Shown piece by piece: positions 1 to 64,000 of a DNA stretch of 64,000 nt. Each line of letters starts with the position of its first letter. The stretch's first letter is position 1. The stretch is from positions 2,921 to 66,920 of IMG/VR virus record IMGVR_UViG_3300005805_000083. One strand, written 5' to 3'. This DNA is from a virus. Its lineage: Duplodnaviria > Caudoviricetes. The notes under the pieces are model-generated. The model searched no databases. It had not been told where the DNA came from and worked only from the letters and a program-made list of their open reading frames with translations. Position numbers and translations under genes: made by a program.

Positions 1-2
1 GT

Positions 3-2831
3 TTCTTTTTTCCCACTTTTCATGGCTGCGCCTTCAAGAAGAGCGGCTTGAACCATTATTTCGCCAGTAGTGCGTTCAAAAAAATCGCCAATAATTGCCT
101 GTGCGTTTTTCTTTGCCTGTTTCATTGCATAAAGCGGCGCATTTATTGCACCGACAATTGTTCCTATTGCTGCGCCAATAATCGCTCCCGTTGCGCCAAA
201 TTCGCTTCCGATTGCCGCTCCAGCGCCAGCGCCACCAAGCATTGCCAAACCAGAGTCTTCAGTGTTCAACGCAAACGTGCCGCCAGCCAAACCAAGACCC
301 AACTTTGGGCTGAACATTGCTGTCGTCGCCGCTAGGCCAAGGCCAGCGGCTATATCTTGGTTGCCGACTCGGTCCGAAAGATTTGCCAATCCCATCGATA
401 GTGCAAAACCGCCCATTCCGCCAAACGGCTTTCTTCCCTGGCGTGCGTCTGCATCTTGTTTTGCTGTGTGCATCGCGCCATAGCCGCCGACGCGTGCCAT
501 TCCGCGCGAAACTCGTGAGAACTGCTTTTTTGTTCCAGTCGCGATTCCCTTAACTCTTCCTGACCACGGTCCATACTTGGTTTTTGATGTTCCCGCAGCA
601 GGAACCACTGCTGGTGTTCCTGGCGCACCTGGCATTGGCGAGGTGGGGCCAGCAGGCATGGTTGGTGTTGGAAGCGGCATGGTTGGGATTCCACCACCAG
701 CACCTGGCGCCCCACCAGACCTAAGGGAACGAAGAGACGCTGATGCTTTGCCAAGAGCCTGATTAAAGGATGCTAAACCCTTTGTCGCTCTGGTTGAAGA
801 TGTTCCAAGGTTTTGGACAGAAGTGGAAGTTGCCCCACTCGACCTAAGTGCTGCCGTTGCTGCTGGTGTTGCAGCGGCTGCGGTTCCAGTCGCTGCTGCG
901 GCGGCACTCGCGCCAGCCTTCGCCAGTCCGACTTTGCCCAAAAGGCTCTTGATACTGAGAACCCTGGAAGCAGTTCCTCCAGTATTTTGCCACCACTCTT
1001 TTGCCTTCGGGCCAAGGATGCCGCTGTTCGCTACTCCGCCTATCACGGCACCTGCTACCGCCCCCTTGGGTCCAGCAAATTTGCCGACTTTGTACCCGTC
1101 GTATGCACCCTTCAATGCGCCCATAATGCTGACATTTTTGGCATTAACGTTCATGTTGCTGACTTCGCGCTGGACAAGCGTGCCACGGGTTGTCTTGAGC
1201 GCTCTAGAAATTGCAAATAGCGCCATTGTCGCGCCGCGTTCACCAAACATCTTTTGCAAGAATCCAAAAATGGACGAGAACTGCTCAACCATGTTGCCGA
1301 TTGCTCTGACAACCTTGCTAATAAATGGGAGATTGTTAACTATGACCTTTTGGAACATGTTGAGCATTTGCAGAAGTTTGGAGACGGTGGTTCCAAGTGT
1401 CTCCCCGAATTCCTGAAACGCTGGCGCATTTCTCTGAACGCTCTTGTTGAATTCTTGCGAATTATTTTTGATTTCATTCCATATTGGGCGCCAGGCCTTG
1501 CCAAAACTTGATTCAATTACTCTTGCGCCATCGATGAACGGTCTTAAACCGTCAGCGATTTCATTCCAACCTCGCTTAAATCTGTCCCACCACTCACCCA
1601 TTCTCTTGAACATTCCCTCTGATTTGGGGAGGTATTCCCTGATGAGTTTTAGATAGAAGTTGGACATTTTTTCTGCGGCGTTTACTATTGCGTTTACGAA
1701 TCCACCACGCTTTTCCCAGCCAGCAATTGCTCCGCTTGTCTGGCGCATCGTTCTTGTGAATATTTCATATATTCTTTGCAGGCCGTATTTGGCCTCTGGC
1801 AAGAATTGTTGGCCGAAGTCAGCAAATTGAACCTTGATTAGATTGAAGTACTTCTTGAGTTGCCCAACAAGCGTGTTGTTGACGGCATCCATTTGTCCAG
1901 TGACACCGCCAAGTTGGGCAAGTGTCCCATCTTGCAGTGCCTTCAGGAATTCATCGCGTGTATCAATTCCCTTTTTCTTTGCTTCCTCCATGGCTTTTTC
2001 CATGGCGGGTCCCATTTCTTTTGCTGCTGCAGTAATCGCGCCAAACCCTTTTTTCTTATCTTGCAAAACATTGACCAATGCTGCTGCTTTACTCAGTCCT
2101 TCTTCAAGCGGTTGTCCTGCGGCAGCAAAGTCACCAAGACCTTTGAGGAGTGTCTTGCTTTGGCCAGTGAATCCAATTTTTGACTTGGCAATTTCCGCAT
2201 ATGCCTTGTTGAGTGCTTCTGCGCCAGCGCCAGCAAGTTGCGTGTCTGCATGCAGGCTTCGCATGTTCACCTGGGCCTGTCTCAGTCCGCTACCAAACTC
2301 TTTATTGCCCTTGCCAGCGTAAGCAAACTGGGCGGCCTGCTGCTCTCTCATTGCTGCGGCCAAAAGACCCATCGCCACCGTTGCGCCAGCGGCCGCACCA
2401 GCAAGACCCTTCAGGGCAACGTGGTAGGACTTCACCAAGAACCTTCCAGCGACAAACAAAGCGTGTATGCCGACGAGGGCAACGCTCATGCCGCCAACTG
2501 CCATTGTGGCTAATTTGAAAGCGCCAACAAGCATTTTTTGCAACATTCCGCCAAGGGTTCGCATGGTCTTGTGGACCTTGAACATGACGCGTTGGTATTC
2601 CATGCCGCCTTTGCCAGCGCGGTCTAATGCTTTGTCTGCAACGGTTGCTGCGCCAGCAAGTCCAAGAAGGTCTTTGCTGGTTGACCTGGTTGCCTTGCTG
2701 AGTACCTTTAGTTTTCCAGCGGACTTTAACGCATGGTCGCCAAGTTCATCGACTCTTTCGGTCGACCGCGTAGGACCCTCATCACGAGTCGTCCTTACGT
2801 TAAGAACTATGTTTCTTACTGCGTCACTCAT
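3..2831 (-). CDS. Tape measure protein (partial; runs off the window's left edge)
   Basis: Not in the ORF track because no stop lies in the window. ATG at 2831 (MSDAVRNIVLNVRTTRDEG...) with SD AGGA. The frame was open wherever checked (2831-2400, ~560-480, 80-3), and the + strand shadow ORFs are all in the matching frame. Ala/Gly-rich amphipathic sequence directly downstream of the tail chaperones. Confidence 0.85.
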   Translation of the reverse strand, partial: MSDAVRNIVLNVRTTRDEGPTRSTERVDELGDHALKSAGKLKVLSKATRSTSKDLLGLAGAATVADKALDRAGKGGMEYQRVMFKVHKTMRTLGGMLQKMLVGAFKLATMAVGGMSVALVGIHALFVAGRFLVKSYHVALKGLAGAAAGATVAMGLLAAAMREQQAAQFAYAGKGNKEFGSGLRQAQVNMRSLHADTQLAGAGAEALNKAYAEIAKSKIGFTGQSKTLLKGLGDFAAAGQPLEEGLSKAAALVNVLQDKKKGFGAITAAAKEMGPAMEKAMEEAKKKGIDTRDEFLKALQDGTLAQLGGVTGQMDAVNNTLVGQLKKYFNLIKVQFADFGQQFLPEAKYGLQRIYEIFTRTMRQTSGAIAGWEKRGGFVNAIVNAAEKMSNFYLKLIREYLPKSEGMFKRMGEWWDRFKRGWNEIADGLRPFIDGARVIESSFGKAWRPIWNEIKNNSQEFNKSVQRNAPAFQEFGETLGTTVSKLLQMLNMFQKVIVNNLPFISKVVRAIGNMVEQFSSIFGFLQKMFGERGATMALFAISRALKTTRGTLVQREVSNMNVNAKNVSIMGALKGAYDGYKVGKFAGPKGAVAGAVIGGVANSGILGPKAKEWWQNTGGTASRVLSIKSLLGKVGLAKAGASAAAAATGTAAAATPAATAALRSSGATSTSVQNLGTSSTRATKGLASFNQALGKASASLRSLRSGGAPGAGGGIPTMPLPTPTMPAGPTSPMPGAPGTPAVVPAAGTSKTKYGPWSGRVKGIATGTKKQFSRVSRGMARVGGYGAMHTAKQDADARQGRKPFGGMGGFALSMGLANLSDRVGNQDIAAGLGLAATTAMFSPKLGLGLAGGTFALNTEDSGLAMLGGAGAGAAIGSEFGATGAIIGAAIGTIVGAINAPLYAMKQAKKNAQAIIGDFFERTTGEIMVQAALLEGAAMKSGKKE

Positions 2832-2884
2832 TTGTCCTGGCCGAAATTAAAGGGTTTCTTTAATGACTCGGGCTGAGGGGAGTG

Positions 2885-3091
2885 CTACCGATTCTTTTCC
2901 AGTTCGCGCCGTTCTCGCTCGCGGTCTTGCTCTACCACTTTAGCACAGGCCATGAGGATGACCCATTCAATCTCTGTGCAATTCATGAGTTCGAGCGGAT
3001 TTGTGCCCCACAGTTCGCCAAGTCGTGCGGCGTTGACAATGAGGGAATCTTCGATTAGTTCGTCGAAGATTCCTTCGTAGGGTCCTCGGTG
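2885..3091 (-). CDS. Tail assembly chaperone 'T' extension (-1 frame, no own start; expressed as G-T fusion)
   Basis: The -1 frame is open from a TGA at 3092-3094 to a TAG at 2885 (...YEGIFDELIEDSLIVNAARLGELWGTNPLELMNCTEIEWVILMACAKVVEQDRERERRELEKNR*). It overlaps the 3' end of chaperone G and lies between G and the tape measure gene. Confidence 0.75.
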   Translation of the reverse strand, partial: HRGPYEGIFDELIEDSLIVNAARLGELWGTNPLELMNCTEIEWVILMACAKVVEQDRERERRELEKNR

Positions 3092-3597
3092 TCAACCGTG
3101 TCTGAATAACCAGCCGCCTCCAGAATTGCCACTGCAGCAGACTCGACATGTGGGTCGACGCCGAAAAAGGCGCGCACGCAGTCAGGCTGCGGTCTGGTGG
3201 TTTCGGTCATTTCAAGAATGAGGTCAGACGCAAAAGTCAATTCATTGCCGTCCGCATCGCGAACTTCCTGGTCCTCGAACAGCATTCCGCGTGTCGTGTG
3301 GCCGACAACGAGACAGGCAAATCGCAACGCGTCCATGCCGTTTTTGGTGTCTTCGCCAGCGCTCTTTCGCCACGAACGAATTTGATTCTGCGTGATGTTT
3401 GGACTGATAATCAGTTTCACGTGTGGTCGTTCTGGAACCGTCAAATGCACGACAGGGCGCTCAATCTTGCGTTTCACCGCTGCAGTCAATTGGTCAAGCA
3501 GCGTAAGTTCGCCACCCTTCTTTTCGACGAGAGGCTTTTCTTTCTTCTCTGTCTTTTTTGGTTCGTCTGGACTGGTGTAAAGTTCGTTGTTGCTCAT
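3055..3597 (-). CDS. Tail assembly chaperone G
   Basis: Lies between tail tube and tape measure and ends EDPTKESSTN*. ATG 3597 preferred because TAGGTT sits 6 nt upstream (leaderless). Confidence 0.75.
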   Translation of the reverse strand: MSNNELYTSPDEPKKTEKKEKPLVEKKGGELTLLDQLTAAVKRKIERPVVHLTVPERPHVKLIISPNITQNQIRSWRKSAGEDTKNGMDALRFACLVVGHTTRGMLFEDQEVRDADGNELTFASDLILEMTETTRPQPDCVRAFFGVDPHVESAAVAILEAAGYSDTVDTEDPTKESSTN

Positions 3598-3649
3598 GGG
3601 CAAAACCTATCACACAACCAAACCATCAGTTGTAAATTATTGAAGTAAT

Positions 3650-4123
3650 TTACTTGCTGGCGACCGTCGACACCGAGAAGGTGAGCGCAAACGTTGATGG
3701 CGCACCCGACGAAGAGTCTCCGTCTGGCTCGGTCAGACCCACAAGAAGGGCCTTCGAGTAGATGCGGTCAAGGCCTGGCTTCTTGAGGTCACAGTCATAG
3801 GTTTCGACCGTGATGTCGTAGTAGGCCTTGCCGACGTACTCGCGCAACTTGGCGACCTTTGCTGCCAATCCAGTCGCGCCGTCAGAGGCAACTCTGTCGT
3901 CATCGTAGTGGGCGGTCAGCGTGATGTCACCAATGTCGAACGGCGCGCAAAGAACAGTTGGTGATGCCTTTCCGCCCTCGTAAATCTTTTCCACCGAGGC
4001 GGTGATTTCTCCACCCGACACCTGCGCAAACAAGAAAGTCTCAAACTTGGGCAGGTCCGTAATTTGCTGCTCGCCGTGTGGCGCAACTTTTGCAAGAACT
4101 TGCCTCTGTGATACTTTTGCCAT
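3650..4123 (-). CDS. Tail tube protein
   Basis: 157 aa directly after the sheath; strong SD GGAGG; GC3-biased codons; beta-rich tube-like sequence. Confidence 0.8.
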   Translation of the reverse strand: MAKVSQRQVLAKVAPHGEQQITDLPKFETFLFAQVSGGEITASVEKIYEGGKASPTVLCAPFDIGDITLTAHYDDDRVASDGATGLAAKVAKLREYVGKAYYDITVETYDCDLKKPGLDRIYSKALLVGLTEPDGDSSSGAPSTFALTFSVSTVASK

Positions 4124-4140
4124 GATTTATCCTCCGTGTA

Positions 4141-5619
4141 TTAGACGACCGACTTGGTCAGGTTCGACTTGATGATGTCGACTTCAATCTTGTCACCGAC
4201 GCTCGACACTCGGACGCCGACGCGAGCCTTGACAAGGCCATCAGCCAACTGTGACGTTGGGTTGATTGACGCATCGCACTTGACCGAGTATCCGAAGTCA
4301 ACTCTCTTGCCGTTTGCATCAAACGCTTCGAACAAAGCGCCGTTAGCGCGCAGTGGCTCGAGAATTGCAAACAACTTCGACTCGACTGCAGCAAACACGG
4401 TGTTGCGGCCATCGATGACGCTGAAGATGAGGTCTTCAAGCGAACGATTGGCATCCACAACAACCTTGTTCACAACGTCTTGTGCAGTGATGTAACGGAA
4501 GTTAGTGGTGTCTGGCGACAGTGAACGCGCGCCATAAACACGAATCGTATTGTTGATGATTCTGATTGCGTTGACGTACGCTTCATCAAGCGCATCGCCA
4601 TTTGACTTGTCGATGTCGGCGGCAACTCCGTTCACAAACGATGCAACTGAAATCAAACCAGCGCCTGGCTTGTGTGGGCCAACCTGCGTATGGGCAACTG
4701 CTCTTTTTGCTGCAGCATAAGCCACTGGTGGGATAAGTCTATTGACACCAGAAACGCTCGTTGGAACATACACCCATGGGTAGAAATAGGCAACATGCTC
4801 GGCGTGGACATCTGCCGCAGACAAAGTTTGTCCAGCAGTTTTTGCTTCCGCAATCGAGTCGTCGAATGCGCCATTAAGGAAAGCAATTCTGCTGTATGCG
4901 TTCGCATGATTTGCAAGGCCAGTTTGAACAGTTGTGTTTGACGATTCTGGGCACATAACAACACCAGCGCCAAAAGACTCAAGGAAGAGTTCAAGGCCAG
5001 TAACGTAGTTTGCCGCAGTGACTGTCTCTTCGTTGTCGTCGCCAGCGCTGAGCGCAGTGGCGGCAGAGTTTTCTGGCAGTGGTGAACCAGTTGCCTGCAG
5101 GTCGGCTGCGGTGACAACCTTCGACGCAGATGGGCTTGAGTTGATACGACCAACTGCCTGTGCAACAGACGAGCAGTTGCCCGTGCTGTAGAGCAAGGTT
5201 CCGTCGTCGTAAATTTTCACGATGAACGTACCAGTTGCAGTTCCTGGGTTAATTGTCTCAACGGTTATATCGCTGCTCCATGCGCCAGGACCGTTCGCGG
5301 TAATCGACATCACGTTGTCGCCACCGACTCCGCCTTCGTTCAATACGATAGTGCCAGTCGACGCGGAAGCGCCAGCGACTCTTGCAATGTACGCTCTTGT
5401 TCCGCCTTCTTCAAAGAAGGTTTGAACAGATGGGTGCAAATACGAATACGAGGCATACCCGCCATAAATCGCCTCAAATTCGGCAAGACTCGTCACCAAT
5501 TTTGCTTCGCCAATCGGTCCACGAGCGGCCTTGCCGACGAAGAATGCTTGCGACGTTTCAACTGCCGTTGCGGCATTTGGTCCAACTCTTACTGCTGTTT
5601 GTATGCTTACGCCTGGCAT
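4141..5619 (-). CDS. Tail sheath protein (contractile tail)
   Basis: MPGVSI...GP..EAKLVTSLAEFEAIYGG N-terminus; YFYPW, VNAIR...GARSL...RYI C-terminal sheath motifs. Confidence 0.92.
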   Translation of the reverse strand: MPGVSIQTAVRVGPNAATAVETSQAFFVGKAARGPIGEAKLVTSLAEFEAIYGGYASYSYLHPSVQTFFEEGGTRAYIARVAGASASTGTIVLNEGGVGGDNVMSITANGPGAWSSDITVETINPGTATGTFIVKIYDDGTLLYSTGNCSSVAQAVGRINSSPSASKVVTAADLQATGSPLPENSAATALSAGDDNEETVTAANYVTGLELFLESFGAGVVMCPESSNTTVQTGLANHANAYSRIAFLNGAFDDSIAEAKTAGQTLSAADVHAEHVAYFYPWVYVPTSVSGVNRLIPPVAYAAAKRAVAHTQVGPHKPGAGLISVASFVNGVAADIDKSNGDALDEAYVNAIRIINNTIRVYGARSLSPDTTNFRYITAQDVVNKVVVDANRSLEDLIFSVIDGRNTVFAAVESKLFAILEPLRANGALFEAFDANGKRVDFGYSVKCDASINPTSQLADGLVKARVGVRVSSVGDKIEVDIIKSNLTKSVV

Positions 5620-5664
5620 GACACCTTCCTCGCTATTGAGAGATTACGCGTATTCAATTTCTTC

Positions 5665-6003
5665 CTATTGTACAGACTCTGCGTCTTGTGTAGATGCAAC
5701 TGTCTGTTCTTGTTCGATAACTTCTGCTTGTGCTGGCTCTGGGGACGGATTTGCCGCCCTGTTTCGCTGCTTTGGCTGATGTTGTTTCGAAACCTGATAA
5801 ACAACTACAAGTTTTCCACTGTCAATTCCAGCGGCACAAATTTTGCATGAACCATCTATTCCTGCGACAGAGTTATGCGGAAGAATTCTGCCGTCTTCGT
5901 CAACCTCGAATGGTCCGCCAGAAACGTTTTTGACGACAATTCCAGGCGCGACAACAGACGAATATTCTTCTTTATTTTTCAGGATTTTGAACAAGTGGGC
6001 CAT
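5665..6003 (-). CDS. Hypothetical protein
   Basis: 112-aa ORF with SD GGAG in the tail operon. Confidence 0.6.
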   Translation of the reverse strand: MAHLFKILKNKEEYSSVVAPGIVVKNVSGGPFEVDEDGRILPHNSVAGIDGSCKICAAGIDSGKLVVVYQVSKQHQPKQRNRAANPSPEPAQAEVIEQEQTVASTQDAESVQ

Positions 6004-6052
6004 GCGAACAATTCTCCTTCGTAAGGCGTTATAAATTGTACTTCATAAACGA

Positions 6053-6688
6053 CTAATCAATCGTATGTGTTTCCGTCCAGGTGCTGGAAGAAAGGTCTGA
6101 GTCAGTCACGCCCTGCTGTGAAACTGAAAACTCAATTTCTTGAATTTCCCCAATGTCTTGACGGGTCACGACCTCATTTATTCCCAAGTCATACCCGACG
6201 TAGGCGCCGCAAAGCACCCTGTCGCCCTTTAGCAAAGTTATTTCAGAAAACTCTTCCCTCATGCTGTTTTCGTCAATCATTACCTGAAATGATTGACGAG
6301 GGTCAACCGCCTGCAAACACGGGTAATCAAGAAGCGCAGAGCGAACGACTGCCGTAAGTCTGTCTCTGGCAATTGTTGCCTCATCTGGGCCAATCGCTCT
6401 GCACCACACATATGTTCTCATTGCGTAATTGACTCGATATAGCGGGTCTGGGCCGTCAAAACCCATTCTGTCAAAACGAGTTGTCGATATCGCAACTGTG
6501 ATTATTGTCGGCCAAGCATCAAGAGCAAGCGGTTCGTATGTAAAGAATTTTTCTGGCATTGGCAATTCAGTGCTAGAAATGTCCCATCCGTTTCTGTAGC
6601 GCACAATTCTTTTTGGCAAATCGTTTTGCAAATATGTAGACACATAGTCTTTTGCAAAATGCGGGCCGTGCATCAGGTAATTCGGCAC
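6053..6688 (-). CDS. Putative tail terminator / neck protein
   Basis: 211 aa; position upstream of the sheath in the neck module. Confidence 0.5.
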   Translation of the reverse strand: MPNYLMHGPHFAKDYVSTYLQNDLPKRIVRYRNGWDISSTELPMPEKFFTYEPLALDAWPTIITVAISTTRFDRMGFDGPDPLYRVNYAMRTYVWCRAIGPDEATIARDRLTAVVRSALLDYPCLQAVDPRQSFQVMIDENSMREEFSEITLLKGDRVLCGAYVGYDLGINEVVTRQDIGEIQEIEFSVSQQGVTDSDLSSSTWTETHTID

Positions 6689-6690
6689 AA

Positions 6691-7161
6691 CTACTCAATC
6701 CCCTCAACAATATATTTGACCACTTCTTCTGCTGCTTCATCAATCCATCTTTCTGGCGCAAACAGAATTGGACGTGCTGGCATTTTTTCTGTTCCGTATT
6801 GATGAAACCGTGCCACCCGTCCACCAAACGTGAATCGGGCACCTCGCATCAGGCCTTCAAGTTTTGGACCTTTGGCAACTTGCTGAAAAAGTTTTCCGCT
6901 CTGCACAAGAATAGGAGCACCTGGAAAATTCTGAACTTTCCAAGACCCATACTCTGCGTCAAGGGGCTTCCAACCACCAGATGGCAGGCCCTGGGCGGTG
7001 AAGTTAGCAATCATGTATGCCTTGAGACTTTGGTGAAGTCGAGGCCAAACAGGGCGTAAATCCTTCATCCTTTTCTTTACGTCGTCGAGGTACTCTGATG
7101 CATCTTCGTCGCCATCCAAATCGACCTCAACTTGAACATTTAATTCGTGTGGGGTTGCCAT
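6691..7161 (-). CDS. Virion morphogenesis / tail completion protein (Mu gpG / HK97 gp10-like)
   Basis: GWKPL...ILVQSGKL and RFHQYGTEKMPARPIL motifs typical of this family. Confidence 0.75.
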   Translation of the reverse strand: MATPHELNVQVEVDLDGDEDASEYLDDVKKRMKDLRPVWPRLHQSLKAYMIANFTAQGLPSGGWKPLDAEYGSWKVQNFPGAPILVQSGKLFQQVAKGPKLEGLMRGARFTFGGRVARFHQYGTEKMPARPILFAPERWIDEAAEEVVKYIVEGIE

Positions 7162-8039
7162 TACGCAATTCTTCTTCTGCTGTACTTCTTTATTTGCGCA
7201 AGTTCTGTTTCCAAAAACCCAGTTTCCGTTACGGCGACACCTCTTGGATTTAAGTCTTTTACACCGACAACATCATCATGCATATTCTGCATTTCGCGTG
7301 TTGCTGCACGCAAAATCATCAATTTAAACATCTTTATGTTGTCACCGTCTAGACCACCCCTGTAGGTGACCCTGATGATGTCGTTGGCAAATCCAGTGTA
7401 AATATCCAAACCGTAGCGCCTGACCGTGTATTCGCTTCCATTGGCTGTTGCTGAACCACCAGATACATATGTTCCAGTAACCCCAGAATTCGCGACAGTA
7501 AAAGTCGTTGGGGTTACGCCAGTAATTATTTTTGCGTTGAGGTTAAATGTCGTTGGATTGCAGTTGATTACTGTAACTGTTTGCCCAAGCGTGAACCCAT
7601 GGCCGCTAGCCGTATACGTTGCTGTCCCAGAAGAAACTGTTGCGGCAGTTATGTTTGCAATTCTTTTGACTGCTTCGCCAAGAATTTTGTTTGTTATGGT
7701 CGGCCCATCCATTTCCACTTTTGATACCGAAACAATCGGAGTGTTGCGGAGGTAAATGGTGCTCGGTGGCGCAGCATAAGTTATTACGCCATTTGGGTCC
7801 GAATCACCAAGACCAAGACCCTGGTTGTAGAAGTATGAACCCATCGGAACGTTGACATGATTTGCCTCAAGAATGTGGGTCTCATCAACAAACTCGGTCA
7901 CTTCCACTGGCCTACCAAGGTATGTTTCCATCTCGCTTTGTAGGCCCTGCAGTATGATTTCCGCAGCATCCTGCTGACGCAGAGACAGACTGATGTCCAT
8001 GTATGTGGTGAGGTCAGAAAGCGTTACAAGCATTACCAA
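7161..8039 (-). CDS. Head-tail connector (gp6-like adaptor) with inserted beta-rich domain
   Basis: LVTLSDLTTYM...Q..METYLGR N-terminus; RNTPIVSV and VTYRGG...LMILRAA C-terminal adaptor motifs; Thr/Gly-rich insert. Confidence 0.7.
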   Translation of the reverse strand: MVMLVTLSDLTTYMDISLSLRQQDAAEIILQGLQSEMETYLGRPVEVTEFVDETHILEANHVNVPMGSYFYNQGLGLGDSDPNGVITYAAPPSTIYLRNTPIVSVSKVEMDGPTITNKILGEAVKRIANITAATVSSGTATYTASGHGFTLGQTVTVINCNPTTFNLNAKIITGVTPTTFTVANSGVTGTYVSGGSATANGSEYTVRRYGLDIYTGFANDIIRVTYRGGLDGDNIKMFKLMILRAATREMQNMHDDVVGVKDLNPRGVAVTETGFLETELAQIKKYSRRRIA

Positions 8040-8067
8040 ACCTCCGAGCGGTCAGAAACCGATTTAA

Positions 8068-8277
8068 TCAGCCACCTCGACGGCGCAGACGCCCAAGCAG
8101 ACCGCGCGCCAACTCCTGCGCTCTTTCGGTGGCTTGAGACAATCTTCTGCGCACGCGACCAGCACGGCCCTCATCCTCGTCGCCCTTTTGCTCCATTTCC
8201 TGGAAGCAATGAGTCATTCCGCGCATTTTGTTCATGTCAAGCGGGCTTCGCCCACCGAGGGTAAATCTTCTGTTCAT
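8068..8277 (-). CDS. Small basic hypothetical protein
   Basis: 69 aa, SD GAGGAG upstream, Arg-rich C-terminus. Confidence 0.5.
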   Translation of the reverse strand: MNRRFTLGGRSPLDMNKMRGMTHCFQEMEQKGDEDEGRAGRVRRRLSQATERAQELARGLLGRLRRRGG

Positions 8278-8360
8278 TTTGCGTGCTCCTCAATTTGAAA
8301 AACGCTCAACACTTGATAAAGCGCCTATCAAATTTTATCACTATGGGTGCAACGCTGGTG

Positions 8361-8906
8361 TTATCTATCTTTATTTGGCGGACGTTCTGCCTCAAAATTA
8401 TCCACAGCGCCTGCTGGGGCCTCGATGGGAACCCACGCTCTTGAATACTTATGCTCTGGAATATTTAATTTTTTAATCAGCGTTCCATCCAGCAAAAGTT
8501 CCAATTCATCATATTTCATTGACAGCAATGTGTCCATATCCTCTTCCGAATATTTATTGCTGTAGACGAGGTCTCTTACGACTTTCGCAAGTTTGTGTGC
8601 CACCAAATTGCCCCTACCCCTATTTAGTCTGACGTGCATCATCGACGCTTCAAGCGAGTCGCAATCCACCACCGCGCACGGAATCGTTTTGATTTTCGCT
8701 TTGAAATTTTCATTTTCTTTAACCAACATCCATCTGTGGTATCCGTCAATTATGGAGTTGTCGGTCTTGCGAATTACGATTGGGTAAATAAAGCCATACT
8801 CATTTAGTGAAGCAGAAAGAACCAATAGGTCTGGCCTAAGGATGTGATTACAGTGCCAAGACCCCTTTTTCAATGCGTCAACATCAATGTTCTCTACATT
8901 AAACAA
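8361..8906 (-). CDS. ibrB: ParB/Srx-like protein, IbrB/YbdM family
   Basis: SLNEYGFIYPIV...IIDGYHRW...HVRLNRGRG; directly downstream of the PAPS-reductase-like gene. Confidence 0.75.
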   Translation of the reverse strand: MFNVENIDVDALKKGSWHCNHILRPDLLVLSASLNEYGFIYPIVIRKTDNSIIDGYHRWMLVKENENFKAKIKTIPCAVVDCDSLEASMMHVRLNRGRGNLVAHKLAKVVRDLVYSNKYSEEDMDTLLSMKYDELELLLDGTLIKKLNIPEHKYSRAWVPIEAPAGAVDNFEAERPPNKDR

Positions 8907-8911
8907 TTTGA

Positions 8912-10051
8912 TTACTCCTCGTCGTTGATTTCTGAATTTTCCAATTCTCGAACTGAATGCACCCGCGTTTTTGGCCCTATGGGGCTAGCGGCACGGCTCT
9001 TCGCCAGAGAGTGCATAAAAAGCGAGTTTATCAGTGAGTAAATGGTGTATGACTTTGGGTCTGCAACATGCTTTCTTCTGTATTCGGCAACGAACGCTTT
9101 TGCTCTTTGTTTTTTTGATTCACCAATCATGTAATCATCTATGAATCTCTTGGCGCCGTCAAAACCCATTGACGCATACTTCTTGACAACTGCATCCAAA
9201 TCAAAAACTGGCCAGTATCTGTACTGTGCGTCAATATATGGGAAACACTCAACCAGCCTGTCGTAAAATTCTGGCTCTGTCGCAACAACATCACCAATGC
9301 GTCGTATGGCAACAGAATGAAGTGGAATCCCCACCCTGGTGTTGCTTCCCGTTACTGCTGCAGCATCGTAGTACTCGCAGTACCTTTCATTATGTTCTTC
9401 AATTATGAACTTAAAAACATCCGCTGTTTGCCAATCGTAAATTACCTTGGCAAATTTCATTGGCATGCCCTTTTTCCCTTTGTATGGGGTAACTATGTAG
9501 TTCTCGTGCAATTTTTGCACAAGTGAGCGATATCTAATCATTGACTCATTCGCCCTCACTCCAGTGACGAAAGCAACGCTTCCCTTCTTGCCCTGCATTG
9601 TGTAATAGTCGAGACTTTCAGTAATCTGACTTTCGTCGCTTAACCCAAAGTGCTTATAGGTAATCGCAAAGGGCGGCATTTCCCTGATTAGGCGACCCTC
9701 TTTTCTTCGCTTATCGCTCCACAAGGTCACTGATTGTCTTCTTCCCAAAACCCATATCTCCGACCCAGAAGGCAAGCAATACCACTCCATGTCAACCCAG
9801 GGCTTTTCCCTGATGTAATTGACGTAATCGACAACCATGGGGCTAAGCATTTCTTCATCGCGGAAAATTACTTTTACAGGGCCAAGACCACGCTCCTCGT
9901 GCACCTCTTTTGCCAATAGAAGCACGGCAGTTGAATCTTTTCCTCCAGAAAACTGCACGCAAACAGTGTCAAAAGTGTCGTATACGTGGCGAATTCTCTG
10001 GCGTGCCGCTTCCACGCAGTCAATGTCAAGGAAGAGTCTTTGACGAGTCAT
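8912..10051 (-). CDS. ibrA: PAPS-reductase-family (PP-loop) protein, IbrA/YbdN-like
   Basis: EAARQRIR..YDTFDTVCVQFSGGKDS PP-loop; FRDEE; GVRANES..R; IYDW...DVFK motifs. Confidence 0.8.
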   Translation of the reverse strand: MTRQRLFLDIDCVEAARQRIRHVYDTFDTVCVQFSGGKDSTAVLLLAKEVHEERGLGPVKVIFRDEEMLSPMVVDYVNYIREKPWVDMEWYCLPSGSEIWVLGRRQSVTLWSDKRRKEGRLIREMPPFAITYKHFGLSDESQITESLDYYTMQGKKGSVAFVTGVRANESMIRYRSLVQKLHENYIVTPYKGKKGMPMKFAKVIYDWQTADVFKFIIEEHNERYCEYYDAAAVTGSNTRVGIPLHSVAIRRIGDVVATEPEFYDRLVECFPYIDAQYRYWPVFDLDAVVKKYASMGFDGAKRFIDDYMIGESKKQRAKAFVAEYRRKHVADPKSYTIYSLINSLFMHSLAKSRAASPIGPKTRVHSVRELENSEINDEE

Positions 10052-10842
10052 GCGTCTGTATGGGCGTCAATGAAGTTAATTAGTCTTTCCGCTGTTGTGG
10101 TCCCATCGATTGATGGGTCGTTTCGCAACCACCTAATGAAGTCGTACCATCTGCGCTGTTGTTCCGCATCATCAAACACGACTTGCACCGAAACTATTGC
10201 CTTTGGCGCCGCGCCTGGAAGTGCAACAGTCGAACCGCGAAGTGCTACTTCCCTATGGTCCACGTCTTTTGGAGCAATTAACTTGGTTTCTCCGTCATCG
10301 TCTTTTGTGGCAAACGATGAAATTTGTTTTTCTATTTCGTCATTTGTATCTGTTGGCTGGGCAACAATTACTGGTGGGATATAAGAAGTCTTTGTGATTT
10401 CTTCGCTTGCCTTTACCACCGCTCGCTCATCCATCGCGGCCATTTCAAACTCATCCCACCCAAGACCATCCCAAAGTTCACTGAAGTCACTTGATACCTC
10501 AGTAAGCATCTTTTGAAGAAGGTCATCGTCGGTGTAACCCAACTCCATCGTCCTATTGTCGGCAAGAGCATAAGCAACAGCCTGCTTATCGTCTGCGTCA
10601 AGAAAGATGACTGCAATCTTGTCCCACCCAAGTTTTATTGCCGCCATCAATTGGTGATTGCCAGCGATAACCGTGCCGCTTCCATCCATATTCTTTTTGG
10701 CGACTATCGGTTTGACTTGTCCAAATTCCTTATATGAAGCAGCAATTGCGTCAACATTCCCCTTTCTGGGGTTTCCTTCAAGAAAATCCAATTCATGAAT
10801 TGGCCAAGCCATGCCCTGCAACGATGGATGAATATTGTTCAT
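10048..10842 (-). CDS. ParB-like nuclease-domain protein
   Basis: NPRKGNVDAIAASYKEFGQVKPIV...VIAGNHQLMAA..LGW...ALADNRT; no methylase domain follows. Confidence 0.8.
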   Translation of the reverse strand: MNNIHPSLQGMAWPIHELDFLEGNPRKGNVDAIAASYKEFGQVKPIVAKKNMDGSGTVIAGNHQLMAAIKLGWDKIAVIFLDADDKQAVAYALADNRTMELGYTDDDLLQKMLTEVSSDFSELWDGLGWDEFEMAAMDERAVVKASEEITKTSYIPPVIVAQPTDTNDEIEKQISSFATKDDDGETKLIAPKDVDHREVALRGSTVALPGAAPKAIVSVQVVFDDAEQQRRWYDFIRWLRNDPSIDGTTTAERLINFIDAHTDA

Positions 10843-11177
10843 ACCTGAACCCTCACGTTCGCATTAAGTGTCCTGAGTGAATCCATTGCCGTGCGCAAAG
10901 AAAGCAACTTTTCTCGCTTGGACTTAACCAATGCTTCGGCAATTTTGTAGTCATAGTCGAAGTCGGCCATCTTGTAATCAGCCCACGCCTCACGCTCTTT
11001 GATTGAGCCTTTTGCGGATAGGTATTCTTTCGCCCAGTTTGCCTTGTATAGCGATTCCTTTTTTGCTGCGTCTTCCGCAAGTTTTTCAAATGCTTCTGTT
11101 TCTTCTTCGAGCATGTCCATCATTCGCAACAACTCCTGCTCAATATCTACTTGGCTTATGGGAGCAGTTCTGACCAT
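10839..11177 (-). CDS. Coiled-coil hypothetical protein
   Basis: Start trimmed to ATG 11177 (SD AGGAG); helical, charged sequence. Confidence 0.6.
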   Translation of the reverse strand: MVRTAPISQVDIEQELLRMMDMLEEETEAFEKLAEDAAKKESLYKANWAKEYLSAKGSIKEREAWADYKMADFDYDYKIAEALVKSKREKLLSLRTAMDSLRTLNANVRVQV

Positions 11178-11734
11178 CTCGAATTTCTCCTTAGTGCTTC
11201 GTACAGTGGGGTCCAATCTATCTTGTCCAGAGCGGACAATTGCTTGTTCGACCACGAATACCAAGATTCGTTTAATTTTGCGTAGGCCATTTGTTCAAGA
11301 ACCCATGCGTCGCACTCATCATCGCCATAACCATCATAAAATCTCTCAGGAAACTGGGCCTTGAGAGATAATAGAACGTCCTGCTTGTTGGCATTTCCGT
11401 TTCCAGTGGCAAATTTTGCCCTGCATTTTGGTGGAATTTCAACGGTTGAAAACCCAGCCCGATGCAAATCAACCTTTACAACACCGCCCAATTCACCAAG
11501 TGAGTGGGCTCTGGAAAACTTTGAACCGAATGAATATCCCTCAATAATGACCGCTATCGGCCGTGAATTAACTGCAAAATTAGTTATTTTGTCGGATATT
11601 TCTATGAGGCGCTCGATTCCACGAGTTTTTGGCTTTATGGAAAAAGTTTCCCCGTTTACGCTTACGCCAGTTGAGGTTAGGGAAAGGTCCAAACCCATTA
11701 ACTTGGGGTACTCAATTTTGGCCATGTCACCCAT
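11156..11734 (-). CDS. ruvC: RuvC-like Holliday junction resolvase
   Basis: MGLDLSLTSTG, VIIEGYSFG, LGELGGVVK, KFATGNGNANK, DECDA motifs; start trimmed to avoid overlap with the HNH gene. Confidence 0.8.
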   Translation of the reverse strand: MGDMAKIEYPKLMGLDLSLTSTGVSVNGETFSIKPKTRGIERLIEISDKITNFAVNSRPIAVIIEGYSFGSKFSRAHSLGELGGVVKVDLHRAGFSTVEIPPKCRAKFATGNGNANKQDVLLSLKAQFPERFYDGYGDDECDAWVLEQMAYAKLNESWYSWSNKQLSALDKIDWTPLYEALRRNSRWSELLP

Positions 11735-11744
11735 GGCGCCAAGA

Positions 11745-12062
11745 TTAGTCGTTGGGTTCGCTTTCCCAGTGGTGCTTTGAAAGTCCCAACTCAAATGCCA
11801 ATTGTGGATATCTGCCAATCCTGTCATGGCACCTTCTGCACACCGCCAAAAGATTTGACTCATCAAGGATTGAGCCACCCTGGGAGCGCCTTACTAATTC
11901 ATGAATGTCCTGAGATGGATTTTGCTGGTAGGTGACTTTCCCATCATGTTTTGCAAAAACCCCACATGCTTGACAATGCGGATATTTCTCCAACATTTTT
12001 ACAACAAGAGGCCTGCGAAGTTTGTATTCCTCTTCTTTTTTCTTGCTGCGATACCGCATCAA
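11745..12062 (-). CDS. HNH endonuclease
   Basis: CQAC...DIHELVRRSQGG...NLLAVCRRCH. Confidence 0.85.
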   Translation of the reverse strand: MMRYRSKKKEEEYKLRRPLVVKMLEKYPHCQACGVFAKHDGKVTYQQNPSQDIHELVRRSQGGSILDESNLLAVCRRCHDRIGRYPQLAFELGLSKHHWESEPND

Positions 12063-12589
12063 ATATTGCTTTCGTTAATCTCCTCGAAAGCCCACTCATT
12101 ATTTAGGGCGCGCCACAGGGCCCTATCTATTTCAGTTGCTTCTAGGTCGTACTCATAAAGCAATGCCTTGTGTTTTGCTATTGCTTTACGATAAAAATTG
12201 GCATCGCTGCTGGCGGTGAGGATGTCTTTCCCGACGTGGTCAAGGCCGCCAGTCTCAATCATTTTCATAACATCATCAAGTCGCCTGTTTACGTGAAATC
12301 GAAAACGTTCTATCTTGGTTTTTCTGGTCTTGTAGGCAAATTCTGCCTCCTGCAAGAGAACTACGCCATCTTCACCCATTGAACCGAAACGGTCACGGTC
12401 TGATTCTTGGTCCGCCTCAATATTCGCTATCTGCTCATCAAGATTTTCTATAAGCATGACCAGGGCGCGCTTCCATCTATTCCAGTTTTCCTGGCTTAGA
12501 AGGACTTGGCGCTGCCTGCTTGAAACCTTATTTTTTACATCCTCTGATACGAGGCGGGCAAATTCATCGTCTGAAATATACATAATCAC
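12059..12589 (-). CDS. Hypothetical protein
   Basis: 176-aa ORF coupled to neighbours by 4-nt overlaps. Confidence 0.65.
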   Translation of the reverse strand: MIMYISDDEFARLVSEDVKNKVSSRQRQVLLSQENWNRWKRALVMLIENLDEQIANIEADQESDRDRFGSMGEDGVVLLQEAEFAYKTRKTKIERFRFHVNRRLDDVMKMIETGGLDHVGKDILTASSDANFYRKAIAKHKALLYEYDLEATEIDRALWRALNNEWAFEEINESNI

Positions 12590-13374
12590 TTACTCCATGC
12601 TGGGCAAATATTTTTGTACGAACACCAGTCGCACAACCTAGATTTTACAGGTTCAAAAACACCAGTTACACATCGTTCGTCGACCATTGCTTTTATATTT
12701 GAGACTCTGGCAACTGTCGCAGCAAGTGAATCGCTGGTTACCTCTTCCGTGAATTTAACACCATCTTTGAGGTATATAAGTTCCAATGATTGGACAGGGA
12801 AAACTTGGATTTCTTGCATTATCGCTGCATAAATGCGCAACTGCTCAAATTTATCTGAAAGCCATTCAACTTTTGGTGTTTTGCCAGTTTTGTAGTCGGA
12901 AATTACCAACCCACTTCCACCGCCGTCTGTTTTTGTGTAGCGGTCAATGTATCCCTTTAGGACAACCCCACCAAGTGGATGATTGAGTTCGCTCTCAAGG
13001 CCAATCGGGTGAACTGATTGCGGGTCTTCCACCTTCCATAAATTTTCTATACAGAACCACGCCTGCCACCTAAAAGTGCGTATTTCCTCACTGCTTCGTA
13101 GCAACGAAGTAACTGGTTCTGCCCACGTCGAATGCCAATACTGCTTTGCCAAATCTCGCGCCGCGTCAACAGTCCTCTCCATCCACGGCAACTTGTAAAG
13201 ATTTTCAAGCACGTCATGGACAAAATTGCCCATCATCGCTTCCTTGCCTGGCCTGTCTGGAATCAGGTCTATTTTGCTGTACCTGAATTTCAGCGGGCAT
13301 TGCTCAAAAGTCGCCAGAGAAGAAGGCGACAAATGTGGTGGTGGCTTTAGTTTTTCACCGTCAGTTTGGGACAT
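12586..13374 (-). CDS. PD-(D/E)XK RecB/Cas4-like exonuclease with Fe-S cysteines
   Basis: LSPSSLATFEQCP...GNFVH...GYIDR...ISDYKTG...QLRIY...CDWCSYKNIC. Confidence 0.88.
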   Translation of the reverse strand: MSQTDGEKLKPPPHLSPSSLATFEQCPLKFRYSKIDLIPDRPGKEAMMGNFVHDVLENLYKLPWMERTVDAARDLAKQYWHSTWAEPVTSLLRSSEEIRTFRWQAWFCIENLWKVEDPQSVHPIGLESELNHPLGGVVLKGYIDRYTKTDGGGSGLVISDYKTGKTPKVEWLSDKFEQLRIYAAIMQEIQVFPVQSLELIYLKDGVKFTEEVTSDSLAATVARVSNIKAMVDERCVTGVFEPVKSRLCDWCSYKNICPAWSK

Positions 13375-14011
13375 GGCTTCCACCGAACTGAATGCGAACG
13401 GTTTCTGCCAATAACGCATCTAACTCTTCGGCGGTTACCTGATTTGGTGCAGTTGGCTTGGGTTTATCGCCATGGTTTTGCTTCCAAAAAACGCCAAGTT
13501 GTTCACGGCCATCTTTGTTCAAGCCTTTCGACATTTCCTTGAAGTTTTCCCATTTTTGCTCATGCTCGGAAAGCGGAACATTTGCAGCGTCAATTGCCTG
13601 CTCAATCTCAATCGCCTCTTCGCTTCGGGCAAGATAAAGACCGACACCAAATGCTTGTGCGGCCTTTTTTAATGCGTCCGAAATTGCGCCCTTGAACTCA
13701 TCGCCGAGGTCAAGAATTTGTCCAGCCTTGGTCCGCTTGATTTTCTGCCCACCAATTCCATCACGAACAATGGTGGAAAATTCGCTTACGAAGTATTCGA
13801 TGCGAACGTGCGCGATGACAAAGTCAGGGTCAAGCGCATCGCGCTCGCATTTCTGAATTGTGTACGACCATTTGTCAACGCCGAACACTTTGTTCAATCG
13901 CGTGATGACTTCACTAACTGGAATGTAGGTGAGGTTGACCCCACCTTTGTTAATCATCTTTTCCATTTCCTGAGGAAATGGCTCAGACAGTCTGTTGTAC
14001 ATGTCGCTCAT
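13361..14011 (-). CDS. Rad52/Sak-family single-strand annealing protein
   Basis: TYIPVSEVITRLNKVFG..W...RDGIGG...KGAISDALKKAAQAFGVGLYL. Confidence 0.85.
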   Translation of the reverse strand: MSDMYNRLSEPFPQEMEKMINKGGVNLTYIPVSEVITRLNKVFGVDKWSYTIQKCERDALDPDFVIAHVRIEYFVSEFSTIVRDGIGGQKIKRTKAGQILDLGDEFKGAISDALKKAAQAFGVGLYLARSEEAIEIEQAIDAANVPLSEHEQKWENFKEMSKGLNKDGREQLGVFWKQNHGDKPKPTAPNQVTAEELDALLAETVRIQFGGSHVPN

Positions 14012-14514
14012 TTGTTCTTGTCCCCCAATCGCACAATGATGCTGGTCTTGCTTTCTCCCTGCTCACAATACAGGTCTGGGTTGATGCCAATTTCACCCAA
14101 CTTGCCGACTCGCCAATATGACACGGCGGCATAATCAAGAAGTTTCTCAACCATCTGCGTAACGGTCATTGTTCGTTCACCAGTGTCCATATCTACGGCC
14201 ATTTCGTTCAAGCGCTCAGCAACGCGATTGGCAAGTTTGGAGTGGTCCCATTTCTTGCGGTCAACAGCGCTCTTTTTTTCAACAGTCGCGCCAGATTGGG
14301 TTTCCACCATGCCTCGGTTGCCCATCAGCATGCCGACTTTGCCCGCGAAAGAATCGTAGATAATCCCCATATCGCGTTTGACCATGTTCAGTTGGGTCAA
14401 CAATTCAGCGGCTTGCTCGATGTCTGGGGTCGTCTTGATGTATTCGCCCAAAAGAGCATCAATCTCCATGAGGTCATTGCGCCATTTTTCAAATACGGAT
14501 GTGTCCAAAGACAT
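14008..14514 (-). CDS. Hypothetical protein
   Basis: 168 aa, SD AGGAG, first gene of the recombination operon. Confidence 0.65.
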   Translation of the reverse strand: MSLDTSVFEKWRNDLMEIDALLGEYIKTTPDIEQAAELLTQLNMVKRDMGIIYDSFAGKVGMLMGNRGMVETQSGATVEKKSAVDRKKWDHSKLANRVAERLNEMAVDMDTGERTMTVTQMVEKLLDYAAVSYWRVGKLGEIGINPDLYCEQGESKTSIIVRLGDKNK

Positions 14515-14545
14515 TTGTATCTCCTGTTAGTAGTTGGTGTATAAC

Positions 14546-15853
14546 TCACACCACGATACTGGCTTTTCTCCTTTGCGGCAACCCGAGTCCAGTCAAATGA
14601 TTAAACGCGCCTGTTGCGGAGTCAACTTGGTCATCGTGTGGTGATGCTTCGGGAAACGAGGCAAATTCATCTAGCCAGTCACTCAGCCAAGCGCCACGAA
14701 CAACCCTCACATTGCCGTTCGCCAAGGCGGCGGCGAATGGTCTCGCTCTGGTCACTTTGTCTCCAGTTGACCTATTGGCGGCAAAATCAAACCCAGGAAG
14801 AACGTATCTTGCGTATTGGTCAACAAGCGCTTTGCCAGATGAGCCAGGCTCCTGTTCCATTCTTATTGCCACGCCAACGCCGTCTTCATAAGCAGTTTGC
14901 GCAATGAACTGCTCAACCTTGTCGGCCTTTATGCGCTTTTTCCTTACGTCCAATACATAGGCAATACCCTGGTCGAACATCATGAGAGTCCCGACTGTCC
15001 AGTCTGGGTCTGGGGTTGATTGACTTGGTTCAGTAGCCGCAAGGTCCCAAAACCTAACGACTCTGGCTGATGAACTAACAACTGGTATTTCGTCGTTATC
15101 GATAATAACCACTGATGTTCGGTCAAACATCGTACCGAGGGTTGTCGACCACCAGTCACCCTCTTCAAGCCTTCTTCTTTCCACTGGGTCAAGGGCTGCA
15201 AGGGCCTGCCTGTACGAATCGGCATCAATGCCTGGGTTATCCGTTAGTCGTGAAGGAACAAAAATCCTACCCTTTTCCTGCCCTTCGACTATGAAGCGTT
15301 GTCTCACCCAGTTTGGGGCAGGGTTGGACGCACATCTCATTCGTAGTGGGACTGAGGACAATGGGCCGCTGGCAGGACGGCGTAGACGCGAAAACAAATA
15401 TCTGTAATCGCTTTCCCGTATTTCGGTTACTTCATCCATACCGATGAACTGAAATTCTGAACCCTTATAACGCAGATAGTCGTTTGTGTTATTCAGGTAT
15501 CCAAACGAAATTCTGGCCCCAGAGGGGAACGTGGCAACGAAACTGTTATTGTTCCAATGAACATCATCGTACTGAGTTACCCAAGTGCGGAATCTGTCCA
15601 TCAAGGCGCCAGGAAGGGACAAGTCAGCAAATGTTCTTCTGAACAAGATTGCGGAGTATCCAGGGACATCTACGTACTGGAGAGCCGCCATTAAAAGCGC
15701 AGAACTCTTGCCACCACCAGCAGCACCACCAAAAAGTGCTTCAATCGAATACGTTCGCAGGAAAACCTTTTGATTTATTGACGGCTGCTCAGGACAGAAA
15801 AGCGCTGGCTTAGGTTCTAGATATTCGAGAATTTTATTCCAGTCTTTTTGCAC
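14546..15853 (-). CDS. terL: Terminase large subunit
   Basis: Walker A GGAAGGGKS, Walker B IGMDEV, ASNP, nuclease WDLA...DWTVG...HDDQVDS. Confidence 0.93.
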   Translation of the reverse strand: MQKDWNKILEYLEPKPALFCPEQPSINQKVFLRTYSIEALFGGAAGGGKSSALLMAALQYVDVPGYSAILFRRTFADLSLPGALMDRFRTWVTQYDDVHWNNNSFVATFPSGARISFGYLNNTNDYLRYKGSEFQFIGMDEVTEIRESDYRYLFSRLRRPASGPLSSVPLRMRCASNPAPNWVRQRFIVEGQEKGRIFVPSRLTDNPGIDADSYRQALAALDPVERRRLEEGDWWSTTLGTMFDRTSVVIIDNDEIPVVSSSARVVRFWDLAATEPSQSTPDPDWTVGTLMMFDQGIAYVLDVRKKRIKADKVEQFIAQTAYEDGVGVAIRMEQEPGSSGKALVDQYARYVLPGFDFAANRSTGDKVTRARPFAAALANGNVRVVRGAWLSDWLDEFASFPEASPHDDQVDSATGAFNHLTGLGLPQRRKASIVV

Positions 15854-15894
15854 TGTTCAATCGTAGACCATGTTTTGGGGTAGTTTGTAGCAAC

Positions 15895-16074
15895 ATGAAT
15901 AAGGTTCTGTCGTTCCTGCGGTCGTCTGCCAACAGGGCTACTTTCGCAAATGTGTTGATGGTTTCATTTATACTGTTTAGTGCGGTAGGAGGATTTTTAA
16001 TAGCGCCCCCCGTCGGTTTTATCATTGCAGGAGTTGCTTGTGGAGTTTTCGGATTTTTACTTGGTGCTGAGTAG
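15895..16074 (+). CDS. Small membrane protein preceding the portal
   Basis: Read by hand: MNKVLSFLRSSANRATFANVLMVSFILFSAVGGFLIAPPVGFIIAGVACGVFGFLLGAE* (59 aa, two hydrophobic segments); ends 7 nt before the portal start. Confidence 0.7.
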   Translation: MNKVLSFLRSSANRATFANVLMVSFILFSAVGGFLIAPPVGFIIAGVACGVFGFLLGAE

Positions 16075-16081
16075 TTAAAAA

Positions 16082-18106
16082 ATGGCCTGGAACTCATCTA
16101 GAAACAAGTCCCTCGCCAACGGCGGGATTAAGGCGCTTGGCCCTGGGGCGCCCATAAATCTTGACCCAGGTCGCACTGGCCGCCCATACCACGACATGTG
16201 GGACATAGAAAGGGCCTACCGCGAGGGATTCCAAAAAATCACATGGGTGCAGAGATGCATCGACGCAATCGCTGGCAATCAGGCGAGATTGCCGATAATT
16301 TTGCGCAAGGACAACTCGCGAGATGGGCAAATCCTGACTGGAAGAAGAGCGTTGCGGTCCCCGCTGATAGATATTTTTAACACCAAGTCAAACGAAGGCG
16401 AAAACTCATTCATCTTCCGATACAGGCTTTCTTCGCAATTGCTTATGTCATCACGCGGTGCATTTATAGAGAAAATAAAGGGAAGAGACGGTCGCCTAAT
16501 CGGCTTGAACCTTCTGCCACCACAATTCACTGCACCAATACCGCATCCAAAAACTTTTATTTCTGGTTACGAAGTACAAATGCCAACTGGCAACAAGGTA
16601 ATTATGAAACCAGAAGATGTTCTTTGGATTCGCAGACCACATCCACTCGACCCGTATCTTTCGTTGACACCGATGGAATCTGCTGGAATTGCAATTGAAA
16701 TTGAAAATTTGGCGAAGGTATACAACAGGAACTATCTAATCAACGACGGACGCCCTGGCGGAATTCTCGTTGTGAAGGGCGAGATTGACGACGACGATAA
16801 GGACGAGTTGCGCAACAGATTCAGGGGCAATATCGGACGTGCTGGACACACAACGGTTATTTCTTCTGATGAGGGCGTTGACTATGTCGACACTTCGGCA
16901 AATCCGCGCGATGCGGCGTATGTGCAAATGCGACAAATCCAAAAAGAAGAGATTCTTGCGGCGTTTGGCGTTCCAGAATCAGTAATTGGAAATGCTTCTG
17001 GCAGAACCTTTAGCAACGCCGCAGAAGAGCACAGAGTTTTCTGGAATGAGACGATGTTGCCACATCTTGACCTTCTTGCTCGCGGATTTGATGAATTGGA
17101 TGAGGTCAATTATGTTGACTTCGATGTTTCCAGCGTTCCAATTCTGATTCTCTACAAGCAGGAACGTTCTCGCTATTTCATGGATGAAGTTCAAATGGGG
17201 TTGATTAGCACCAATGAATACAGAGAGGCAACTAGCCGTAAAAAGGTGAAGAGCGATTTGGCCGATTCGTTGCTCATGAATCCAAACCTCACCCCAATTG
17301 CAAATACGGAAAAAGAGATGGAACAGCAGCCACAGGCTGGAATGCCAGGTGCACCAGGAATGCCGCCAGGAGCACCAGGCATGCCAGGGATGCCACCAGA
17401 GGGTGCGCCACCAGCAATTTCGCCAGACGGAAATGTTGCCAGCCCGCTCGACCCCAACACCATGGCTGGCTCACTCGCGGCCGAGGGCGTCCCACCAGGA
17501 GGTCAACTACCCCCAGAAATGGGCGGTGCGCCAATGCCAACAGACATACAAAATGCTGCGACCCCTCCAGCACAGCAATTGTCGGCAGAAGCGTTTGGCC
17601 TTATCGAAACAAAAGAAGACAGCGTTTCTCTGCAGAGATGGTCGGCAATTCTTGGCAGGGCACTAGAACGCACCATTGAAAGGCAACAGCGCGTCACGTT
17701 GGAGAAAATGGGCGGAGTCAAAGCCAGGAAATCACTTTCAAATGGAAGTCTTGCCATCGACACCATTTTTAATACAGAAATATGGAATAGACAATTTGAC
17801 GAAGACATCAGACCAGTGCTTCAAACAATCATTTCCGATGGTGTTGATTATTCAGAAAAAACCCTTGACCAACAGGACGTGGTGGCGCAACTAAACGCTC
17901 AAATGCAAAGATTTAAGGACATTAACGATTCAACCTATGGGGCATTGAATTCTGCTTATGTTTCAAGCCTTGGCGTAAAGGATGAGGAACAGAGAAACAT
18001 CGTCTTCAGGTCGAGTTGTGTCGCCATATTCTCCAACCTCTTGGCAAAGTCGGTCAGCGAAATTTCTGCTACAGAAGCGCGCCGAGCATGGATGTTTGCA
18101 AACTAA
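16082..18106 (+). CDS. Portal protein (HK97-like) with Pro/Gly-rich insert and C-terminal extension
   Basis: WVQRCIDAIA...LPI; LLMSSRGAFI; HPLDPYLSLTPM; NGRPGGIL; ILAAFGVP...SNAAE. Confidence 0.92.
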   Translation: MAWNSSRNKSLANGGIKALGPGAPINLDPGRTGRPYHDMWDIERAYREGFQKITWVQRCIDAIAGNQARLPIILRKDNSRDGQILTGRRALRSPLIDIFNTKSNEGENSFIFRYRLSSQLLMSSRGAFIEKIKGRDGRLIGLNLLPPQFTAPIPHPKTFISGYEVQMPTGNKVIMKPEDVLWIRRPHPLDPYLSLTPMESAGIAIEIENLAKVYNRNYLINDGRPGGILVVKGEIDDDDKDELRNRFRGNIGRAGHTTVISSDEGVDYVDTSANPRDAAYVQMRQIQKEEILAAFGVPESVIGNASGRTFSNAAEEHRVFWNETMLPHLDLLARGFDELDEVNYVDFDVSSVPILILYKQERSRYFMDEVQMGLISTNEYREATSRKKVKSDLADSLLMNPNLTPIANTEKEMEQQPQAGMPGAPGMPPGAPGMPGMPPEGAPPAISPDGNVASPLDPNTMAGSLAAEGVPPGGQLPPEMGGAPMPTDIQNAATPPAQQLSAEAFGLIETKEDSVSLQRWSAILGRALERTIERQQRVTLEKMGGVKARKSLSNGSLAIDTIFNTEIWNRQFDEDIRPVLQTIISDGVDYSEKTLDQQDVVAQLNAQMQRFKDINDSTYGALNSAYVSSLGVKDEEQRNIVFRSSCVAIFSNLLAKSVSEISATEARRAWMFAN

Positions 18107-18137
18107 TTTCTGTATTTTAATTGCAATTACAGAAATT
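18105..18137. promoter_or_regulatory. 10-bp inverted repeat after the portal stop (operator or terminator-like)
   Basis: AATTTCTGTA-N13-TACAGAAATT. Confidence 0.35.
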
Positions 18138-18202
18138 GATTAGCAATACTTCCAACGAGTGCCTTTGGCTGTCGTTTATTATGGCTAGGGCCAAAAGGAT
18201 TT

Positions 18203-21200
18203 TTGATGCACGACATTCAATTTAAAGCCAACTCTGGACAGTTTAATATCGACCAAGCCCAGGGCATAGTCGAATGCTTCGTTGCGGGAATCGGCAACAA
18301 AGACTCCGTCGGGGACATCGTTGTTTCTGGTGCCTTTGCCAAGAGCCTTATGCGCCGCAAGCCAAGAGTCGTTTGGGGCCACAATTGGAACGACCCAATC
18401 GGCAAGGTCATCGAAATCTACGAAGTCCCACCCAACGACCCAAGACTTCCACAAAAAATGAAGATGGCTGGAATCGGTGGGCTTTACGCAAAGGTGCAGT
18501 TCAATCTCAATTCCGAGAAGGGCCGCGAGGCATTTGCAAACGTCGCATTTTTTGGCGAAGAGCAAGAATGGTCAATCGGCTACAAGACGCTTGACGCAAT
18601 CTACGACAACTCCAAGCAGGCAAACATTCTTCGTGAAGTCGAACTGTACGAGTTGAGCCCTGTTCTCCACGGCGCAAATCAATTGACTGGAACCATTTCG
18701 GTAAAAAGCGATGAAGAGAAAATGCACATGCACATGGGAATGGGCATGCCCTCTGGGATGATTGCAGTCGCCGAAAAGCCAAAGGGTCCAGTTGACCCAT
18801 TCGAGCAAGGAATTGCACAGCCAGCAGATAGCGACAGAATGGCTGCCCTTGAAAGAGAACTAAGTTCTCGAACCGACGGACCAATCAAGGTCATGAAGGC
18901 AAACGAAAGTTCAGTAGTTTTTCTCAAGCCTGGCAAGGGAATGTTCAGGCTTGGTTACTATTTTGATGGCGAACAGTACATGTTCGGCAAACCAGAAAAA
19001 CTCGGCGTTCCAATGATGATTCAGCCAATGGTTGGTCAACCAAAGCCAGGTCCAAAGCCACAGCGAATTCCAAATTTCCCAAACGTGGAGCAAAAACCGT
19101 CGTCGCCCATTGTCCCCGTTAAGTATGGCAACGATGCGGCAAGCGGATTCTTTTCGCTCGATGACGAAAAATCGCTTTCTGAGCAAGTTGCCGCAACACT
19201 CGATGGAGTTTCCTTGGGGGGCAATCAGGCGGACTTTGTTGAACAACTTTCTGGCATAGTTGGCTCATTGCAGCAAATAATCAGCCAGCACCGCTCAGAG
19301 AAGAGTGAACTATTAATCCAGTGTCCGCCAGAAATGGCTTTTGAAACAAAGCAAGCACTTGACCCAGTGTTTGACTATCACAGAATTGAATCGTATGTCA
19401 CTGAAGATGGGATTGTTATTGCATCTCCGTTGACTGGTGACGCATACGAGGCGGTGGAAAACGCAACCAAATCACTGCTCGGTAGAATCGGCAGAGGCAT
19501 CGGTGGTGGGGGAAAAGTTAGGCGCGGCAGGACCGCGCTAAGCAGAATAGAAGGGGTCCTCGACCCAAGAAGTAGGCGAGACGTCGACGGTGACGGACTC
19601 ATTTTTGATGGCACTTGGATGGAGCAGCCAGACCCAACCAGATTTGTTCCGAGAGTGCAGAGGTCGCTTAGGTCTGGTGGTGGCCCGAACGATGACGACA
19701 ACGATGACGACAAAACACCCAGGAAACCCAAATTTGTACCAAAGAAGGTTTCTGACAAAATCGAAGCGCAAGTCGGGCGCTCAATGAACAAAAAGATAAT
19801 CAGAATGTTCGATGAGTTGATTAGCAGAGGACAAATACCAGAAGACAGCATAGTAAGACAAATAGCAGATGGCTTCAAAAACGCCAAGCGCGAAGGAAGT
19901 CAAACCAGACCAGACATAACACCAGAGCAACTCGAGGCTTTCAAGTCTGAATTTGAAAGGCTGAGACCGCTATTTGCTGAGGTCGGCGCCTTAAAAGAGG
20001 GAGAGAAGGGTGCAAGCCCATTCGATGTTCTTTCCACAATAGTCACAACTGGAAAATTCAGAAGAGTCAACAAGGGAACTGGAAGTGGGAAGGAAAGAGC
20101 AGCAACTGCTGGCATGGAGTCTGCTGCAACTGGCGTGCGTGATGGTGGCTTGGATGTCATAGTTGGAACGAAAATACCGTTGCCAAAACTAAAAAGGACG
20201 GAAGGCAAATTAGACGTAAGTGAATTTATTGAAACTGGTTTGCTTCCAAAAAATTGGGAAGAAATGACTGGTGATGAGCAGGTTCGCTGGATTTCGGAGA
20301 ACGAGGATACTGTTCTCAATGCTGCTGGCAAGCAGCGCCCATGGAGATGGACACAACGTGTTGCTCGGGTATTTGATAGGGCATACGAAAAATCTTTTGA
20401 CGAAGACGAAAGAAAGGAGCGACTGGAAAGAAGGGCACAAAGAGGCGATGTGACAAAACCATCAACGCCACAGGCACCAAAGCCACAGGTACCAAAGCCA
20501 CAGGAACCAAAGCCACAGGCACAAAAGCCACCCAAGCCAAAATCAGACAATAAATTCATGGAAGCCATTTCCGAAACACTGAATCCATTTGTTGAGAGAA
20601 ATAAACAAAAACTTTCACCTGGTGTGGTCGATGCATACAACGACATGGTTTCGCAACTTGATGAGACTTTTGGCGACGAAGACATGAGTCGAGCGGAAAA
20701 GATACAAAAAGCGCAAGAAATCATTGATAAGGCATTGCGTGACATGACCATAACCAGAGACACAAACGAAGGTGACCCAAGCAGTCAATATTTTGAAGAA
20801 ACTACAAAACTAAGAGAACTGAATAAGACCGATAACAATCTATTGAGTGCAGTTCAACTGATGCTTGCAAGACTTTCCGACGAACAAGATGTGGAAGACA
20901 GGGAAGACGACCTTGATGCAGAAAGAGACATGGAGGAGGGGTTGGCGAGAAGGGCAAGAAGAGCGCGCCGCTACAACGTGGAAGACGATGAGGATTTTGC
21001 TGACGGAGCAGAAATAGATTACGCAGAGTATGGGGTCCCAGACCAAGACATTGGGGATGAAGATGACCGCATGTCGCTTCGGTCGTCTGGGCGGCGCGTA
21101 TTGTCACCAAAACAGTTGAGTGTGGCCAGGAATTTCCAATCTGCCCACAGAAGAAGAAAGTCAAACGGAACGCTTCGCTCGTCTGGCAAATCGCCACGAA

Positions 21201-21571
21201 CAGAAATAACGCAAGAGTCAACATGGTGGAAGAAAATAGATGACTCATTGGATATGGAAATAAGAAAATCCGACAGCGAACTTGTAAAAGAGGGATTAAA
21301 CCTGCTTCAGCAAAAAATCAAGAAATATGAGGCTGGGGCATTCAAGCCGAATTCAAAGAGAACCAATGTTGGCTCAATTAAAGTAACCGCAGACGAGGCC
21401 GACAAAATTCTTGACGCAATCATGTCGGTTATTGACAGGCAGCAGACTGCTGGCAAGGGCGGAACCGCTGGAAGCAGGGGTGAACTTTTCGCAGAACTAC
21501 TTGAGACTTTGTCTAAAGCAGCAATGTCAACGTTTATAGATAAAACATCTCCAACCGCAGATGACAAGTAA
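18203..21571 (+). CDS. HK97-type prohead protease with ~950-aa C-terminal extension
   Basis: N-terminal KDSVGDIV..GAF, VVWGHNWNDPIG (His), WSIGY (Ser), ELYELSPV..GAN; extension carries the DVDGDG cassette and 3 LRSSG-type motifs. Confidence 0.88.
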   Translation: MMHDIQFKANSGQFNIDQAQGIVECFVAGIGNKDSVGDIVVSGAFAKSLMRRKPRVVWGHNWNDPIGKVIEIYEVPPNDPRLPQKMKMAGIGGLYAKVQFNLNSEKGREAFANVAFFGEEQEWSIGYKTLDAIYDNSKQANILREVELYELSPVLHGANQLTGTISVKSDEEKMHMHMGMGMPSGMIAVAEKPKGPVDPFEQGIAQPADSDRMAALERELSSRTDGPIKVMKANESSVVFLKPGKGMFRLGYYFDGEQYMFGKPEKLGVPMMIQPMVGQPKPGPKPQRIPNFPNVEQKPSSPIVPVKYGNDAASGFFSLDDEKSLSEQVAATLDGVSLGGNQADFVEQLSGIVGSLQQIISQHRSEKSELLIQCPPEMAFETKQALDPVFDYHRIESYVTEDGIVIASPLTGDAYEAVENATKSLLGRIGRGIGGGGKVRRGRTALSRIEGVLDPRSRRDVDGDGLIFDGTWMEQPDPTRFVPRVQRSLRSGGGPNDDDNDDDKTPRKPKFVPKKVSDKIEAQVGRSMNKKIIRMFDELISRGQIPEDSIVRQIADGFKNAKREGSQTRPDITPEQLEAFKSEFERLRPLFAEVGALKEGEKGASPFDVLSTIVTTGKFRRVNKGTGSGKERAATAGMESAATGVRDGGLDVIVGTKIPLPKLKRTEGKLDVSEFIETGLLPKNWEEMTGDEQVRWISENEDTVLNAAGKQRPWRWTQRVARVFDRAYEKSFDEDERKERLERRAQRGDVTKPSTPQAPKPQVPKPQEPKPQAQKPPKPKSDNKFMEAISETLNPFVERNKQKLSPGVVDAYNDMVSQLDETFGDEDMSRAEKIQKAQEIIDKALRDMTITRDTNEGDPSSQYFEETTKLRELNKTDNNLLSAVQLMLARLSDEQDVEDREDDLDAERDMEEGLARRARRARRYNVEDDEDFADGAEIDYAEYGVPDQDIGDEDDRMSLRSSGRRVLSPKQLSVARNFQSAHRRRKSNGTLRSSGKSPRTEITQESTWWKKIDDSLDMEIRKSDSELVKEGLNLLQQKIKKYEAGAFKPNSKRTNVGSIKVTADEADKILDAIMSVIDRQQTAGKGGTAGSRGELFAELLETLSKAAMSTFIDKTSPTADDK

Positions 21572-21697
21572 TTTTTCAGAGATTTCAATCGTGAATAATT
21601 CCGTGAAGTATAATTTGTGAAAACGAATTTCAAGAAATACAGCGTGAGAACAGTGCCTGTGGTATTGTCGTCTCACAAAGCATAAGGAGCCAGAACA

Positions 21698-23038
21698 ATG
21701 GATTACGACAAGAACGCAGTTGTCAAGTTGGACACCGATGGTTCCGTTTTGAAGTGCGCCAAGGGTGCTGACGCTGGCGGTTGTGGCTATGCGCCAGGTG
21801 CAAAAGTGTGCGCAAAGTGTGGCGCGATGCCAGTTCAGATGAAGATGGCAGACGAAGAAGAGATGGTTGACCAAGAAGAGATGGTCGACGCTGAAGACGA
21901 CGAAGAGGAAATGGAAAAGGGCTGGAAGAAAAAGCCAATGAAGATGAAGGCCATGGACGAAGACATGGAGGACGACGACGACATGGACGATGAGGACGAT
22001 ATGGACGACGAAGACGACATGGACGACATGGACGACGAAGAGCCAGAAATGGAAGAAGAGGAAGAGGACGAAGAAGGCCTGGAGGCCATGAAATCCCGTC
22101 GTTTGGCGAGCATGGGTTATAAGAGCGCCGATGTTGGGGCACGTGGATACCTGTGTGCGATTGACAGAAAGGTGTACCCAGGCGGTCAGCCAGTGTGCGA
22201 TGACTGTGTTGGCGGCTGCATGTCAGAAAAGGGCATGCCAGGTCTCCTGCATGTTGAGGGCCTTGCCGAGGACATGTTTGATGGAAAAGTTCTTGACTCT
22301 GGGTATTCGGCAGAGGCTGACATGTTCGTTGTTGACGTCGAAGCAAAAGATGGACGCGCGGTTGAAGTCTTCATCGATGGAACCAGCGCAGAGGTTCTTG
22401 GCTGGCACAAGTTGGACGGCAACGCATTTGAGCAGAAGTCGCTTGTTGACGAAATGATGCTTATCGACTTCAATGACGCAGCAGAAATTGCCGTTAAGTC
22501 AATTGAAGGAAGCGTTGTTGCTGTTGAGCCAGATGTCTTTGAGGGTTTCGACGCATACGCGGTTGAAATTGACGGAATCGACGGCAAGTCCTACGACGTG
22601 TTCGTCTCGCTGGACGGCGAAGTTCTTGGCTACGACAAGTACGAAGAAGAGGACGCTCAGGATATTGAGGCCGAGGCTGCGGAAATTGCGCTCAAGCGTG
22701 CATTCACCCCAGAGCAAAGAGACCGCATGGCCGAGGAGGGCACGGCTCTCCCAGATGGTTCTTATCCTATTTCCAATCGCGAGGACCTCTCAAATGCAAT
22801 TCAGGCATTTGGTCGCGCAAAAGACAAGTCTGCCGCAAAGCGCCACATCATCAAGAGAGCCAAGGCTCTCGGTGCTGAGTCGATGATTCCAGCAAATTGG
22901 GTTGCTGGTGGAAAATCGGCCGATGCAATTAACACCAAGGCCGACGCAGAGGCAGTAGACCCAGACTTCATGTCGCAATTGCTCGAATTCGAGTTGCTCA
23001 ATGCAGAGGTTGAAGACAACAAAACCCAAGAATCGTAA
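21698..23038 (+). CDS. Acidic head-associated/scaffold-like protein with two PepSY-like domains
   Basis: Cys-rich N-terminus, D/E/M low-complexity run, two PepSY-like units (AEIA...G.VVAVE...YAVEI...DGKSYDVFVSLDGEVL), C-terminal ALPDGSYPI...AIQAFGRA domain. Confidence 0.6.
   Translation: MDYDKNAVVKLDTDGSVLKCAKGADAGGCGYAPGAKVCAKCGAMPVQMKMADEEEMVDQEEMVDAEDDEEEMEKGWKKKPMKMKAMDEDMEDDDDMDDEDDMDDEDDMDDMDDEEPEMEEEEEDEEGLEAMKSRRLASMGYKSADVGARGYLCAIDRKVYPGGQPVCDDCVGGCMSEKGMPGLLHVEGLAEDMFDGKVLDSGYSAEADMFVVDVEAKDGRAVEVFIDGTSAEVLGWHKLDGNAFEQKSLVDEMMLIDFNDAAEIAVKSIEGSVVAVEPDVFEGFDAYAVEIDGIDGKSYDVFVSLDGEVLGYDKYEEEDAQDIEAEAAEIALKRAFTPEQRDRMAEEGTALPDGSYPISNREDLSNAIQAFGRAKDKSAAKRHIIKRAKALGAESMIPANWVAGGKSADAINTKADAEAVDPDFMSQLLEFELLNAEVEDNKTQES
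21955..22080 (+). repeat. Low-complexity coding repeat (DDMDDE)n / poly-acidic
   Basis: Repeated gacgacatggacga-type units. Confidence 0.7.
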
Positions 23039-23064
23039 CCCGATTCTAGAAAAAGGCGCCTGCC

Positions 23065-26000
23065 ATGCAGGAACGTAAAGTCGTAGTTACGCGCATACTG
23101 AAAAGCGGTCGGCTTTTTCCAGAGGCAAAAGAAACGCCCGAAGAGAGAATACGACGGTTTGTCGACGCCCAAAAACAAGTTGTTGCTTATCCATTTTCGC
23201 CAGATATTTCGGTCAAAGCGCTTGGTTCTTCTGGTAAAAATCCTGCGGCCGACAATAAGGACAAGCGGAAAAAGGCCAAGTCAAAGTTCAAGCGACTTGG
23301 AGTTGGAATTTTTGACCCTGACGCAAAAGCAAAGCCTGGCCAATATTTCGAAATAAGACCACGAAGAATCAATCAAGATGGGCAACTTGGGGACGTTCCC
23401 AACATGGGCTGGCTTGACCCAAGAAAAAGCGTAAAACCCAAAGACCTTGTTGCGTATGGAAAGAAACAAATACAAAAACAAAAACAAAATATTCAAGTTC
23501 GCGTTGTATCCGCAAAAAAGAACAAGAGAACTGGCGGGATAGAAGCAAAAGCCCTTGGCAGAAGCATCGGGCAAACTGTCGGAAACATCGGTCAGGCAGC
23601 GGCCAGAGCAATTGGCATAGTGGTTGACGCTGACGGTAAATTCAGGTGCCCCCCAGGTGTCCCAGCAGCAAACCAATTCACCGACGAGGTTGGAAGCAAC
23701 TGCTTTGACTTTTCCCCAGCGATTGGTCGCGCCCTGGTCCGCATCGCACAGCGCTATGGGTTCAACCTTCAAGATTCCATAAGGAGAATTGATGCCGCAA
23801 CTCCATTTGAGCGAGATAAAGACGGAACATTGCGCAGAGGCGCTTCGCTCAGGTCTAGCGGTTTAATACTCCCAGGCGCTCCCAGCAGACCATCATCGGA
23901 TGGGATTATTTACGGCCCAGATGGCAAACCGTTAGCGACGCGAACACCAGTTGACCCAGAGGTCGCAGAATTTGAAGTGGCTGAGGAAACCCTGCGAACC
24001 ATTGCCGCTGGAACTGGGGAAATTGTTGACCCAGATACGTATGAAGAAGAATTCAGGAAAGCGCTTCGTAAGGCATACCCAGAATTGTCCGATGCCGAAA
24101 TTGACGAAATGGCAAAAGTTGCCGCACAAAGAGAAAAACTAAAAGACGAAGTAAGAAAACAACAAAGAGAATCATTGCAAATCCTGCGAGACATGGGCAT
24201 TGATTTCGACGAAAATGACCCTAATTCCGTTCAGGAGGCAATAAGTTTTGCCCTTTGGAAAATGCGCAGCGATGGCTGGGACATTGACCTTGAGGGCTAC
24301 TACGGGGAAGGTTTTCACGACAACCCCATGGTTGCGATTCTCGCCCATAGGAGAATGCTTGCGGAACTCGGCTACGACGGCCTTGAAGCAGCAGTTGAGC
24401 AAGGAAAAATTGAGGGCCTGGATGCAGACACTCTTGACAAACTCAAGAAAAAGTATGGCTCCAGATTTAGAGAAGTGATACTTCAGGCGATGCAGGATGG
24501 CACTCCAGTATCTGATTTGTTCCCAGATGATGAAGACGCTCAAAATTTTGCCGCCATGGCAAAACTCGCGTATTCAAAAGCACAAGCGTATGAAGTTGGG
24601 ACAATGATGCAACTTGTGCGACAAAGAAAACTCACCCCAGACATGGTCGGTGAAATCAGCGGAATATACCACTCGGAATTTGACCCATATGACCCATTTT
24701 TTGCCGATACTTCGGTAGACGGAAGAACTGGAAAAATTACACTCAGCATAAATATTGCTGGAATGCTGGTGACCCACCCACCGAAATCGCTTAGTGATTC
24801 TGGCTTTCACCTATATGAACCAAGCGGAACTGCTGGAACGGAAATAGCAAAACTTCAAGCAATAGGAGATGTTGTCTCAGCAGAAAACAGGGCGCGTCTT
24901 CTCGGTTCTTATCTTGGCGAGTTGGGTTCATTTGCGCAAGAAGTGCAGAGGGTGAAAGAGCAGAAAGAGGCAATGACAAAGCCGCTCGGTGAACTTGGGG
25001 GAATGTCGCACGGACTTTTTGTTATGTATCACGAATTGATGCATGCGCGACAATTGCAAATTATTGCAAAATTTATCCAAAGTAGAGACCCAGGTATGAC
25101 CAACGCTGAGGCACTGGACTGGGCGGTAAGAATAGGAATTGGGGGAGAAAGTTTCACTGACGCATACGGTAGGGAATTCAACATTGCCACAATTCTTTCC
25201 AGCCCAGAAGTTCTATCTACTGCTGTTGGCGATGTTGGCGAAATACTCGCCACATTGGTAGACCAAAAAATTGGTGGCAATTACGGCCCAGGCCACTACT
25301 ACCAGGCAATAAACATGAATTACATTGCAAGCGCGTCAAGTCTTGGAGAAATGGAAAGACGTTACGAAGAACTCCGAAGAAAAGCGGCGATTCTCGAAGT
25401 CACAAAACCAGGTTCAGCCGAACTCGACGGCATCAAAATGGCACTAAACAAAACAGTCAGATTACTTGAAGACGCGCAAGAAGATGGTTGGGAAGAAACT
25501 AGGTTTATGCGCAACGGCGCAAGAAGTGCAAGCGCTATCGCAATCATGGAAATGCAGGCCGACATAGCGGCTGCCGTAGAAATGGGGATGATTGAAAAAA
25601 CACCTGAAGTAGAAGCCCTGATATCCCCACTAAGCCGTGGAAAAGATTTAGACGCTGTAGTTGACACCATAGTCCCAGAAGTTGCAGTCGTTGAAACCAG
25701 AACGCAGAAATTGAAGAGAGTTGCAAAAGCCGCCAGAAAAATCTCGCGTGATGATATTAGGCAAATAATCGAGGATTCTCAGCGTCTTGGGAGAATACTC
25801 GACAGAGATGCAAGCAGAGATGAAAGTTTGACTTCTGGGGCCCTTAGGTCTGCAGCATCTTTTGACGGGAGAGGGGCAGCATCGCGTTGGGGCGCCTCAG
25901 TGAGGGACGCCTACATGAGCACTGCCACCCCAGAGCAAAAACGGGTTATTGAGGGTAAGTGGCGCAATAGGAAATGGTCAAAGCCATCTAGCGATATGTC

Positions 26001-29000
26001 GATAATTAACTCGTTGGCAATGGGCGACGGGGACAACATGGCGAATGAAATAGAAAACGAATTTATTCCATTTGTCGACCTAATCGGAAACTCCAAATTG
26101 CCAAACGGAGTTGCGGTTGAACTTGTTTTGCCGAGCGGAACCCTTTCTCCAGGAGATTCTGGTTTCCCATCTTCTGGCGTTAGGGGCGTTCGATACGAAA
26201 TAGGCGGACACCATACTGGCCTGATTAAGTCAAATGAAGACCTTTTCAGTTCTGTGCCGCCAAGCCCAACCCCATCTGGCCAACGTGTAATCCTTAATGT
26301 TCCAGAGGGTTCATCTGGACTTCCAGATTTCACTCCAGGCAGCAACGGTTCTGAAGTTGGCTCAATAATTCTTCCACCTGGAGAAATCGAATTAATTGAT
26401 GTGCGAGACGATGGTGTTGCAATCGCCTCTCTGACACGACAAGAAACAGTGTCTGAAACTTTGAGCAAAAAGAAGGGGCAACTACTCAGGGTTGAGCAGC
26501 GCACCGAAAGACTTGACGACAAAATAGCGATAAGAAAAGCATTGAACAGAATCGAAAGAAAAGAACAGGTTGAACAGCGCCGTTCGCTCAGGTCATCTGG
26601 GGTGGGAAATGTTGCTCAACCAAAACCGAACACTCGCGTTCCATCAGAGCCAGACGCAAGGACTGTTGCGATAAAAGACCGCATGGAATCGCAGGGCATA
26701 CAATTTGGGAAACCGCTTCTTAAAAGGATTGCAGAACTTAGGGAAAAATACGAAGCCAAATTGAACAGCAGAAATAATTCAGGTGGAATTGTCTCCGACG
26801 ATACTCACGATTTCGAAAGTCCAGAAGCAGCAAAAAAGAGAGTTGATAAAGCAATAGACAACGCCATAGCCCAAATAAAGGCTGGCACCCTCCCAGGTCT
26901 TTCTCCAGAAGTTGCTGAAATAATGAAAGATAAATCCCCAGAAGAGATAAGGCAAATTCTTGTCACAACCCTGCGTAAACATGTCGACGGCCTTGATAAA
27001 AGGGCAAGATTCAGAATACGTGGAGCCCACGTATATGGGGTCAGGGATGGGCAAGATTCCCCACTGATGGGCTTCATAAAAACTGGCCGATGGAGAACAA
27101 CCCATGATACAAGTGGCTCCCAGGCAGCATCTGACTCCAAGAGACGCAAAGAGGCTGAGTTGCTTCTTGGCATTCCAGAAACGGCAGATGATGATTTGCG
27201 TCCAGCACATGGCTATTACCTGCACGTCGACGAACTTGATTTTAGGTCAAGAAGAAACGCAGCAAGAAGACAGCAAATTGCAGACGGGGAGGGTGGCGAA
27301 GACAGAATTCCACTCTTCAATGAAGACAATCTTTCACATCAGCCAAACCCGACGGTCACCCACGACAAAATGGTTGTTGACCCAATGCCACACGAATACG
27401 GTTCTTCGGAAATAGTCCTAAAACCAGAGGCATCACAGCGCACCGTAATCACATTCGGAGACTCGCTAAATGGGATGCGAACACCAATACCACTTGATGG
27501 GAGCGCAACCGATGACGAATTGCTCGAGGCTGGATTGCTAAATAGGGCAAGCATGCTGGATAGTGGCATGTTCAGTGTCAGGAAAACCGACACGACACAA
27601 CGAAGAATAGCCGCGCTCCTTGAGGCAAGCGTCTCGCAAAATCATGAACGTGTTGCAGTAAGTACTGACGGCAACAGCACTGGCCGCTACTACGTTGAGG
27701 CGATTGTTGGCGGGTCATTCACCATGGACGATGTTGAGGAAATACGAATAGAGCCTGATTTCGAAGCGATTCACGGGAATATTTCCCAGTCTGCTGTTCC
27801 AAACGAGGTAAAGGGTCACACCGCATATGGCCTGCTTCGCGATGTAATGCCGCGAGCAGATATTGATGCAGTAATTAAAATTCTTGACGAACCAGAGACA
27901 GAAGAAAATAAAACACTTAAGAAAAATTTACGTGAAATTATTTCGGACAGATACAACCTTCACGGGAGACTTGAAGGAAGAAGAAGAATAAGGGCGGACA
28001 TCGAATCAAGGGTTTCTGACCCAACAAAACCAAAACCAAAGGTCACTTTCCTGGACACGCGAGGGCGTGATTTTGAATCACACTCAAAACACCCACGCGC
28101 ACTCGAAGAAACTGGCATGGATGACACCTACGACATCGTCGATGTTATTGCGCGAAGTGGCGCAGTGCGGGTGAGAAAACTCCTAAAAGAAAATAATATT
28201 CCAGTTTCTGAGGATTCAGAATTTGACTCGATGAAGCCAAAGCCTCGAACGCTGCGTTCAAGTGGTTCACCAGTCAACGAGAGAAGAACTCTCAGGTCTT
28301 CTGGCTCAATGACGATTGATGAAATACCTGGAAGTGGGGTATCCAGAAGATTGGAGAGACGGACGTCGCTGCGCTCGTCTGGCCGAACAACGAGAGAAAA
28401 ATTGGATAACGGCCCCTCAGAACTGGATTACGGCATCGATGACAAGGGCCTACCACGTGTAGCGACCGTAGAAGAAAACAAACAAAAATTCGGAAGAACC
28501 CCCAAAGAAGTCAAAAAATATTTCAAGGACAAATGGGGGATAAAAGTAAAGAATGGTCTGCCAGACGGGCAAAAGAACCCCGAGCAAGAAGCAGTCGCAT
28601 ATGCCGCAATGCAAGCACTCGATGATGTTATGAACAATATGGGTGATGTTGCTGAAATTCTCAAAAACGAAAATCTTTCAGTGAATTTTAATTCTCAGTG
28701 GACAGCCAGAGATACAACTATGGGAAGTTTTTCCCTGAACAGAAGAGTGTTATTCCATCGCAGAAAACAAAATATGGAAATAGCGATGTACCCCAAAAAC
28801 GTTGTTGAAATCGCGCAAAAAAATGCACAGGAACTTCGCGCCAATGGGGTTAGGGGCTTAATTAATGGACTTAGGCGCTCTCGGGCGGTTGGTCTTGTCG
28901 CTGACCCTTTCGTTGAAGCAAGAATTGACAATGTCCCCGATGCGGACATGGATTTGGTTGTTGCGCAAAGATTGACCTATGCAAACATGGTTCACGAGAT

Positions 29001-29472
29001 GGGACATTTGCTTGACTATCTTGCCAGGGACGGGAATGAGCAAAGCGTCAGACTAAAGCCACTCATACCAATGTGGTTGAGTGGTGCGGAAACAGATATA
29101 GAAAAACGTGTATACCAGAGTGCGCAAATTGCGGAAACTGACTCACTGTACGCCGATAAGCCAAACGTTTCATTTTATGGTTCAAGTAGCCCACAGGAAT
29201 CATTGGCGGAGGCATGGACTGCATGGTTTTTGTTTTCGCGTAGGCCAGACATAGAGGTGAAACCAGTGGGGAATGATGGAAGAATAACGCCCTCCACCCA
29301 ATCAATTGCTGGTGCCGCCCAGAACGCCTTAAGGCCGTTGTTTGAAAGTCTTGGCGATGGAATAAAAACCGCCGAGCAAACCGATGACTACGAAGAAACA
29401 ACAGAAACACCACTTACTGTTCTTTTGTATGCCCTTGCACCATTTATTATTGACAAAGAGGAAAAAAAGTGA
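23065..29472 (+). CDS. Giant multidomain (polyvalent) head-cluster protein, 2135 aa: zincin / ART-like / DUF3626-like / zincin
   Basis: HELMH (nt 25030) and HEMGH (nt 28993) with downstream QESLAE; RVILNVPEGS...IILPPG; RPAHGY...YGSSEIVLK...TFGDS...YVEAIVGG; 6 LRSSG-type motifs. Confidence 0.7.
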   Translation: MQERKVVVTRILKSGRLFPEAKETPEERIRRFVDAQKQVVAYPFSPDISVKALGSSGKNPAADNKDKRKKAKSKFKRLGVGIFDPDAKAKPGQYFEIRPRRINQDGQLGDVPNMGWLDPRKSVKPKDLVAYGKKQIQKQKQNIQVRVVSAKKNKRTGGIEAKALGRSIGQTVGNIGQAAARAIGIVVDADGKFRCPPGVPAANQFTDEVGSNCFDFSPAIGRALVRIAQRYGFNLQDSIRRIDAATPFERDKDGTLRRGASLRSSGLILPGAPSRPSSDGIIYGPDGKPLATRTPVDPEVAEFEVAEETLRTIAAGTGEIVDPDTYEEEFRKALRKAYPELSDAEIDEMAKVAAQREKLKDEVRKQQRESLQILRDMGIDFDENDPNSVQEAISFALWKMRSDGWDIDLEGYYGEGFHDNPMVAILAHRRMLAELGYDGLEAAVEQGKIEGLDADTLDKLKKKYGSRFREVILQAMQDGTPVSDLFPDDEDAQNFAAMAKLAYSKAQAYEVGTMMQLVRQRKLTPDMVGEISGIYHSEFDPYDPFFADTSVDGRTGKITLSINIAGMLVTHPPKSLSDSGFHLYEPSGTAGTEIAKLQAIGDVVSAENRARLLGSYLGELGSFAQEVQRVKEQKEAMTKPLGELGGMSHGLFVMYHELMHARQLQIIAKFIQSRDPGMTNAEALDWAVRIGIGGESFTDAYGREFNIATILSSPEVLSTAVGDVGEILATLVDQKIGGNYGPGHYYQAINMNYIASASSLGEMERRYEELRRKAAILEVTKPGSAELDGIKMALNKTVRLLEDAQEDGWEETRFMRNGARSASAIAIMEMQADIAAAVEMGMIEKTPEVEALISPLSRGKDLDAVVDTIVPEVAVVETRTQKLKRVAKAARKISRDDIRQIIEDSQRLGRILDRDASRDESLTSGALRSAASFDGRGAASRWGASVRDAYMSTATPEQKRVIEGKWRNRKWSKPSSDMSIINSLAMGDGDNMANEIENEFIPFVDLIGNSKLPNGVAVELVLPSGTLSPGDSGFPSSGVRGVRYEIGGHHTGLIKSNEDLFSSVPPSPTPSGQRVILNVPEGSSGLPDFTPGSNGSEVGSIILPPGEIELIDVRDDGVAIASLTRQETVSETLSKKKGQLLRVEQRTERLDDKIAIRKALNRIERKEQVEQRRSLRSSGVGNVAQPKPNTRVPSEPDARTVAIKDRMESQGIQFGKPLLKRIAELREKYEAKLNSRNNSGGIVSDDTHDFESPEAAKKRVDKAIDNAIAQIKAGTLPGLSPEVAEIMKDKSPEEIRQILVTTLRKHVDGLDKRARFRIRGAHVYGVRDGQDSPLMGFIKTGRWRTTHDTSGSQAASDSKRRKEAELLLGIPETADDDLRPAHGYYLHVDELDFRSRRNAARRQQIADGEGGEDRIPLFNEDNLSHQPNPTVTHDKMVVDPMPHEYGSSEIVLKPEASQRTVITFGDSLNGMRTPIPLDGSATDDELLEAGLLNRASMLDSGMFSVRKTDTTQRRIAALLEASVSQNHERVAVSTDGNSTGRYYVEAIVGGSFTMDDVEEIRIEPDFEAIHGNISQSAVPNEVKGHTAYGLLRDVMPRADIDAVIKILDEPETEENKTLKKNLREIISDRYNLHGRLEGRRRIRADIESRVSDPTKPKPKVTFLDTRGRDFESHSKHPRALEETGMDDTYDIVDVIARSGAVRVRKLLKENNIPVSEDSEFDSMKPKPRTLRSSGSPVNERRTLRSSGSMTIDEIPGSGVSRRLERRTSLRSSGRTTREKLDNGPSELDYGIDDKGLPRVATVEENKQKFGRTPKEVKKYFKDKWGIKVKNGLPDGQKNPEQEAVAYAAMQALDDVMNNMGDVAEILKNENLSVNFNSQWTARDTTMGSFSLNRRVLFHRRKQNMEIAMYPKNVVEIAQKNAQELRANGVRGLINGLRRSRAVGLVADPFVEARIDNVPDADMDLVVAQRLTYANMVHEMGHLLDYLARDGNEQSVRLKPLIPMWLSGAETDIEKRVYQSAQIAETDSLYADKPNVSFYGSSSPQESLAEAWTAWFLFSRRPDIEVKPVGNDGRITPSTQSIAGAAQNALRPLFESLGDGIKTAEQTDDYEETTETPLTVLLYALAPFIIDKEEKK

Positions 29473-29930
29473 AATCTGTACTTGTTGGAAAACTACTTGA
29501 CACGAAGGTTTACTACGTTGTCGATTCCATCCACAAGGACTCCGACTGCATCTTGGTTGGTCGGTTTGGCGACACCAAGGTAACAAATTTTTGGAGATTT
29601 GTTGACTGGAACTACAACATACAGAAAATAACAAATACTCAATTTCATAAAGAACTTTGGCACGGACATGAATCCAAAACGAGCACGTACTGGTATTCTG
29701 TTTTTGTAGAGAAAGCCTTGCCAGTTGAGCAAGAACTTCTTGATGACGTCGTAATTAACGAGGACGTGCTGAAAAGAAGACCAAAGGCTCTAAATTTCGA
29801 AAACAGAGCACTCGACTTTAAGATTTCCCTAAAATCGCAGGTTCCTTCAACAAGAATGAAAACGGAATTGTCCTGGAGAAGCAAGGAACCAAAAAGAGAA
29901 AAACGAGGAATAAATGGCCAGCAGGGATGA
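29469..29930 (+). CDS. Hypothetical protein
   Basis: 153 aa, GTG start overlapping the upstream stop. Confidence 0.55.
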   Translation: MKSVLVGKLLDTKVYYVVDSIHKDSDCILVGRFGDTKVTNFWRFVDWNYNIQKITNTQFHKELWHGHESKTSTYWYSVFVEKALPVEQELLDDVVINEDVLKRRPKALNFENRALDFKISLKSQVPSTRMKTELSWRSKEPKREKRGINGQQG

Positions 29931-30576
29931 CTACCAGTTCAAGGCGCCGCAGGACGTTGTACTTGACCTCCCGCAGGAGCGAATAACTGGCGATGTTCTT
30001 CGTGGCTACGGCCCAAGACGCGGAAATTTGGAAAGGCTTCTTAGGTATTGGAGGCCAATAATGCGTAAGCCTGGTGGATTCAGGCGTTGTCGAGTCATTC
30101 TTGCAGACCACCCAGAACTGTATCCGTTGAACAACATCTGTGCATGGCTGCATCACGAGACAACTGGACTTTGGCCCAACGAGGGATGTCATCACCCAGG
30201 CATGAAAAACTGCAAGGGAAAACTCAAAAAAAGAAATTGGACAAACTCGCAATTTGCAGAAAGGCTCGATAGGGCAATCAGTGCGCCAGGAAGACTTGCC
30301 AGGAGCGTTGGGCGGGCCAAGCCGCTCGGCAAATCAGCAAACCTCGTGGATGAGTTTTATTCAGAAAAAGGTTGGAGAGAGCCACTTGAAGAAGAATCAA
30401 TTGTCACTGGCGGAGACCAAGAGCACGCAATCAAAGTGCTGAAAGAATTCATGGACGCAGAGCCAGAGTTCACAAAGTACTTGCGTGACGATAACAACTG
30501 GGAAATCGAAGGCGAAGACGGAGACGGAATGAAAGTCCTTGCAACCTATATCGCTACTAAGTGTTGTGGTGGATGA
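29914..30576 (+). CDS. Head-cluster hypothetical protein
   Basis: LLRYWR...GGFRRC...ICAWLHHETTGLWP motif, which I recall from actinophage head-maturation proteins. Confidence 0.6.
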   Translation: MASRDDYQFKAPQDVVLDLPQERITGDVLRGYGPRRGNLERLLRYWRPIMRKPGGFRRCRVILADHPELYPLNNICAWLHHETTGLWPNEGCHHPGMKNCKGKLKKRNWTNSQFAERLDRAISAPGRLARSVGRAKPLGKSANLVDEFYSEKGWREPLEEESIVTGGDQEHAIKVLKEFMDAEPEFTKYLRDDNNWEIEGEDGDGMKVLATYIATKCCGG

Positions 30577-32633
30577 TGAGAACAAGTCGACGTGCAGTAG
30601 AGAGCATCACAAAACTTTCTGAAAAAAGTTTGTGCTGCCCTGACTCCGAGGTCACGAAAACTCGCGTCGTTTTTACTCATGGGAAAACATCCCCACAGAA
30701 CATAATGCGTTCATATGGGGCAACTCGCCAAGAGATAATTTCTTTCAAGGCGCTGATAAAGAGGGGTGGTCGGGGACGGGAATTTGAATTTAAGAGAATT
30801 GGAACCGTTGCTTCAAATAGCCCTGTTTTGCAGGGCATTCAGGCAGTTGGCTCAATCGCAACACCTGGCAACTTCAGCGCAATACGAAGCCCAATTCGTT
30901 CGGCAATATCAAGAACGTTGACGCCAGGAGTTCCTGGAATGATGGGTAGAGAATCATGGCGTGATGGCGTTTCCAGATGTCCAGAGGGCTATCAATATGG
31001 CGGAAGATTCACTGACAATCAGTTTTCAACTTGTGGCCAAAAGTTATTTGCTCTTCCTGGCCCACTTGGTGCGGCTATAAGTTTGCTCAGGCGAGCAGGC
31101 AGAGCCCTAAATCCGCCAACTGCCGCAGTTTCGTCGACTGTCCTTGGACCAGGTCAACAGCCAGGAAATATTGTTCAATCTCGCGCGCCACAAATTCCAA
31201 AAGTAACGATGTCCAATCCGCAACGGGCGCTTGCCGAAGTAAGAAAGTTGGTCAAACCGCTTGGCGCCGTAGACCAGCCAACAGCGCGAATGGTGAGACG
31301 AGACGGATTTGTTTTGGAGCCAGTTGTCCCACCATCGGTTTTGAGAACAATTCCAGACAATAGAGATATGGAAGGCGCAACATACTTAATGAGTATGTCC
31401 AGCCCTGATGCAATAGGCAAAGACGAATTGGGGCTTTTGTCGAATACTGGAATTACGAGTCTTAAATACGTTTTGCCTGGCGGTTCAGTATTGACGTTGG
31501 AAAAGCGCAGACAATTGACTGTTGGCGAAAGAAGAAAACTTGGCAGAACTGTCAATGCCGCGATGGAGGCGGACAATTCAAAAGACCCGTCAGCAAGATT
31601 GAAGATGGTTGCAACTGAGACTGGCGAAGGAATTGGTTATTCGGAGTCATTTGTTGGAATAGCAAAGCCAAATGAGATTGGTGATGACGGCAAGCAAAGA
31701 TGGGCAACCGCAGCCTTCAAGAAGAGGTCGACAAGAAGAGTCGCAGAAGAAGCACCAGAAGAGCCAACGCGTGAACCAGAGACGACTGCGCCGATTGGCA
31801 AGGACATAACCACACTTGCCGCAGCGGTTGCACACATCCAAAGGGGCGGGTCGCTTTCAGACATTTCTCCAAACATCCTGCAACAGGCACTGAGTAAGTC
31901 TTCGCAAATTAAGAGAGACAAAATTAGCAATACCCAAACGATGCTCACTATGCCAAATGGTGATAAGTACATCGAGAGAAAGAGCAAGTCAGATTACGAG
32001 GCATTGGCACAAAGGTTTGCCACCGAGATTCAACGTCACCTCGGCCTTGAATCACCCAACATTTCGTTTATCGGCACAGGGGATAGACGTGATTATCTGG
32101 TGGAAGATTCAATGACTGCACTCAAGGGCGCAAAGGTGGACGCCGAGGCATCATTCTCTTCTGCCCCATGGCAAGAGGTTATGCGACTTATGGTTGCCGA
32201 CCTACTCACAGACATGGGGAATAGAAACAGCGCATCAATTGAAATCGCCGACTATAACGGCGCCAAAAAGATTATTCCAGTTTCAAACGATGGCGTTGGA
32301 TTAACAGAACTTTCCAAGATTTCAATCCGTGAAAGAACGGAGGCTGCCGTAACTGATTTGCTGCGTCCGTCAGAGGCGCAGTTGTACCAGCAATATTTCA
32401 GACAACTAAAAGAGGCACAGCGCGCTCAGCAACTGCAATTTATTGCTACACTTATTCAGCGGGCAAGAGCATTTAACTTTACAAATTTCAAGTCAAGACT
32501 TTACACAGATGGAAAACTCACCGCTGGAGAGAAAATCCATCTCAACATTCTTGACACTTTGTATACAACCCGCCTAGAAAAACTGGTCGAACAAAACCAA
32601 GCGCTCAGCGATTTGATTACAGGTAGACAATGA
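30561..32633 (+). CDS. Head-cluster protein with C-terminal degenerate HipA/PI3-4-kinase-like fold
   Basis: RCPEGYQYGGRFTD motif; KYIERK...EIQRHLGLESP...DLLTDMGNRNSASI...IIPVSNDG. Confidence 0.55.
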   Translation: MLWWMMRTSRRAVESITKLSEKSLCCPDSEVTKTRVVFTHGKTSPQNIMRSYGATRQEIISFKALIKRGGRGREFEFKRIGTVASNSPVLQGIQAVGSIATPGNFSAIRSPIRSAISRTLTPGVPGMMGRESWRDGVSRCPEGYQYGGRFTDNQFSTCGQKLFALPGPLGAAISLLRRAGRALNPPTAAVSSTVLGPGQQPGNIVQSRAPQIPKVTMSNPQRALAEVRKLVKPLGAVDQPTARMVRRDGFVLEPVVPPSVLRTIPDNRDMEGATYLMSMSSPDAIGKDELGLLSNTGITSLKYVLPGGSVLTLEKRRQLTVGERRKLGRTVNAAMEADNSKDPSARLKMVATETGEGIGYSESFVGIAKPNEIGDDGKQRWATAAFKKRSTRRVAEEAPEEPTREPETTAPIGKDITTLAAAVAHIQRGGSLSDISPNILQQALSKSSQIKRDKISNTQTMLTMPNGDKYIERKSKSDYEALAQRFATEIQRHLGLESPNISFIGTGDRRDYLVEDSMTALKGAKVDAEASFSSAPWQEVMRLMVADLLTDMGNRNSASIEIADYNGAKKIIPVSNDGVGLTELSKISIRERTEAAVTDLLRPSEAQLYQQYFRQLKEAQRAQQLQFIATLIQRARAFNFTNFKSRLYTDGKLTAGEKIHLNILDTLYTTRLEKLVEQNQALSDLITGRQ

Positions 32634-35600
32634 GACAATACGCAGTTCTAAAAAACGTCGTGAGAGGCGTAAATTTCGGCGTTGTAGTCAAGTCTCACGG
32701 CAACCTAAAGTTCTATGGTTGGTCCGAAAAGGGAATCGAATGGTCGCGCTGGGCAAACGACAACAAGGCTGATTTGGGCCAATTGCCCGCCAATATTGCC
32801 GTTGGCGAATTCAAGGGATTGTCCGACGAAATGATGAAGAGCATCATTCTGGACTCCAGCGAGTCGGTCGCCGCTGGTGAGTCAGTCGCCGAAAAGAAAA
32901 TTCTTGCATTCAATCTTGGAAGCGAGAGATTTGCCAATACATCCAAATACCCATCTTTTGTTGACGCGCCAATTTATGATGGCTGGGCATCGAAAACCAA
33001 GTCAATCAATTTCAAAGCAAAAAACTTCAGAAAAGAAGTTGCCCATAACGAAATATCTTTGCGTGTACGAATGCACGAATTGGCCTTTGACAATCTGCGC
33101 AAGGAATTTGTGGCCAAGCCAAATAAGGCAACCAAGACCTACGTTCGGTCTGAAATACGCAAGAAGATGTCGCGTGGCGCAGAGAGAAAGTTTGGTCAAA
33201 GAATTGTCGGTTACGTAAACGCCAGCGTCGAAGAGGCCGCTGGCCTGCCATCGATTAAGCGTGCCCAACTTGGCCCAAACACCAAAGAAATTCTTAGCGA
33301 ATACACCAAGGCAAGTCTGGGTCGCACCATAGGTAGAGCAGTTGGCTCTGCAGCGCGTGGAATGACGCCCAATAGGGGTCGCGGGCGCGCGCGAGGTGCA
33401 GCGTCCAGATTCGTTTCTGGTGTTCTTGACCCAAGAAAGAGAAGAGACGTCGACGGCGACGGAATGATTTTCGACGGTACGTGGCGCGAAATGCCAGACC
33501 CAAGCAGGTTTGTACAAAAGCCAGATGCAAGGCCGACAGATGGGAGAATCGGCTACAACCCATTAATCGATACGCGTGCAACAAGAAACAGAGAAAACGC
33601 AAGTCGCGCATTGCGCGAAACGTTGGATGAGGTTTCGAATCTGAAACCAGAAAGAAGACGGGGATTGCGTTCTGGCGATGCACCACCACCAAGGGCAGCA
33701 GCCGCAGTTCAAATGGAAATGGATGCTCGCAATTCGAGACTCGCCAGCAAGATTACCTATGACCCACAAGACCAAGTTCTCGAAGTCACGTATAGGGGAA
33801 CTGGAAAGACTGTCAGGTTTAGAAACGTTCCATACGAGAGCGCACGGCAGGCTGGGGCATCAAGCAGCCCAGACAGATTTATTAGAAGTTTGGAAGAGGC
33901 TCGCGAAAATGCGATTCAATCGCAAATGCGTTCTTCTGGTAGAGCGGGTCGTCGCGCCCTTGACTCAGACAAGACATTCGCAGAATTTGGCAACCCACAA
34001 AGATTGAGCGATGAAGCCCTAGAAAGCGCGATTGCTGCCATGAATCTTGGCGGACGAGACACTGCTGGGAAAATGGCTCCATATCTAAAGGAAAGAAATA
34101 ACAGAAAAGCAAAGTTTGGCAAGAAGTACCCACGTCAAGGTGGAGAATCTTCAAAGCCAAATCAAACGCTTAGGTCCAGTGGAAGAAAATACGAAAATGT
34201 TTCTGGGCCAAACAGAGACCGCCTTGAAAATATGCGAGACACTCTTGTTTCTGGAGAACTGAATAATCCAAAACAACTTCGCGACCAACTGGACAAGATG
34301 AATTCTGATAGAGACAGAATTTCAAAGCGAAGACTTGCAAACATTGACGAACTGAGAGAATTGCCGCAAACTCCAGAGAATAAGAGAAAGCGGGCGAATC
34401 TACTTGACGAAATAATCAGAGACGGTCAGGAAGTTGAATACTTGTCGGCTGCTTCCGAAATGCTCAGCGAGCACATCGACAATGTTGCCGCAGGTAGGGA
34501 TGTGCGAAGTCTTGGTGGGGATAGAAACAAGCCAAGAGCGCTGAGGTCCAGCACGCTGAACAACATCATTGACTCAGCAGAAGGCGCAAATGAAAACCTT
34601 CTCGTTGACGCGCTGAGAAAGCACCAAGACGGGAAGCCGCTTTCAAAAGAAGAGAAAGATTATCTCCTTGAGTCGCTGAGAAACATTCTTGACAACAACC
34701 CAGATATAACTGAAGATGAGCGCGTAGAACTCATTGACCTAGAGAACGCAATTTCTGGAAGAAATAGAACCACTGGTCTTCGTTCCAGCACGCTCAGCAA
34801 ACTTGCGGACTCGGCCGAAGGCGCCAATGAGGATGAACTTGTTGACGCCTTGCGCAAGATTCAACGAGATGAACCAGTCACTGGCGAGCAAAGAGATTAT
34901 CTGTTGGAGTCGCTCAGAAACATCCTTGACAACAACCCAGACATCACCGAAGACGAACGTGTCGAACTAATCGACCTAGAAAACAAGATTAGACGACAGC
35001 CAGGAAGTGGCAGAACGCTTCGCTCAAGCGGCTCGAGCCTAAAACCAAAGCCATCAAAACCACCAAGAAACAGCGATGGAAGTTTGGTTAACGTCTTCGA
35101 CGATTTTGAAACAGAAGAACTTTTTAAGCAACTTGGTCAAAAGAACAAGATAATTAAGCAGTTAGAAAATTGGTTGAACGGTGATGGACCATTCCCCAAG
35201 TCGCTGCCCGATTGGTACCGCGACCGTGACCGCGCTAGAAAATTTCTCAGTGAATCCAGACAAGAGCGCATCAAGATAACTAAAGCCCTAAAAGACAGGG
35301 GTTACGAAAGTCCAAATGAGGCAAGGAAAGAATTTGGTCGTTCCAAGAAAAAGCCAGCAGGCGACGATAAGAGAAGCGACAATACACTGCCTTCACTCGT
35401 CAGAATACCAACACCAGAAGAGAGAGAGGATGACAACCAGTTTGTTAGTCTGAATTCAGAATCGCTAAATCCGACGTATCCGCGCCTTCCAAACGGTTAT
35501 CCAGATTTTGACAACATCAATCTAGACGAAATGACCGATGAACAACTCATCGGAATGCTGGTGCACTTTGCGGAAATAAACGAGCGACCGTTTGGCCCGA

Positions 35601-38600
35601 GGTCTGGAAGAACATTACTTAATGAATTGAACAGTGGTGATTTTTCAAAACTTCGCGGAGAATTGCAGCGCCGTGGATATTCGCTAAAATTGGGCGAAAA
35701 AAGAAGACCAAAATATTACGGCGATTACGCTGCTGGTGACAGATATTGGACAGCGAAAAAAACGCGTCCTTCGCGAAAACCAGTAAATCGCTCTTCTTCC
35801 AAGCCAAGTTCTGGCGGAGGACGCACAAGAAGAGACCAACAAACCCAAAGATTAATTGACCTACTCAACCAGGAAGACCAGCGTCCAAAAGACGGAAGAA
35901 TCGGTTACAACCCGCTTCCTGACCTTGAACGTCAGCGCGAACGCGATGAGGAAATTCGTCGCATATTGATGGGAACGGCGGGAGATTTCTATCAGGCGGC
36001 GCAGGCACAACGTGGGGGACGGCGCTCTGGCACCCTTCGCTCGGGTGGAAGAAACGACAATCTTGACGGCATCAGGGAAATGGCTGATGGCGCTGGCGAG
36101 ATGGACCTCGTAAATATTTTTGACAAAGTACGAGACGATGAAAGCATTTCCCCAGATGAGCGGAAATTCCTACGCGAATCAATTCGCGACATCCTCGACA
36201 ATAACCCAGATATTACGGAAGATGAACGTGTTGTCCTTATCGACCTTGATAAGAAGTTGGCCAATCAGGGCAAGAGAACACTTCGTTCAAGCGAACTCAG
36301 CGAAGGACAAATCGGTCGCCCACGCTCGGAGCGCAGAGACGCAATTGATTATCGCACTGGTGGCCCAGAAGACGCATCTCTTAGACCAGTTCTTTCCGAC
36401 CTCGCCGAAGAGGCACGTGAAGGTGGGGAAAGACAACTAGGCGACATTTTCGACCGTCACAGCAGGGGTGACCTGGTAACGCAAAGTGAACTTGAGTTGG
36501 CGAGAGAAGAACTCACCAACATGATTGAGAATAGAACAGATATCGACGAAGATAGAAAAACACAACTGCGCAACATTAGGGACGACATGTCTTTTATGGA
36601 TGGGCAGCCAGGACCAATCGAATACGATGAAACAGAATTTGGTGGCAGGGATTTCCCGCCAGACCCGCCAACACTTCGTTCAAGCGGTAAGAGGCCCAAC
36701 AACAAACAGTCTCGAGCCAGAGATGCGGCGAGGGCTGAAGCCACGGACACGCTTAAAGACAATGCCATGGGCGGCGCAGATTGGGACAGCCCATTCCGTA
36801 GAGCATGGATGAAACTTGGAATCGGCCTGCGTCCTGGCACTGCCGACAGATTCAGCAGGGCATCTCTCATCATGTCCCTGTTTCACCCAGGTTTCATCAA
36901 CGATGACAAAAGAATCAATGAAGTTCTTGAAAAGGCTGGTTTTGGTCAAGGGAGTCGCTCTTTCCAAAACATCAAAGACATGCTCGATGCTGTTCGCCGT
37001 GGAGAAATGCCCAGAGAAGAACAACTGAAGGCATTTGTCAGTGATGCTGTTTTGATGGGTGGTGTAATCAGGGGAAGAGACGGAAAGTCGATTGACAAAC
37101 AAGTAAATAACGACTTCGCTGGCGTGGTCGAGGCCTACATAATCCATCAAAATCCAAGACTTGGTGATGGCGATGGGGCGCCCACGCGTTCACTTCGCTC
37201 AAGCGGAAATCTTGACGGCATTAGAGAAATGTCAGAGGGTGCAGGCGAAATGGACTTTGTTGACGCCCTCAACAAGATTCGCGACGGCAAAATTGACGAC
37301 ATATCCGATGACCAAATGGAATACCTGCGCGAAACTGTGCGCAACATCCTCAGAAACAATCCAGACATCACCGAGGATGAGCGTGTTGCCCTTCTTGACC
37401 TAGAAAATCAAATAAAGCCAAATAGAAGCACTTTGCGCTCAGGTGCTAGAGGAAGACCAACACAACAACAACTCAGTTCAAGAAGAATGCTTGCCACCAC
37501 CGAGCGTGCAGCACGACCAAGAGGAACTTCCCTCAGGAGCAGTGGCGGTACTGGCGGAGATAGAACCCCAGCACCAAAGGCTGGTTCGGGTCGTGGTCCT
37601 GGCGTCGGCCCAGGAGGCAAGTACGGACACGGCGCCATGGAGCGAAAGTATGGCCGTGAAAAGACTGGCACGGACGGAGAACTTTGGGATTCGTTGACAC
37701 CAGAGCAAAAGAAGGCAGTCGAAGAAGCGCTACTTGCTGAAAGAAAAACACTTGAAAAGAAACTCAAGGGATTCTTCAACAAGTATTGGGCTGCCGCCAC
37801 GAAGAAGGGCGCCAAGAAACAGGGCGTTGTCGCTGCCTACAAGCGCGGAAGGGGTAAGGCTGGCGGTCGGTACGAGAAACGACCAGACGATGACCCACTT
37901 GACGCAACCGACGTTAGTGAGATGTTGCTGCGACTCGACCAGGCTGTAGCCAATGGTGACATTGAGAAGTTTGACGCCGATAAAAATACACGTGACCTCA
38001 AACTTCAACCAGATGGTTCTGCAACGATTTCAAACGTGAAGAGCGGGTACAAAGACCGTCAGCAGGCAATCGACGATATGCAAACCGTTTTGAACATGAT
38101 TGAGGATGGGGATTTCTCGGCGCTTGAACACCTGCACCCAACCATAAAGAAAAAGATTGCAAAAGTTATCAGGGACAAAGGTGGAGAAGTTCCAAAGGGT
38201 TGGGAGAAGGAACTGTCTACTGTCGCCAGATATGCGGGCGGCGAAGAGCGACGCAAGGCTCCTGACGCAATAGACATGGTAAAAGAAAGAGGAATAAGCG
38301 AAAAGAAGAAAGACAAGCGTCTTTCGCTTTTCCAAAGACTGCGCCGAATGGACCCAGAGCGAGAAAGACAGATTGAACTTCGCGCTGCGCGCCGTGCTGG
38401 TGGAATCCGAGAAGGTATCGCCCTTGACCCAGAGCAGTCAATCAAGAAGCGCAAGTTGCGCGCACGCGCAATGAAGCGAAGAATGATTTCGCGATTCAAG
38501 AAGTCGAGAAACCCAGACGACCTAGCATCTGATTCAAAGGCGAGGAAAGACGCTGCTGGTGTTGTGAAGACCGACCCAGCAACGAACAAGGTTGAAATAA

Positions 38601-40387
38601 GCGACGGGTTTGTTGACTTGATGCATGCCCTTGACAATGACCTCATCGGAATCCAGCAAAAGAAGCGCAAGGGTGCAACTGAGAGAGATACGGAAAACGA
38701 ACACAAGACGCTCTTGAAGAGAGTTTGGGAAAACGCTGGTTATGCAGAAACACCAACGACGCTTACAGATGATGAAGTTAAATCATTGGTCAAGGCTGGG
38801 TGGCAGGTGATTGTCAGAGGAACTGGCCACGAAAAAGTTGACAGCGAATCTTACGTGGAGCGATTCCTGCACGAAGAAGGAAGATTCATTCCTGGGCAGG
38901 GTGGCTCGGCATACGGAATCGGTGAGTACTTTGCATATCCAGGACAATGGACTGGTTATCACGGAAGTGGACCAGACGACAGACACACCATTGTTGCGCT
39001 AATTCCGCCGACTGCCGACGTCATGATGGCCAGCGAGATATCCAGAGAGCACCGCCGCATGGGCGAATTGACTGGACGAATCAATGACAGGTTTAAGGTT
39101 CTTGGCGGAAGAGACGCAGTCAAAGCAAGAACACCAGAAGAACTTGTTGCGGAAATAGATGCTGCAGTTCCAGACCTTGCTTCAGATGCGACCAGAAGCG
39201 GTCAGATAGTCAAGCAGTTGCGCGACAGGCTTGAAGCGCTTTCCAAGATGCCGAATGACACCCCAGAGCAAAAAGCAAAAATTGCAGAAACAAAAGAAAA
39301 ACTGCTTTCGACTCTTGACTACCTGGAGAGGTACACGAAACAGCGTTCAGCAGAAATGATTGCGCCAATAATCGGTGTCGACGTGATTGACGCCAATAAT
39401 GGCGAATCAACTGGTTCGCCAATGCTTGTCCACAACAGAACCATTCTTGCCGCATTCCAGAACCCAGCGACACTTCAGCAGGCGGAAGCAATGATTGCTG
39501 ACGAAAACGGAAGGCAGCCTGGAAAAGTTTGGACGAAGTGGAAGCGCACCCCAACAGATGGCGACACCAAGCCAAGACGCCTGACAAGAAGAAGAACCAA
39601 GCCAGCAACACAACCAGCGCCGCAACAGCCAGCACCTCAGCCAGCAAATCAGCCGACTCCGCCCGCGCCAGCATCCTCTGTTCCAAATACTCCTGGTGGG
39701 CCAGTAAATACCGATACATGGAATACGTCAACCCCACCAACAACTGGCTCCAATCCAGCCATGATGCTCACCGCCCCAGATGGAACTCGCTATTACACAA
39801 AACTGAGAAAGAGCGGCGAGACAGCGCAGCAGGCAGAAGAAAGAATGCAAACGGAAGTTCTTGCCTCAAAACTTTATGCGCTGGCTGGAGTTCCAGTAGC
39901 AGACCTGCAAATGGGGACCAATAATGGCGACCCAGTAATGATGTCTCGAATGATTCAAGTAAGAATGCCAAGAGGAAAAGCCGACAACGATGCGGCAAGG
40001 GACAATTTCGTTGTTGATGCTTGGCTCGCCAACTGGGACGCGCCACTAAACGACAACATTCAAATTGACAGCAATGGAAACGCAGTCAGAATGGACGTTG
40101 GTGGTTCGCTTGACTTCAGGGCGCAGGGCCAAAGAAAAGGCTCTGGCAGAACTGTTGCATTCGGCAACAACCCAGGCGAAATGAACAGCATGCAGAAGCA
40201 GGGCACCTACGATTTCACTGGCATGGATGCGGCAGAACTAAAGAAACAAGCGCAACGCCTGTCCACAATTACAAATGACGACATCAGAAAAACCGTGGCA
40301 GCCGTTGTTACAGACCCAGCGAGGGCGGCACAACTTGCTGCTACTCTTATCGCTAGACGAGACGCAATTGTCCAAGGATGGGGATGA
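32630..40387 (+). CDS. Giant multidomain head-cluster protein, 2585 aa: DVDGDG cassette / KTSC / helical repeats / ART-like / HipA-like kinase
   Basis: KTSC-like nt ~33727-33890; NNPDITEDER repeats; RGTG...GQGGSAYGIGEYFA; C-terminal YYTK...EVLASKLY..AGVP...DAWLANWD...N...RMDVGGSLDFRAQG; 12 LRSSG-type motifs. Confidence 0.7.
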   Translation: MRQYAVLKNVVRGVNFGVVVKSHGNLKFYGWSEKGIEWSRWANDNKADLGQLPANIAVGEFKGLSDEMMKSIILDSSESVAAGESVAEKKILAFNLGSERFANTSKYPSFVDAPIYDGWASKTKSINFKAKNFRKEVAHNEISLRVRMHELAFDNLRKEFVAKPNKATKTYVRSEIRKKMSRGAERKFGQRIVGYVNASVEEAAGLPSIKRAQLGPNTKEILSEYTKASLGRTIGRAVGSAARGMTPNRGRGRARGAASRFVSGVLDPRKRRDVDGDGMIFDGTWREMPDPSRFVQKPDARPTDGRIGYNPLIDTRATRNRENASRALRETLDEVSNLKPERRRGLRSGDAPPPRAAAAVQMEMDARNSRLASKITYDPQDQVLEVTYRGTGKTVRFRNVPYESARQAGASSSPDRFIRSLEEARENAIQSQMRSSGRAGRRALDSDKTFAEFGNPQRLSDEALESAIAAMNLGGRDTAGKMAPYLKERNNRKAKFGKKYPRQGGESSKPNQTLRSSGRKYENVSGPNRDRLENMRDTLVSGELNNPKQLRDQLDKMNSDRDRISKRRLANIDELRELPQTPENKRKRANLLDEIIRDGQEVEYLSAASEMLSEHIDNVAAGRDVRSLGGDRNKPRALRSSTLNNIIDSAEGANENLLVDALRKHQDGKPLSKEEKDYLLESLRNILDNNPDITEDERVELIDLENAISGRNRTTGLRSSTLSKLADSAEGANEDELVDALRKIQRDEPVTGEQRDYLLESLRNILDNNPDITEDERVELIDLENKIRRQPGSGRTLRSSGSSLKPKPSKPPRNSDGSLVNVFDDFETEELFKQLGQKNKIIKQLENWLNGDGPFPKSLPDWYRDRDRARKFLSESRQERIKITKALKDRGYESPNEARKEFGRSKKKPAGDDKRSDNTLPSLVRIPTPEEREDDNQFVSLNSESLNPTYPRLPNGYPDFDNINLDEMTDEQLIGMLVHFAEINERPFGPRSGRTLLNELNSGDFSKLRGELQRRGYSLKLGEKRRPKYYGDYAAGDRYWTAKKTRPSRKPVNRSSSKPSSGGGRTRRDQQTQRLIDLLNQEDQRPKDGRIGYNPLPDLERQRERDEEIRRILMGTAGDFYQAAQAQRGGRRSGTLRSGGRNDNLDGIREMADGAGEMDLVNIFDKVRDDESISPDERKFLRESIRDILDNNPDITEDERVVLIDLDKKLANQGKRTLRSSELSEGQIGRPRSERRDAIDYRTGGPEDASLRPVLSDLAEEAREGGERQLGDIFDRHSRGDLVTQSELELAREELTNMIENRTDIDEDRKTQLRNIRDDMSFMDGQPGPIEYDETEFGGRDFPPDPPTLRSSGKRPNNKQSRARDAARAEATDTLKDNAMGGADWDSPFRRAWMKLGIGLRPGTADRFSRASLIMSLFHPGFINDDKRINEVLEKAGFGQGSRSFQNIKDMLDAVRRGEMPREEQLKAFVSDAVLMGGVIRGRDGKSIDKQVNNDFAGVVEAYIIHQNPRLGDGDGAPTRSLRSSGNLDGIREMSEGAGEMDFVDALNKIRDGKIDDISDDQMEYLRETVRNILRNNPDITEDERVALLDLENQIKPNRSTLRSGARGRPTQQQLSSRRMLATTERAARPRGTSLRSSGGTGGDRTPAPKAGSGRGPGVGPGGKYGHGAMERKYGREKTGTDGELWDSLTPEQKKAVEEALLAERKTLEKKLKGFFNKYWAAATKKGAKKQGVVAAYKRGRGKAGGRYEKRPDDDPLDATDVSEMLLRLDQAVANGDIEKFDADKNTRDLKLQPDGSATISNVKSGYKDRQQAIDDMQTVLNMIEDGDFSALEHLHPTIKKKIAKVIRDKGGEVPKGWEKELSTVARYAGGEERRKAPDAIDMVKERGISEKKKDKRLSLFQRLRRMDPERERQIELRAARRAGGIREGIALDPEQSIKKRKLRARAMKRRMISRFKKSRNPDDLASDSKARKDAAGVVKTDPATNKVEISDGFVDLMHALDNDLIGIQQKKRKGATERDTENEHKTLLKRVWENAGYAETPTTLTDDEVKSLVKAGWQVIVRGTGHEKVDSESYVERFLHEEGRFIPGQGGSAYGIGEYFAYPGQWTGYHGSGPDDRHTIVALIPPTADVMMASEISREHRRMGELTGRINDRFKVLGGRDAVKARTPEELVAEIDAAVPDLASDATRSGQIVKQLRDRLEALSKMPNDTPEQKAKIAETKEKLLSTLDYLERYTKQRSAEMIAPIIGVDVIDANNGESTGSPMLVHNRTILAAFQNPATLQQAEAMIADENGRQPGKVWTKWKRTPTDGDTKPRRLTRRRTKPATQPAPQQPAPQPANQPTPPAPASSVPNTPGGPVNTDTWNTSTPPTTGSNPAMMLTAPDGTRYYTKLRKSGETAQQAEERMQTEVLASKLYALAGVPVADLQMGTNNGDPVMMSRMIQVRMPRGKADNDAARDNFVVDAWLANWDAPLNDNIQIDSNGNAVRMDVGGSLDFRAQGQRKGSGRTVAFGNNPGEMNSMQKQGTYDFTGMDAAELKKQAQRLSTITNDDIRKTVAAVVTDPARAAQLAATLIARRDAIVQGWG
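34560..37412 (+). repeat. Dispersed ~60-aa helical protein repeat (4 clear copies, 1 degenerate)
   Basis: ...L.ES(L/I)RNILDNNPDITEDERV.L.DL at ~34560-34750, 34795-34990, 36060-36260 and 37208-37412; degenerate copy at ~36395-36590. Confidence 0.85.
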
Positions 40388-40391
40388 GAAA

Positions 40392-40787
40392 ATGAATTAC
40401 AAAGAAGCAATGCAAAAAATGGCAGCAGACGAGAAGGAATTATTCTCACTGATGGATTATCCGCCATTCAGAGAAATAGATGGCGGGGAATACGATTCTG
40501 AATGGACACCAGACTCTCCCAAATGGGGATTCCCGACCATAAGTGAACGCGGCGAGCAACTTGCCGAAGCAATCAGGGACGTTCACTCAACGGTCAGTGA
40601 CGCCCAGAAACAGGCTCGCAAAGAGGGTAAAACCATTTACGAAATAGACCCGCAAATTGTTGCCAGTGCTTTCAATGAGGTGTTTGAAGAGTTCAGCGAA
40701 GATATTGATGAAGCAAAACTTTACAAAAAGCGCTTTCCAGAAACGCCTATTTCTGCATTAATGCAGGCATACAAGCCCAAAAAGTAG
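40392..40787 (+). CDS. Hypothetical protein
   Basis: Start trimmed to ATG 40392, just after the giant gene's stop. Confidence 0.6.
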   Translation: MNYKEAMQKMAADEKELFSLMDYPPFREIDGGEYDSEWTPDSPKWGFPTISERGEQLAEAIRDVHSTVSDAQKQARKEGKTIYEIDPQIVASAFNEVFEEFSEDIDEAKLYKKRFPETPISALMQAYKPKK

Positions 40788-40796
40788 GTTTCGCTC

Positions 40797-43460
40797 ATGG
40801 CAGATGAGCAGTCTGACACAAACTCGAAGATATTTGCTCTTCGCGCCGCTGGGTGGATTGGCTGTACTGGCGCGCACAAAAAAGATGGCAAATGGATGCC
40901 ATGTGAAACACCAGAAGAACTACAGAAACTGTCAAGCGCAGCGGAGCCAAAAAAGAAAACTGGCTTCATTGAAATGCACGATAGGTATAACACCAGAAAA
41001 GCAAAAGGAAAAAAGAAAAGAAAAAAGGGCTGGGAAAAACTAAGAGAAACAAAACCACTTGGGGGATTCGCAACTCTTGAGGGTGGTGGAATAGTTTCGG
41101 CGCCAATAGAAGGCGTAATCCCATTCGGCAGAAAGTCATATATTCCTGGGGTTTCGCCTCGCGATAATGACCCTGATGTTTTCACGGATATTGAATCTGC
41201 CAGAAAGCGTTCCCGAATGCTTGGTTGCATTGGTGTTCGCAGAATGCCTTCTGCGACTGGCCGAACAGTTTGGATGCCGTGCACAAGCAATTCGGATTAC
41301 GCAAGGCTTGCTGGAACGACATTTCTTGGGCGGAGAGGCCAACAAGAGTCACAGCGACGAATGATTAGAACGATTGTTCGAAATGAGATGCGCGAACAAG
41401 ACAGAAGGGTAAGGAAAAAGTCACTTTTTGACGAACTAAATGGCGTAGAAACAAAGGGAATCCTAGGACGCGCAATCGGAAGGGCAAGCAATAGTGGCTC
41501 GCTGTCGCGAAGAATGCGCAGAAGCATGTCAAGCGCCAGGGAGCGAATTGATGGCGTTCTCGACCCACGGGTAAGAAGGGACGTTGATGGAGACGGATTC
41601 ATTTTTGACGGCACTTCGCGAGAAATGCCAGACCCAACAAGAGCAGCAGAGCAGGTCAACACAAATCTTCGTTCTTCTGGGACCAGAGGATTCGAGCCAG
41701 CATGGTTCGCATCCAAAACAAACAACAGATGGCTAACACCAGACAAAATCAAAAAGGGCGGAAAACTAAAAGCAAGAGAAATACTCAATTACGACAGAAT
41801 TCGCCTGCGAGAAAACAGAGACGAGCAGGCGCAAGCACTTGGTGTTACCAGGGCAACAATTGACGCAATGCACGAACCAGGTGCATCGCTTGACCCAATC
41901 GACGCAGACCGACTTTCTTTATCCGCACTCGAATTGCATCCAGCATTGATTTGGGGTGAAGCATGGCTTGAGCAAGAAGAAGAAAAGACTGGCCCAGTCA
42001 AACGAAACAAAAAAGGAAAAGTTGATGGCCGCACCACAAGGGCTCCAAAGCCATTGGATGAAAGAGACAGACAAGTACTGGAAATGCGCAGGAACGGAGC
42101 GACGCTTCAGGAAATTGCCGATGAACTTGGGGTGACAAAACAAAGGGCAGACCAGTTGGTGAAGCGAGCAATAAAGCGCAATGAAGCAGAGATAGACAGA
42201 GATTCAGGCCCAAGAAACCTTAGAAGCAGCGGAATGATTCGTCGCGATGAGCGCGGAAGACCAATCAGGCAAGTTGACAGGCGCAAAGAAACACTTGAGG
42301 CGTCAATAAAGAAACTAAAAGAAATAGGTTTGAGTGACGAGGAAATAAACCTGTTGATGACGGGCGACAGGGATACACCAGTTGACGTCACAACGCGCGA
42401 TGTTGACGTATCTGAGGCAAAGCGCAGCCTGAGAAGCAGCCGCATGAACATGCCCGTTGGCTCACCGAGCCTTCGCTCAATGAGTTTGAGTCAAATGTCG
42501 AAAACTCCACCAAAAGATTGGCCAACGTCTTCAAAAACCCACATGGTCGACTGGGCAAACGGTAGGCCATCTTTCAACATTCCTTACTCTTTGGCGCAAA
42601 AGTTCAAGAGAGACGGAGATTTGTCCGATAGGGATTGGAAGACTTTGCTCAGGTTCTATGCGCAGTGGGGCCCAGAAAATACCTCTGGAAGAAGACTGCG
42701 CTCATCTGGAACAACTTCGACGAGCGACTACAGGAACATTGGGGCGCGAAGAATGGCCCAAATAATCCTTGAACGAGTGTCCCCAGACAAGCGCAATAAA
42801 CCAGCAGGAAAGAGAAGGCACTATCACATAGTCGGACCAGGCGGCATGGGCAAAAGCACATTGTCTGACTATTTGAAGAAAGAGGGTTTAATGCCAGATG
42901 AAAAAGATGCTGCGCATGTTGACCCAGACTTCATAAAAATGGGCATCGAGGGGTACGAGGGAGGAAAAGGTTCTGAACTTGTGCACAGGGAATCTGCTCA
43001 CTCTGCAACAAGAACGGTAAATGACGCCAGGGATATGGGGATGGACATAGTAACTGAGGGAACTGGATACAGGCTCTATGACTACAAAACCACATCTGAC
43101 AACACCTATGAAAAGGTGATTCATGTTCCGTATTTGCCTTACGATGTTGCGGAAAAAAGAGTCAGGGAAAGAAATGCAGAAGGCGGAAGGCAACTTCCAG
43201 TTTCTCAAGTTAGGAGTAAGGGCTACGGCCTCTACGGTTGGCTGACTGACGTACTCAGGAGGGGCGATGGGCAAACCATGTACATCTGGGACATGGACGT
43301 ACCAAAAGGCGCCGCGCCAAGAGTGATAGCAAAGATAGAAGATGGAGTATTTACGGCAATTGATGAGCCAAAATTCAAGGCCTGGTCAGAACAACACGGC
43401 GGACACAGGGGCGGCGACTCCAATCTCGAGTGGTTTAAGAGGAATTTCCCCCAAAAGTAA
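40797..43460 (+). CDS. Multidomain head-cluster protein: 2x GC..WMPC / DVDGDG cassette / HTHs / zeta-toxin-like P-loop kinase
   Basis: GPGGMGKST...HVDPDFIK...VHRES...GMDIVTEGTG at the C-terminus; LQEIADELGVTKQRADQ HTH; 5 LRSSG-type motifs. Confidence 0.72.
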   Translation: MADEQSDTNSKIFALRAAGWIGCTGAHKKDGKWMPCETPEELQKLSSAAEPKKKTGFIEMHDRYNTRKAKGKKKRKKGWEKLRETKPLGGFATLEGGGIVSAPIEGVIPFGRKSYIPGVSPRDNDPDVFTDIESARKRSRMLGCIGVRRMPSATGRTVWMPCTSNSDYARLAGTTFLGRRGQQESQRRMIRTIVRNEMREQDRRVRKKSLFDELNGVETKGILGRAIGRASNSGSLSRRMRRSMSSARERIDGVLDPRVRRDVDGDGFIFDGTSREMPDPTRAAEQVNTNLRSSGTRGFEPAWFASKTNNRWLTPDKIKKGGKLKAREILNYDRIRLRENRDEQAQALGVTRATIDAMHEPGASLDPIDADRLSLSALELHPALIWGEAWLEQEEEKTGPVKRNKKGKVDGRTTRAPKPLDERDRQVLEMRRNGATLQEIADELGVTKQRADQLVKRAIKRNEAEIDRDSGPRNLRSSGMIRRDERGRPIRQVDRRKETLEASIKKLKEIGLSDEEINLLMTGDRDTPVDVTTRDVDVSEAKRSLRSSRMNMPVGSPSLRSMSLSQMSKTPPKDWPTSSKTHMVDWANGRPSFNIPYSLAQKFKRDGDLSDRDWKTLLRFYAQWGPENTSGRRLRSSGTTSTSDYRNIGARRMAQIILERVSPDKRNKPAGKRRHYHIVGPGGMGKSTLSDYLKKEGLMPDEKDAAHVDPDFIKMGIEGYEGGKGSELVHRESAHSATRTVNDARDMGMDIVTEGTGYRLYDYKTTSDNTYEKVIHVPYLPYDVAEKRVRERNAEGGRQLPVSQVRSKGYGLYGWLTDVLRRGDGQTMYIWDMDVPKGAAPRVIAKIEDGVFTAIDEPKFKAWSEQHGGHRGGDSNLEWFKRNFPQK

Positions 43461-43612
43461 ATCAACCATTTACACACAATGGTTTGAGCAATTTCGTTGG
43501 TAGTTACACTACGCAGCAAATATTTTCTGTATCTTTGATACCTAAGGGCTGGGTGCTTACCTGAGCCGCAAAGCAACAAGTCCAATACTCACAAAGAAAG
43601 TCAAAAACTAAC

Positions 43613-44932
43613 ATGTCTACTCAAGACACCAGCAGATTGAACGAACTGCAAGGCGCACTTCGTTCGAAGATGGCGGAGAACAAGGCAATCGCCGATTCGT
43701 TCCGCGTCGAGGACGGCGTTGTCGTCGTCTCTACCGCACAGAAGACCGCGTTCGACAAGAACATGGCCGACATTCGCGAAATCAAGTCGCTCATCAGCGG
43801 CCTTGAGGCAATGAGCGAAGTCGAGTCGTGGGGCGGCGCACAGGCCAAGGAGTCGGTCGCTCAGGCTGCCGCTGCTCAGGCTCAGTCGTACAGCCAGATT
43901 GAAACCCGCAGCATCGGTGAGGCGTTCCTTGCCTCGGCTGAGTTCAAGTCGTTGGCCAATGGCCGCAACGGCGCGAACATGGCTGCTCCGTTCCAGTACA
44001 ACGGCGCAATCCAAGTCAAGGACGTGTACACCACGCTCCCGACTGGCACCATGGGCAACGGCGCTTCCGCCGTGTTCGGCACCGTGCAGCGTGACCCGAT
44101 GATTGTTCCGCCGAAGCGCACCAAGAGAGTCCGTGACCTCTTCCCAGCGCGTTCGACGACCTCAACCGTCATCGAGTACTTCCGCATGACTGGCTTCACC
44201 AACAACGCGGCGATGGTCGCCGAGCGTGTTGGCAACCAGTTCGGCATCAAGCCACAGTCGAGCATGTCGTTCGAAGGTGCGCAGACGTCGGTCAAGACGC
44301 TTGCCCACTGGGAAGCGGCGCACCGCAACGTTCTGGCCGACGAGCCACAGTTGCGCGGCATCATCGACAACGAACTGATGTACGGTCTGCGCTTGCAGGA
44401 AGATGCTCAGATTCTTCTGGGTGACGGCACTGGTGAGAACCTGCTCGGCATCTTGAAGACCCCTGGCATCCAGACCTACAACTGGTCGTCGGGCGCAACC
44501 GATGCGCAGAACAACAAGAAGGACTCACGTGCAGACGCCATTCGTCGCGCGCTGACCCTCTCGATGCTCGCCTACTACGAGCCATCTGGCGTTGTTCTTC
44601 ACCCGAATGACTGGGAGCAGATTGAACTGACCAAGGATGCAAACGGCCAGTACCTCATCGCAACTTCGGTTGCGCTGGGTGGCGAGCCGCGCGTCTGGCG
44701 CACGCCGCTCATCGAGAGCGTCGCAATGCCAGAAGGCACCGCCCTTGTTGGTTCGTTCGGCCAGGGCGCGCAGTTGTACGACCGCGAGCAGGCCAGCATC
44801 CGAGTCAGCGAGCAGCACGCAGACTTCTTCATCCGTAACGCCATCGTGATTCTTGCCGAGCAGCGCCTTGCGCTGGCCGTCAAGCGTCCAGAGTCGTTCG
44901 TGAGAGTCTCGTTCGACAGCGCTCCTGCCTGA
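43613..44932 (+). CDS. Major capsid protein (HK97 fold)
   Basis: Coiled-coil delta-like N-terminus; KPQS...KTLAHW...LADEPQLRGII...QEDAQILLGDG; LHPNDW; RNAIVILAEQRL; strong GC3 codon bias. Confidence 0.95.
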   Translation: MSTQDTSRLNELQGALRSKMAENKAIADSFRVEDGVVVVSTAQKTAFDKNMADIREIKSLISGLEAMSEVESWGGAQAKESVAQAAAAQAQSYSQIETRSIGEAFLASAEFKSLANGRNGANMAAPFQYNGAIQVKDVYTTLPTGTMGNGASAVFGTVQRDPMIVPPKRTKRVRDLFPARSTTSTVIEYFRMTGFTNNAAMVAERVGNQFGIKPQSSMSFEGAQTSVKTLAHWEAAHRNVLADEPQLRGIIDNELMYGLRLQEDAQILLGDGTGENLLGILKTPGIQTYNWSSGATDAQNNKKDSRADAIRRALTLSMLAYYEPSGVVLHPNDWEQIELTKDANGQYLIATSVALGGEPRVWRTPLIESVAMPEGTALVGSFGQGAQLYDREQASIRVSEQHADFFIRNAIVILAEQRLALAVKRPESFVRVSFDSAPA

Positions 44933-44950
44933 TAGGACAGCCGAGTAAGT

Positions 44951-45005
44951 AGCACCCCCGCTACCCGTCGCGAAACATGCGGCGGGGGCGGGGGTTCTGC
45001 TTTAT
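44951..45005 (+). terminator. Intrinsic terminator after the capsid gene
   Basis: ACCCCCGC..CCCGTCGC-loop-GCGGCGGG.GCGGGGGT followed by TCTGCTTT. Confidence 0.7.
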
Positions 45006-45014
45006 ACTGGCAAC

Positions 45015-45242
45015 ATGGCCGAATCAAGATTCACCAGCGAAGAACGCGCTCAAATATTCAGAAGTTTTTTTGACGCCGACCCGCAGCAACTGCAGAAGGC
45101 ACAGACAGTCGCCGCAATGCTTGCCGAAGACGACGAAGACGTGGCCGAGGCAGCGCTGGCAATAACGTATTTCTACAGCCAGAAAGAAAACAAAAAGGCC
45201 CTGGAAGAACTGCTGAATAAACTTTCAATATCCGACATCTAG
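45015..45242 (+). CDS. Hypothetical protein
   Basis: 75 aa; TATACT 6 nt upstream of ATG. Confidence 0.6.
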   Translation: MAESRFTSEERAQIFRSFFDADPQQLQKAQTVAAMLAEDDEDVAEAALAITYFYSQKENKKALEELLNKLSISDI

Positions 45243-45260
45243 ACAAGGGTATTATTGTTC

Positions 45261-45413
45261 ATGGCTAAAAATAAAGACGGCCATAACAGGTTTTCTAGCG
45301 AATTTGGCAGGTTTGCACTCAATTCGGCAGCCGTTCCAGAGAAGTTCGAAGAGTGGATGACGTCAATGTACGGAATATCTCCAAGAATAAAGAAGAGAAA
45401 GAAGCGCAGATAA
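45261..45413 (+). CDS. Small hypothetical protein (50 aa)
   Basis: Read by hand: MAKNKDGHNRFSSEFGRF...KKRKKRR*; TAATG coupling to the next gene. Confidence 0.5.
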   Translation: MAKNKDGHNRFSSEFGRFALNSAAVPEKFEEWMTSMYGISPRIKKRKKRR

Positions 45414-45706
45414 TGCCAGTGTTCGGCGGAACCCCATCAGAGCAGATTAAGGCCCGCGAAGCGTGGGACAAGGCCAGGGCGTTGAGCATGCTCCTGACTG
45501 AGAGGGCCGTAAAAACACCGAGTGGCAGATGGGAAGCCGCTCACAAGAGAGAGACAATAAGGCTTGCACGAGAATTTGACCAAAACAGTGAAGAATATAA
45601 GCGACTAATTAACAAATGGTATAGGGAGAATCCAAGGCCACAAGAAGAGCAAACTGGCTTTAAATTCATTTCTCCGCCGTCAGAAAATAAAGACAAAGAG
45701 AGTTAG
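45413..45706 (+). CDS. Hypothetical protein
   Basis: Start trimmed to ATG 45413 (TAATG overlap). Confidence 0.55.
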   Translation: MPVFGGTPSEQIKAREAWDKARALSMLLTERAVKTPSGRWEAAHKRETIRLAREFDQNSEEYKRLINKWYRENPRPQEEQTGFKFISPPSENKDKES

Positions 45707-45708
45707 AT

Positions 45709-53798: not shown

Positions 53799-54038
53799 AT
53801 GAGCAAAAACAAGAAAAGCACGCCAAAAAAGAAGTCAGCAACCCCCAAGAAGAAGCCTGCCGCCAAAAAGGCGCCAGCACTTCCAGACAAGGTTGAAGTT
53901 GATGTCCCAACTGTTGACGAAATCAAGGACCTGGTCGCCGACACGTTCAAGGCGATTCAGGCTGATGACTTCAAGTTGACAGAGAAGACAAAGAAGGGCT
54001 TCTTTGGTCGCATCAAGTCGTGGTTTAAGGTCAGTTGA
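53799..54038 (+). CDS. Small protein with Lys/Pro/Ala-rich (histone-H1-like) N-terminus
   Basis: MSKNKKSTPKKKSATPKKKPAAKK; TAAGGT 7 nt upstream. Confidence 0.6.
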   Translation: MSKNKKSTPKKKSATPKKKPAAKKAPALPDKVEVDVPTVDEIKDLVADTFKAIQADDFKLTEKTKKGFFGRIKSWFKVS

Positions 54039-54181
54039 AAAAGAAGACCAAAAAGCCGCGCGGTTCGCTTGCGCAGAACCTCGTCGGGGAAAAATTGTCG
54101 CGTCGAATGAACGACGAACAAATTGACGAGTTAATTGATGCGGTTACGGTGAAGAAAGACTTCGTTCGTAAACTGAATTAG
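54035..54181 (+). CDS. Small hypothetical protein (48 aa)
   Basis: TTGA overlap with the previous stop; MKKKTKKPRGSLAQNL...KLN*. Confidence 0.4.
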   Translation: MKKKTKKPRGSLAQNLVGEKLSRRMNDEQIDELIDAVTVKKDFVRKLN

Positions 54182-55020
54182 TCAACGACTTCTGGAAAGT
54201 TTTCCCAGGCTCCGCCAAACGGCTTGATGACCATGACCTTTTCGTGAGTCATCCACTTGTTGAAAGCGCTGACGTATACGGCGATGTTCGTCTTGCTCGC
54301 AGTGCGCGCCCATTGGCCGCGTTGACGTGACAGCCAGTTACGAAGGGCCAACGGCGAATCGCCTGGCTTGAGACCAACACCGTCAATAACAAGGTTGGTG
54401 AACTCCTCAACCTTTTGACGTCCGTGTTTCTGTGATGCAAGAATGGCGAATACGCCCCATGCATGGCGGATTCCGCCTACTGCGGTGTCTGCACGACGGC
54501 TGAGTGAGAGTGCCCACTCCAGCATTTCGTCGTTCTTGTTGGCGTAGTCAACGATGTCGTGACGCTGCACGAGACCCAGCGAAGCGTGGTCCATTGGGTT
54601 CAGTCCAGCCTCCATGCAAATCATGGTGCGTGCGATTGGCGAGAGATGCGTTGCGCTGTGGGTTACGCCAGCAGCAACAAGGGCATCATTCACCGAACGT
54701 GACAGACCCGAGTCAATGGCTGTGTATGCCGAGTCATCAACACCACGCAACACGAGACACTGACACGCTTGGTCAGCCTCAACGATTGCGGTAAGGCGAT
54801 GCTGACCGTTGAGCAACTTGCCAGTCTTGGAGATGGTGATTGCGTCGTTTTGAATTTCCCACATACCACGCTTGATGGCATCTGCGTATGTGGCGACGCG
54901 ATGCTTGCGCAACTTGCGGTTGTCCGTGTTGCCCTCAAGCATCTTCTTTGCCACCGATGGGGTGATGACCTCAACGGCAACTGAAACTTCGGATGGGATT
55001 TGGAATGATTTGTTTGTCAT
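54178..55020 (-). CDS. ParB-superfamily / DGQHR-like protein
   Basis: ITPSVAKKML..N..NR...YADAIKRG.W...LLNGQHRL.AI...IDSG..RS; GC3-biased. Confidence 0.7.
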   Translation of the reverse strand: MTNKSFQIPSEVSVAVEVITPSVAKKMLEGNTDNRKLRKHRVATYADAIKRGMWEIQNDAITISKTGKLLNGQHRLTAIVEADQACQCLVLRGVDDSAYTAIDSGLSRSVNDALVAAGVTHSATHLSPIARTMICMEAGLNPMDHASLGLVQRHDIVDYANKNDEMLEWALSLSRRADTAVGGIRHAWGVFAILASQKHGRQKVEEFTNLVIDGVGLKPGDSPLALRNWLSRQRGQWARTASKTNIAVYVSAFNKWMTHEKVMVIKPFGGAWENFPEVVD

Positions 55021-55099
55021 AGTGGGCTATACGCTAAAGGCGTTACCAGCCAAACACAACCTGTCGCTGGGACATTTTGTGGTGACAAACGTCACCTTT

Positions 55100-55387
55100 T
55101 CAATTACTGGAACGGATAAAGATAATCTTGTTTTTGTTAGAAAACTTAAAATCCTTGCCCTTCCTGATTAGGGCTGGATGGTCGGCGAACACCCTCGACC
55201 ACCTTAATTGTGGGTAGTTATTCTTCAGCCATTCATTGGCTTCATTGACAGACATGTCCTGGACAATCGCATTGAGTTCGCCCTGGGCCTTTTTCTCCTC
55301 TGCCGCATATTCCCTGCCCATTTGAGTACCCAAAAAACCAAGGGTGTCATGGATTGGTGAGCCAGACCTGCGGACGATTCTTCTCAT
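55100..55387 (-). CDS. Hypothetical protein
   Basis: 95 aa, coupled to the upstream gene. Confidence 0.45.
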   Translation of the reverse strand: MRRIVRRSGSPIHDTLGFLGTQMGREYAAEEKKAQGELNAIVQDMSVNEANEWLKNNYPQLRWSRVFADHPALIRKGKDFKFSNKNKIIFIRSSN

Positions 55388-55803
55388 TTGGCCTGCTTGG
55401 GTTGCGACATGATTTCATCAACGATGACGGTGGCGTACTTTTTCCTCAATCTCCATATTTTGGAATTCATTTCCATGATTGCTTCGGTATTTCTTGCCTT
55501 TGCGCAAATTTCTGGGTCGTAGGTTCCATACTTTTTGAACAGCACGTCATCGAAGTCTGAGTTCTCTATGAGAATGTCGGAAATCCAATTGGCCCTGCCG
55601 TCGATTTTAATCATCAAATTGCAGAGTCCTTCATATCCAAAATCCTGAAAAATTTTATTGACGACAAGTTCGCAAAAATTATCTCGGTACATTTTTTCCG
55701 CATGGCGCCCCTCTTTCATGAACTCACTGATGTAGTCAAGCAGTTCATCCCTGTCGGGCCCATTGTTATTTTCTGACGTATCGTCGCCCGAGTTGTCCGA
55801 CAT
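55384..55803 (-). CDS. Hypothetical protein
   Basis: 139-aa ORF. Confidence 0.6.
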   Translation of the reverse strand: MSDNSGDDTSENNNGPDRDELLDYISEFMKEGRHAEKMYRDNFCELVVNKIFQDFGYEGLCNLMIKIDGRANWISDILIENSDFDDVLFKKYGTYDPEICAKARNTEAIMEMNSKIWRLRKKYATVIVDEIMSQPKQAK

Positions 55804-55856
55804 GAGTGACCACCAATCGTTTTAATCCCCTGGTGACATTATCTCATTTTCGACAC

Positions 55857-56876
55857 TCAGGCGAGCGACATAATGACCTGTTCGGTTTGTTTCTTTGCCT
55901 TCGTTACCCACGAATGATTATTCATGGATGCATTTGCCTTATCTGTTGAATCTCCGTCTCGGTAGTGGTCGAGATATTCACCCACGGCATTGAGCATTGA
56001 CCAGCCGTTGTTGCCGTATCCGCCAGCGTTGTTGGAATTTACGTACAGGCCCTTAACGAGCCCCCAAATTTCCTCACGATTCTTTTTCTGGCGGTCAGTT
56101 TCATCTTTTTTCATTGGGAAAACATTTTGCAAAACCCTGTCAATCTTCTTGTCATTCATTTCGATGGTAAGCAGTTGGTTTGCGGTCGCCGCAAAAGCCT
56201 TTGCCCACTCAACAGACATGCCCAAAATTGTTCTTGCCTCCTCCATCGCCAACTCGGCATTGCGAGTATGGCGAGCGGTGAAGACGCTTTGGGCGAATTC
56301 CAAGCCAACAATGACCGTGTTTTTGCACACCGCACGGATGCTGGTGTTCGCAAACGTAATCGGGGTTTTCCCATCATGCCCATTACGAACAAGCAGATAT
56401 CGCTGAATTGTGTCATTCACGCCAACAGGGTCAATAATCAGTGAGCCAAGGTCAATACAGGCAAAAAATTCGCGCCCTTCGTCAAGGACTCCGCAGGTGT
56501 CCACAACGGCATCACCACCTGCAGCGCCGACAATATCGAGAGCCCTGTCCATGACTTCGCGATTTTGCTGAATTACAAACCTTGTTCCGACTGTTGATAG
56601 ACCGTCAAATGTTCCATCGTTGTTTACGCGAATGGTCGCGCGCGAGTCATTGACGCGCACGACTGTTCCATCTGGATTCCTGAGAATCTCACCGTTGGCA
56701 TCAACGGCGGCAACCTCGGCCAAGACGACATCAAAGTCCGCCTCTGCGGCAGCCAGCATGGCCTCAGCAGTTTGCAGACCCTTCATTGGAACCCCCAGGC
56801 GATGCCACGGAATTTCCCTATCGGCATACGCCATCTTTGCTTTGCCTGCTTTTCCTATTTCTATGTTGTGAGCCAT
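55857..56876 (-). CDS. DUF932/DUF945 phage-plasmid protein
   Basis: MAHNIE...MAY....PWHRLG...QN.E...G.LDEGREFF...YLL..NGHDG...SIRAVCKNT...RHT. Confidence 0.82.
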   Translation of the reverse strand: MAHNIEIGKAGKAKMAYADREIPWHRLGVPMKGLQTAEAMLAAAEADFDVVLAEVAAVDANGEILRNPDGTVVRVNDSRATIRVNNDGTFDGLSTVGTRFVIQQNREVMDRALDIVGAAGGDAVVDTCGVLDEGREFFACIDLGSLIIDPVGVNDTIQRYLLVRNGHDGKTPITFANTSIRAVCKNTVIVGLEFAQSVFTARHTRNAELAMEEARTILGMSVEWAKAFAATANQLLTIEMNDKKIDRVLQNVFPMKKDETDRQKKNREEIWGLVKGLYVNSNNAGGYGNNGWSMLNAVGEYLDHYRDGDSTDKANASMNNHSWVTKAKKQTEQVIMSLA

Positions 56877-56926
56877 GGCTTCAACTATATCGGATAAATC
56901 TAACGAAAACACAAGCAAGCCGAACG

Positions 56927-56945
56927 GCGCTATGCTTTGGGCATG
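56927..56945 (+). promoter_or_regulatory. Leaderless promoter plus start element, copy 2
   Basis: GCGCTATGCTTTGGGCATG. Confidence 0.65.
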
Positions 56946-57140
56946 TGGAGACAAAAGCAAAATATTTACGAAATCATAGACGAATCACTTAGTGAACTTT
57001 TGCACTTGCGGGTTCATGGTCACAAACGGGTTGAAATCGTTGATGTAATACAATTACTGGTCGAAATCGAAGAAGCCATACCCGAATTTGTGATTGACGG
57101 CGACGAATTTGTAAAACATTTTAGAGAAAAGCGCCGATAG
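56943..57140 (+). CDS. Hypothetical protein
   Basis: ATG 56943 with TATGCT 6 nt upstream. Confidence 0.55.
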   Translation: MWRQKQNIYEIIDESLSELLHLRVHGHKRVEIVDVIQLLVEIEEAIPEFVIDGDEFVKHFREKRR

Positions 57141-57241
57141 AGGGCCAATTCTGGTAGAATTGGAGTAGCCTGATACTGCGATAACAACTGCGGCTTTACT
57201 ATCACCGCACAGTCCATATCCACCCACACAGGAGAAACACG

Positions 57242-57838
57242 TTGAACACATTCATGGGTTGGGGGCTATCTTTTACCCTCTTTTTCCTCGGCATGAACAT
57301 CCCAGCGCAAGCCAACGCGCCTACTTCGGCAATAGAGGCTCCAGCGGCGCCAGAAAGCCCCATGCCTCCATGGCCAAGCGACAAACTTGAGGTGGCCAGG
57401 GCTGAAGCGAACAGACCGCCAAAGATTGCCTTCAAGTGGGGCGACGTTTCTTGGCTGCCAGAACTGGCAACCAAGGCTGGCTGGCCTGCCGAAACCCATG
57501 AAAAACTCGCCCAAATCATACTGAGGGAATCTGGTGGCTGCCCCAACAGGCGCGGTGGTGATGCGGTTGACGAAAACTGCAACATAACCCATGTAACAGA
57601 GTGGAATCACCGTTCTGATACTGGCTTGCTCCAAATCAATGGCGTTAACTACAACCCCAAGCGAAACAAATGGGCAATCGCGTGTCGACAACTCGGCATT
57701 TGCACCCAAGAGCCGTTGCTTGACCCATTGACCAACCTCAAGGTTGGCTATCTTCTCTATCAGGCAGACGGATGGAACCCATGGGACCCATGTGCTTGGG
57801 GGGACGAGTGGGCGCACCGTTGCAAAAAGAAGCCGTAA
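57242..57838 (+). CDS. Secreted lytic transglycosylase (SLT/lysozyme-like)
   Basis: Signal-like N-terminus ending AQANA; ILRESG (catalytic Glu), DTGLLQIN, LLDPLTNLKVG...GWNPW. Confidence 0.8.
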   Translation: MNTFMGWGLSFTLFFLGMNIPAQANAPTSAIEAPAAPESPMPPWPSDKLEVARAEANRPPKIAFKWGDVSWLPELATKAGWPAETHEKLAQIILRESGGCPNRRGGDAVDENCNITHVTEWNHRSDTGLLQINGVNYNPKRNKWAIACRQLGICTQEPLLDPLTNLKVGYLLYQADGWNPWDPCAWGDEWAHRCKKKP

Positions 57839-57865
57839 CGGTTTTCTGCGGCTAGTATTTGCCGC

Positions 57866-58183
57866 GTGACAAAGAAAAACATACGGGGAGAAATCCTTTC
57901 CGAAACAGAAGCCATCATCAATGGCAAGCGCAACAACGACTATGGTGACCCAGTTGAGGATTTCACCACTACCGCTGCATTGTGGCAGACATACCTTGCC
58001 AGAATTTATGCTCGCAGAGGAGAATTGTCGCTACTTCCGCACGATGTAGCGGCCATGATGGTCCTCTTAAAGATGGCTCGGCTCACTTGGACACCAGAAG
58101 AAAAAGACCACTGGATGGACGCCATTGGATACGCAGCACTTGGGTGGGAATGTGAGGTAAGGGAAGGCAAAAATGACCAGTAG
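57866..58183 (+). CDS. DUF6378-like protein (nucleotide pyrophosphohydrolase-like, tentative)
   Basis: R..DYGDP...F...AALW...DVAAMMVLLKMARL...DHWMDAIGYAA. Confidence 0.7.
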   Translation: MTKKNIRGEILSETEAIINGKRNNDYGDPVEDFTTTAALWQTYLARIYARRGELSLLPHDVAAMMVLLKMARLTWTPEEKDHWMDAIGYAALGWECEVREGKNDQ

Positions 58184-58427
58184 GGACACATACGACATAA
58201 ACAAATACGCCGCCGAAAGTGGTCATAATGTCCAAATCAAGGACGTAATTGGCATGATGGCGTCTTCTGAGCCTGAACTTTTTGGTCAATCTTCGGCCAT
58301 TTTGGTGAAGGCAAAGGTGTATGAGCCTTCCGAATCGGTCAAAATGGCATTTTTGCGCATGGTTGAGTGCGCTAAATTGTTGGCGCAAGAAGATAAGCGC
58401 TATTGGGATGAGATTTTTTCGGAGTGA
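58173..58427 (+). CDS. Hypothetical protein
   Basis: 84 aa, overlaps neighbour. Confidence 0.55.
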   Translation: MTSRDTYDINKYAAESGHNVQIKDVIGMMASSEPELFGQSSAILVKAKVYEPSESVKMAFLRMVECAKLLAQEDKRYWDEIFSE

Positions 58428-58434
58428 GAAGGAA

Positions 58435-58863
58435 ATGACCGAAGAAAATATCGAACAACAAGAACTCGATGCGATTTTGGCCGAAATAAAGGACAGAATT
58501 CCACCGCCGTGGGGCAAAACAATTGCCTGTGGCGAGGGTTGGCACCAATTGGTCGCAAAATGCCACCTAGAACTCAAGGCGCTAGACCCAAATTATGAGA
58601 TTTGTCAAATAAAAGAGAAGTTTGGGACCCTTCGTTTCTATTTTTGGACAAAAAAAGACGACGAAACAGAGTTGGCAATGTGGAAAACATCCCAAAAGTA
58701 CGAATTGGCTTCAGCCGAGTTGTGTGAACTCACTGGCAAGCCTGGAAAATTAATGTTTAAACAAGGCCTTTACAAAACGCTTGCCGAAGAATACGAAAAA
58801 GAGGGCTGGGAGCCATCATTCGGTGTCGAGGCAGTCAAAATTTTCGGGAAAGAGAGCACTTAA
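58435..58863 (+). CDS. Conserved phage hypothetical protein
   Basis: CGEGW..LV...QIKEKFGTLRFY motif; start trimmed to ATG 58435 (SD AAGGA). Confidence 0.65.
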   Translation: MTEENIEQQELDAILAEIKDRIPPPWGKTIACGEGWHQLVAKCHLELKALDPNYEICQIKEKFGTLRFYFWTKKDDETELAMWKTSQKYELASAELCELTGKPGKLMFKQGLYKTLAEEYEKEGWEPSFGVEAVKIFGKEST

Positions 58864-59055
58864 ATGGGTGGCAAGAGCAATGGGATGGGCGGGGACTACG
58901 TAGTCAGCCTGTACTACGACGAGTTCATAGACGCAGACACCCCTGACGAGGCATACGAAATATTCTGGAGCCACTTTGCCGCAATGGACAAGTTGACCCT
59001 GCGTCGCTACATAACGATTGCCGACGGAATAACACGCGAAGAGGACCCCGAATAA
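58864..59055 (+). CDS. Hypothetical protein
   Basis: 63 aa, abuts the previous stop. Confidence 0.5.
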   Translation: MGGKSNGMGGDYVVSLYYDEFIDADTPDEAYEIFWSHFAAMDKLTLRRYITIADGITREEDPE

Positions 59056-59059
59056 CAAA

Positions 59060-59136
59060 CGGGATATAGCGCAGTTTGGCAGCGCGTCTGGTTTGGGACC
59101 AGAAGGTCGCAGGTTCGAATCCTGCTATCCCGACCA
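59060..59136 (+). tRNA. tRNA-Pro(UGG), CCA encoded
   Basis: CGGGATA/TATCCCG acceptor, ACCA end; anticodon arm TCTGG-TTTGGGA-CCAGA; GGTTCGAATCC T-arm. Confidence 0.95.
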
Positions 59137-59151
59137 GAATAGTATTGGGGA

Positions 59152-59550
59152 ATGACGACCGAACATCGCAAAGCGCCGCGCCGCAAGGTTGTTGAAATAA
59201 GCAGAGTTGGCGCATGGGGGAACGTTGTTTACGAACACCGCCTCGAATGCGGACACACGGAGCGTCGCCCCCGTGCAGCGACCTCGGAAAGTCTCGCATG
59301 CGCCTGGTGCTTGCGTTCACAAGCAAAAGAACTTGAAATTCGCTCACTGGCTTCACCAGCAAAAACGGTTGAGCCAGACCTCCACCACACCGAAGTCGAA
59401 ATAGCAAGAATAAAAGCAAAAATTTCGCACACCCTCAACGTTGCCTTGGAACAGGTTGAGGTGTCAGTTGTTGACAAACTCGGTGAGCAAAAAATATCTG
59501 GAGCGGTGGTGTTCCTTTCCGAAAGCGACGTGCGTAAACTAATCGGCTAA
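59152..59550 (+). CDS. Hypothetical protein with CGH...CxxC Zn motif
   Basis: LECGH...CAWC; TAGTAT 6 nt upstream. Confidence 0.6.
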   Translation: MTTEHRKAPRRKVVEISRVGAWGNVVYEHRLECGHTERRPRAATSESLACAWCLRSQAKELEIRSLASPAKTVEPDLHHTEVEIARIKAKISHTLNVALEQVEVSVVDKLGEQKISGAVVFLSESDVRKLIG

Positions 59551-59567
59551 CACCAACAGGAGGGGCA

Positions 59568-60194
59568 ATGGAAAATAAAAAATCCAACCGAAAAGAGTTT
59601 TCCGAAGAGGAAAAACAAGAGATTATCCGCCTCAGAAGTGAAGGCAAATCATGCGACACGATTGCCCACTTTATTCATGCTGGCAAAGACAGAGTCCGTC
59701 GCTTCTGCAAAGAAAACAACATTCCACTTGGCTCAAAAGATTCTTTTTCTCGTCGGCCATACCTTTACCACGGCGCCACTGCGGAAGCGCAAACAATCAA
59801 TACCCCATATCCAGATTTCTCCCTTGCTGCTTGTCGTGGCGAGGACATAAACACATTTTTCCCGCCGTCGGCGCAGGCGAATGGAAACAAGACGGAAAAA
59901 CTCAAGTACTCGCGGACAGTTCTCATGGCACAGAAAATTTGCTCCGAATGCCCAGTGCAGGTTAAGTGCCTAGATTATGCATTGCTGGCTGAGCCGCATG
60001 GAATTTGGGGTGGCACAACAGAAGAAGAACGCGAATATCTTCGCATGAAACTCAACATAAAGTGCGAGAGAGAATCAGGCAATTCAGCGAGAATGGTTCG
60101 CCGCCACCTGAGCACGTTCACGTACCGAATCAATAACAGAACAAAATACGAAGTGAATCCGATTGTTGTTTCGAGGCTGTCAACACGTGCATAG
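59568..60194 (+). CDS. whiB: WhiB-family Fe-S transcription factor with N-terminal HTH
   Basis: AACRGED...FFP...AQKICSECPV...CLDYAL...HGIWGGTTEEER. Confidence 0.88.
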   Translation: MENKKSNRKEFSEEEKQEIIRLRSEGKSCDTIAHFIHAGKDRVRRFCKENNIPLGSKDSFSRRPYLYHGATAEAQTINTPYPDFSLAACRGEDINTFFPPSAQANGNKTEKLKYSRTVLMAQKICSECPVQVKCLDYALLAEPHGIWGGTTEEEREYLRMKLNIKCERESGNSARMVRRHLSTFTYRINNRTKYEVNPIVVSRLSTRA

Positions 60195-61902
60195 CATTTC
60201 GCCGCAACTCCAGAATGTTCTCGACCGCCTCAATGGTGTCGTGCGCGTCTCTGGAGGATTTCAGGCGAAGTGCCCATGCCGCAACGATGACGATAATCCA
60301 TCATTTTCTGTATCCGAGGGAGAGGGTGGTAAGGTCGTCGTCTATTGCCATGCGGGAAGATGCGACACAAAGCAGGCGTGTGAGGCGATGGGTATAAAAA
60401 TGTCAGACCTCTACCCACCAAAACAAAAACGCGAACTTGATTTTGTCGCCAAGTATCAATACCTTGATGCTGACGGAACTTTACTGTTCGAAAAGTTGCG
60501 CTACGTGGATAGGGCATCTGGCAAAAAAGAATTTCGTCAGCGCAAGCCAGACGGCAATGGCGGGTGGGAATACAAACTCGGCGACACGCCGCGCGTTTTG
60601 TACAACCTCCCAGCGGTTCTAAAAGCAAAAGAAAGCAATGAGCCAATTTGGGTTGTGGAGGGGGAAAAAGATGCAGACACTCTCATCAAGATGGGTATAT
60701 GTGCGACGACTATGCCCAATGGGGCTGGAACATGGCTGCCCATCCACACCGAAGCCCTCGCTGGTGCAGTTGTGGAAATCGTCGCCGACAACGACGAAGC
60801 AGGACTCGAACACGCAAAAAACGTCTACCAAGAGTTGACCGAGTCTGGGTGCGACGTACAGGTTTGGCGGTGTGAAAAGGGCAAGGACATAACCGACCAT
60901 CTCGCACAAGGCGGGAAAATAGATGAATTATCGGCAGTAAATGTCGCCGACGTGGTCGTTTCGGAAAAGAAGGACGTTCCAGTAAGCGACACTCATGAGG
61001 GCAGGGCAATACACGAAATTGTCGAAATGCTCGAACGTAATGACATGTCGGAAAGCCAGAAACTTTCGCGAGCACAACTTATTATTTCCCGAACATCAAG
61101 CACCAAAATCGTGGATACGGGCAGGCTTGTTGAGTGGTCCACTTTCGTAAAAGAGTCCGACGATGATTCATACGACTGGGTCATACCTGGATTGATTGAG
61201 CGCAGCGAGCGGGTTATCGTCGTCGCAGCCGAAGGTGTTGGCAAAACAATGCTGGCGAGACAGGTTGCAATATGTGTCGGCATGGGAATTCATCCATTTA
61301 CGTATCAGCCAATAAAGCCACAGACAACGCTTTCTGTCGACCTTGAGAACCCTGAAAGAATCATCAGGCGAACATCTCGCTCTATTTATGCCGCCGCGCA
61401 TGCCGTATCAAGAAACCCAAAGCCGCAGGCACATCTTTTGATTAAGCCCCAAGGTCTTGACCTTTTGCGCGCCGAGGACAGAGCCGTCCTTGAGGAAATG
61501 TTAGAAAAAACAAAACCAGCACTTCTTGTCATGGGTCCTTTGTATAAGTCTTTCATTGACCCAGGTGGCAGAACCAGCGAGGCGGTTGCCATAGAAGTCG
61601 CGAGATACCTTGACACCATTCGAGACATTTATCAGTGTGCGATGTGGCTGGAGCATCACGCGCCGCTTGGAACATCAATGACCACACGCGAACTTAGGCC
61701 ATTCGGTTCGGCGGTGTGGTCTCGCTGGCCAGAGTTTGGAGTTTCCCTGCAACCAGACACAACTGGAATGGCATACCACTACGACCTAAGACATTTCCGT
61801 GGTGCACGTGACGAACGCCAATGGCCAACTAGAATTAGAAGAGGGAAACGTTTCCCATTTGAGGTAGCCGAGTGGCCGCCGTCAGTAAAGGTTCCTACAT
61901 GA
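60187..61902 (+). CDS. Primase-helicase (Zn finger + TOPRIM + RecA/AAA helicase)
   Basis: CPC.NDDDNPS...CHAG.C; VVEGEKDA...ADNDEAG...KDITD; AAEGVGKT; LLVMGPL; EHH...RPFGS. Confidence 0.88.
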   Translation: MHSISPQLQNVLDRLNGVVRVSGGFQAKCPCRNDDDNPSFSVSEGEGGKVVVYCHAGRCDTKQACEAMGIKMSDLYPPKQKRELDFVAKYQYLDADGTLLFEKLRYVDRASGKKEFRQRKPDGNGGWEYKLGDTPRVLYNLPAVLKAKESNEPIWVVEGEKDADTLIKMGICATTMPNGAGTWLPIHTEALAGAVVEIVADNDEAGLEHAKNVYQELTESGCDVQVWRCEKGKDITDHLAQGGKIDELSAVNVADVVVSEKKDVPVSDTHEGRAIHEIVEMLERNDMSESQKLSRAQLIISRTSSTKIVDTGRLVEWSTFVKESDDDSYDWVIPGLIERSERVIVVAAEGVGKTMLARQVAICVGMGIHPFTYQPIKPQTTLSVDLENPERIIRRTSRSIYAAAHAVSRNPKPQAHLLIKPQGLDLLRAEDRAVLEEMLEKTKPALLVMGPLYKSFIDPGGRTSEAVAIEVARYLDTIRDIYQCAMWLEHHAPLGTSMTTRELRPFGSAVWSRWPEFGVSLQPDTTGMAYHYDLRHFRGARDERQWPTRIRRGKRFPFEVAEWPPSVKVPT

Positions 61903-62573
61903 GCAATACCCCAATGACGAAAGAGTTTCTAGCGGAAAGGGACTCTCGAATTTTCAAGATGCGCCAGGCTGGGGTTGCCGTTTCTGAGATTGCCAAGAGA
62001 TTCAACGTTTCCACCAAGGTTGTTTCCTTGGCGATTTCTCGCCAACTTGAAAAGTTGAACAAAGAAACAGCACTTGCATACCCAGAAGTTCTCCGCATGG
62101 AACTAGAGAGACTTGACGCAATGCAGGCAGCACTGTGGCCGCTTACTCAACACCGCAAAGTGACACTCGACGACGGCACCGAAGTTTCTGTTGAGCCAGA
62201 CATGAAGGCCGTACAACAGGTATTGGCAATCATGGATAGGCGCTCAAAACTGCTTGGCATGGAGCAGACCAATGTCAATATCCATGCCGACATAGACAGC
62301 GGCAACCAACAGCCAATCAGGGCAACGCTGGCTGGTCAAGAGGGCATGCCAAAGCAAATCAACGCATTTGACCCAGAATCAGAGGCAAAGAAACTGCTGG
62401 AACTCATGGCTGTTTCTGGGGTTTTGCCCAAAGAAACTGTCGCCCAGATGCTTGGACAGGCGCCTATCATCGATGCCGAGGTGGTCGAAGGTGAACCAAG
62501 AGAATCAAGACAACTTGAAAGCGGCAATGGACAAAGTGGCGGAAACGCTGACGCCGACGGTGTCGTCGATTAG
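61899..62573 (+). CDS. HTH protein, putative terminase small subunit
   Basis: RIFKMRQAG...SEIAKRF HTH; ELERLDAM...LW...KAVQQVLAIMDRRSKLLG pattern typical of actinophage TerS-like proteins. Confidence 0.5.
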   Translation: MSNTPMTKEFLAERDSRIFKMRQAGVAVSEIAKRFNVSTKVVSLAISRQLEKLNKETALAYPEVLRMELERLDAMQAALWPLTQHRKVTLDDGTEVSVEPDMKAVQQVLAIMDRRSKLLGMEQTNVNIHADIDSGNQQPIRATLAGQEGMPKQINAFDPESEAKKLLELMAVSGVLPKETVAQMLGQAPIIDAEVVEGEPRESRQLESGNGQSGGNADADGVVD

Positions 62574-62805
62574 CAAAGAAGACGACGGCCCTGCCGACAA
62601 GCAAGTCCTCATCAGAACCACCGAACCAGAAAGAGAACGCTGGAAAAAGGCCGCCGAAAAAGAGGGCATCACCCTTTCGCAGTTCATCAGGGAAGTCTTA
62701 AATAAAAGAGCGAACGAATTGCTCGACTGCACACACCCAGTTGAATTCAGAAGATGGTACCCGTGGTCGGAATTTTGCCTCAAATGCGACTCAAGATTGC
62801 GGTGA
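62491..62805 (+). CDS. Ribbon-helix-helix-like DNA-binding protein with C-terminal Cys/His
   Basis: VLIRTTEPERERWKKAAEKEGITLSQFIREVLN; start uncertain (62491 or 62527). Confidence 0.55.
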   Translation: MNQENQDNLKAAMDKVAETLTPTVSSISKEDDGPADKQVLIRTTEPERERWKKAAEKEGITLSQFIREVLNKRANELLDCTHPVEFRRWYPWSEFCLKCDSRLR

Positions 62806-62856
62806 CGGCGCTACGCTGTAGATAAATTCAACCAGAATTGGGGGCTTTTAAATTTA

Positions 62857-63384
62857 ATGAGCGCAACACCAGGATTCTTCGAGTACGCATTAACACCAGA
62901 AGAAGAGGCGACAGCAGCCAGAATCGGGTACGAACGTCAACTGCCGATGTTCGCCCAGCCAGAGCGCAATCGCAACTACTACGAAGGCGAAGTGTGGGAA
63001 ATGTGGCAACATGCGGTGTGCGCTGGTGCCGAACTTGCTTTCGCGCGCATGTGCGGATTAGATGACTTCGTCCCACATGTCAACAAGTTCAAGACGGTGG
63101 AAGACGTTTCTGGGTGGGAAGTAAGGTATTCATTTGGCAACAACATGTTGCGATTCTCCGAGTGGGATGACCCAGATGCGCGCTACGTCCTTTTAACGGA
63201 AGGATTGCGCCACAGGGTCAAGCGGACCAAAGAGCAAGGTTGGCTCGGCATCCCGTACAGGGCAGTCGCTTGGGCCTACGGCCATGAAATTCTCAAAAGC
63301 GGGGAAAAACTTGGCAAATCATGGCGGCTACACAAAAACAACGCACACAAGATGATTGAAGTGCAAGAACAATTCTTGATGTAG
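62857..63384 (+). CDS. Hypothetical protein
   Basis: 175-aa ORF. Confidence 0.65.
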   Translation: MSATPGFFEYALTPEEEATAARIGYERQLPMFAQPERNRNYYEGEVWEMWQHAVCAGAELAFARMCGLDDFVPHVNKFKTVEDVSGWEVRYSFGNNMLRFSEWDDPDARYVLLTEGLRHRVKRTKEQGWLGIPYRAVAWAYGHEILKSGEKLGKSWRLHKNNAHKMIEVQEQFLM

Positions 63385-63385
63385 T

Positions 63386-63664
63386 TTGGATAAATCTAAC
63401 CAGAAAGCGAGTTTGATTATGAATTTTATAGACAGCCACGAAGTAGCACTTGACGTTCTTGGCGACGGCAAAGACATCTGGACCTGCAAGTGGTCTGGGG
63501 GTGATAAGGTTCAAGTCTTCAGGGGCGACTTCGTCAACAATCGCATCCTCTACAACCATCTACTGACGCTTGATTGCAGCAGTGCGATGACGGTAGCGGA
63601 ATTCTGCGATTGGGCAGAGCAGTTGCTTTTGGGTCTAGTCAAACAGGAGTACAAGGAAATATGA
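63386..63664 (+). CDS. Hypothetical protein
   Basis: 92 aa; ATGA overlap with speD. Confidence 0.55.
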   Translation: MDKSNQKASLIMNFIDSHEVALDVLGDGKDIWTCKWSGGDKVQVFRGDFVNNRILYNHLLTLDCSSAMTVAEFCDWAEQLLLGLVKQEYKEI

Positions 63665-64000
63665 AAAAGAATCAGCAGAAAAAAGCGCCGCAGCACAACC
63701 ACCTGCTCATCAATGCAAAAACTCCGTTCCCGATTACCAACAAGCGGAGAATGAAAAAGTGGCTGAAAGGCCTTGTAGAAGAAATCGGAATGTACAGAAT
63801 CGCGGGCCCTTTTGTCCATTACGTCGATAAGCCTGGCAACAAGGGACTGACGGCAGTAGTAATGATTGAAACAAGCCATATCGCCCTGCACATATGGGAT
63901 GAGCCAGTGCCAGCACACGTGCAATTCGATATCTATACCTGCAGTGGACTAGATGTGCAGGGCGATATGGCTTGTTTCAATCATTACTACTGCCGTCAGT
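63661..64000 (+). CDS. speD: S-adenosylmethionine decarboxylase proenzyme-like protein (partial; 3' end replaced by a fold-back)
   Basis: HLLI...G...GLTAVVMIETSHIALHIWDE.....QFDIYTC. Confidence 0.75.
   Translation, partial: MKKNQQKKAPQHNHLLINAKTPFPITNKRRMKKWLKGLVEEIGMYRIAGPFVHYVDKPGNKGLTAVVMIETSHIALHIWDEPVPAHVQFDIYTCSGLDVQGDMACFNHYYCRQ
63846..64000. repeat. Perfect 48-bp inverted repeat at the window end
   Basis: 63953-64000 is the exact reverse complement of 63846-63893. Confidence 0.9.

Follow-up and report, generated by a model that had tools for sequence, protein, structure and literature searches.

A recurrent Leu-x-Ser motif in the giant head-module proteins of an uncultured freshwater myovirus: a candidate processing code

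Herpesviruses produce the protease assemblin as a fusion to the scaffold protein (pUL26/pUL80a), which is cut at release and maturation sites of the form V/L-x-A↓S, where the arrow marks the cut bond. In phage HK97, the S78-type protease gp4 removes the delta region of the capsid protein gp5, and the mature capsid protein starts with Ser. To our knowledge, no recurrent motif spans many cargo proteins in either HK97 or P1.

The prohead proteases of other phages recognize short motifs, L/I-x-E in the case of T4 gp21 and S/A/G-x-E in phiKZ, 201phi2-1 and SPN3US (gp175/gp245). SPN3US gp245 cuts head as well as ejection proteins at its P3-x-P1 motif, many propeptides being cut at several places, and the proteases of the T4/phiKZ/SPN3US type also process themselves (PMC10052503). 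The mature P1 capsid protein starts with Ser (PMC9024508). Finally, Iyer, Burroughs, Anand, de Souza and Aravind (2017) described “polyvalent proteins” of phages and conjugative elements, whose packaging into virions and release inside the host that study predicted, and for which processing by embedded Zincin-like (MPTase) peptidase domains was proposed (PMC5512222).

The genome analysed here, as a window of 64,000 nucleotides (the whole stretch of DNA under study), belongs to an uncultured freshwater myovirus. A short peptide consensus recurs in several of its head-module proteins, far above chance. Neither this motif nor any S78-linked cargo code came up in literature searches. We commit about half of our confidence to the explanation that the motif constitutes a proteolytic processing code, which cuts polyvalent cargo proteins into modules.

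Distribution of the motif in the head module and beyond

In the head module, motif carriers are encoded by four open reading frames among the virion structural (late) genes, with the portal (16082) on one side and the major capsid gene (43613) on the other:

16082..18106, plus strand: portal (PHROG portal; tblastn to actinophage portals), start of the head module, without motif copy
18203..21571, plus strand: 1122-aa S78 protease fusion (Pfam Peptidase_S78, E=2.2e-10, above the Pfam cut-off; PHROG head maturation protease, E=9e-29), three motif copies
19667 (aa 489), 21077 (aa 959), 21173 (aa 991), plus strand: motif starts in the 1122-aa protein
21698..23038, plus strand: 446-aa acidic scaffold-like protein, without motif copy
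23065..29472, plus strand: 2135-aa cargo-type giant protein, six in-frame motif copies
23848, 25843, 26587, 28252, 28291, 28369, plus strand: motif starts in the 2135-aa protein
32630..40387, plus strand: 2585-aa cargo-type giant protein, 12 motif copies
33665, 33926, 34169, 34541, 34778, 35018, plus strand: motif starts 1-6 in the 2585-aa protein
36035, 36281, 36674, 37193, 37433, 37532, plus strand: motif starts 7-12 in the 2585-aa protein
40797..43460, plus strand: 887-aa polyvalent protein (Pfam DUF3721, sigma-70 region 4 HTH, Zeta_toxin), five motif copies
41667, 42219, 42429, 42471, 42696, plus strand: motif starts in the 887-aa protein
43613..44932, plus strand: major capsid protein (PHROG major head protein) with HK97 fold and an N-terminal delta-like region of ~100 aa

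All 26 coordinates given in an initial annotation of this DNA are correct, and every copy lies in frame 0. The regular expression [LM]RS[SGAM], which that annotation had suggested counting against a shuffled control, is matched 26 times, compared to a mean of 1.13 and a maximum of 6 in 5000 within-protein residue shuffles, and LRSSG occurs 15 times versus 0.02 in such shuffles. In the whole proteome LRSSG is the most over-represented 5-mer (16 observed, 0.041 expected). The four proteins harbour 26 matches in 6,729 aa, as opposed to 3 in the 14,360 aa of all other open reading frames (Fisher p = 1.5e-10); a copy reading LRSSE in an exonuclease (12586-13419) looks like a chance occurrence.

At the DNA level, the 26 copies comprise 24 distinct 12-mers. 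Arg is encoded 16 times by CGN and 10 times by AGR, and both the TCN and the AGY family are used for Ser. With such variation in the nucleotides, it is the peptide that is under selection, as had been proposed from the variable codons. The preference for R, T or S before and G after the motif is likewise apparent (R at -2 in 12/26, S or T at -1 in 18/26, G at +4 in 18/26), and at least 20 copies have unrelated flanks. Arg within the motif is fixed at all 26 sites of this phage, the consensus of which reads R-[ST]-L-R-S-S-G; across relatives it broadens to [R]-[S/T/G]-L-x-S-[S/G]-[G/T/R].

The initial annotation had considered the motif to be confined to the four head-cluster proteins and had noticed none in the tail genes. 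The restriction to head proteins is wrong, and copies occur in an open reading frame at the position of the tape measure:

3..2831, minus strand: putative tape-measure protein, N-terminal 943 aa of a 1598-aa open reading frame that runs off the window start (assigned from synteny and size)
711..848, minus strand: central low-complexity stretch of the putative tape measure with LRSSG (848-834), GLAS and LRSLRSGG (734-711), as read from the translation

The 1598-aa minus-strand frame has its N-terminus at window position 2831, downstream of the sheath gene (4141-5619) and two small genes, and matches no Pfam family; its synteny and size suggest a tape-measure protein. At the equivalent place its orthologs carry LASST or LSSST, LRSSG or LRSSS, and LASGR or LLSGR, and thus all three spellings of the motif described below. 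The copies in the putative tape measure are not due to chance, because the orthologs bear the matching spelling at the equivalent place.

Exposed linkers, exchanged modules and lineage-specific spellings

The flanks of the motif are hydrophilic and contain few hydrophobic residues, to an extent that none of 20,000 random site sets equals. When sites are overlaid on AlphaFold models, a check proposed at the outset, 8 of 8 tested sites lie outside confident domains, in stretches with pLDDT < 50 between more confident parts. These comprise 3/3 sites of the 1122-aa protein (aa 424-517 and 917-1000) and 5/5 sites of the 887-aa protein, where the stretches separate confident domains.

As had been anticipated, motif copies precede the helical repeats, the KTSC domain and the zeta domain. 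The 2585-aa protein contains four paralogous helical modules of ~80 aa, each starting directly after a motif copy, and its KTSC domain (aa 369-419) is located downstream of the copy at aa 346; the 887-aa protein terminates in a zeta-toxin-like kinase. Copies mark each module boundary, even between pieces of 13 to 33 aa. For the 2135-aa protein no significant Pfam or PHROG family was found, and its homology with orthologs is restricted to parts. Three of the carriers share a cassette of ~70 aa (1122-aa protein, aa 422-491; 887-aa protein, aa 219-293; 2585-aa protein, aa 226-297; 54-59% identity by BLASTP), in which a basic stretch is followed by a DxDGDG-type loop and PDPTR:

19466..19675, plus strand: ~70-aa cassette of the 1122-aa protein, ending at the first motif copy
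33305..33520, plus strand: ~70-aa cassette of the 2585-aa protein, upstream of the first motif copy
41451..41675, plus strand: ~70-aa cassette of the 887-aa protein, ending at the first motif copy

Giant multidomain proteins encoded beside virion genes and endowed with unrelated effector domains are a hallmark of the polyvalent proteins (PMC5512222), and the 887-aa protein (DUF3721, sigma-70 region 4 HTH and Zeta_toxin) and the 2585-aa protein (KTSC and others) are examples of this layout. In contrast to that study, in whose searched passages no recurrent inter-domain motif is described (PMC5512222), the junctions carry a peptide code here, and an embedded peptidase, frequent though not obligatory there, was not found with Pfam.

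Comparison with relatives shows that modules come and go at the sites. In the alignment of 887-aa orthologs the sites are situated in variable, indel-rich linkers, and the ortholog on contig 2553 harbours an extra module between NTLRSEGG and NTLRSSG. Orthologs of the 2585-aa protein differ in their complement of modules and possess 5 to 7 sites, at which BLAST alignment blocks begin. The earlier proposal that near-identical DNA might seed module shuffling finds no support in the DNA, given 24 different 12-mers among 26 copies; modules are, however, gained or lost between relatives exactly at the sites. It is largely refuted, and in our estimation barely credible, that the motif is a passive flexible linker without a reader, spread by module duplication and recombination: some copies do form part of duplicated modules and modules are exchanged at sites, but the diversity of the DNA with both Arg and both Ser codon families, the unrelated flanks and the concerted spelling switches described next, tape measure included, are not expected from such a process.

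Among relatives, orthologous sites keep their position, but their spelling follows one of three dialects: A is L-R-S-[SG]-G, B is L-x-S-S-T with T as the fixed residue, and C is L-x-S-G-R with R as the fixed residue. Within each lineage the spelling switches in concert, the putative tape-measure protein included, and the dialect also switches among the 887-aa orthologs. At site 991 of the 1122-aa protein, L991 and S993 do not vary among 10 orthologs. That sites are kept in position while their spelling switches points to a factor which reads the peptide.

The contigs compared stem from IMG samples such as 3300020200 and 3300035670. The 136-kb sequence of one relative (CheckV 91% complete) has GLASS and LASST as top 5-mers; judged by the CheckV estimate for this relative, the record analysed here covers only ~45% of its genome. 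Apart from three copies that probably are due to chance, its carriers are the same protein set and one other giant open reading frame. An LLSST in a 437-aa tail-fibre-like protein of this relative was discounted as probably a chance copy, and the contig of a second relative stops short of this gene. No equivalent motif was found in the cultured actinophage relatives GMA6, Chidiebere and Cantare; a “DARTP” repeat of Chidiebere was rejected as an equivalent, being an internal repeat of a tail protein. The 153-, 220- and 690-aa genes between the giants were ruled out as dialect-specific factors, since all dialects have them.

The dialects also bear on the possibility that the invariant Ser, which is preceded by basic residues, is a target of covalent modification, namely phosphorylation by a HipA-like or zeta-like kinase of the phage. 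The kinase at the end of the 887-aa protein would be one candidate; another would be the 690-aa protein, whose C-terminal half bears a weak likeness to HipA-like kinases in ESM Atlas models (TM 0.5-0.7 on the side of the hit). Yet, this likeness is weak, dialect B has not retained the upstream Arg, and phosphorylation leaves the coincidence of sites with module and indel boundaries unexplained, so that we deem this explanation highly improbable.

Candidate readers of the motif

The 1122-aa protein consists of an S78 domain (aa 1 to ~176) followed by a long extension. Judged from its sequence, the S78 protease is catalytically plausible, with H60 and S124 invariant among orthologs; a comparison of the protease domain with PDB sequences gave no match. 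This architecture is reminiscent of the herpesvirus assemblin: both serine proteases belong to one fold class, occupy the N-terminus and continue into a long extension with cleavage-type sites, the sites follow the pattern hydrophobic, any, small, Ser, and one strongly conserved site immediately precedes a conserved C-terminal region (L991-x-S993 and 129 conserved aa in the phage protein). On the other hand, the two systems pertain to hosts of different domains of life and to different sequence families, the extension of the phage protein is mostly variable, and the motif also occurs throughout separate cargo proteins and in a putative tail protein.

Between dialects, identity of the catalytic domain (aa 1-180) amounts to 87-98%, and no residues separating the dialects are present in aa 1-230; in the whole 1122-aa protein, only three fixed differences distinguish A from B/C. 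The S78 domain alone was thus dismissed as an explanation of the dialect residue (R/T/R), given that no residue is fixed by dialect. The lack of a dialect-specific residue counts against S78 as the enzyme.

With HK97 and P1, the system shares the protease family and the delta-like N-terminal region of the capsid protein. The presumed maturation junction reads ...E-T-R-S / I-G-E-A-F-L (aa 97-101, nt 43901-43915), and the presumed mature N-terminus is Ser or Thr followed by I/V/L-Gly. This junction has one and the same sequence in all three dialects and does not share the cargo dialect. A test for the cargo tripeptide of each lineage in its capsid junction gave 0 of 19, no better than in shuffled pairs, which undid a first impression of likeness from LSS (L079) and LRS (L009-L011). 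This lack of co-variation between junction and cargo motif also counts against S78 as the enzyme. Between junction and motif there is a loose “hydrophobic-x-Ser” likeness only.

None of the canonical substrates (capsid junction, scaffold-like protein, portal) is marked by the cargo motif. ALRSKM at the N-terminus of the capsid protein was rejected as a site, as it is conserved regardless of dialect and lies within a delta-like helix. RRLASMG in the 446-aa scaffold-like protein was likewise rejected, as it belongs to a conserved RRL-x-x-MG element with a varying third position; the protease of Gordonia phage GMA6 has a C-terminal extension with homology to the C-terminus of this protein.

The near-constancy of shell and scaffold is also pertinent to the view that the motif is an uncleaved docking or tether peptide, which binds the interior of capsid or scaffold and loads the giants multivalently. 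Encapsulin cargo-loading peptides and the T4 capsid-targeting sequence serve as models, and a short exposed peptide in many copies on head-module proteins, an HK97-fold capsid protein and a common cassette suggestive of an addressing system would suit such a role. The shell shows no visible co-variation, however: the capsid protein is 91-96% and the scaffold-like protein 83-91% identical across dialects, leaving no obvious dialect-specific partner. Moreover, docking would not necessitate copies at every module boundary, including those of the smallest pieces. The docking or unfolding signal offered as an alternative by the initial annotation fits less well, as the tape measure carries the motif and the capsid is invariant across dialects, and we judge it very unlikely.

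Alternatively, the motif might be a cleavage code read after ejection or otherwise outside the prohead, by a phage protease that leaves the virion together with its targets (the retained S78 fusion being one possibility) or by a host protease, with all proteins presumed to exit via the tail, head cargo and tape measure, as targets. The carrier set corresponds exactly to head cargo plus putative tape measure, neither the S78 domain nor the capsid junction follows the dialect, and the protease fusion possesses the cargo cassette and so may be packaged likewise. Post-injection processing has also been put forward for polyvalent proteins by Iyer et al. 2017 (PMC5512222). Against this speaks that a second protease was not detected: Pfam searches with the cargo proteins cut at the motif yielded nothing significant, and among peptidase families at E up to 1 only a chance-level match to Mu-like_Pro (E=0.53) emerged. 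A host protease, in turn, is unlikely to differ between the hosts of phages with such similar capsids. We consider processing outside the prohead rather unlikely. A bolder version, unlikely as well and to be taken with somewhat greater reserve, envisages a lineage-specific release code on all tail-exiting proteins, which a co-delivered, perhaps unconventional protease would read post-ejection to set free ~30 effectors per bolus, the dialects reflecting co-evolution with the reader or escape from a host factor.

A candidate processing code and its implications

The protease site proposed by the initial annotation is the best supported reading of the motif with regard to linkers, boundaries, conserved positions and an S78 protein with three copies of its own; the part that remains weak is the enzyme, as neither S78 nor the capsid follows the dialect. 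According to the processing-code model, a cargo protein would begin with a conserved N-terminal carrier part, succeeded in 3/4 proteins by the ~70-aa cassette; a series of modules, unrelated to one another or duplicated (KTSC, helical units, HTH, zeta-like kinase and many of no assigned family), would come next. Each junction would be an exposed linker with one motif copy, and cutting at these copies would free the modules as separate small proteins. The cutting enzyme would most likely be the phage's own HK97-type (S78) prohead protease, fused to its site-bearing extension, and the motif would also punctuate the putative tape-measure protein. The invariant L and S are compatible with two registers, L-x↓S or L-x-S↓, the latter corresponding to a P3-x-P1 layout as in T4 (L/I-x-E) and herpesviruses (V/L-x-A↓S); L-x↓S fits because the mature capsid proteins of HK97 and P1 begin with Ser. 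We infer cleavage itself, its enzyme, its timing and the bond from these patterns.

Such a code would resemble that of T4 and phiKZ in that a short consensus, often repeated per protein, marks several head-packaged proteins with N-terminal carrier or propeptide parts, and in that the phage encodes a prohead protease. The differences are considerable. The protease is of the HK97 type (Pfam S78) rather than the T4 type, and the motif fixes Leu and Ser without Glu. The sites bound many internal modules instead of serving mainly the removal of N-terminal propeptides, and they are not limited to the head, as the protein at the tape-measure position carries them. The spelling varies among close relatives while the protease domain is constant, and cleavage is a prediction here.

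Some observations weigh against the processing-code reading. A tape-measure protein is built into the tail, outside the expected reach of a prohead protease, which argues against cutting in the head only. The scaffold-like 446-aa protein without a site, the negative Pfam search of the cargo proteins for a second protease domain and the cultured actinophage relatives without the motif likewise count against this reading.

Current models do not explain how the dialect can switch while protease domain and capsid junction stay as they are, nor why dialect-matched sites occur in a (putative) tail protein. The idea of a head-protease code as in T4 and phiKZ would be extended to a lineage with an HK97-type protease. 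If the motif copies are cut, only four genes would give rise to ~30 separate protein modules, and the motif would provide a rule for parsing giant, unannotatable phage open reading frames into functional units. Such a parsing rule would aid the prediction of effectors and counter-defence proteins in uncultured phages.

Distribution of the LRSSG-type motif

The window spans bases 2921-66920 of a 66.9-kb contig from an uncultured phage. This phage is a myovirus, whose closest cultured relatives are the actinophages Gordonia GMA6, Gordonia Chidiebere and Brevibacterium Cantare (major capsid protein, MCP, ~45% identical); many IMG/VR contigs are much nearer. According to CheckV, a 136-kb relative is 91% and a 59.8-kb relative 40% complete, and the record therefore probably represents less than half of a genome of ~150 kb. 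The main landmarks are:

4141-5619, minus strand: tail sheath
14546-15853, minus strand: large terminase
16082-18106: portal
18203-21571: protein with an N-terminal HK97-type (Pfam S78) prohead protease
43613-44932: MCP

The 25 kb that separate the protease from the MCP hold genes for a 446-aa acidic, scaffold-like protein, two giants (2135 and 2585 aa) and an 887-aa protein (DUF3721, sigma-70 region 4 HTH and zeta-toxin-like kinase), plus three smaller genes. A PAPS-reductase-like gene at 8912-10051 (PHROG 2302, E=1.7e-77), flanked by two small genes (region 8361-10842), is unrelated to the motif. The C-terminal part of the portal (17300-17500) contains P-G-M-P / G-M-P-G repeats, which are among the top 4-mers in most related loci and, in relatives, also occur in the protease fusion.

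All 26 motif copies of the initial annotation are correctly placed and in frame. The search it proposed, [LM]RS[SGAM] against a shuffled control, yields 26 matches in the 1122-aa protease fusion, the two giants and the 887-aa protein; over 5000 shuffles of the residues the mean was 1.13 and the maximum 6. LRSSG itself matches 15 times in these four proteins (0.02 by shuffle) and is the most over-represented 5-mer of the entire predicted proteome (16 observed, 0.041 expected). The four proteins carry 26 copies in 6,729 aa versus 3 in 14,360 aa of the remaining ORFs (p = 1.5e-10), the latter count being partial, as it covers only the record's part of the genome. The codons vary as described: 24 of the 26 12-mers are distinct, Arg is encoded 16 times by CGN and 10 times by AGR, and Ser is drawn from both codon families, indicating that selection acts on the peptide. 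The flank preference likewise holds and lengthens the consensus to R-[S/T]-L-R-S-S-G. Four or five copies lie within duplicated 80-aa helical modules, and the flanks of the others are unrelated.

Contrary to the initial annotation, head proteins are not the only carriers of the motif. A 1598-aa ORF also has it, in a central Ala/Gly/Ser/Pro-rich stretch:

848-834, minus strand: LRSSG
734-711, minus strand: LRSLRSGG

The sheath and two small genes precede this ORF, which has no family match; its position and size fit a tape-measure protein, and we label it on these grounds.

Module boundaries and structural setting

The sites mark where modules meet. The 2585-aa protein has four paralogous ~80-aa modules, each starting directly after a motif copy, and a cassette of ~70 aa (54-59% identical) is common to the protease fusion, the 887-aa and the 2585-aa protein, which are otherwise unrelated:

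34541-35020, 36035-36285, 37193-37440: four paralogous ~80-aa helical modules, identical NNPDITEDERV core
19466-19675, 33305-33520, 41451-41675: ~70-aa cassette, shortly before the first motif copy

The helical module differs in copy number among relatives, and the 2585-aa orthologs have 5 to 7 sites versus 12 here, with different module sets; their BLAST alignment blocks begin two residues ahead of a site in both partners. The 887-aa ortholog of contig 3300042560_002553 (6792-9845) contains an additional ~130-aa module that follows the HTH and precedes the next unit, bordered by NTLRSEGG on one side and NTLRSSG on the other. The cassette consists of a basic stretch, a D-x-D-G-D-G-x-I-F-D-G loop, which by sequence looks like a calcium-binding DxDxDG motif, and PDPTR, and it ends exactly at the first site in two of the three proteins. 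Its sharing suggests a common N-terminal carrier part followed by cargo, and the cassette may be a packaging address.

Site flanks are clearly less hydrophobic than the remainder of the same proteins (of 20,000 random site sets, 0 equalled them). The 887-aa protein was modelled with AlphaFold from a 10-sequence alignment, and all five copies fall into stretches with pLDDT <50 (aa 163-324, 464-494, 532-560 and 628-646). Three of these part confidently modelled domains (HTH, two helical units, zeta-like domain), and the fourth (aa 163-324) comes after an N-terminal part that is itself poorly modelled. For the protease fusion, whose model is weaker, 3 of 3 copies lie within aa 424-517 and 917-1000. 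At low overall confidence (mean pLDDT 56 and 52, respectively), the models show sites outside the confidently folded core, rather than proven disorder.

Motif dialects among relatives

Unbiased k-mer counts over ~100 related loci revealed that close relatives each have their own top motif, termed dialects here:

Dialect A, L-R-S-[SG]-G: this phage, contigs 2553, 4095 and L087
Dialect B, L-x-S-S-T, mostly G-L-A-S-S-T: contigs 0034, 0031, L099 and L090
Dialect C, L-x-S-G-R: contigs 0091 and L091

In alignments of the protease fusion and the 887-aa protein, the variants occupy the same linker positions, and at site 991 of the fusion L and S are invariant across all orthologs. More distant relatives (MCP ~70% identical) use S-TRS-S (12 copies in one 2763-aa protein), P-TAS-M, GG-MRS, G-LRS or G-LSS-GAS. 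Tape-measure orthologs bear, at aa 654-707, LRSSG and LRSSS (two contigs), LASST or LSSST (two dialect-B phages), or LASGR and LLSGR (three contigs); in both dialect-B phages the same contig also reveals the cargo dialect, which the tape-measure spelling matches.

In the 136-kb relative (3300035670_000034) the top 5-mers are GLASS and LASST. They are carried by the tape-measure-position protein, the protease fusion, the three cargo giants and one more ORF of 3355 aa; three further copies, in two tiny ORFs and a tail-fibre-like protein, are probably due to chance. The 3355-aa ORF (1236-11300), far from the head module, has two dialect-B copies (G-LQSST, G-LNSST) and no Pfam family, and may be another ejected giant protein; any counterpart would fall beyond the end of our phage's record.

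That many independent sites have been respelled in concert, in head as well as tail proteins, speaks for a factor reading the peptide. Together with the codon data, the dialects largely exclude a passive linker, which we regard as very improbable. Outside its protease domain the fusion groups by dialect, as do the cargo proteins, and the dialects are thus lineages of the cargo block, which slowly evolving core genes cannot resolve.

A possible proteolytic code and its reader

The best reading of the motif, to which we give about an even chance, is a code for proteolytic processing. Comparable motifs of prohead proteases are L/I-x-E in T4 and S/A/G-x-E (P3-P2-P1) in phiKZ and SPN3US; these recur in ejection proteins, and the protease also cuts itself (PMC10052503). 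In herpesviruses, assemblin is fused to the scaffold; the 1122-aa protein likewise has an N-terminal protease followed by a long site-bearing extension, and its best conserved site immediately precedes a conserved C-terminal tail. Cleavage could occur as L-x|S or, in a P3-x-P1 layout, as L-x-S|, both of which would fit the invariant L and S. The L-x|S register has a parallel in the mature HK97 capsid protein, which starts with Ser. The mature P1 capsid protein also starts with Ser (PMC9024508). Here, the MCP reads T-R-S-I-G-E-A-F-L where its delta-like region ends.

Several observations fit a prohead protease poorly. Between dialects, the S78 catalytic domain keeps 87-98% identity, and none of its residues is specific to a dialect. 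Dialects A, B and C share an identical MCP junction, and when this junction was formally tested for the cargo tripeptide, 0 of 19 lineages had it. The 446-aa scaffold-like protein has no motif site, a tail protein would be an unexpected substrate for an enzyme acting inside proheads, and a Pfam search of the cargo proteins detected no second protease. Taken together, S78 could read the L-x-S core only, which would not account for the residues fixed beyond it (R at all 26 sites here, T in dialect B, R in dialect C). A co-delivered or host protease that cuts outside the prohead, or once the proteins have been ejected, would account for the tape-measure sites, but we deem it unlikely. An uncleaved docking peptide appears more doubtful still.

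In the Gordonia GMA6 protease, the C-terminal extension is homologous to the C-terminus of the 446-aa protein (21698-23038); here the scaffold-like part thus forms its own gene, and the protease acquired a different extension. Residues 191-235 of the 446-aa protein give a weak, sub-threshold PepSY (peptidase-inhibitor-like) match (E=8.6e-4). The 690-aa protein (30561-32633) lacks the motif and is conserved at 41-47% identity across more distant clade members. A weak lead comes from ESM Atlas, where the C-terminal half of this protein has HipA-like kinases and MuF-type head morphogenesis proteins as its structure neighbours; the kinase likeness would suit a modification site, a reading to which we assign very little probability.

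The giant proteins fit the class of polyvalent proteins, for which processing by embedded peptidases has been proposed; the passages searched do not mention a junction motif (Iyer et al. 2017, PMC5512222). Both polyvalent proteins and recurrent head-protease motifs are known, and our literature searches found no paper on an HK97-type association, such site density, dialect switching or tape-measure sites. New are the link to the HK97-type protease lineage, the density of 26 sites in four proteins, dialect switching between phages with near-identical capsid and protease domains, and dialect-matched sites in the tape-measure-position protein.
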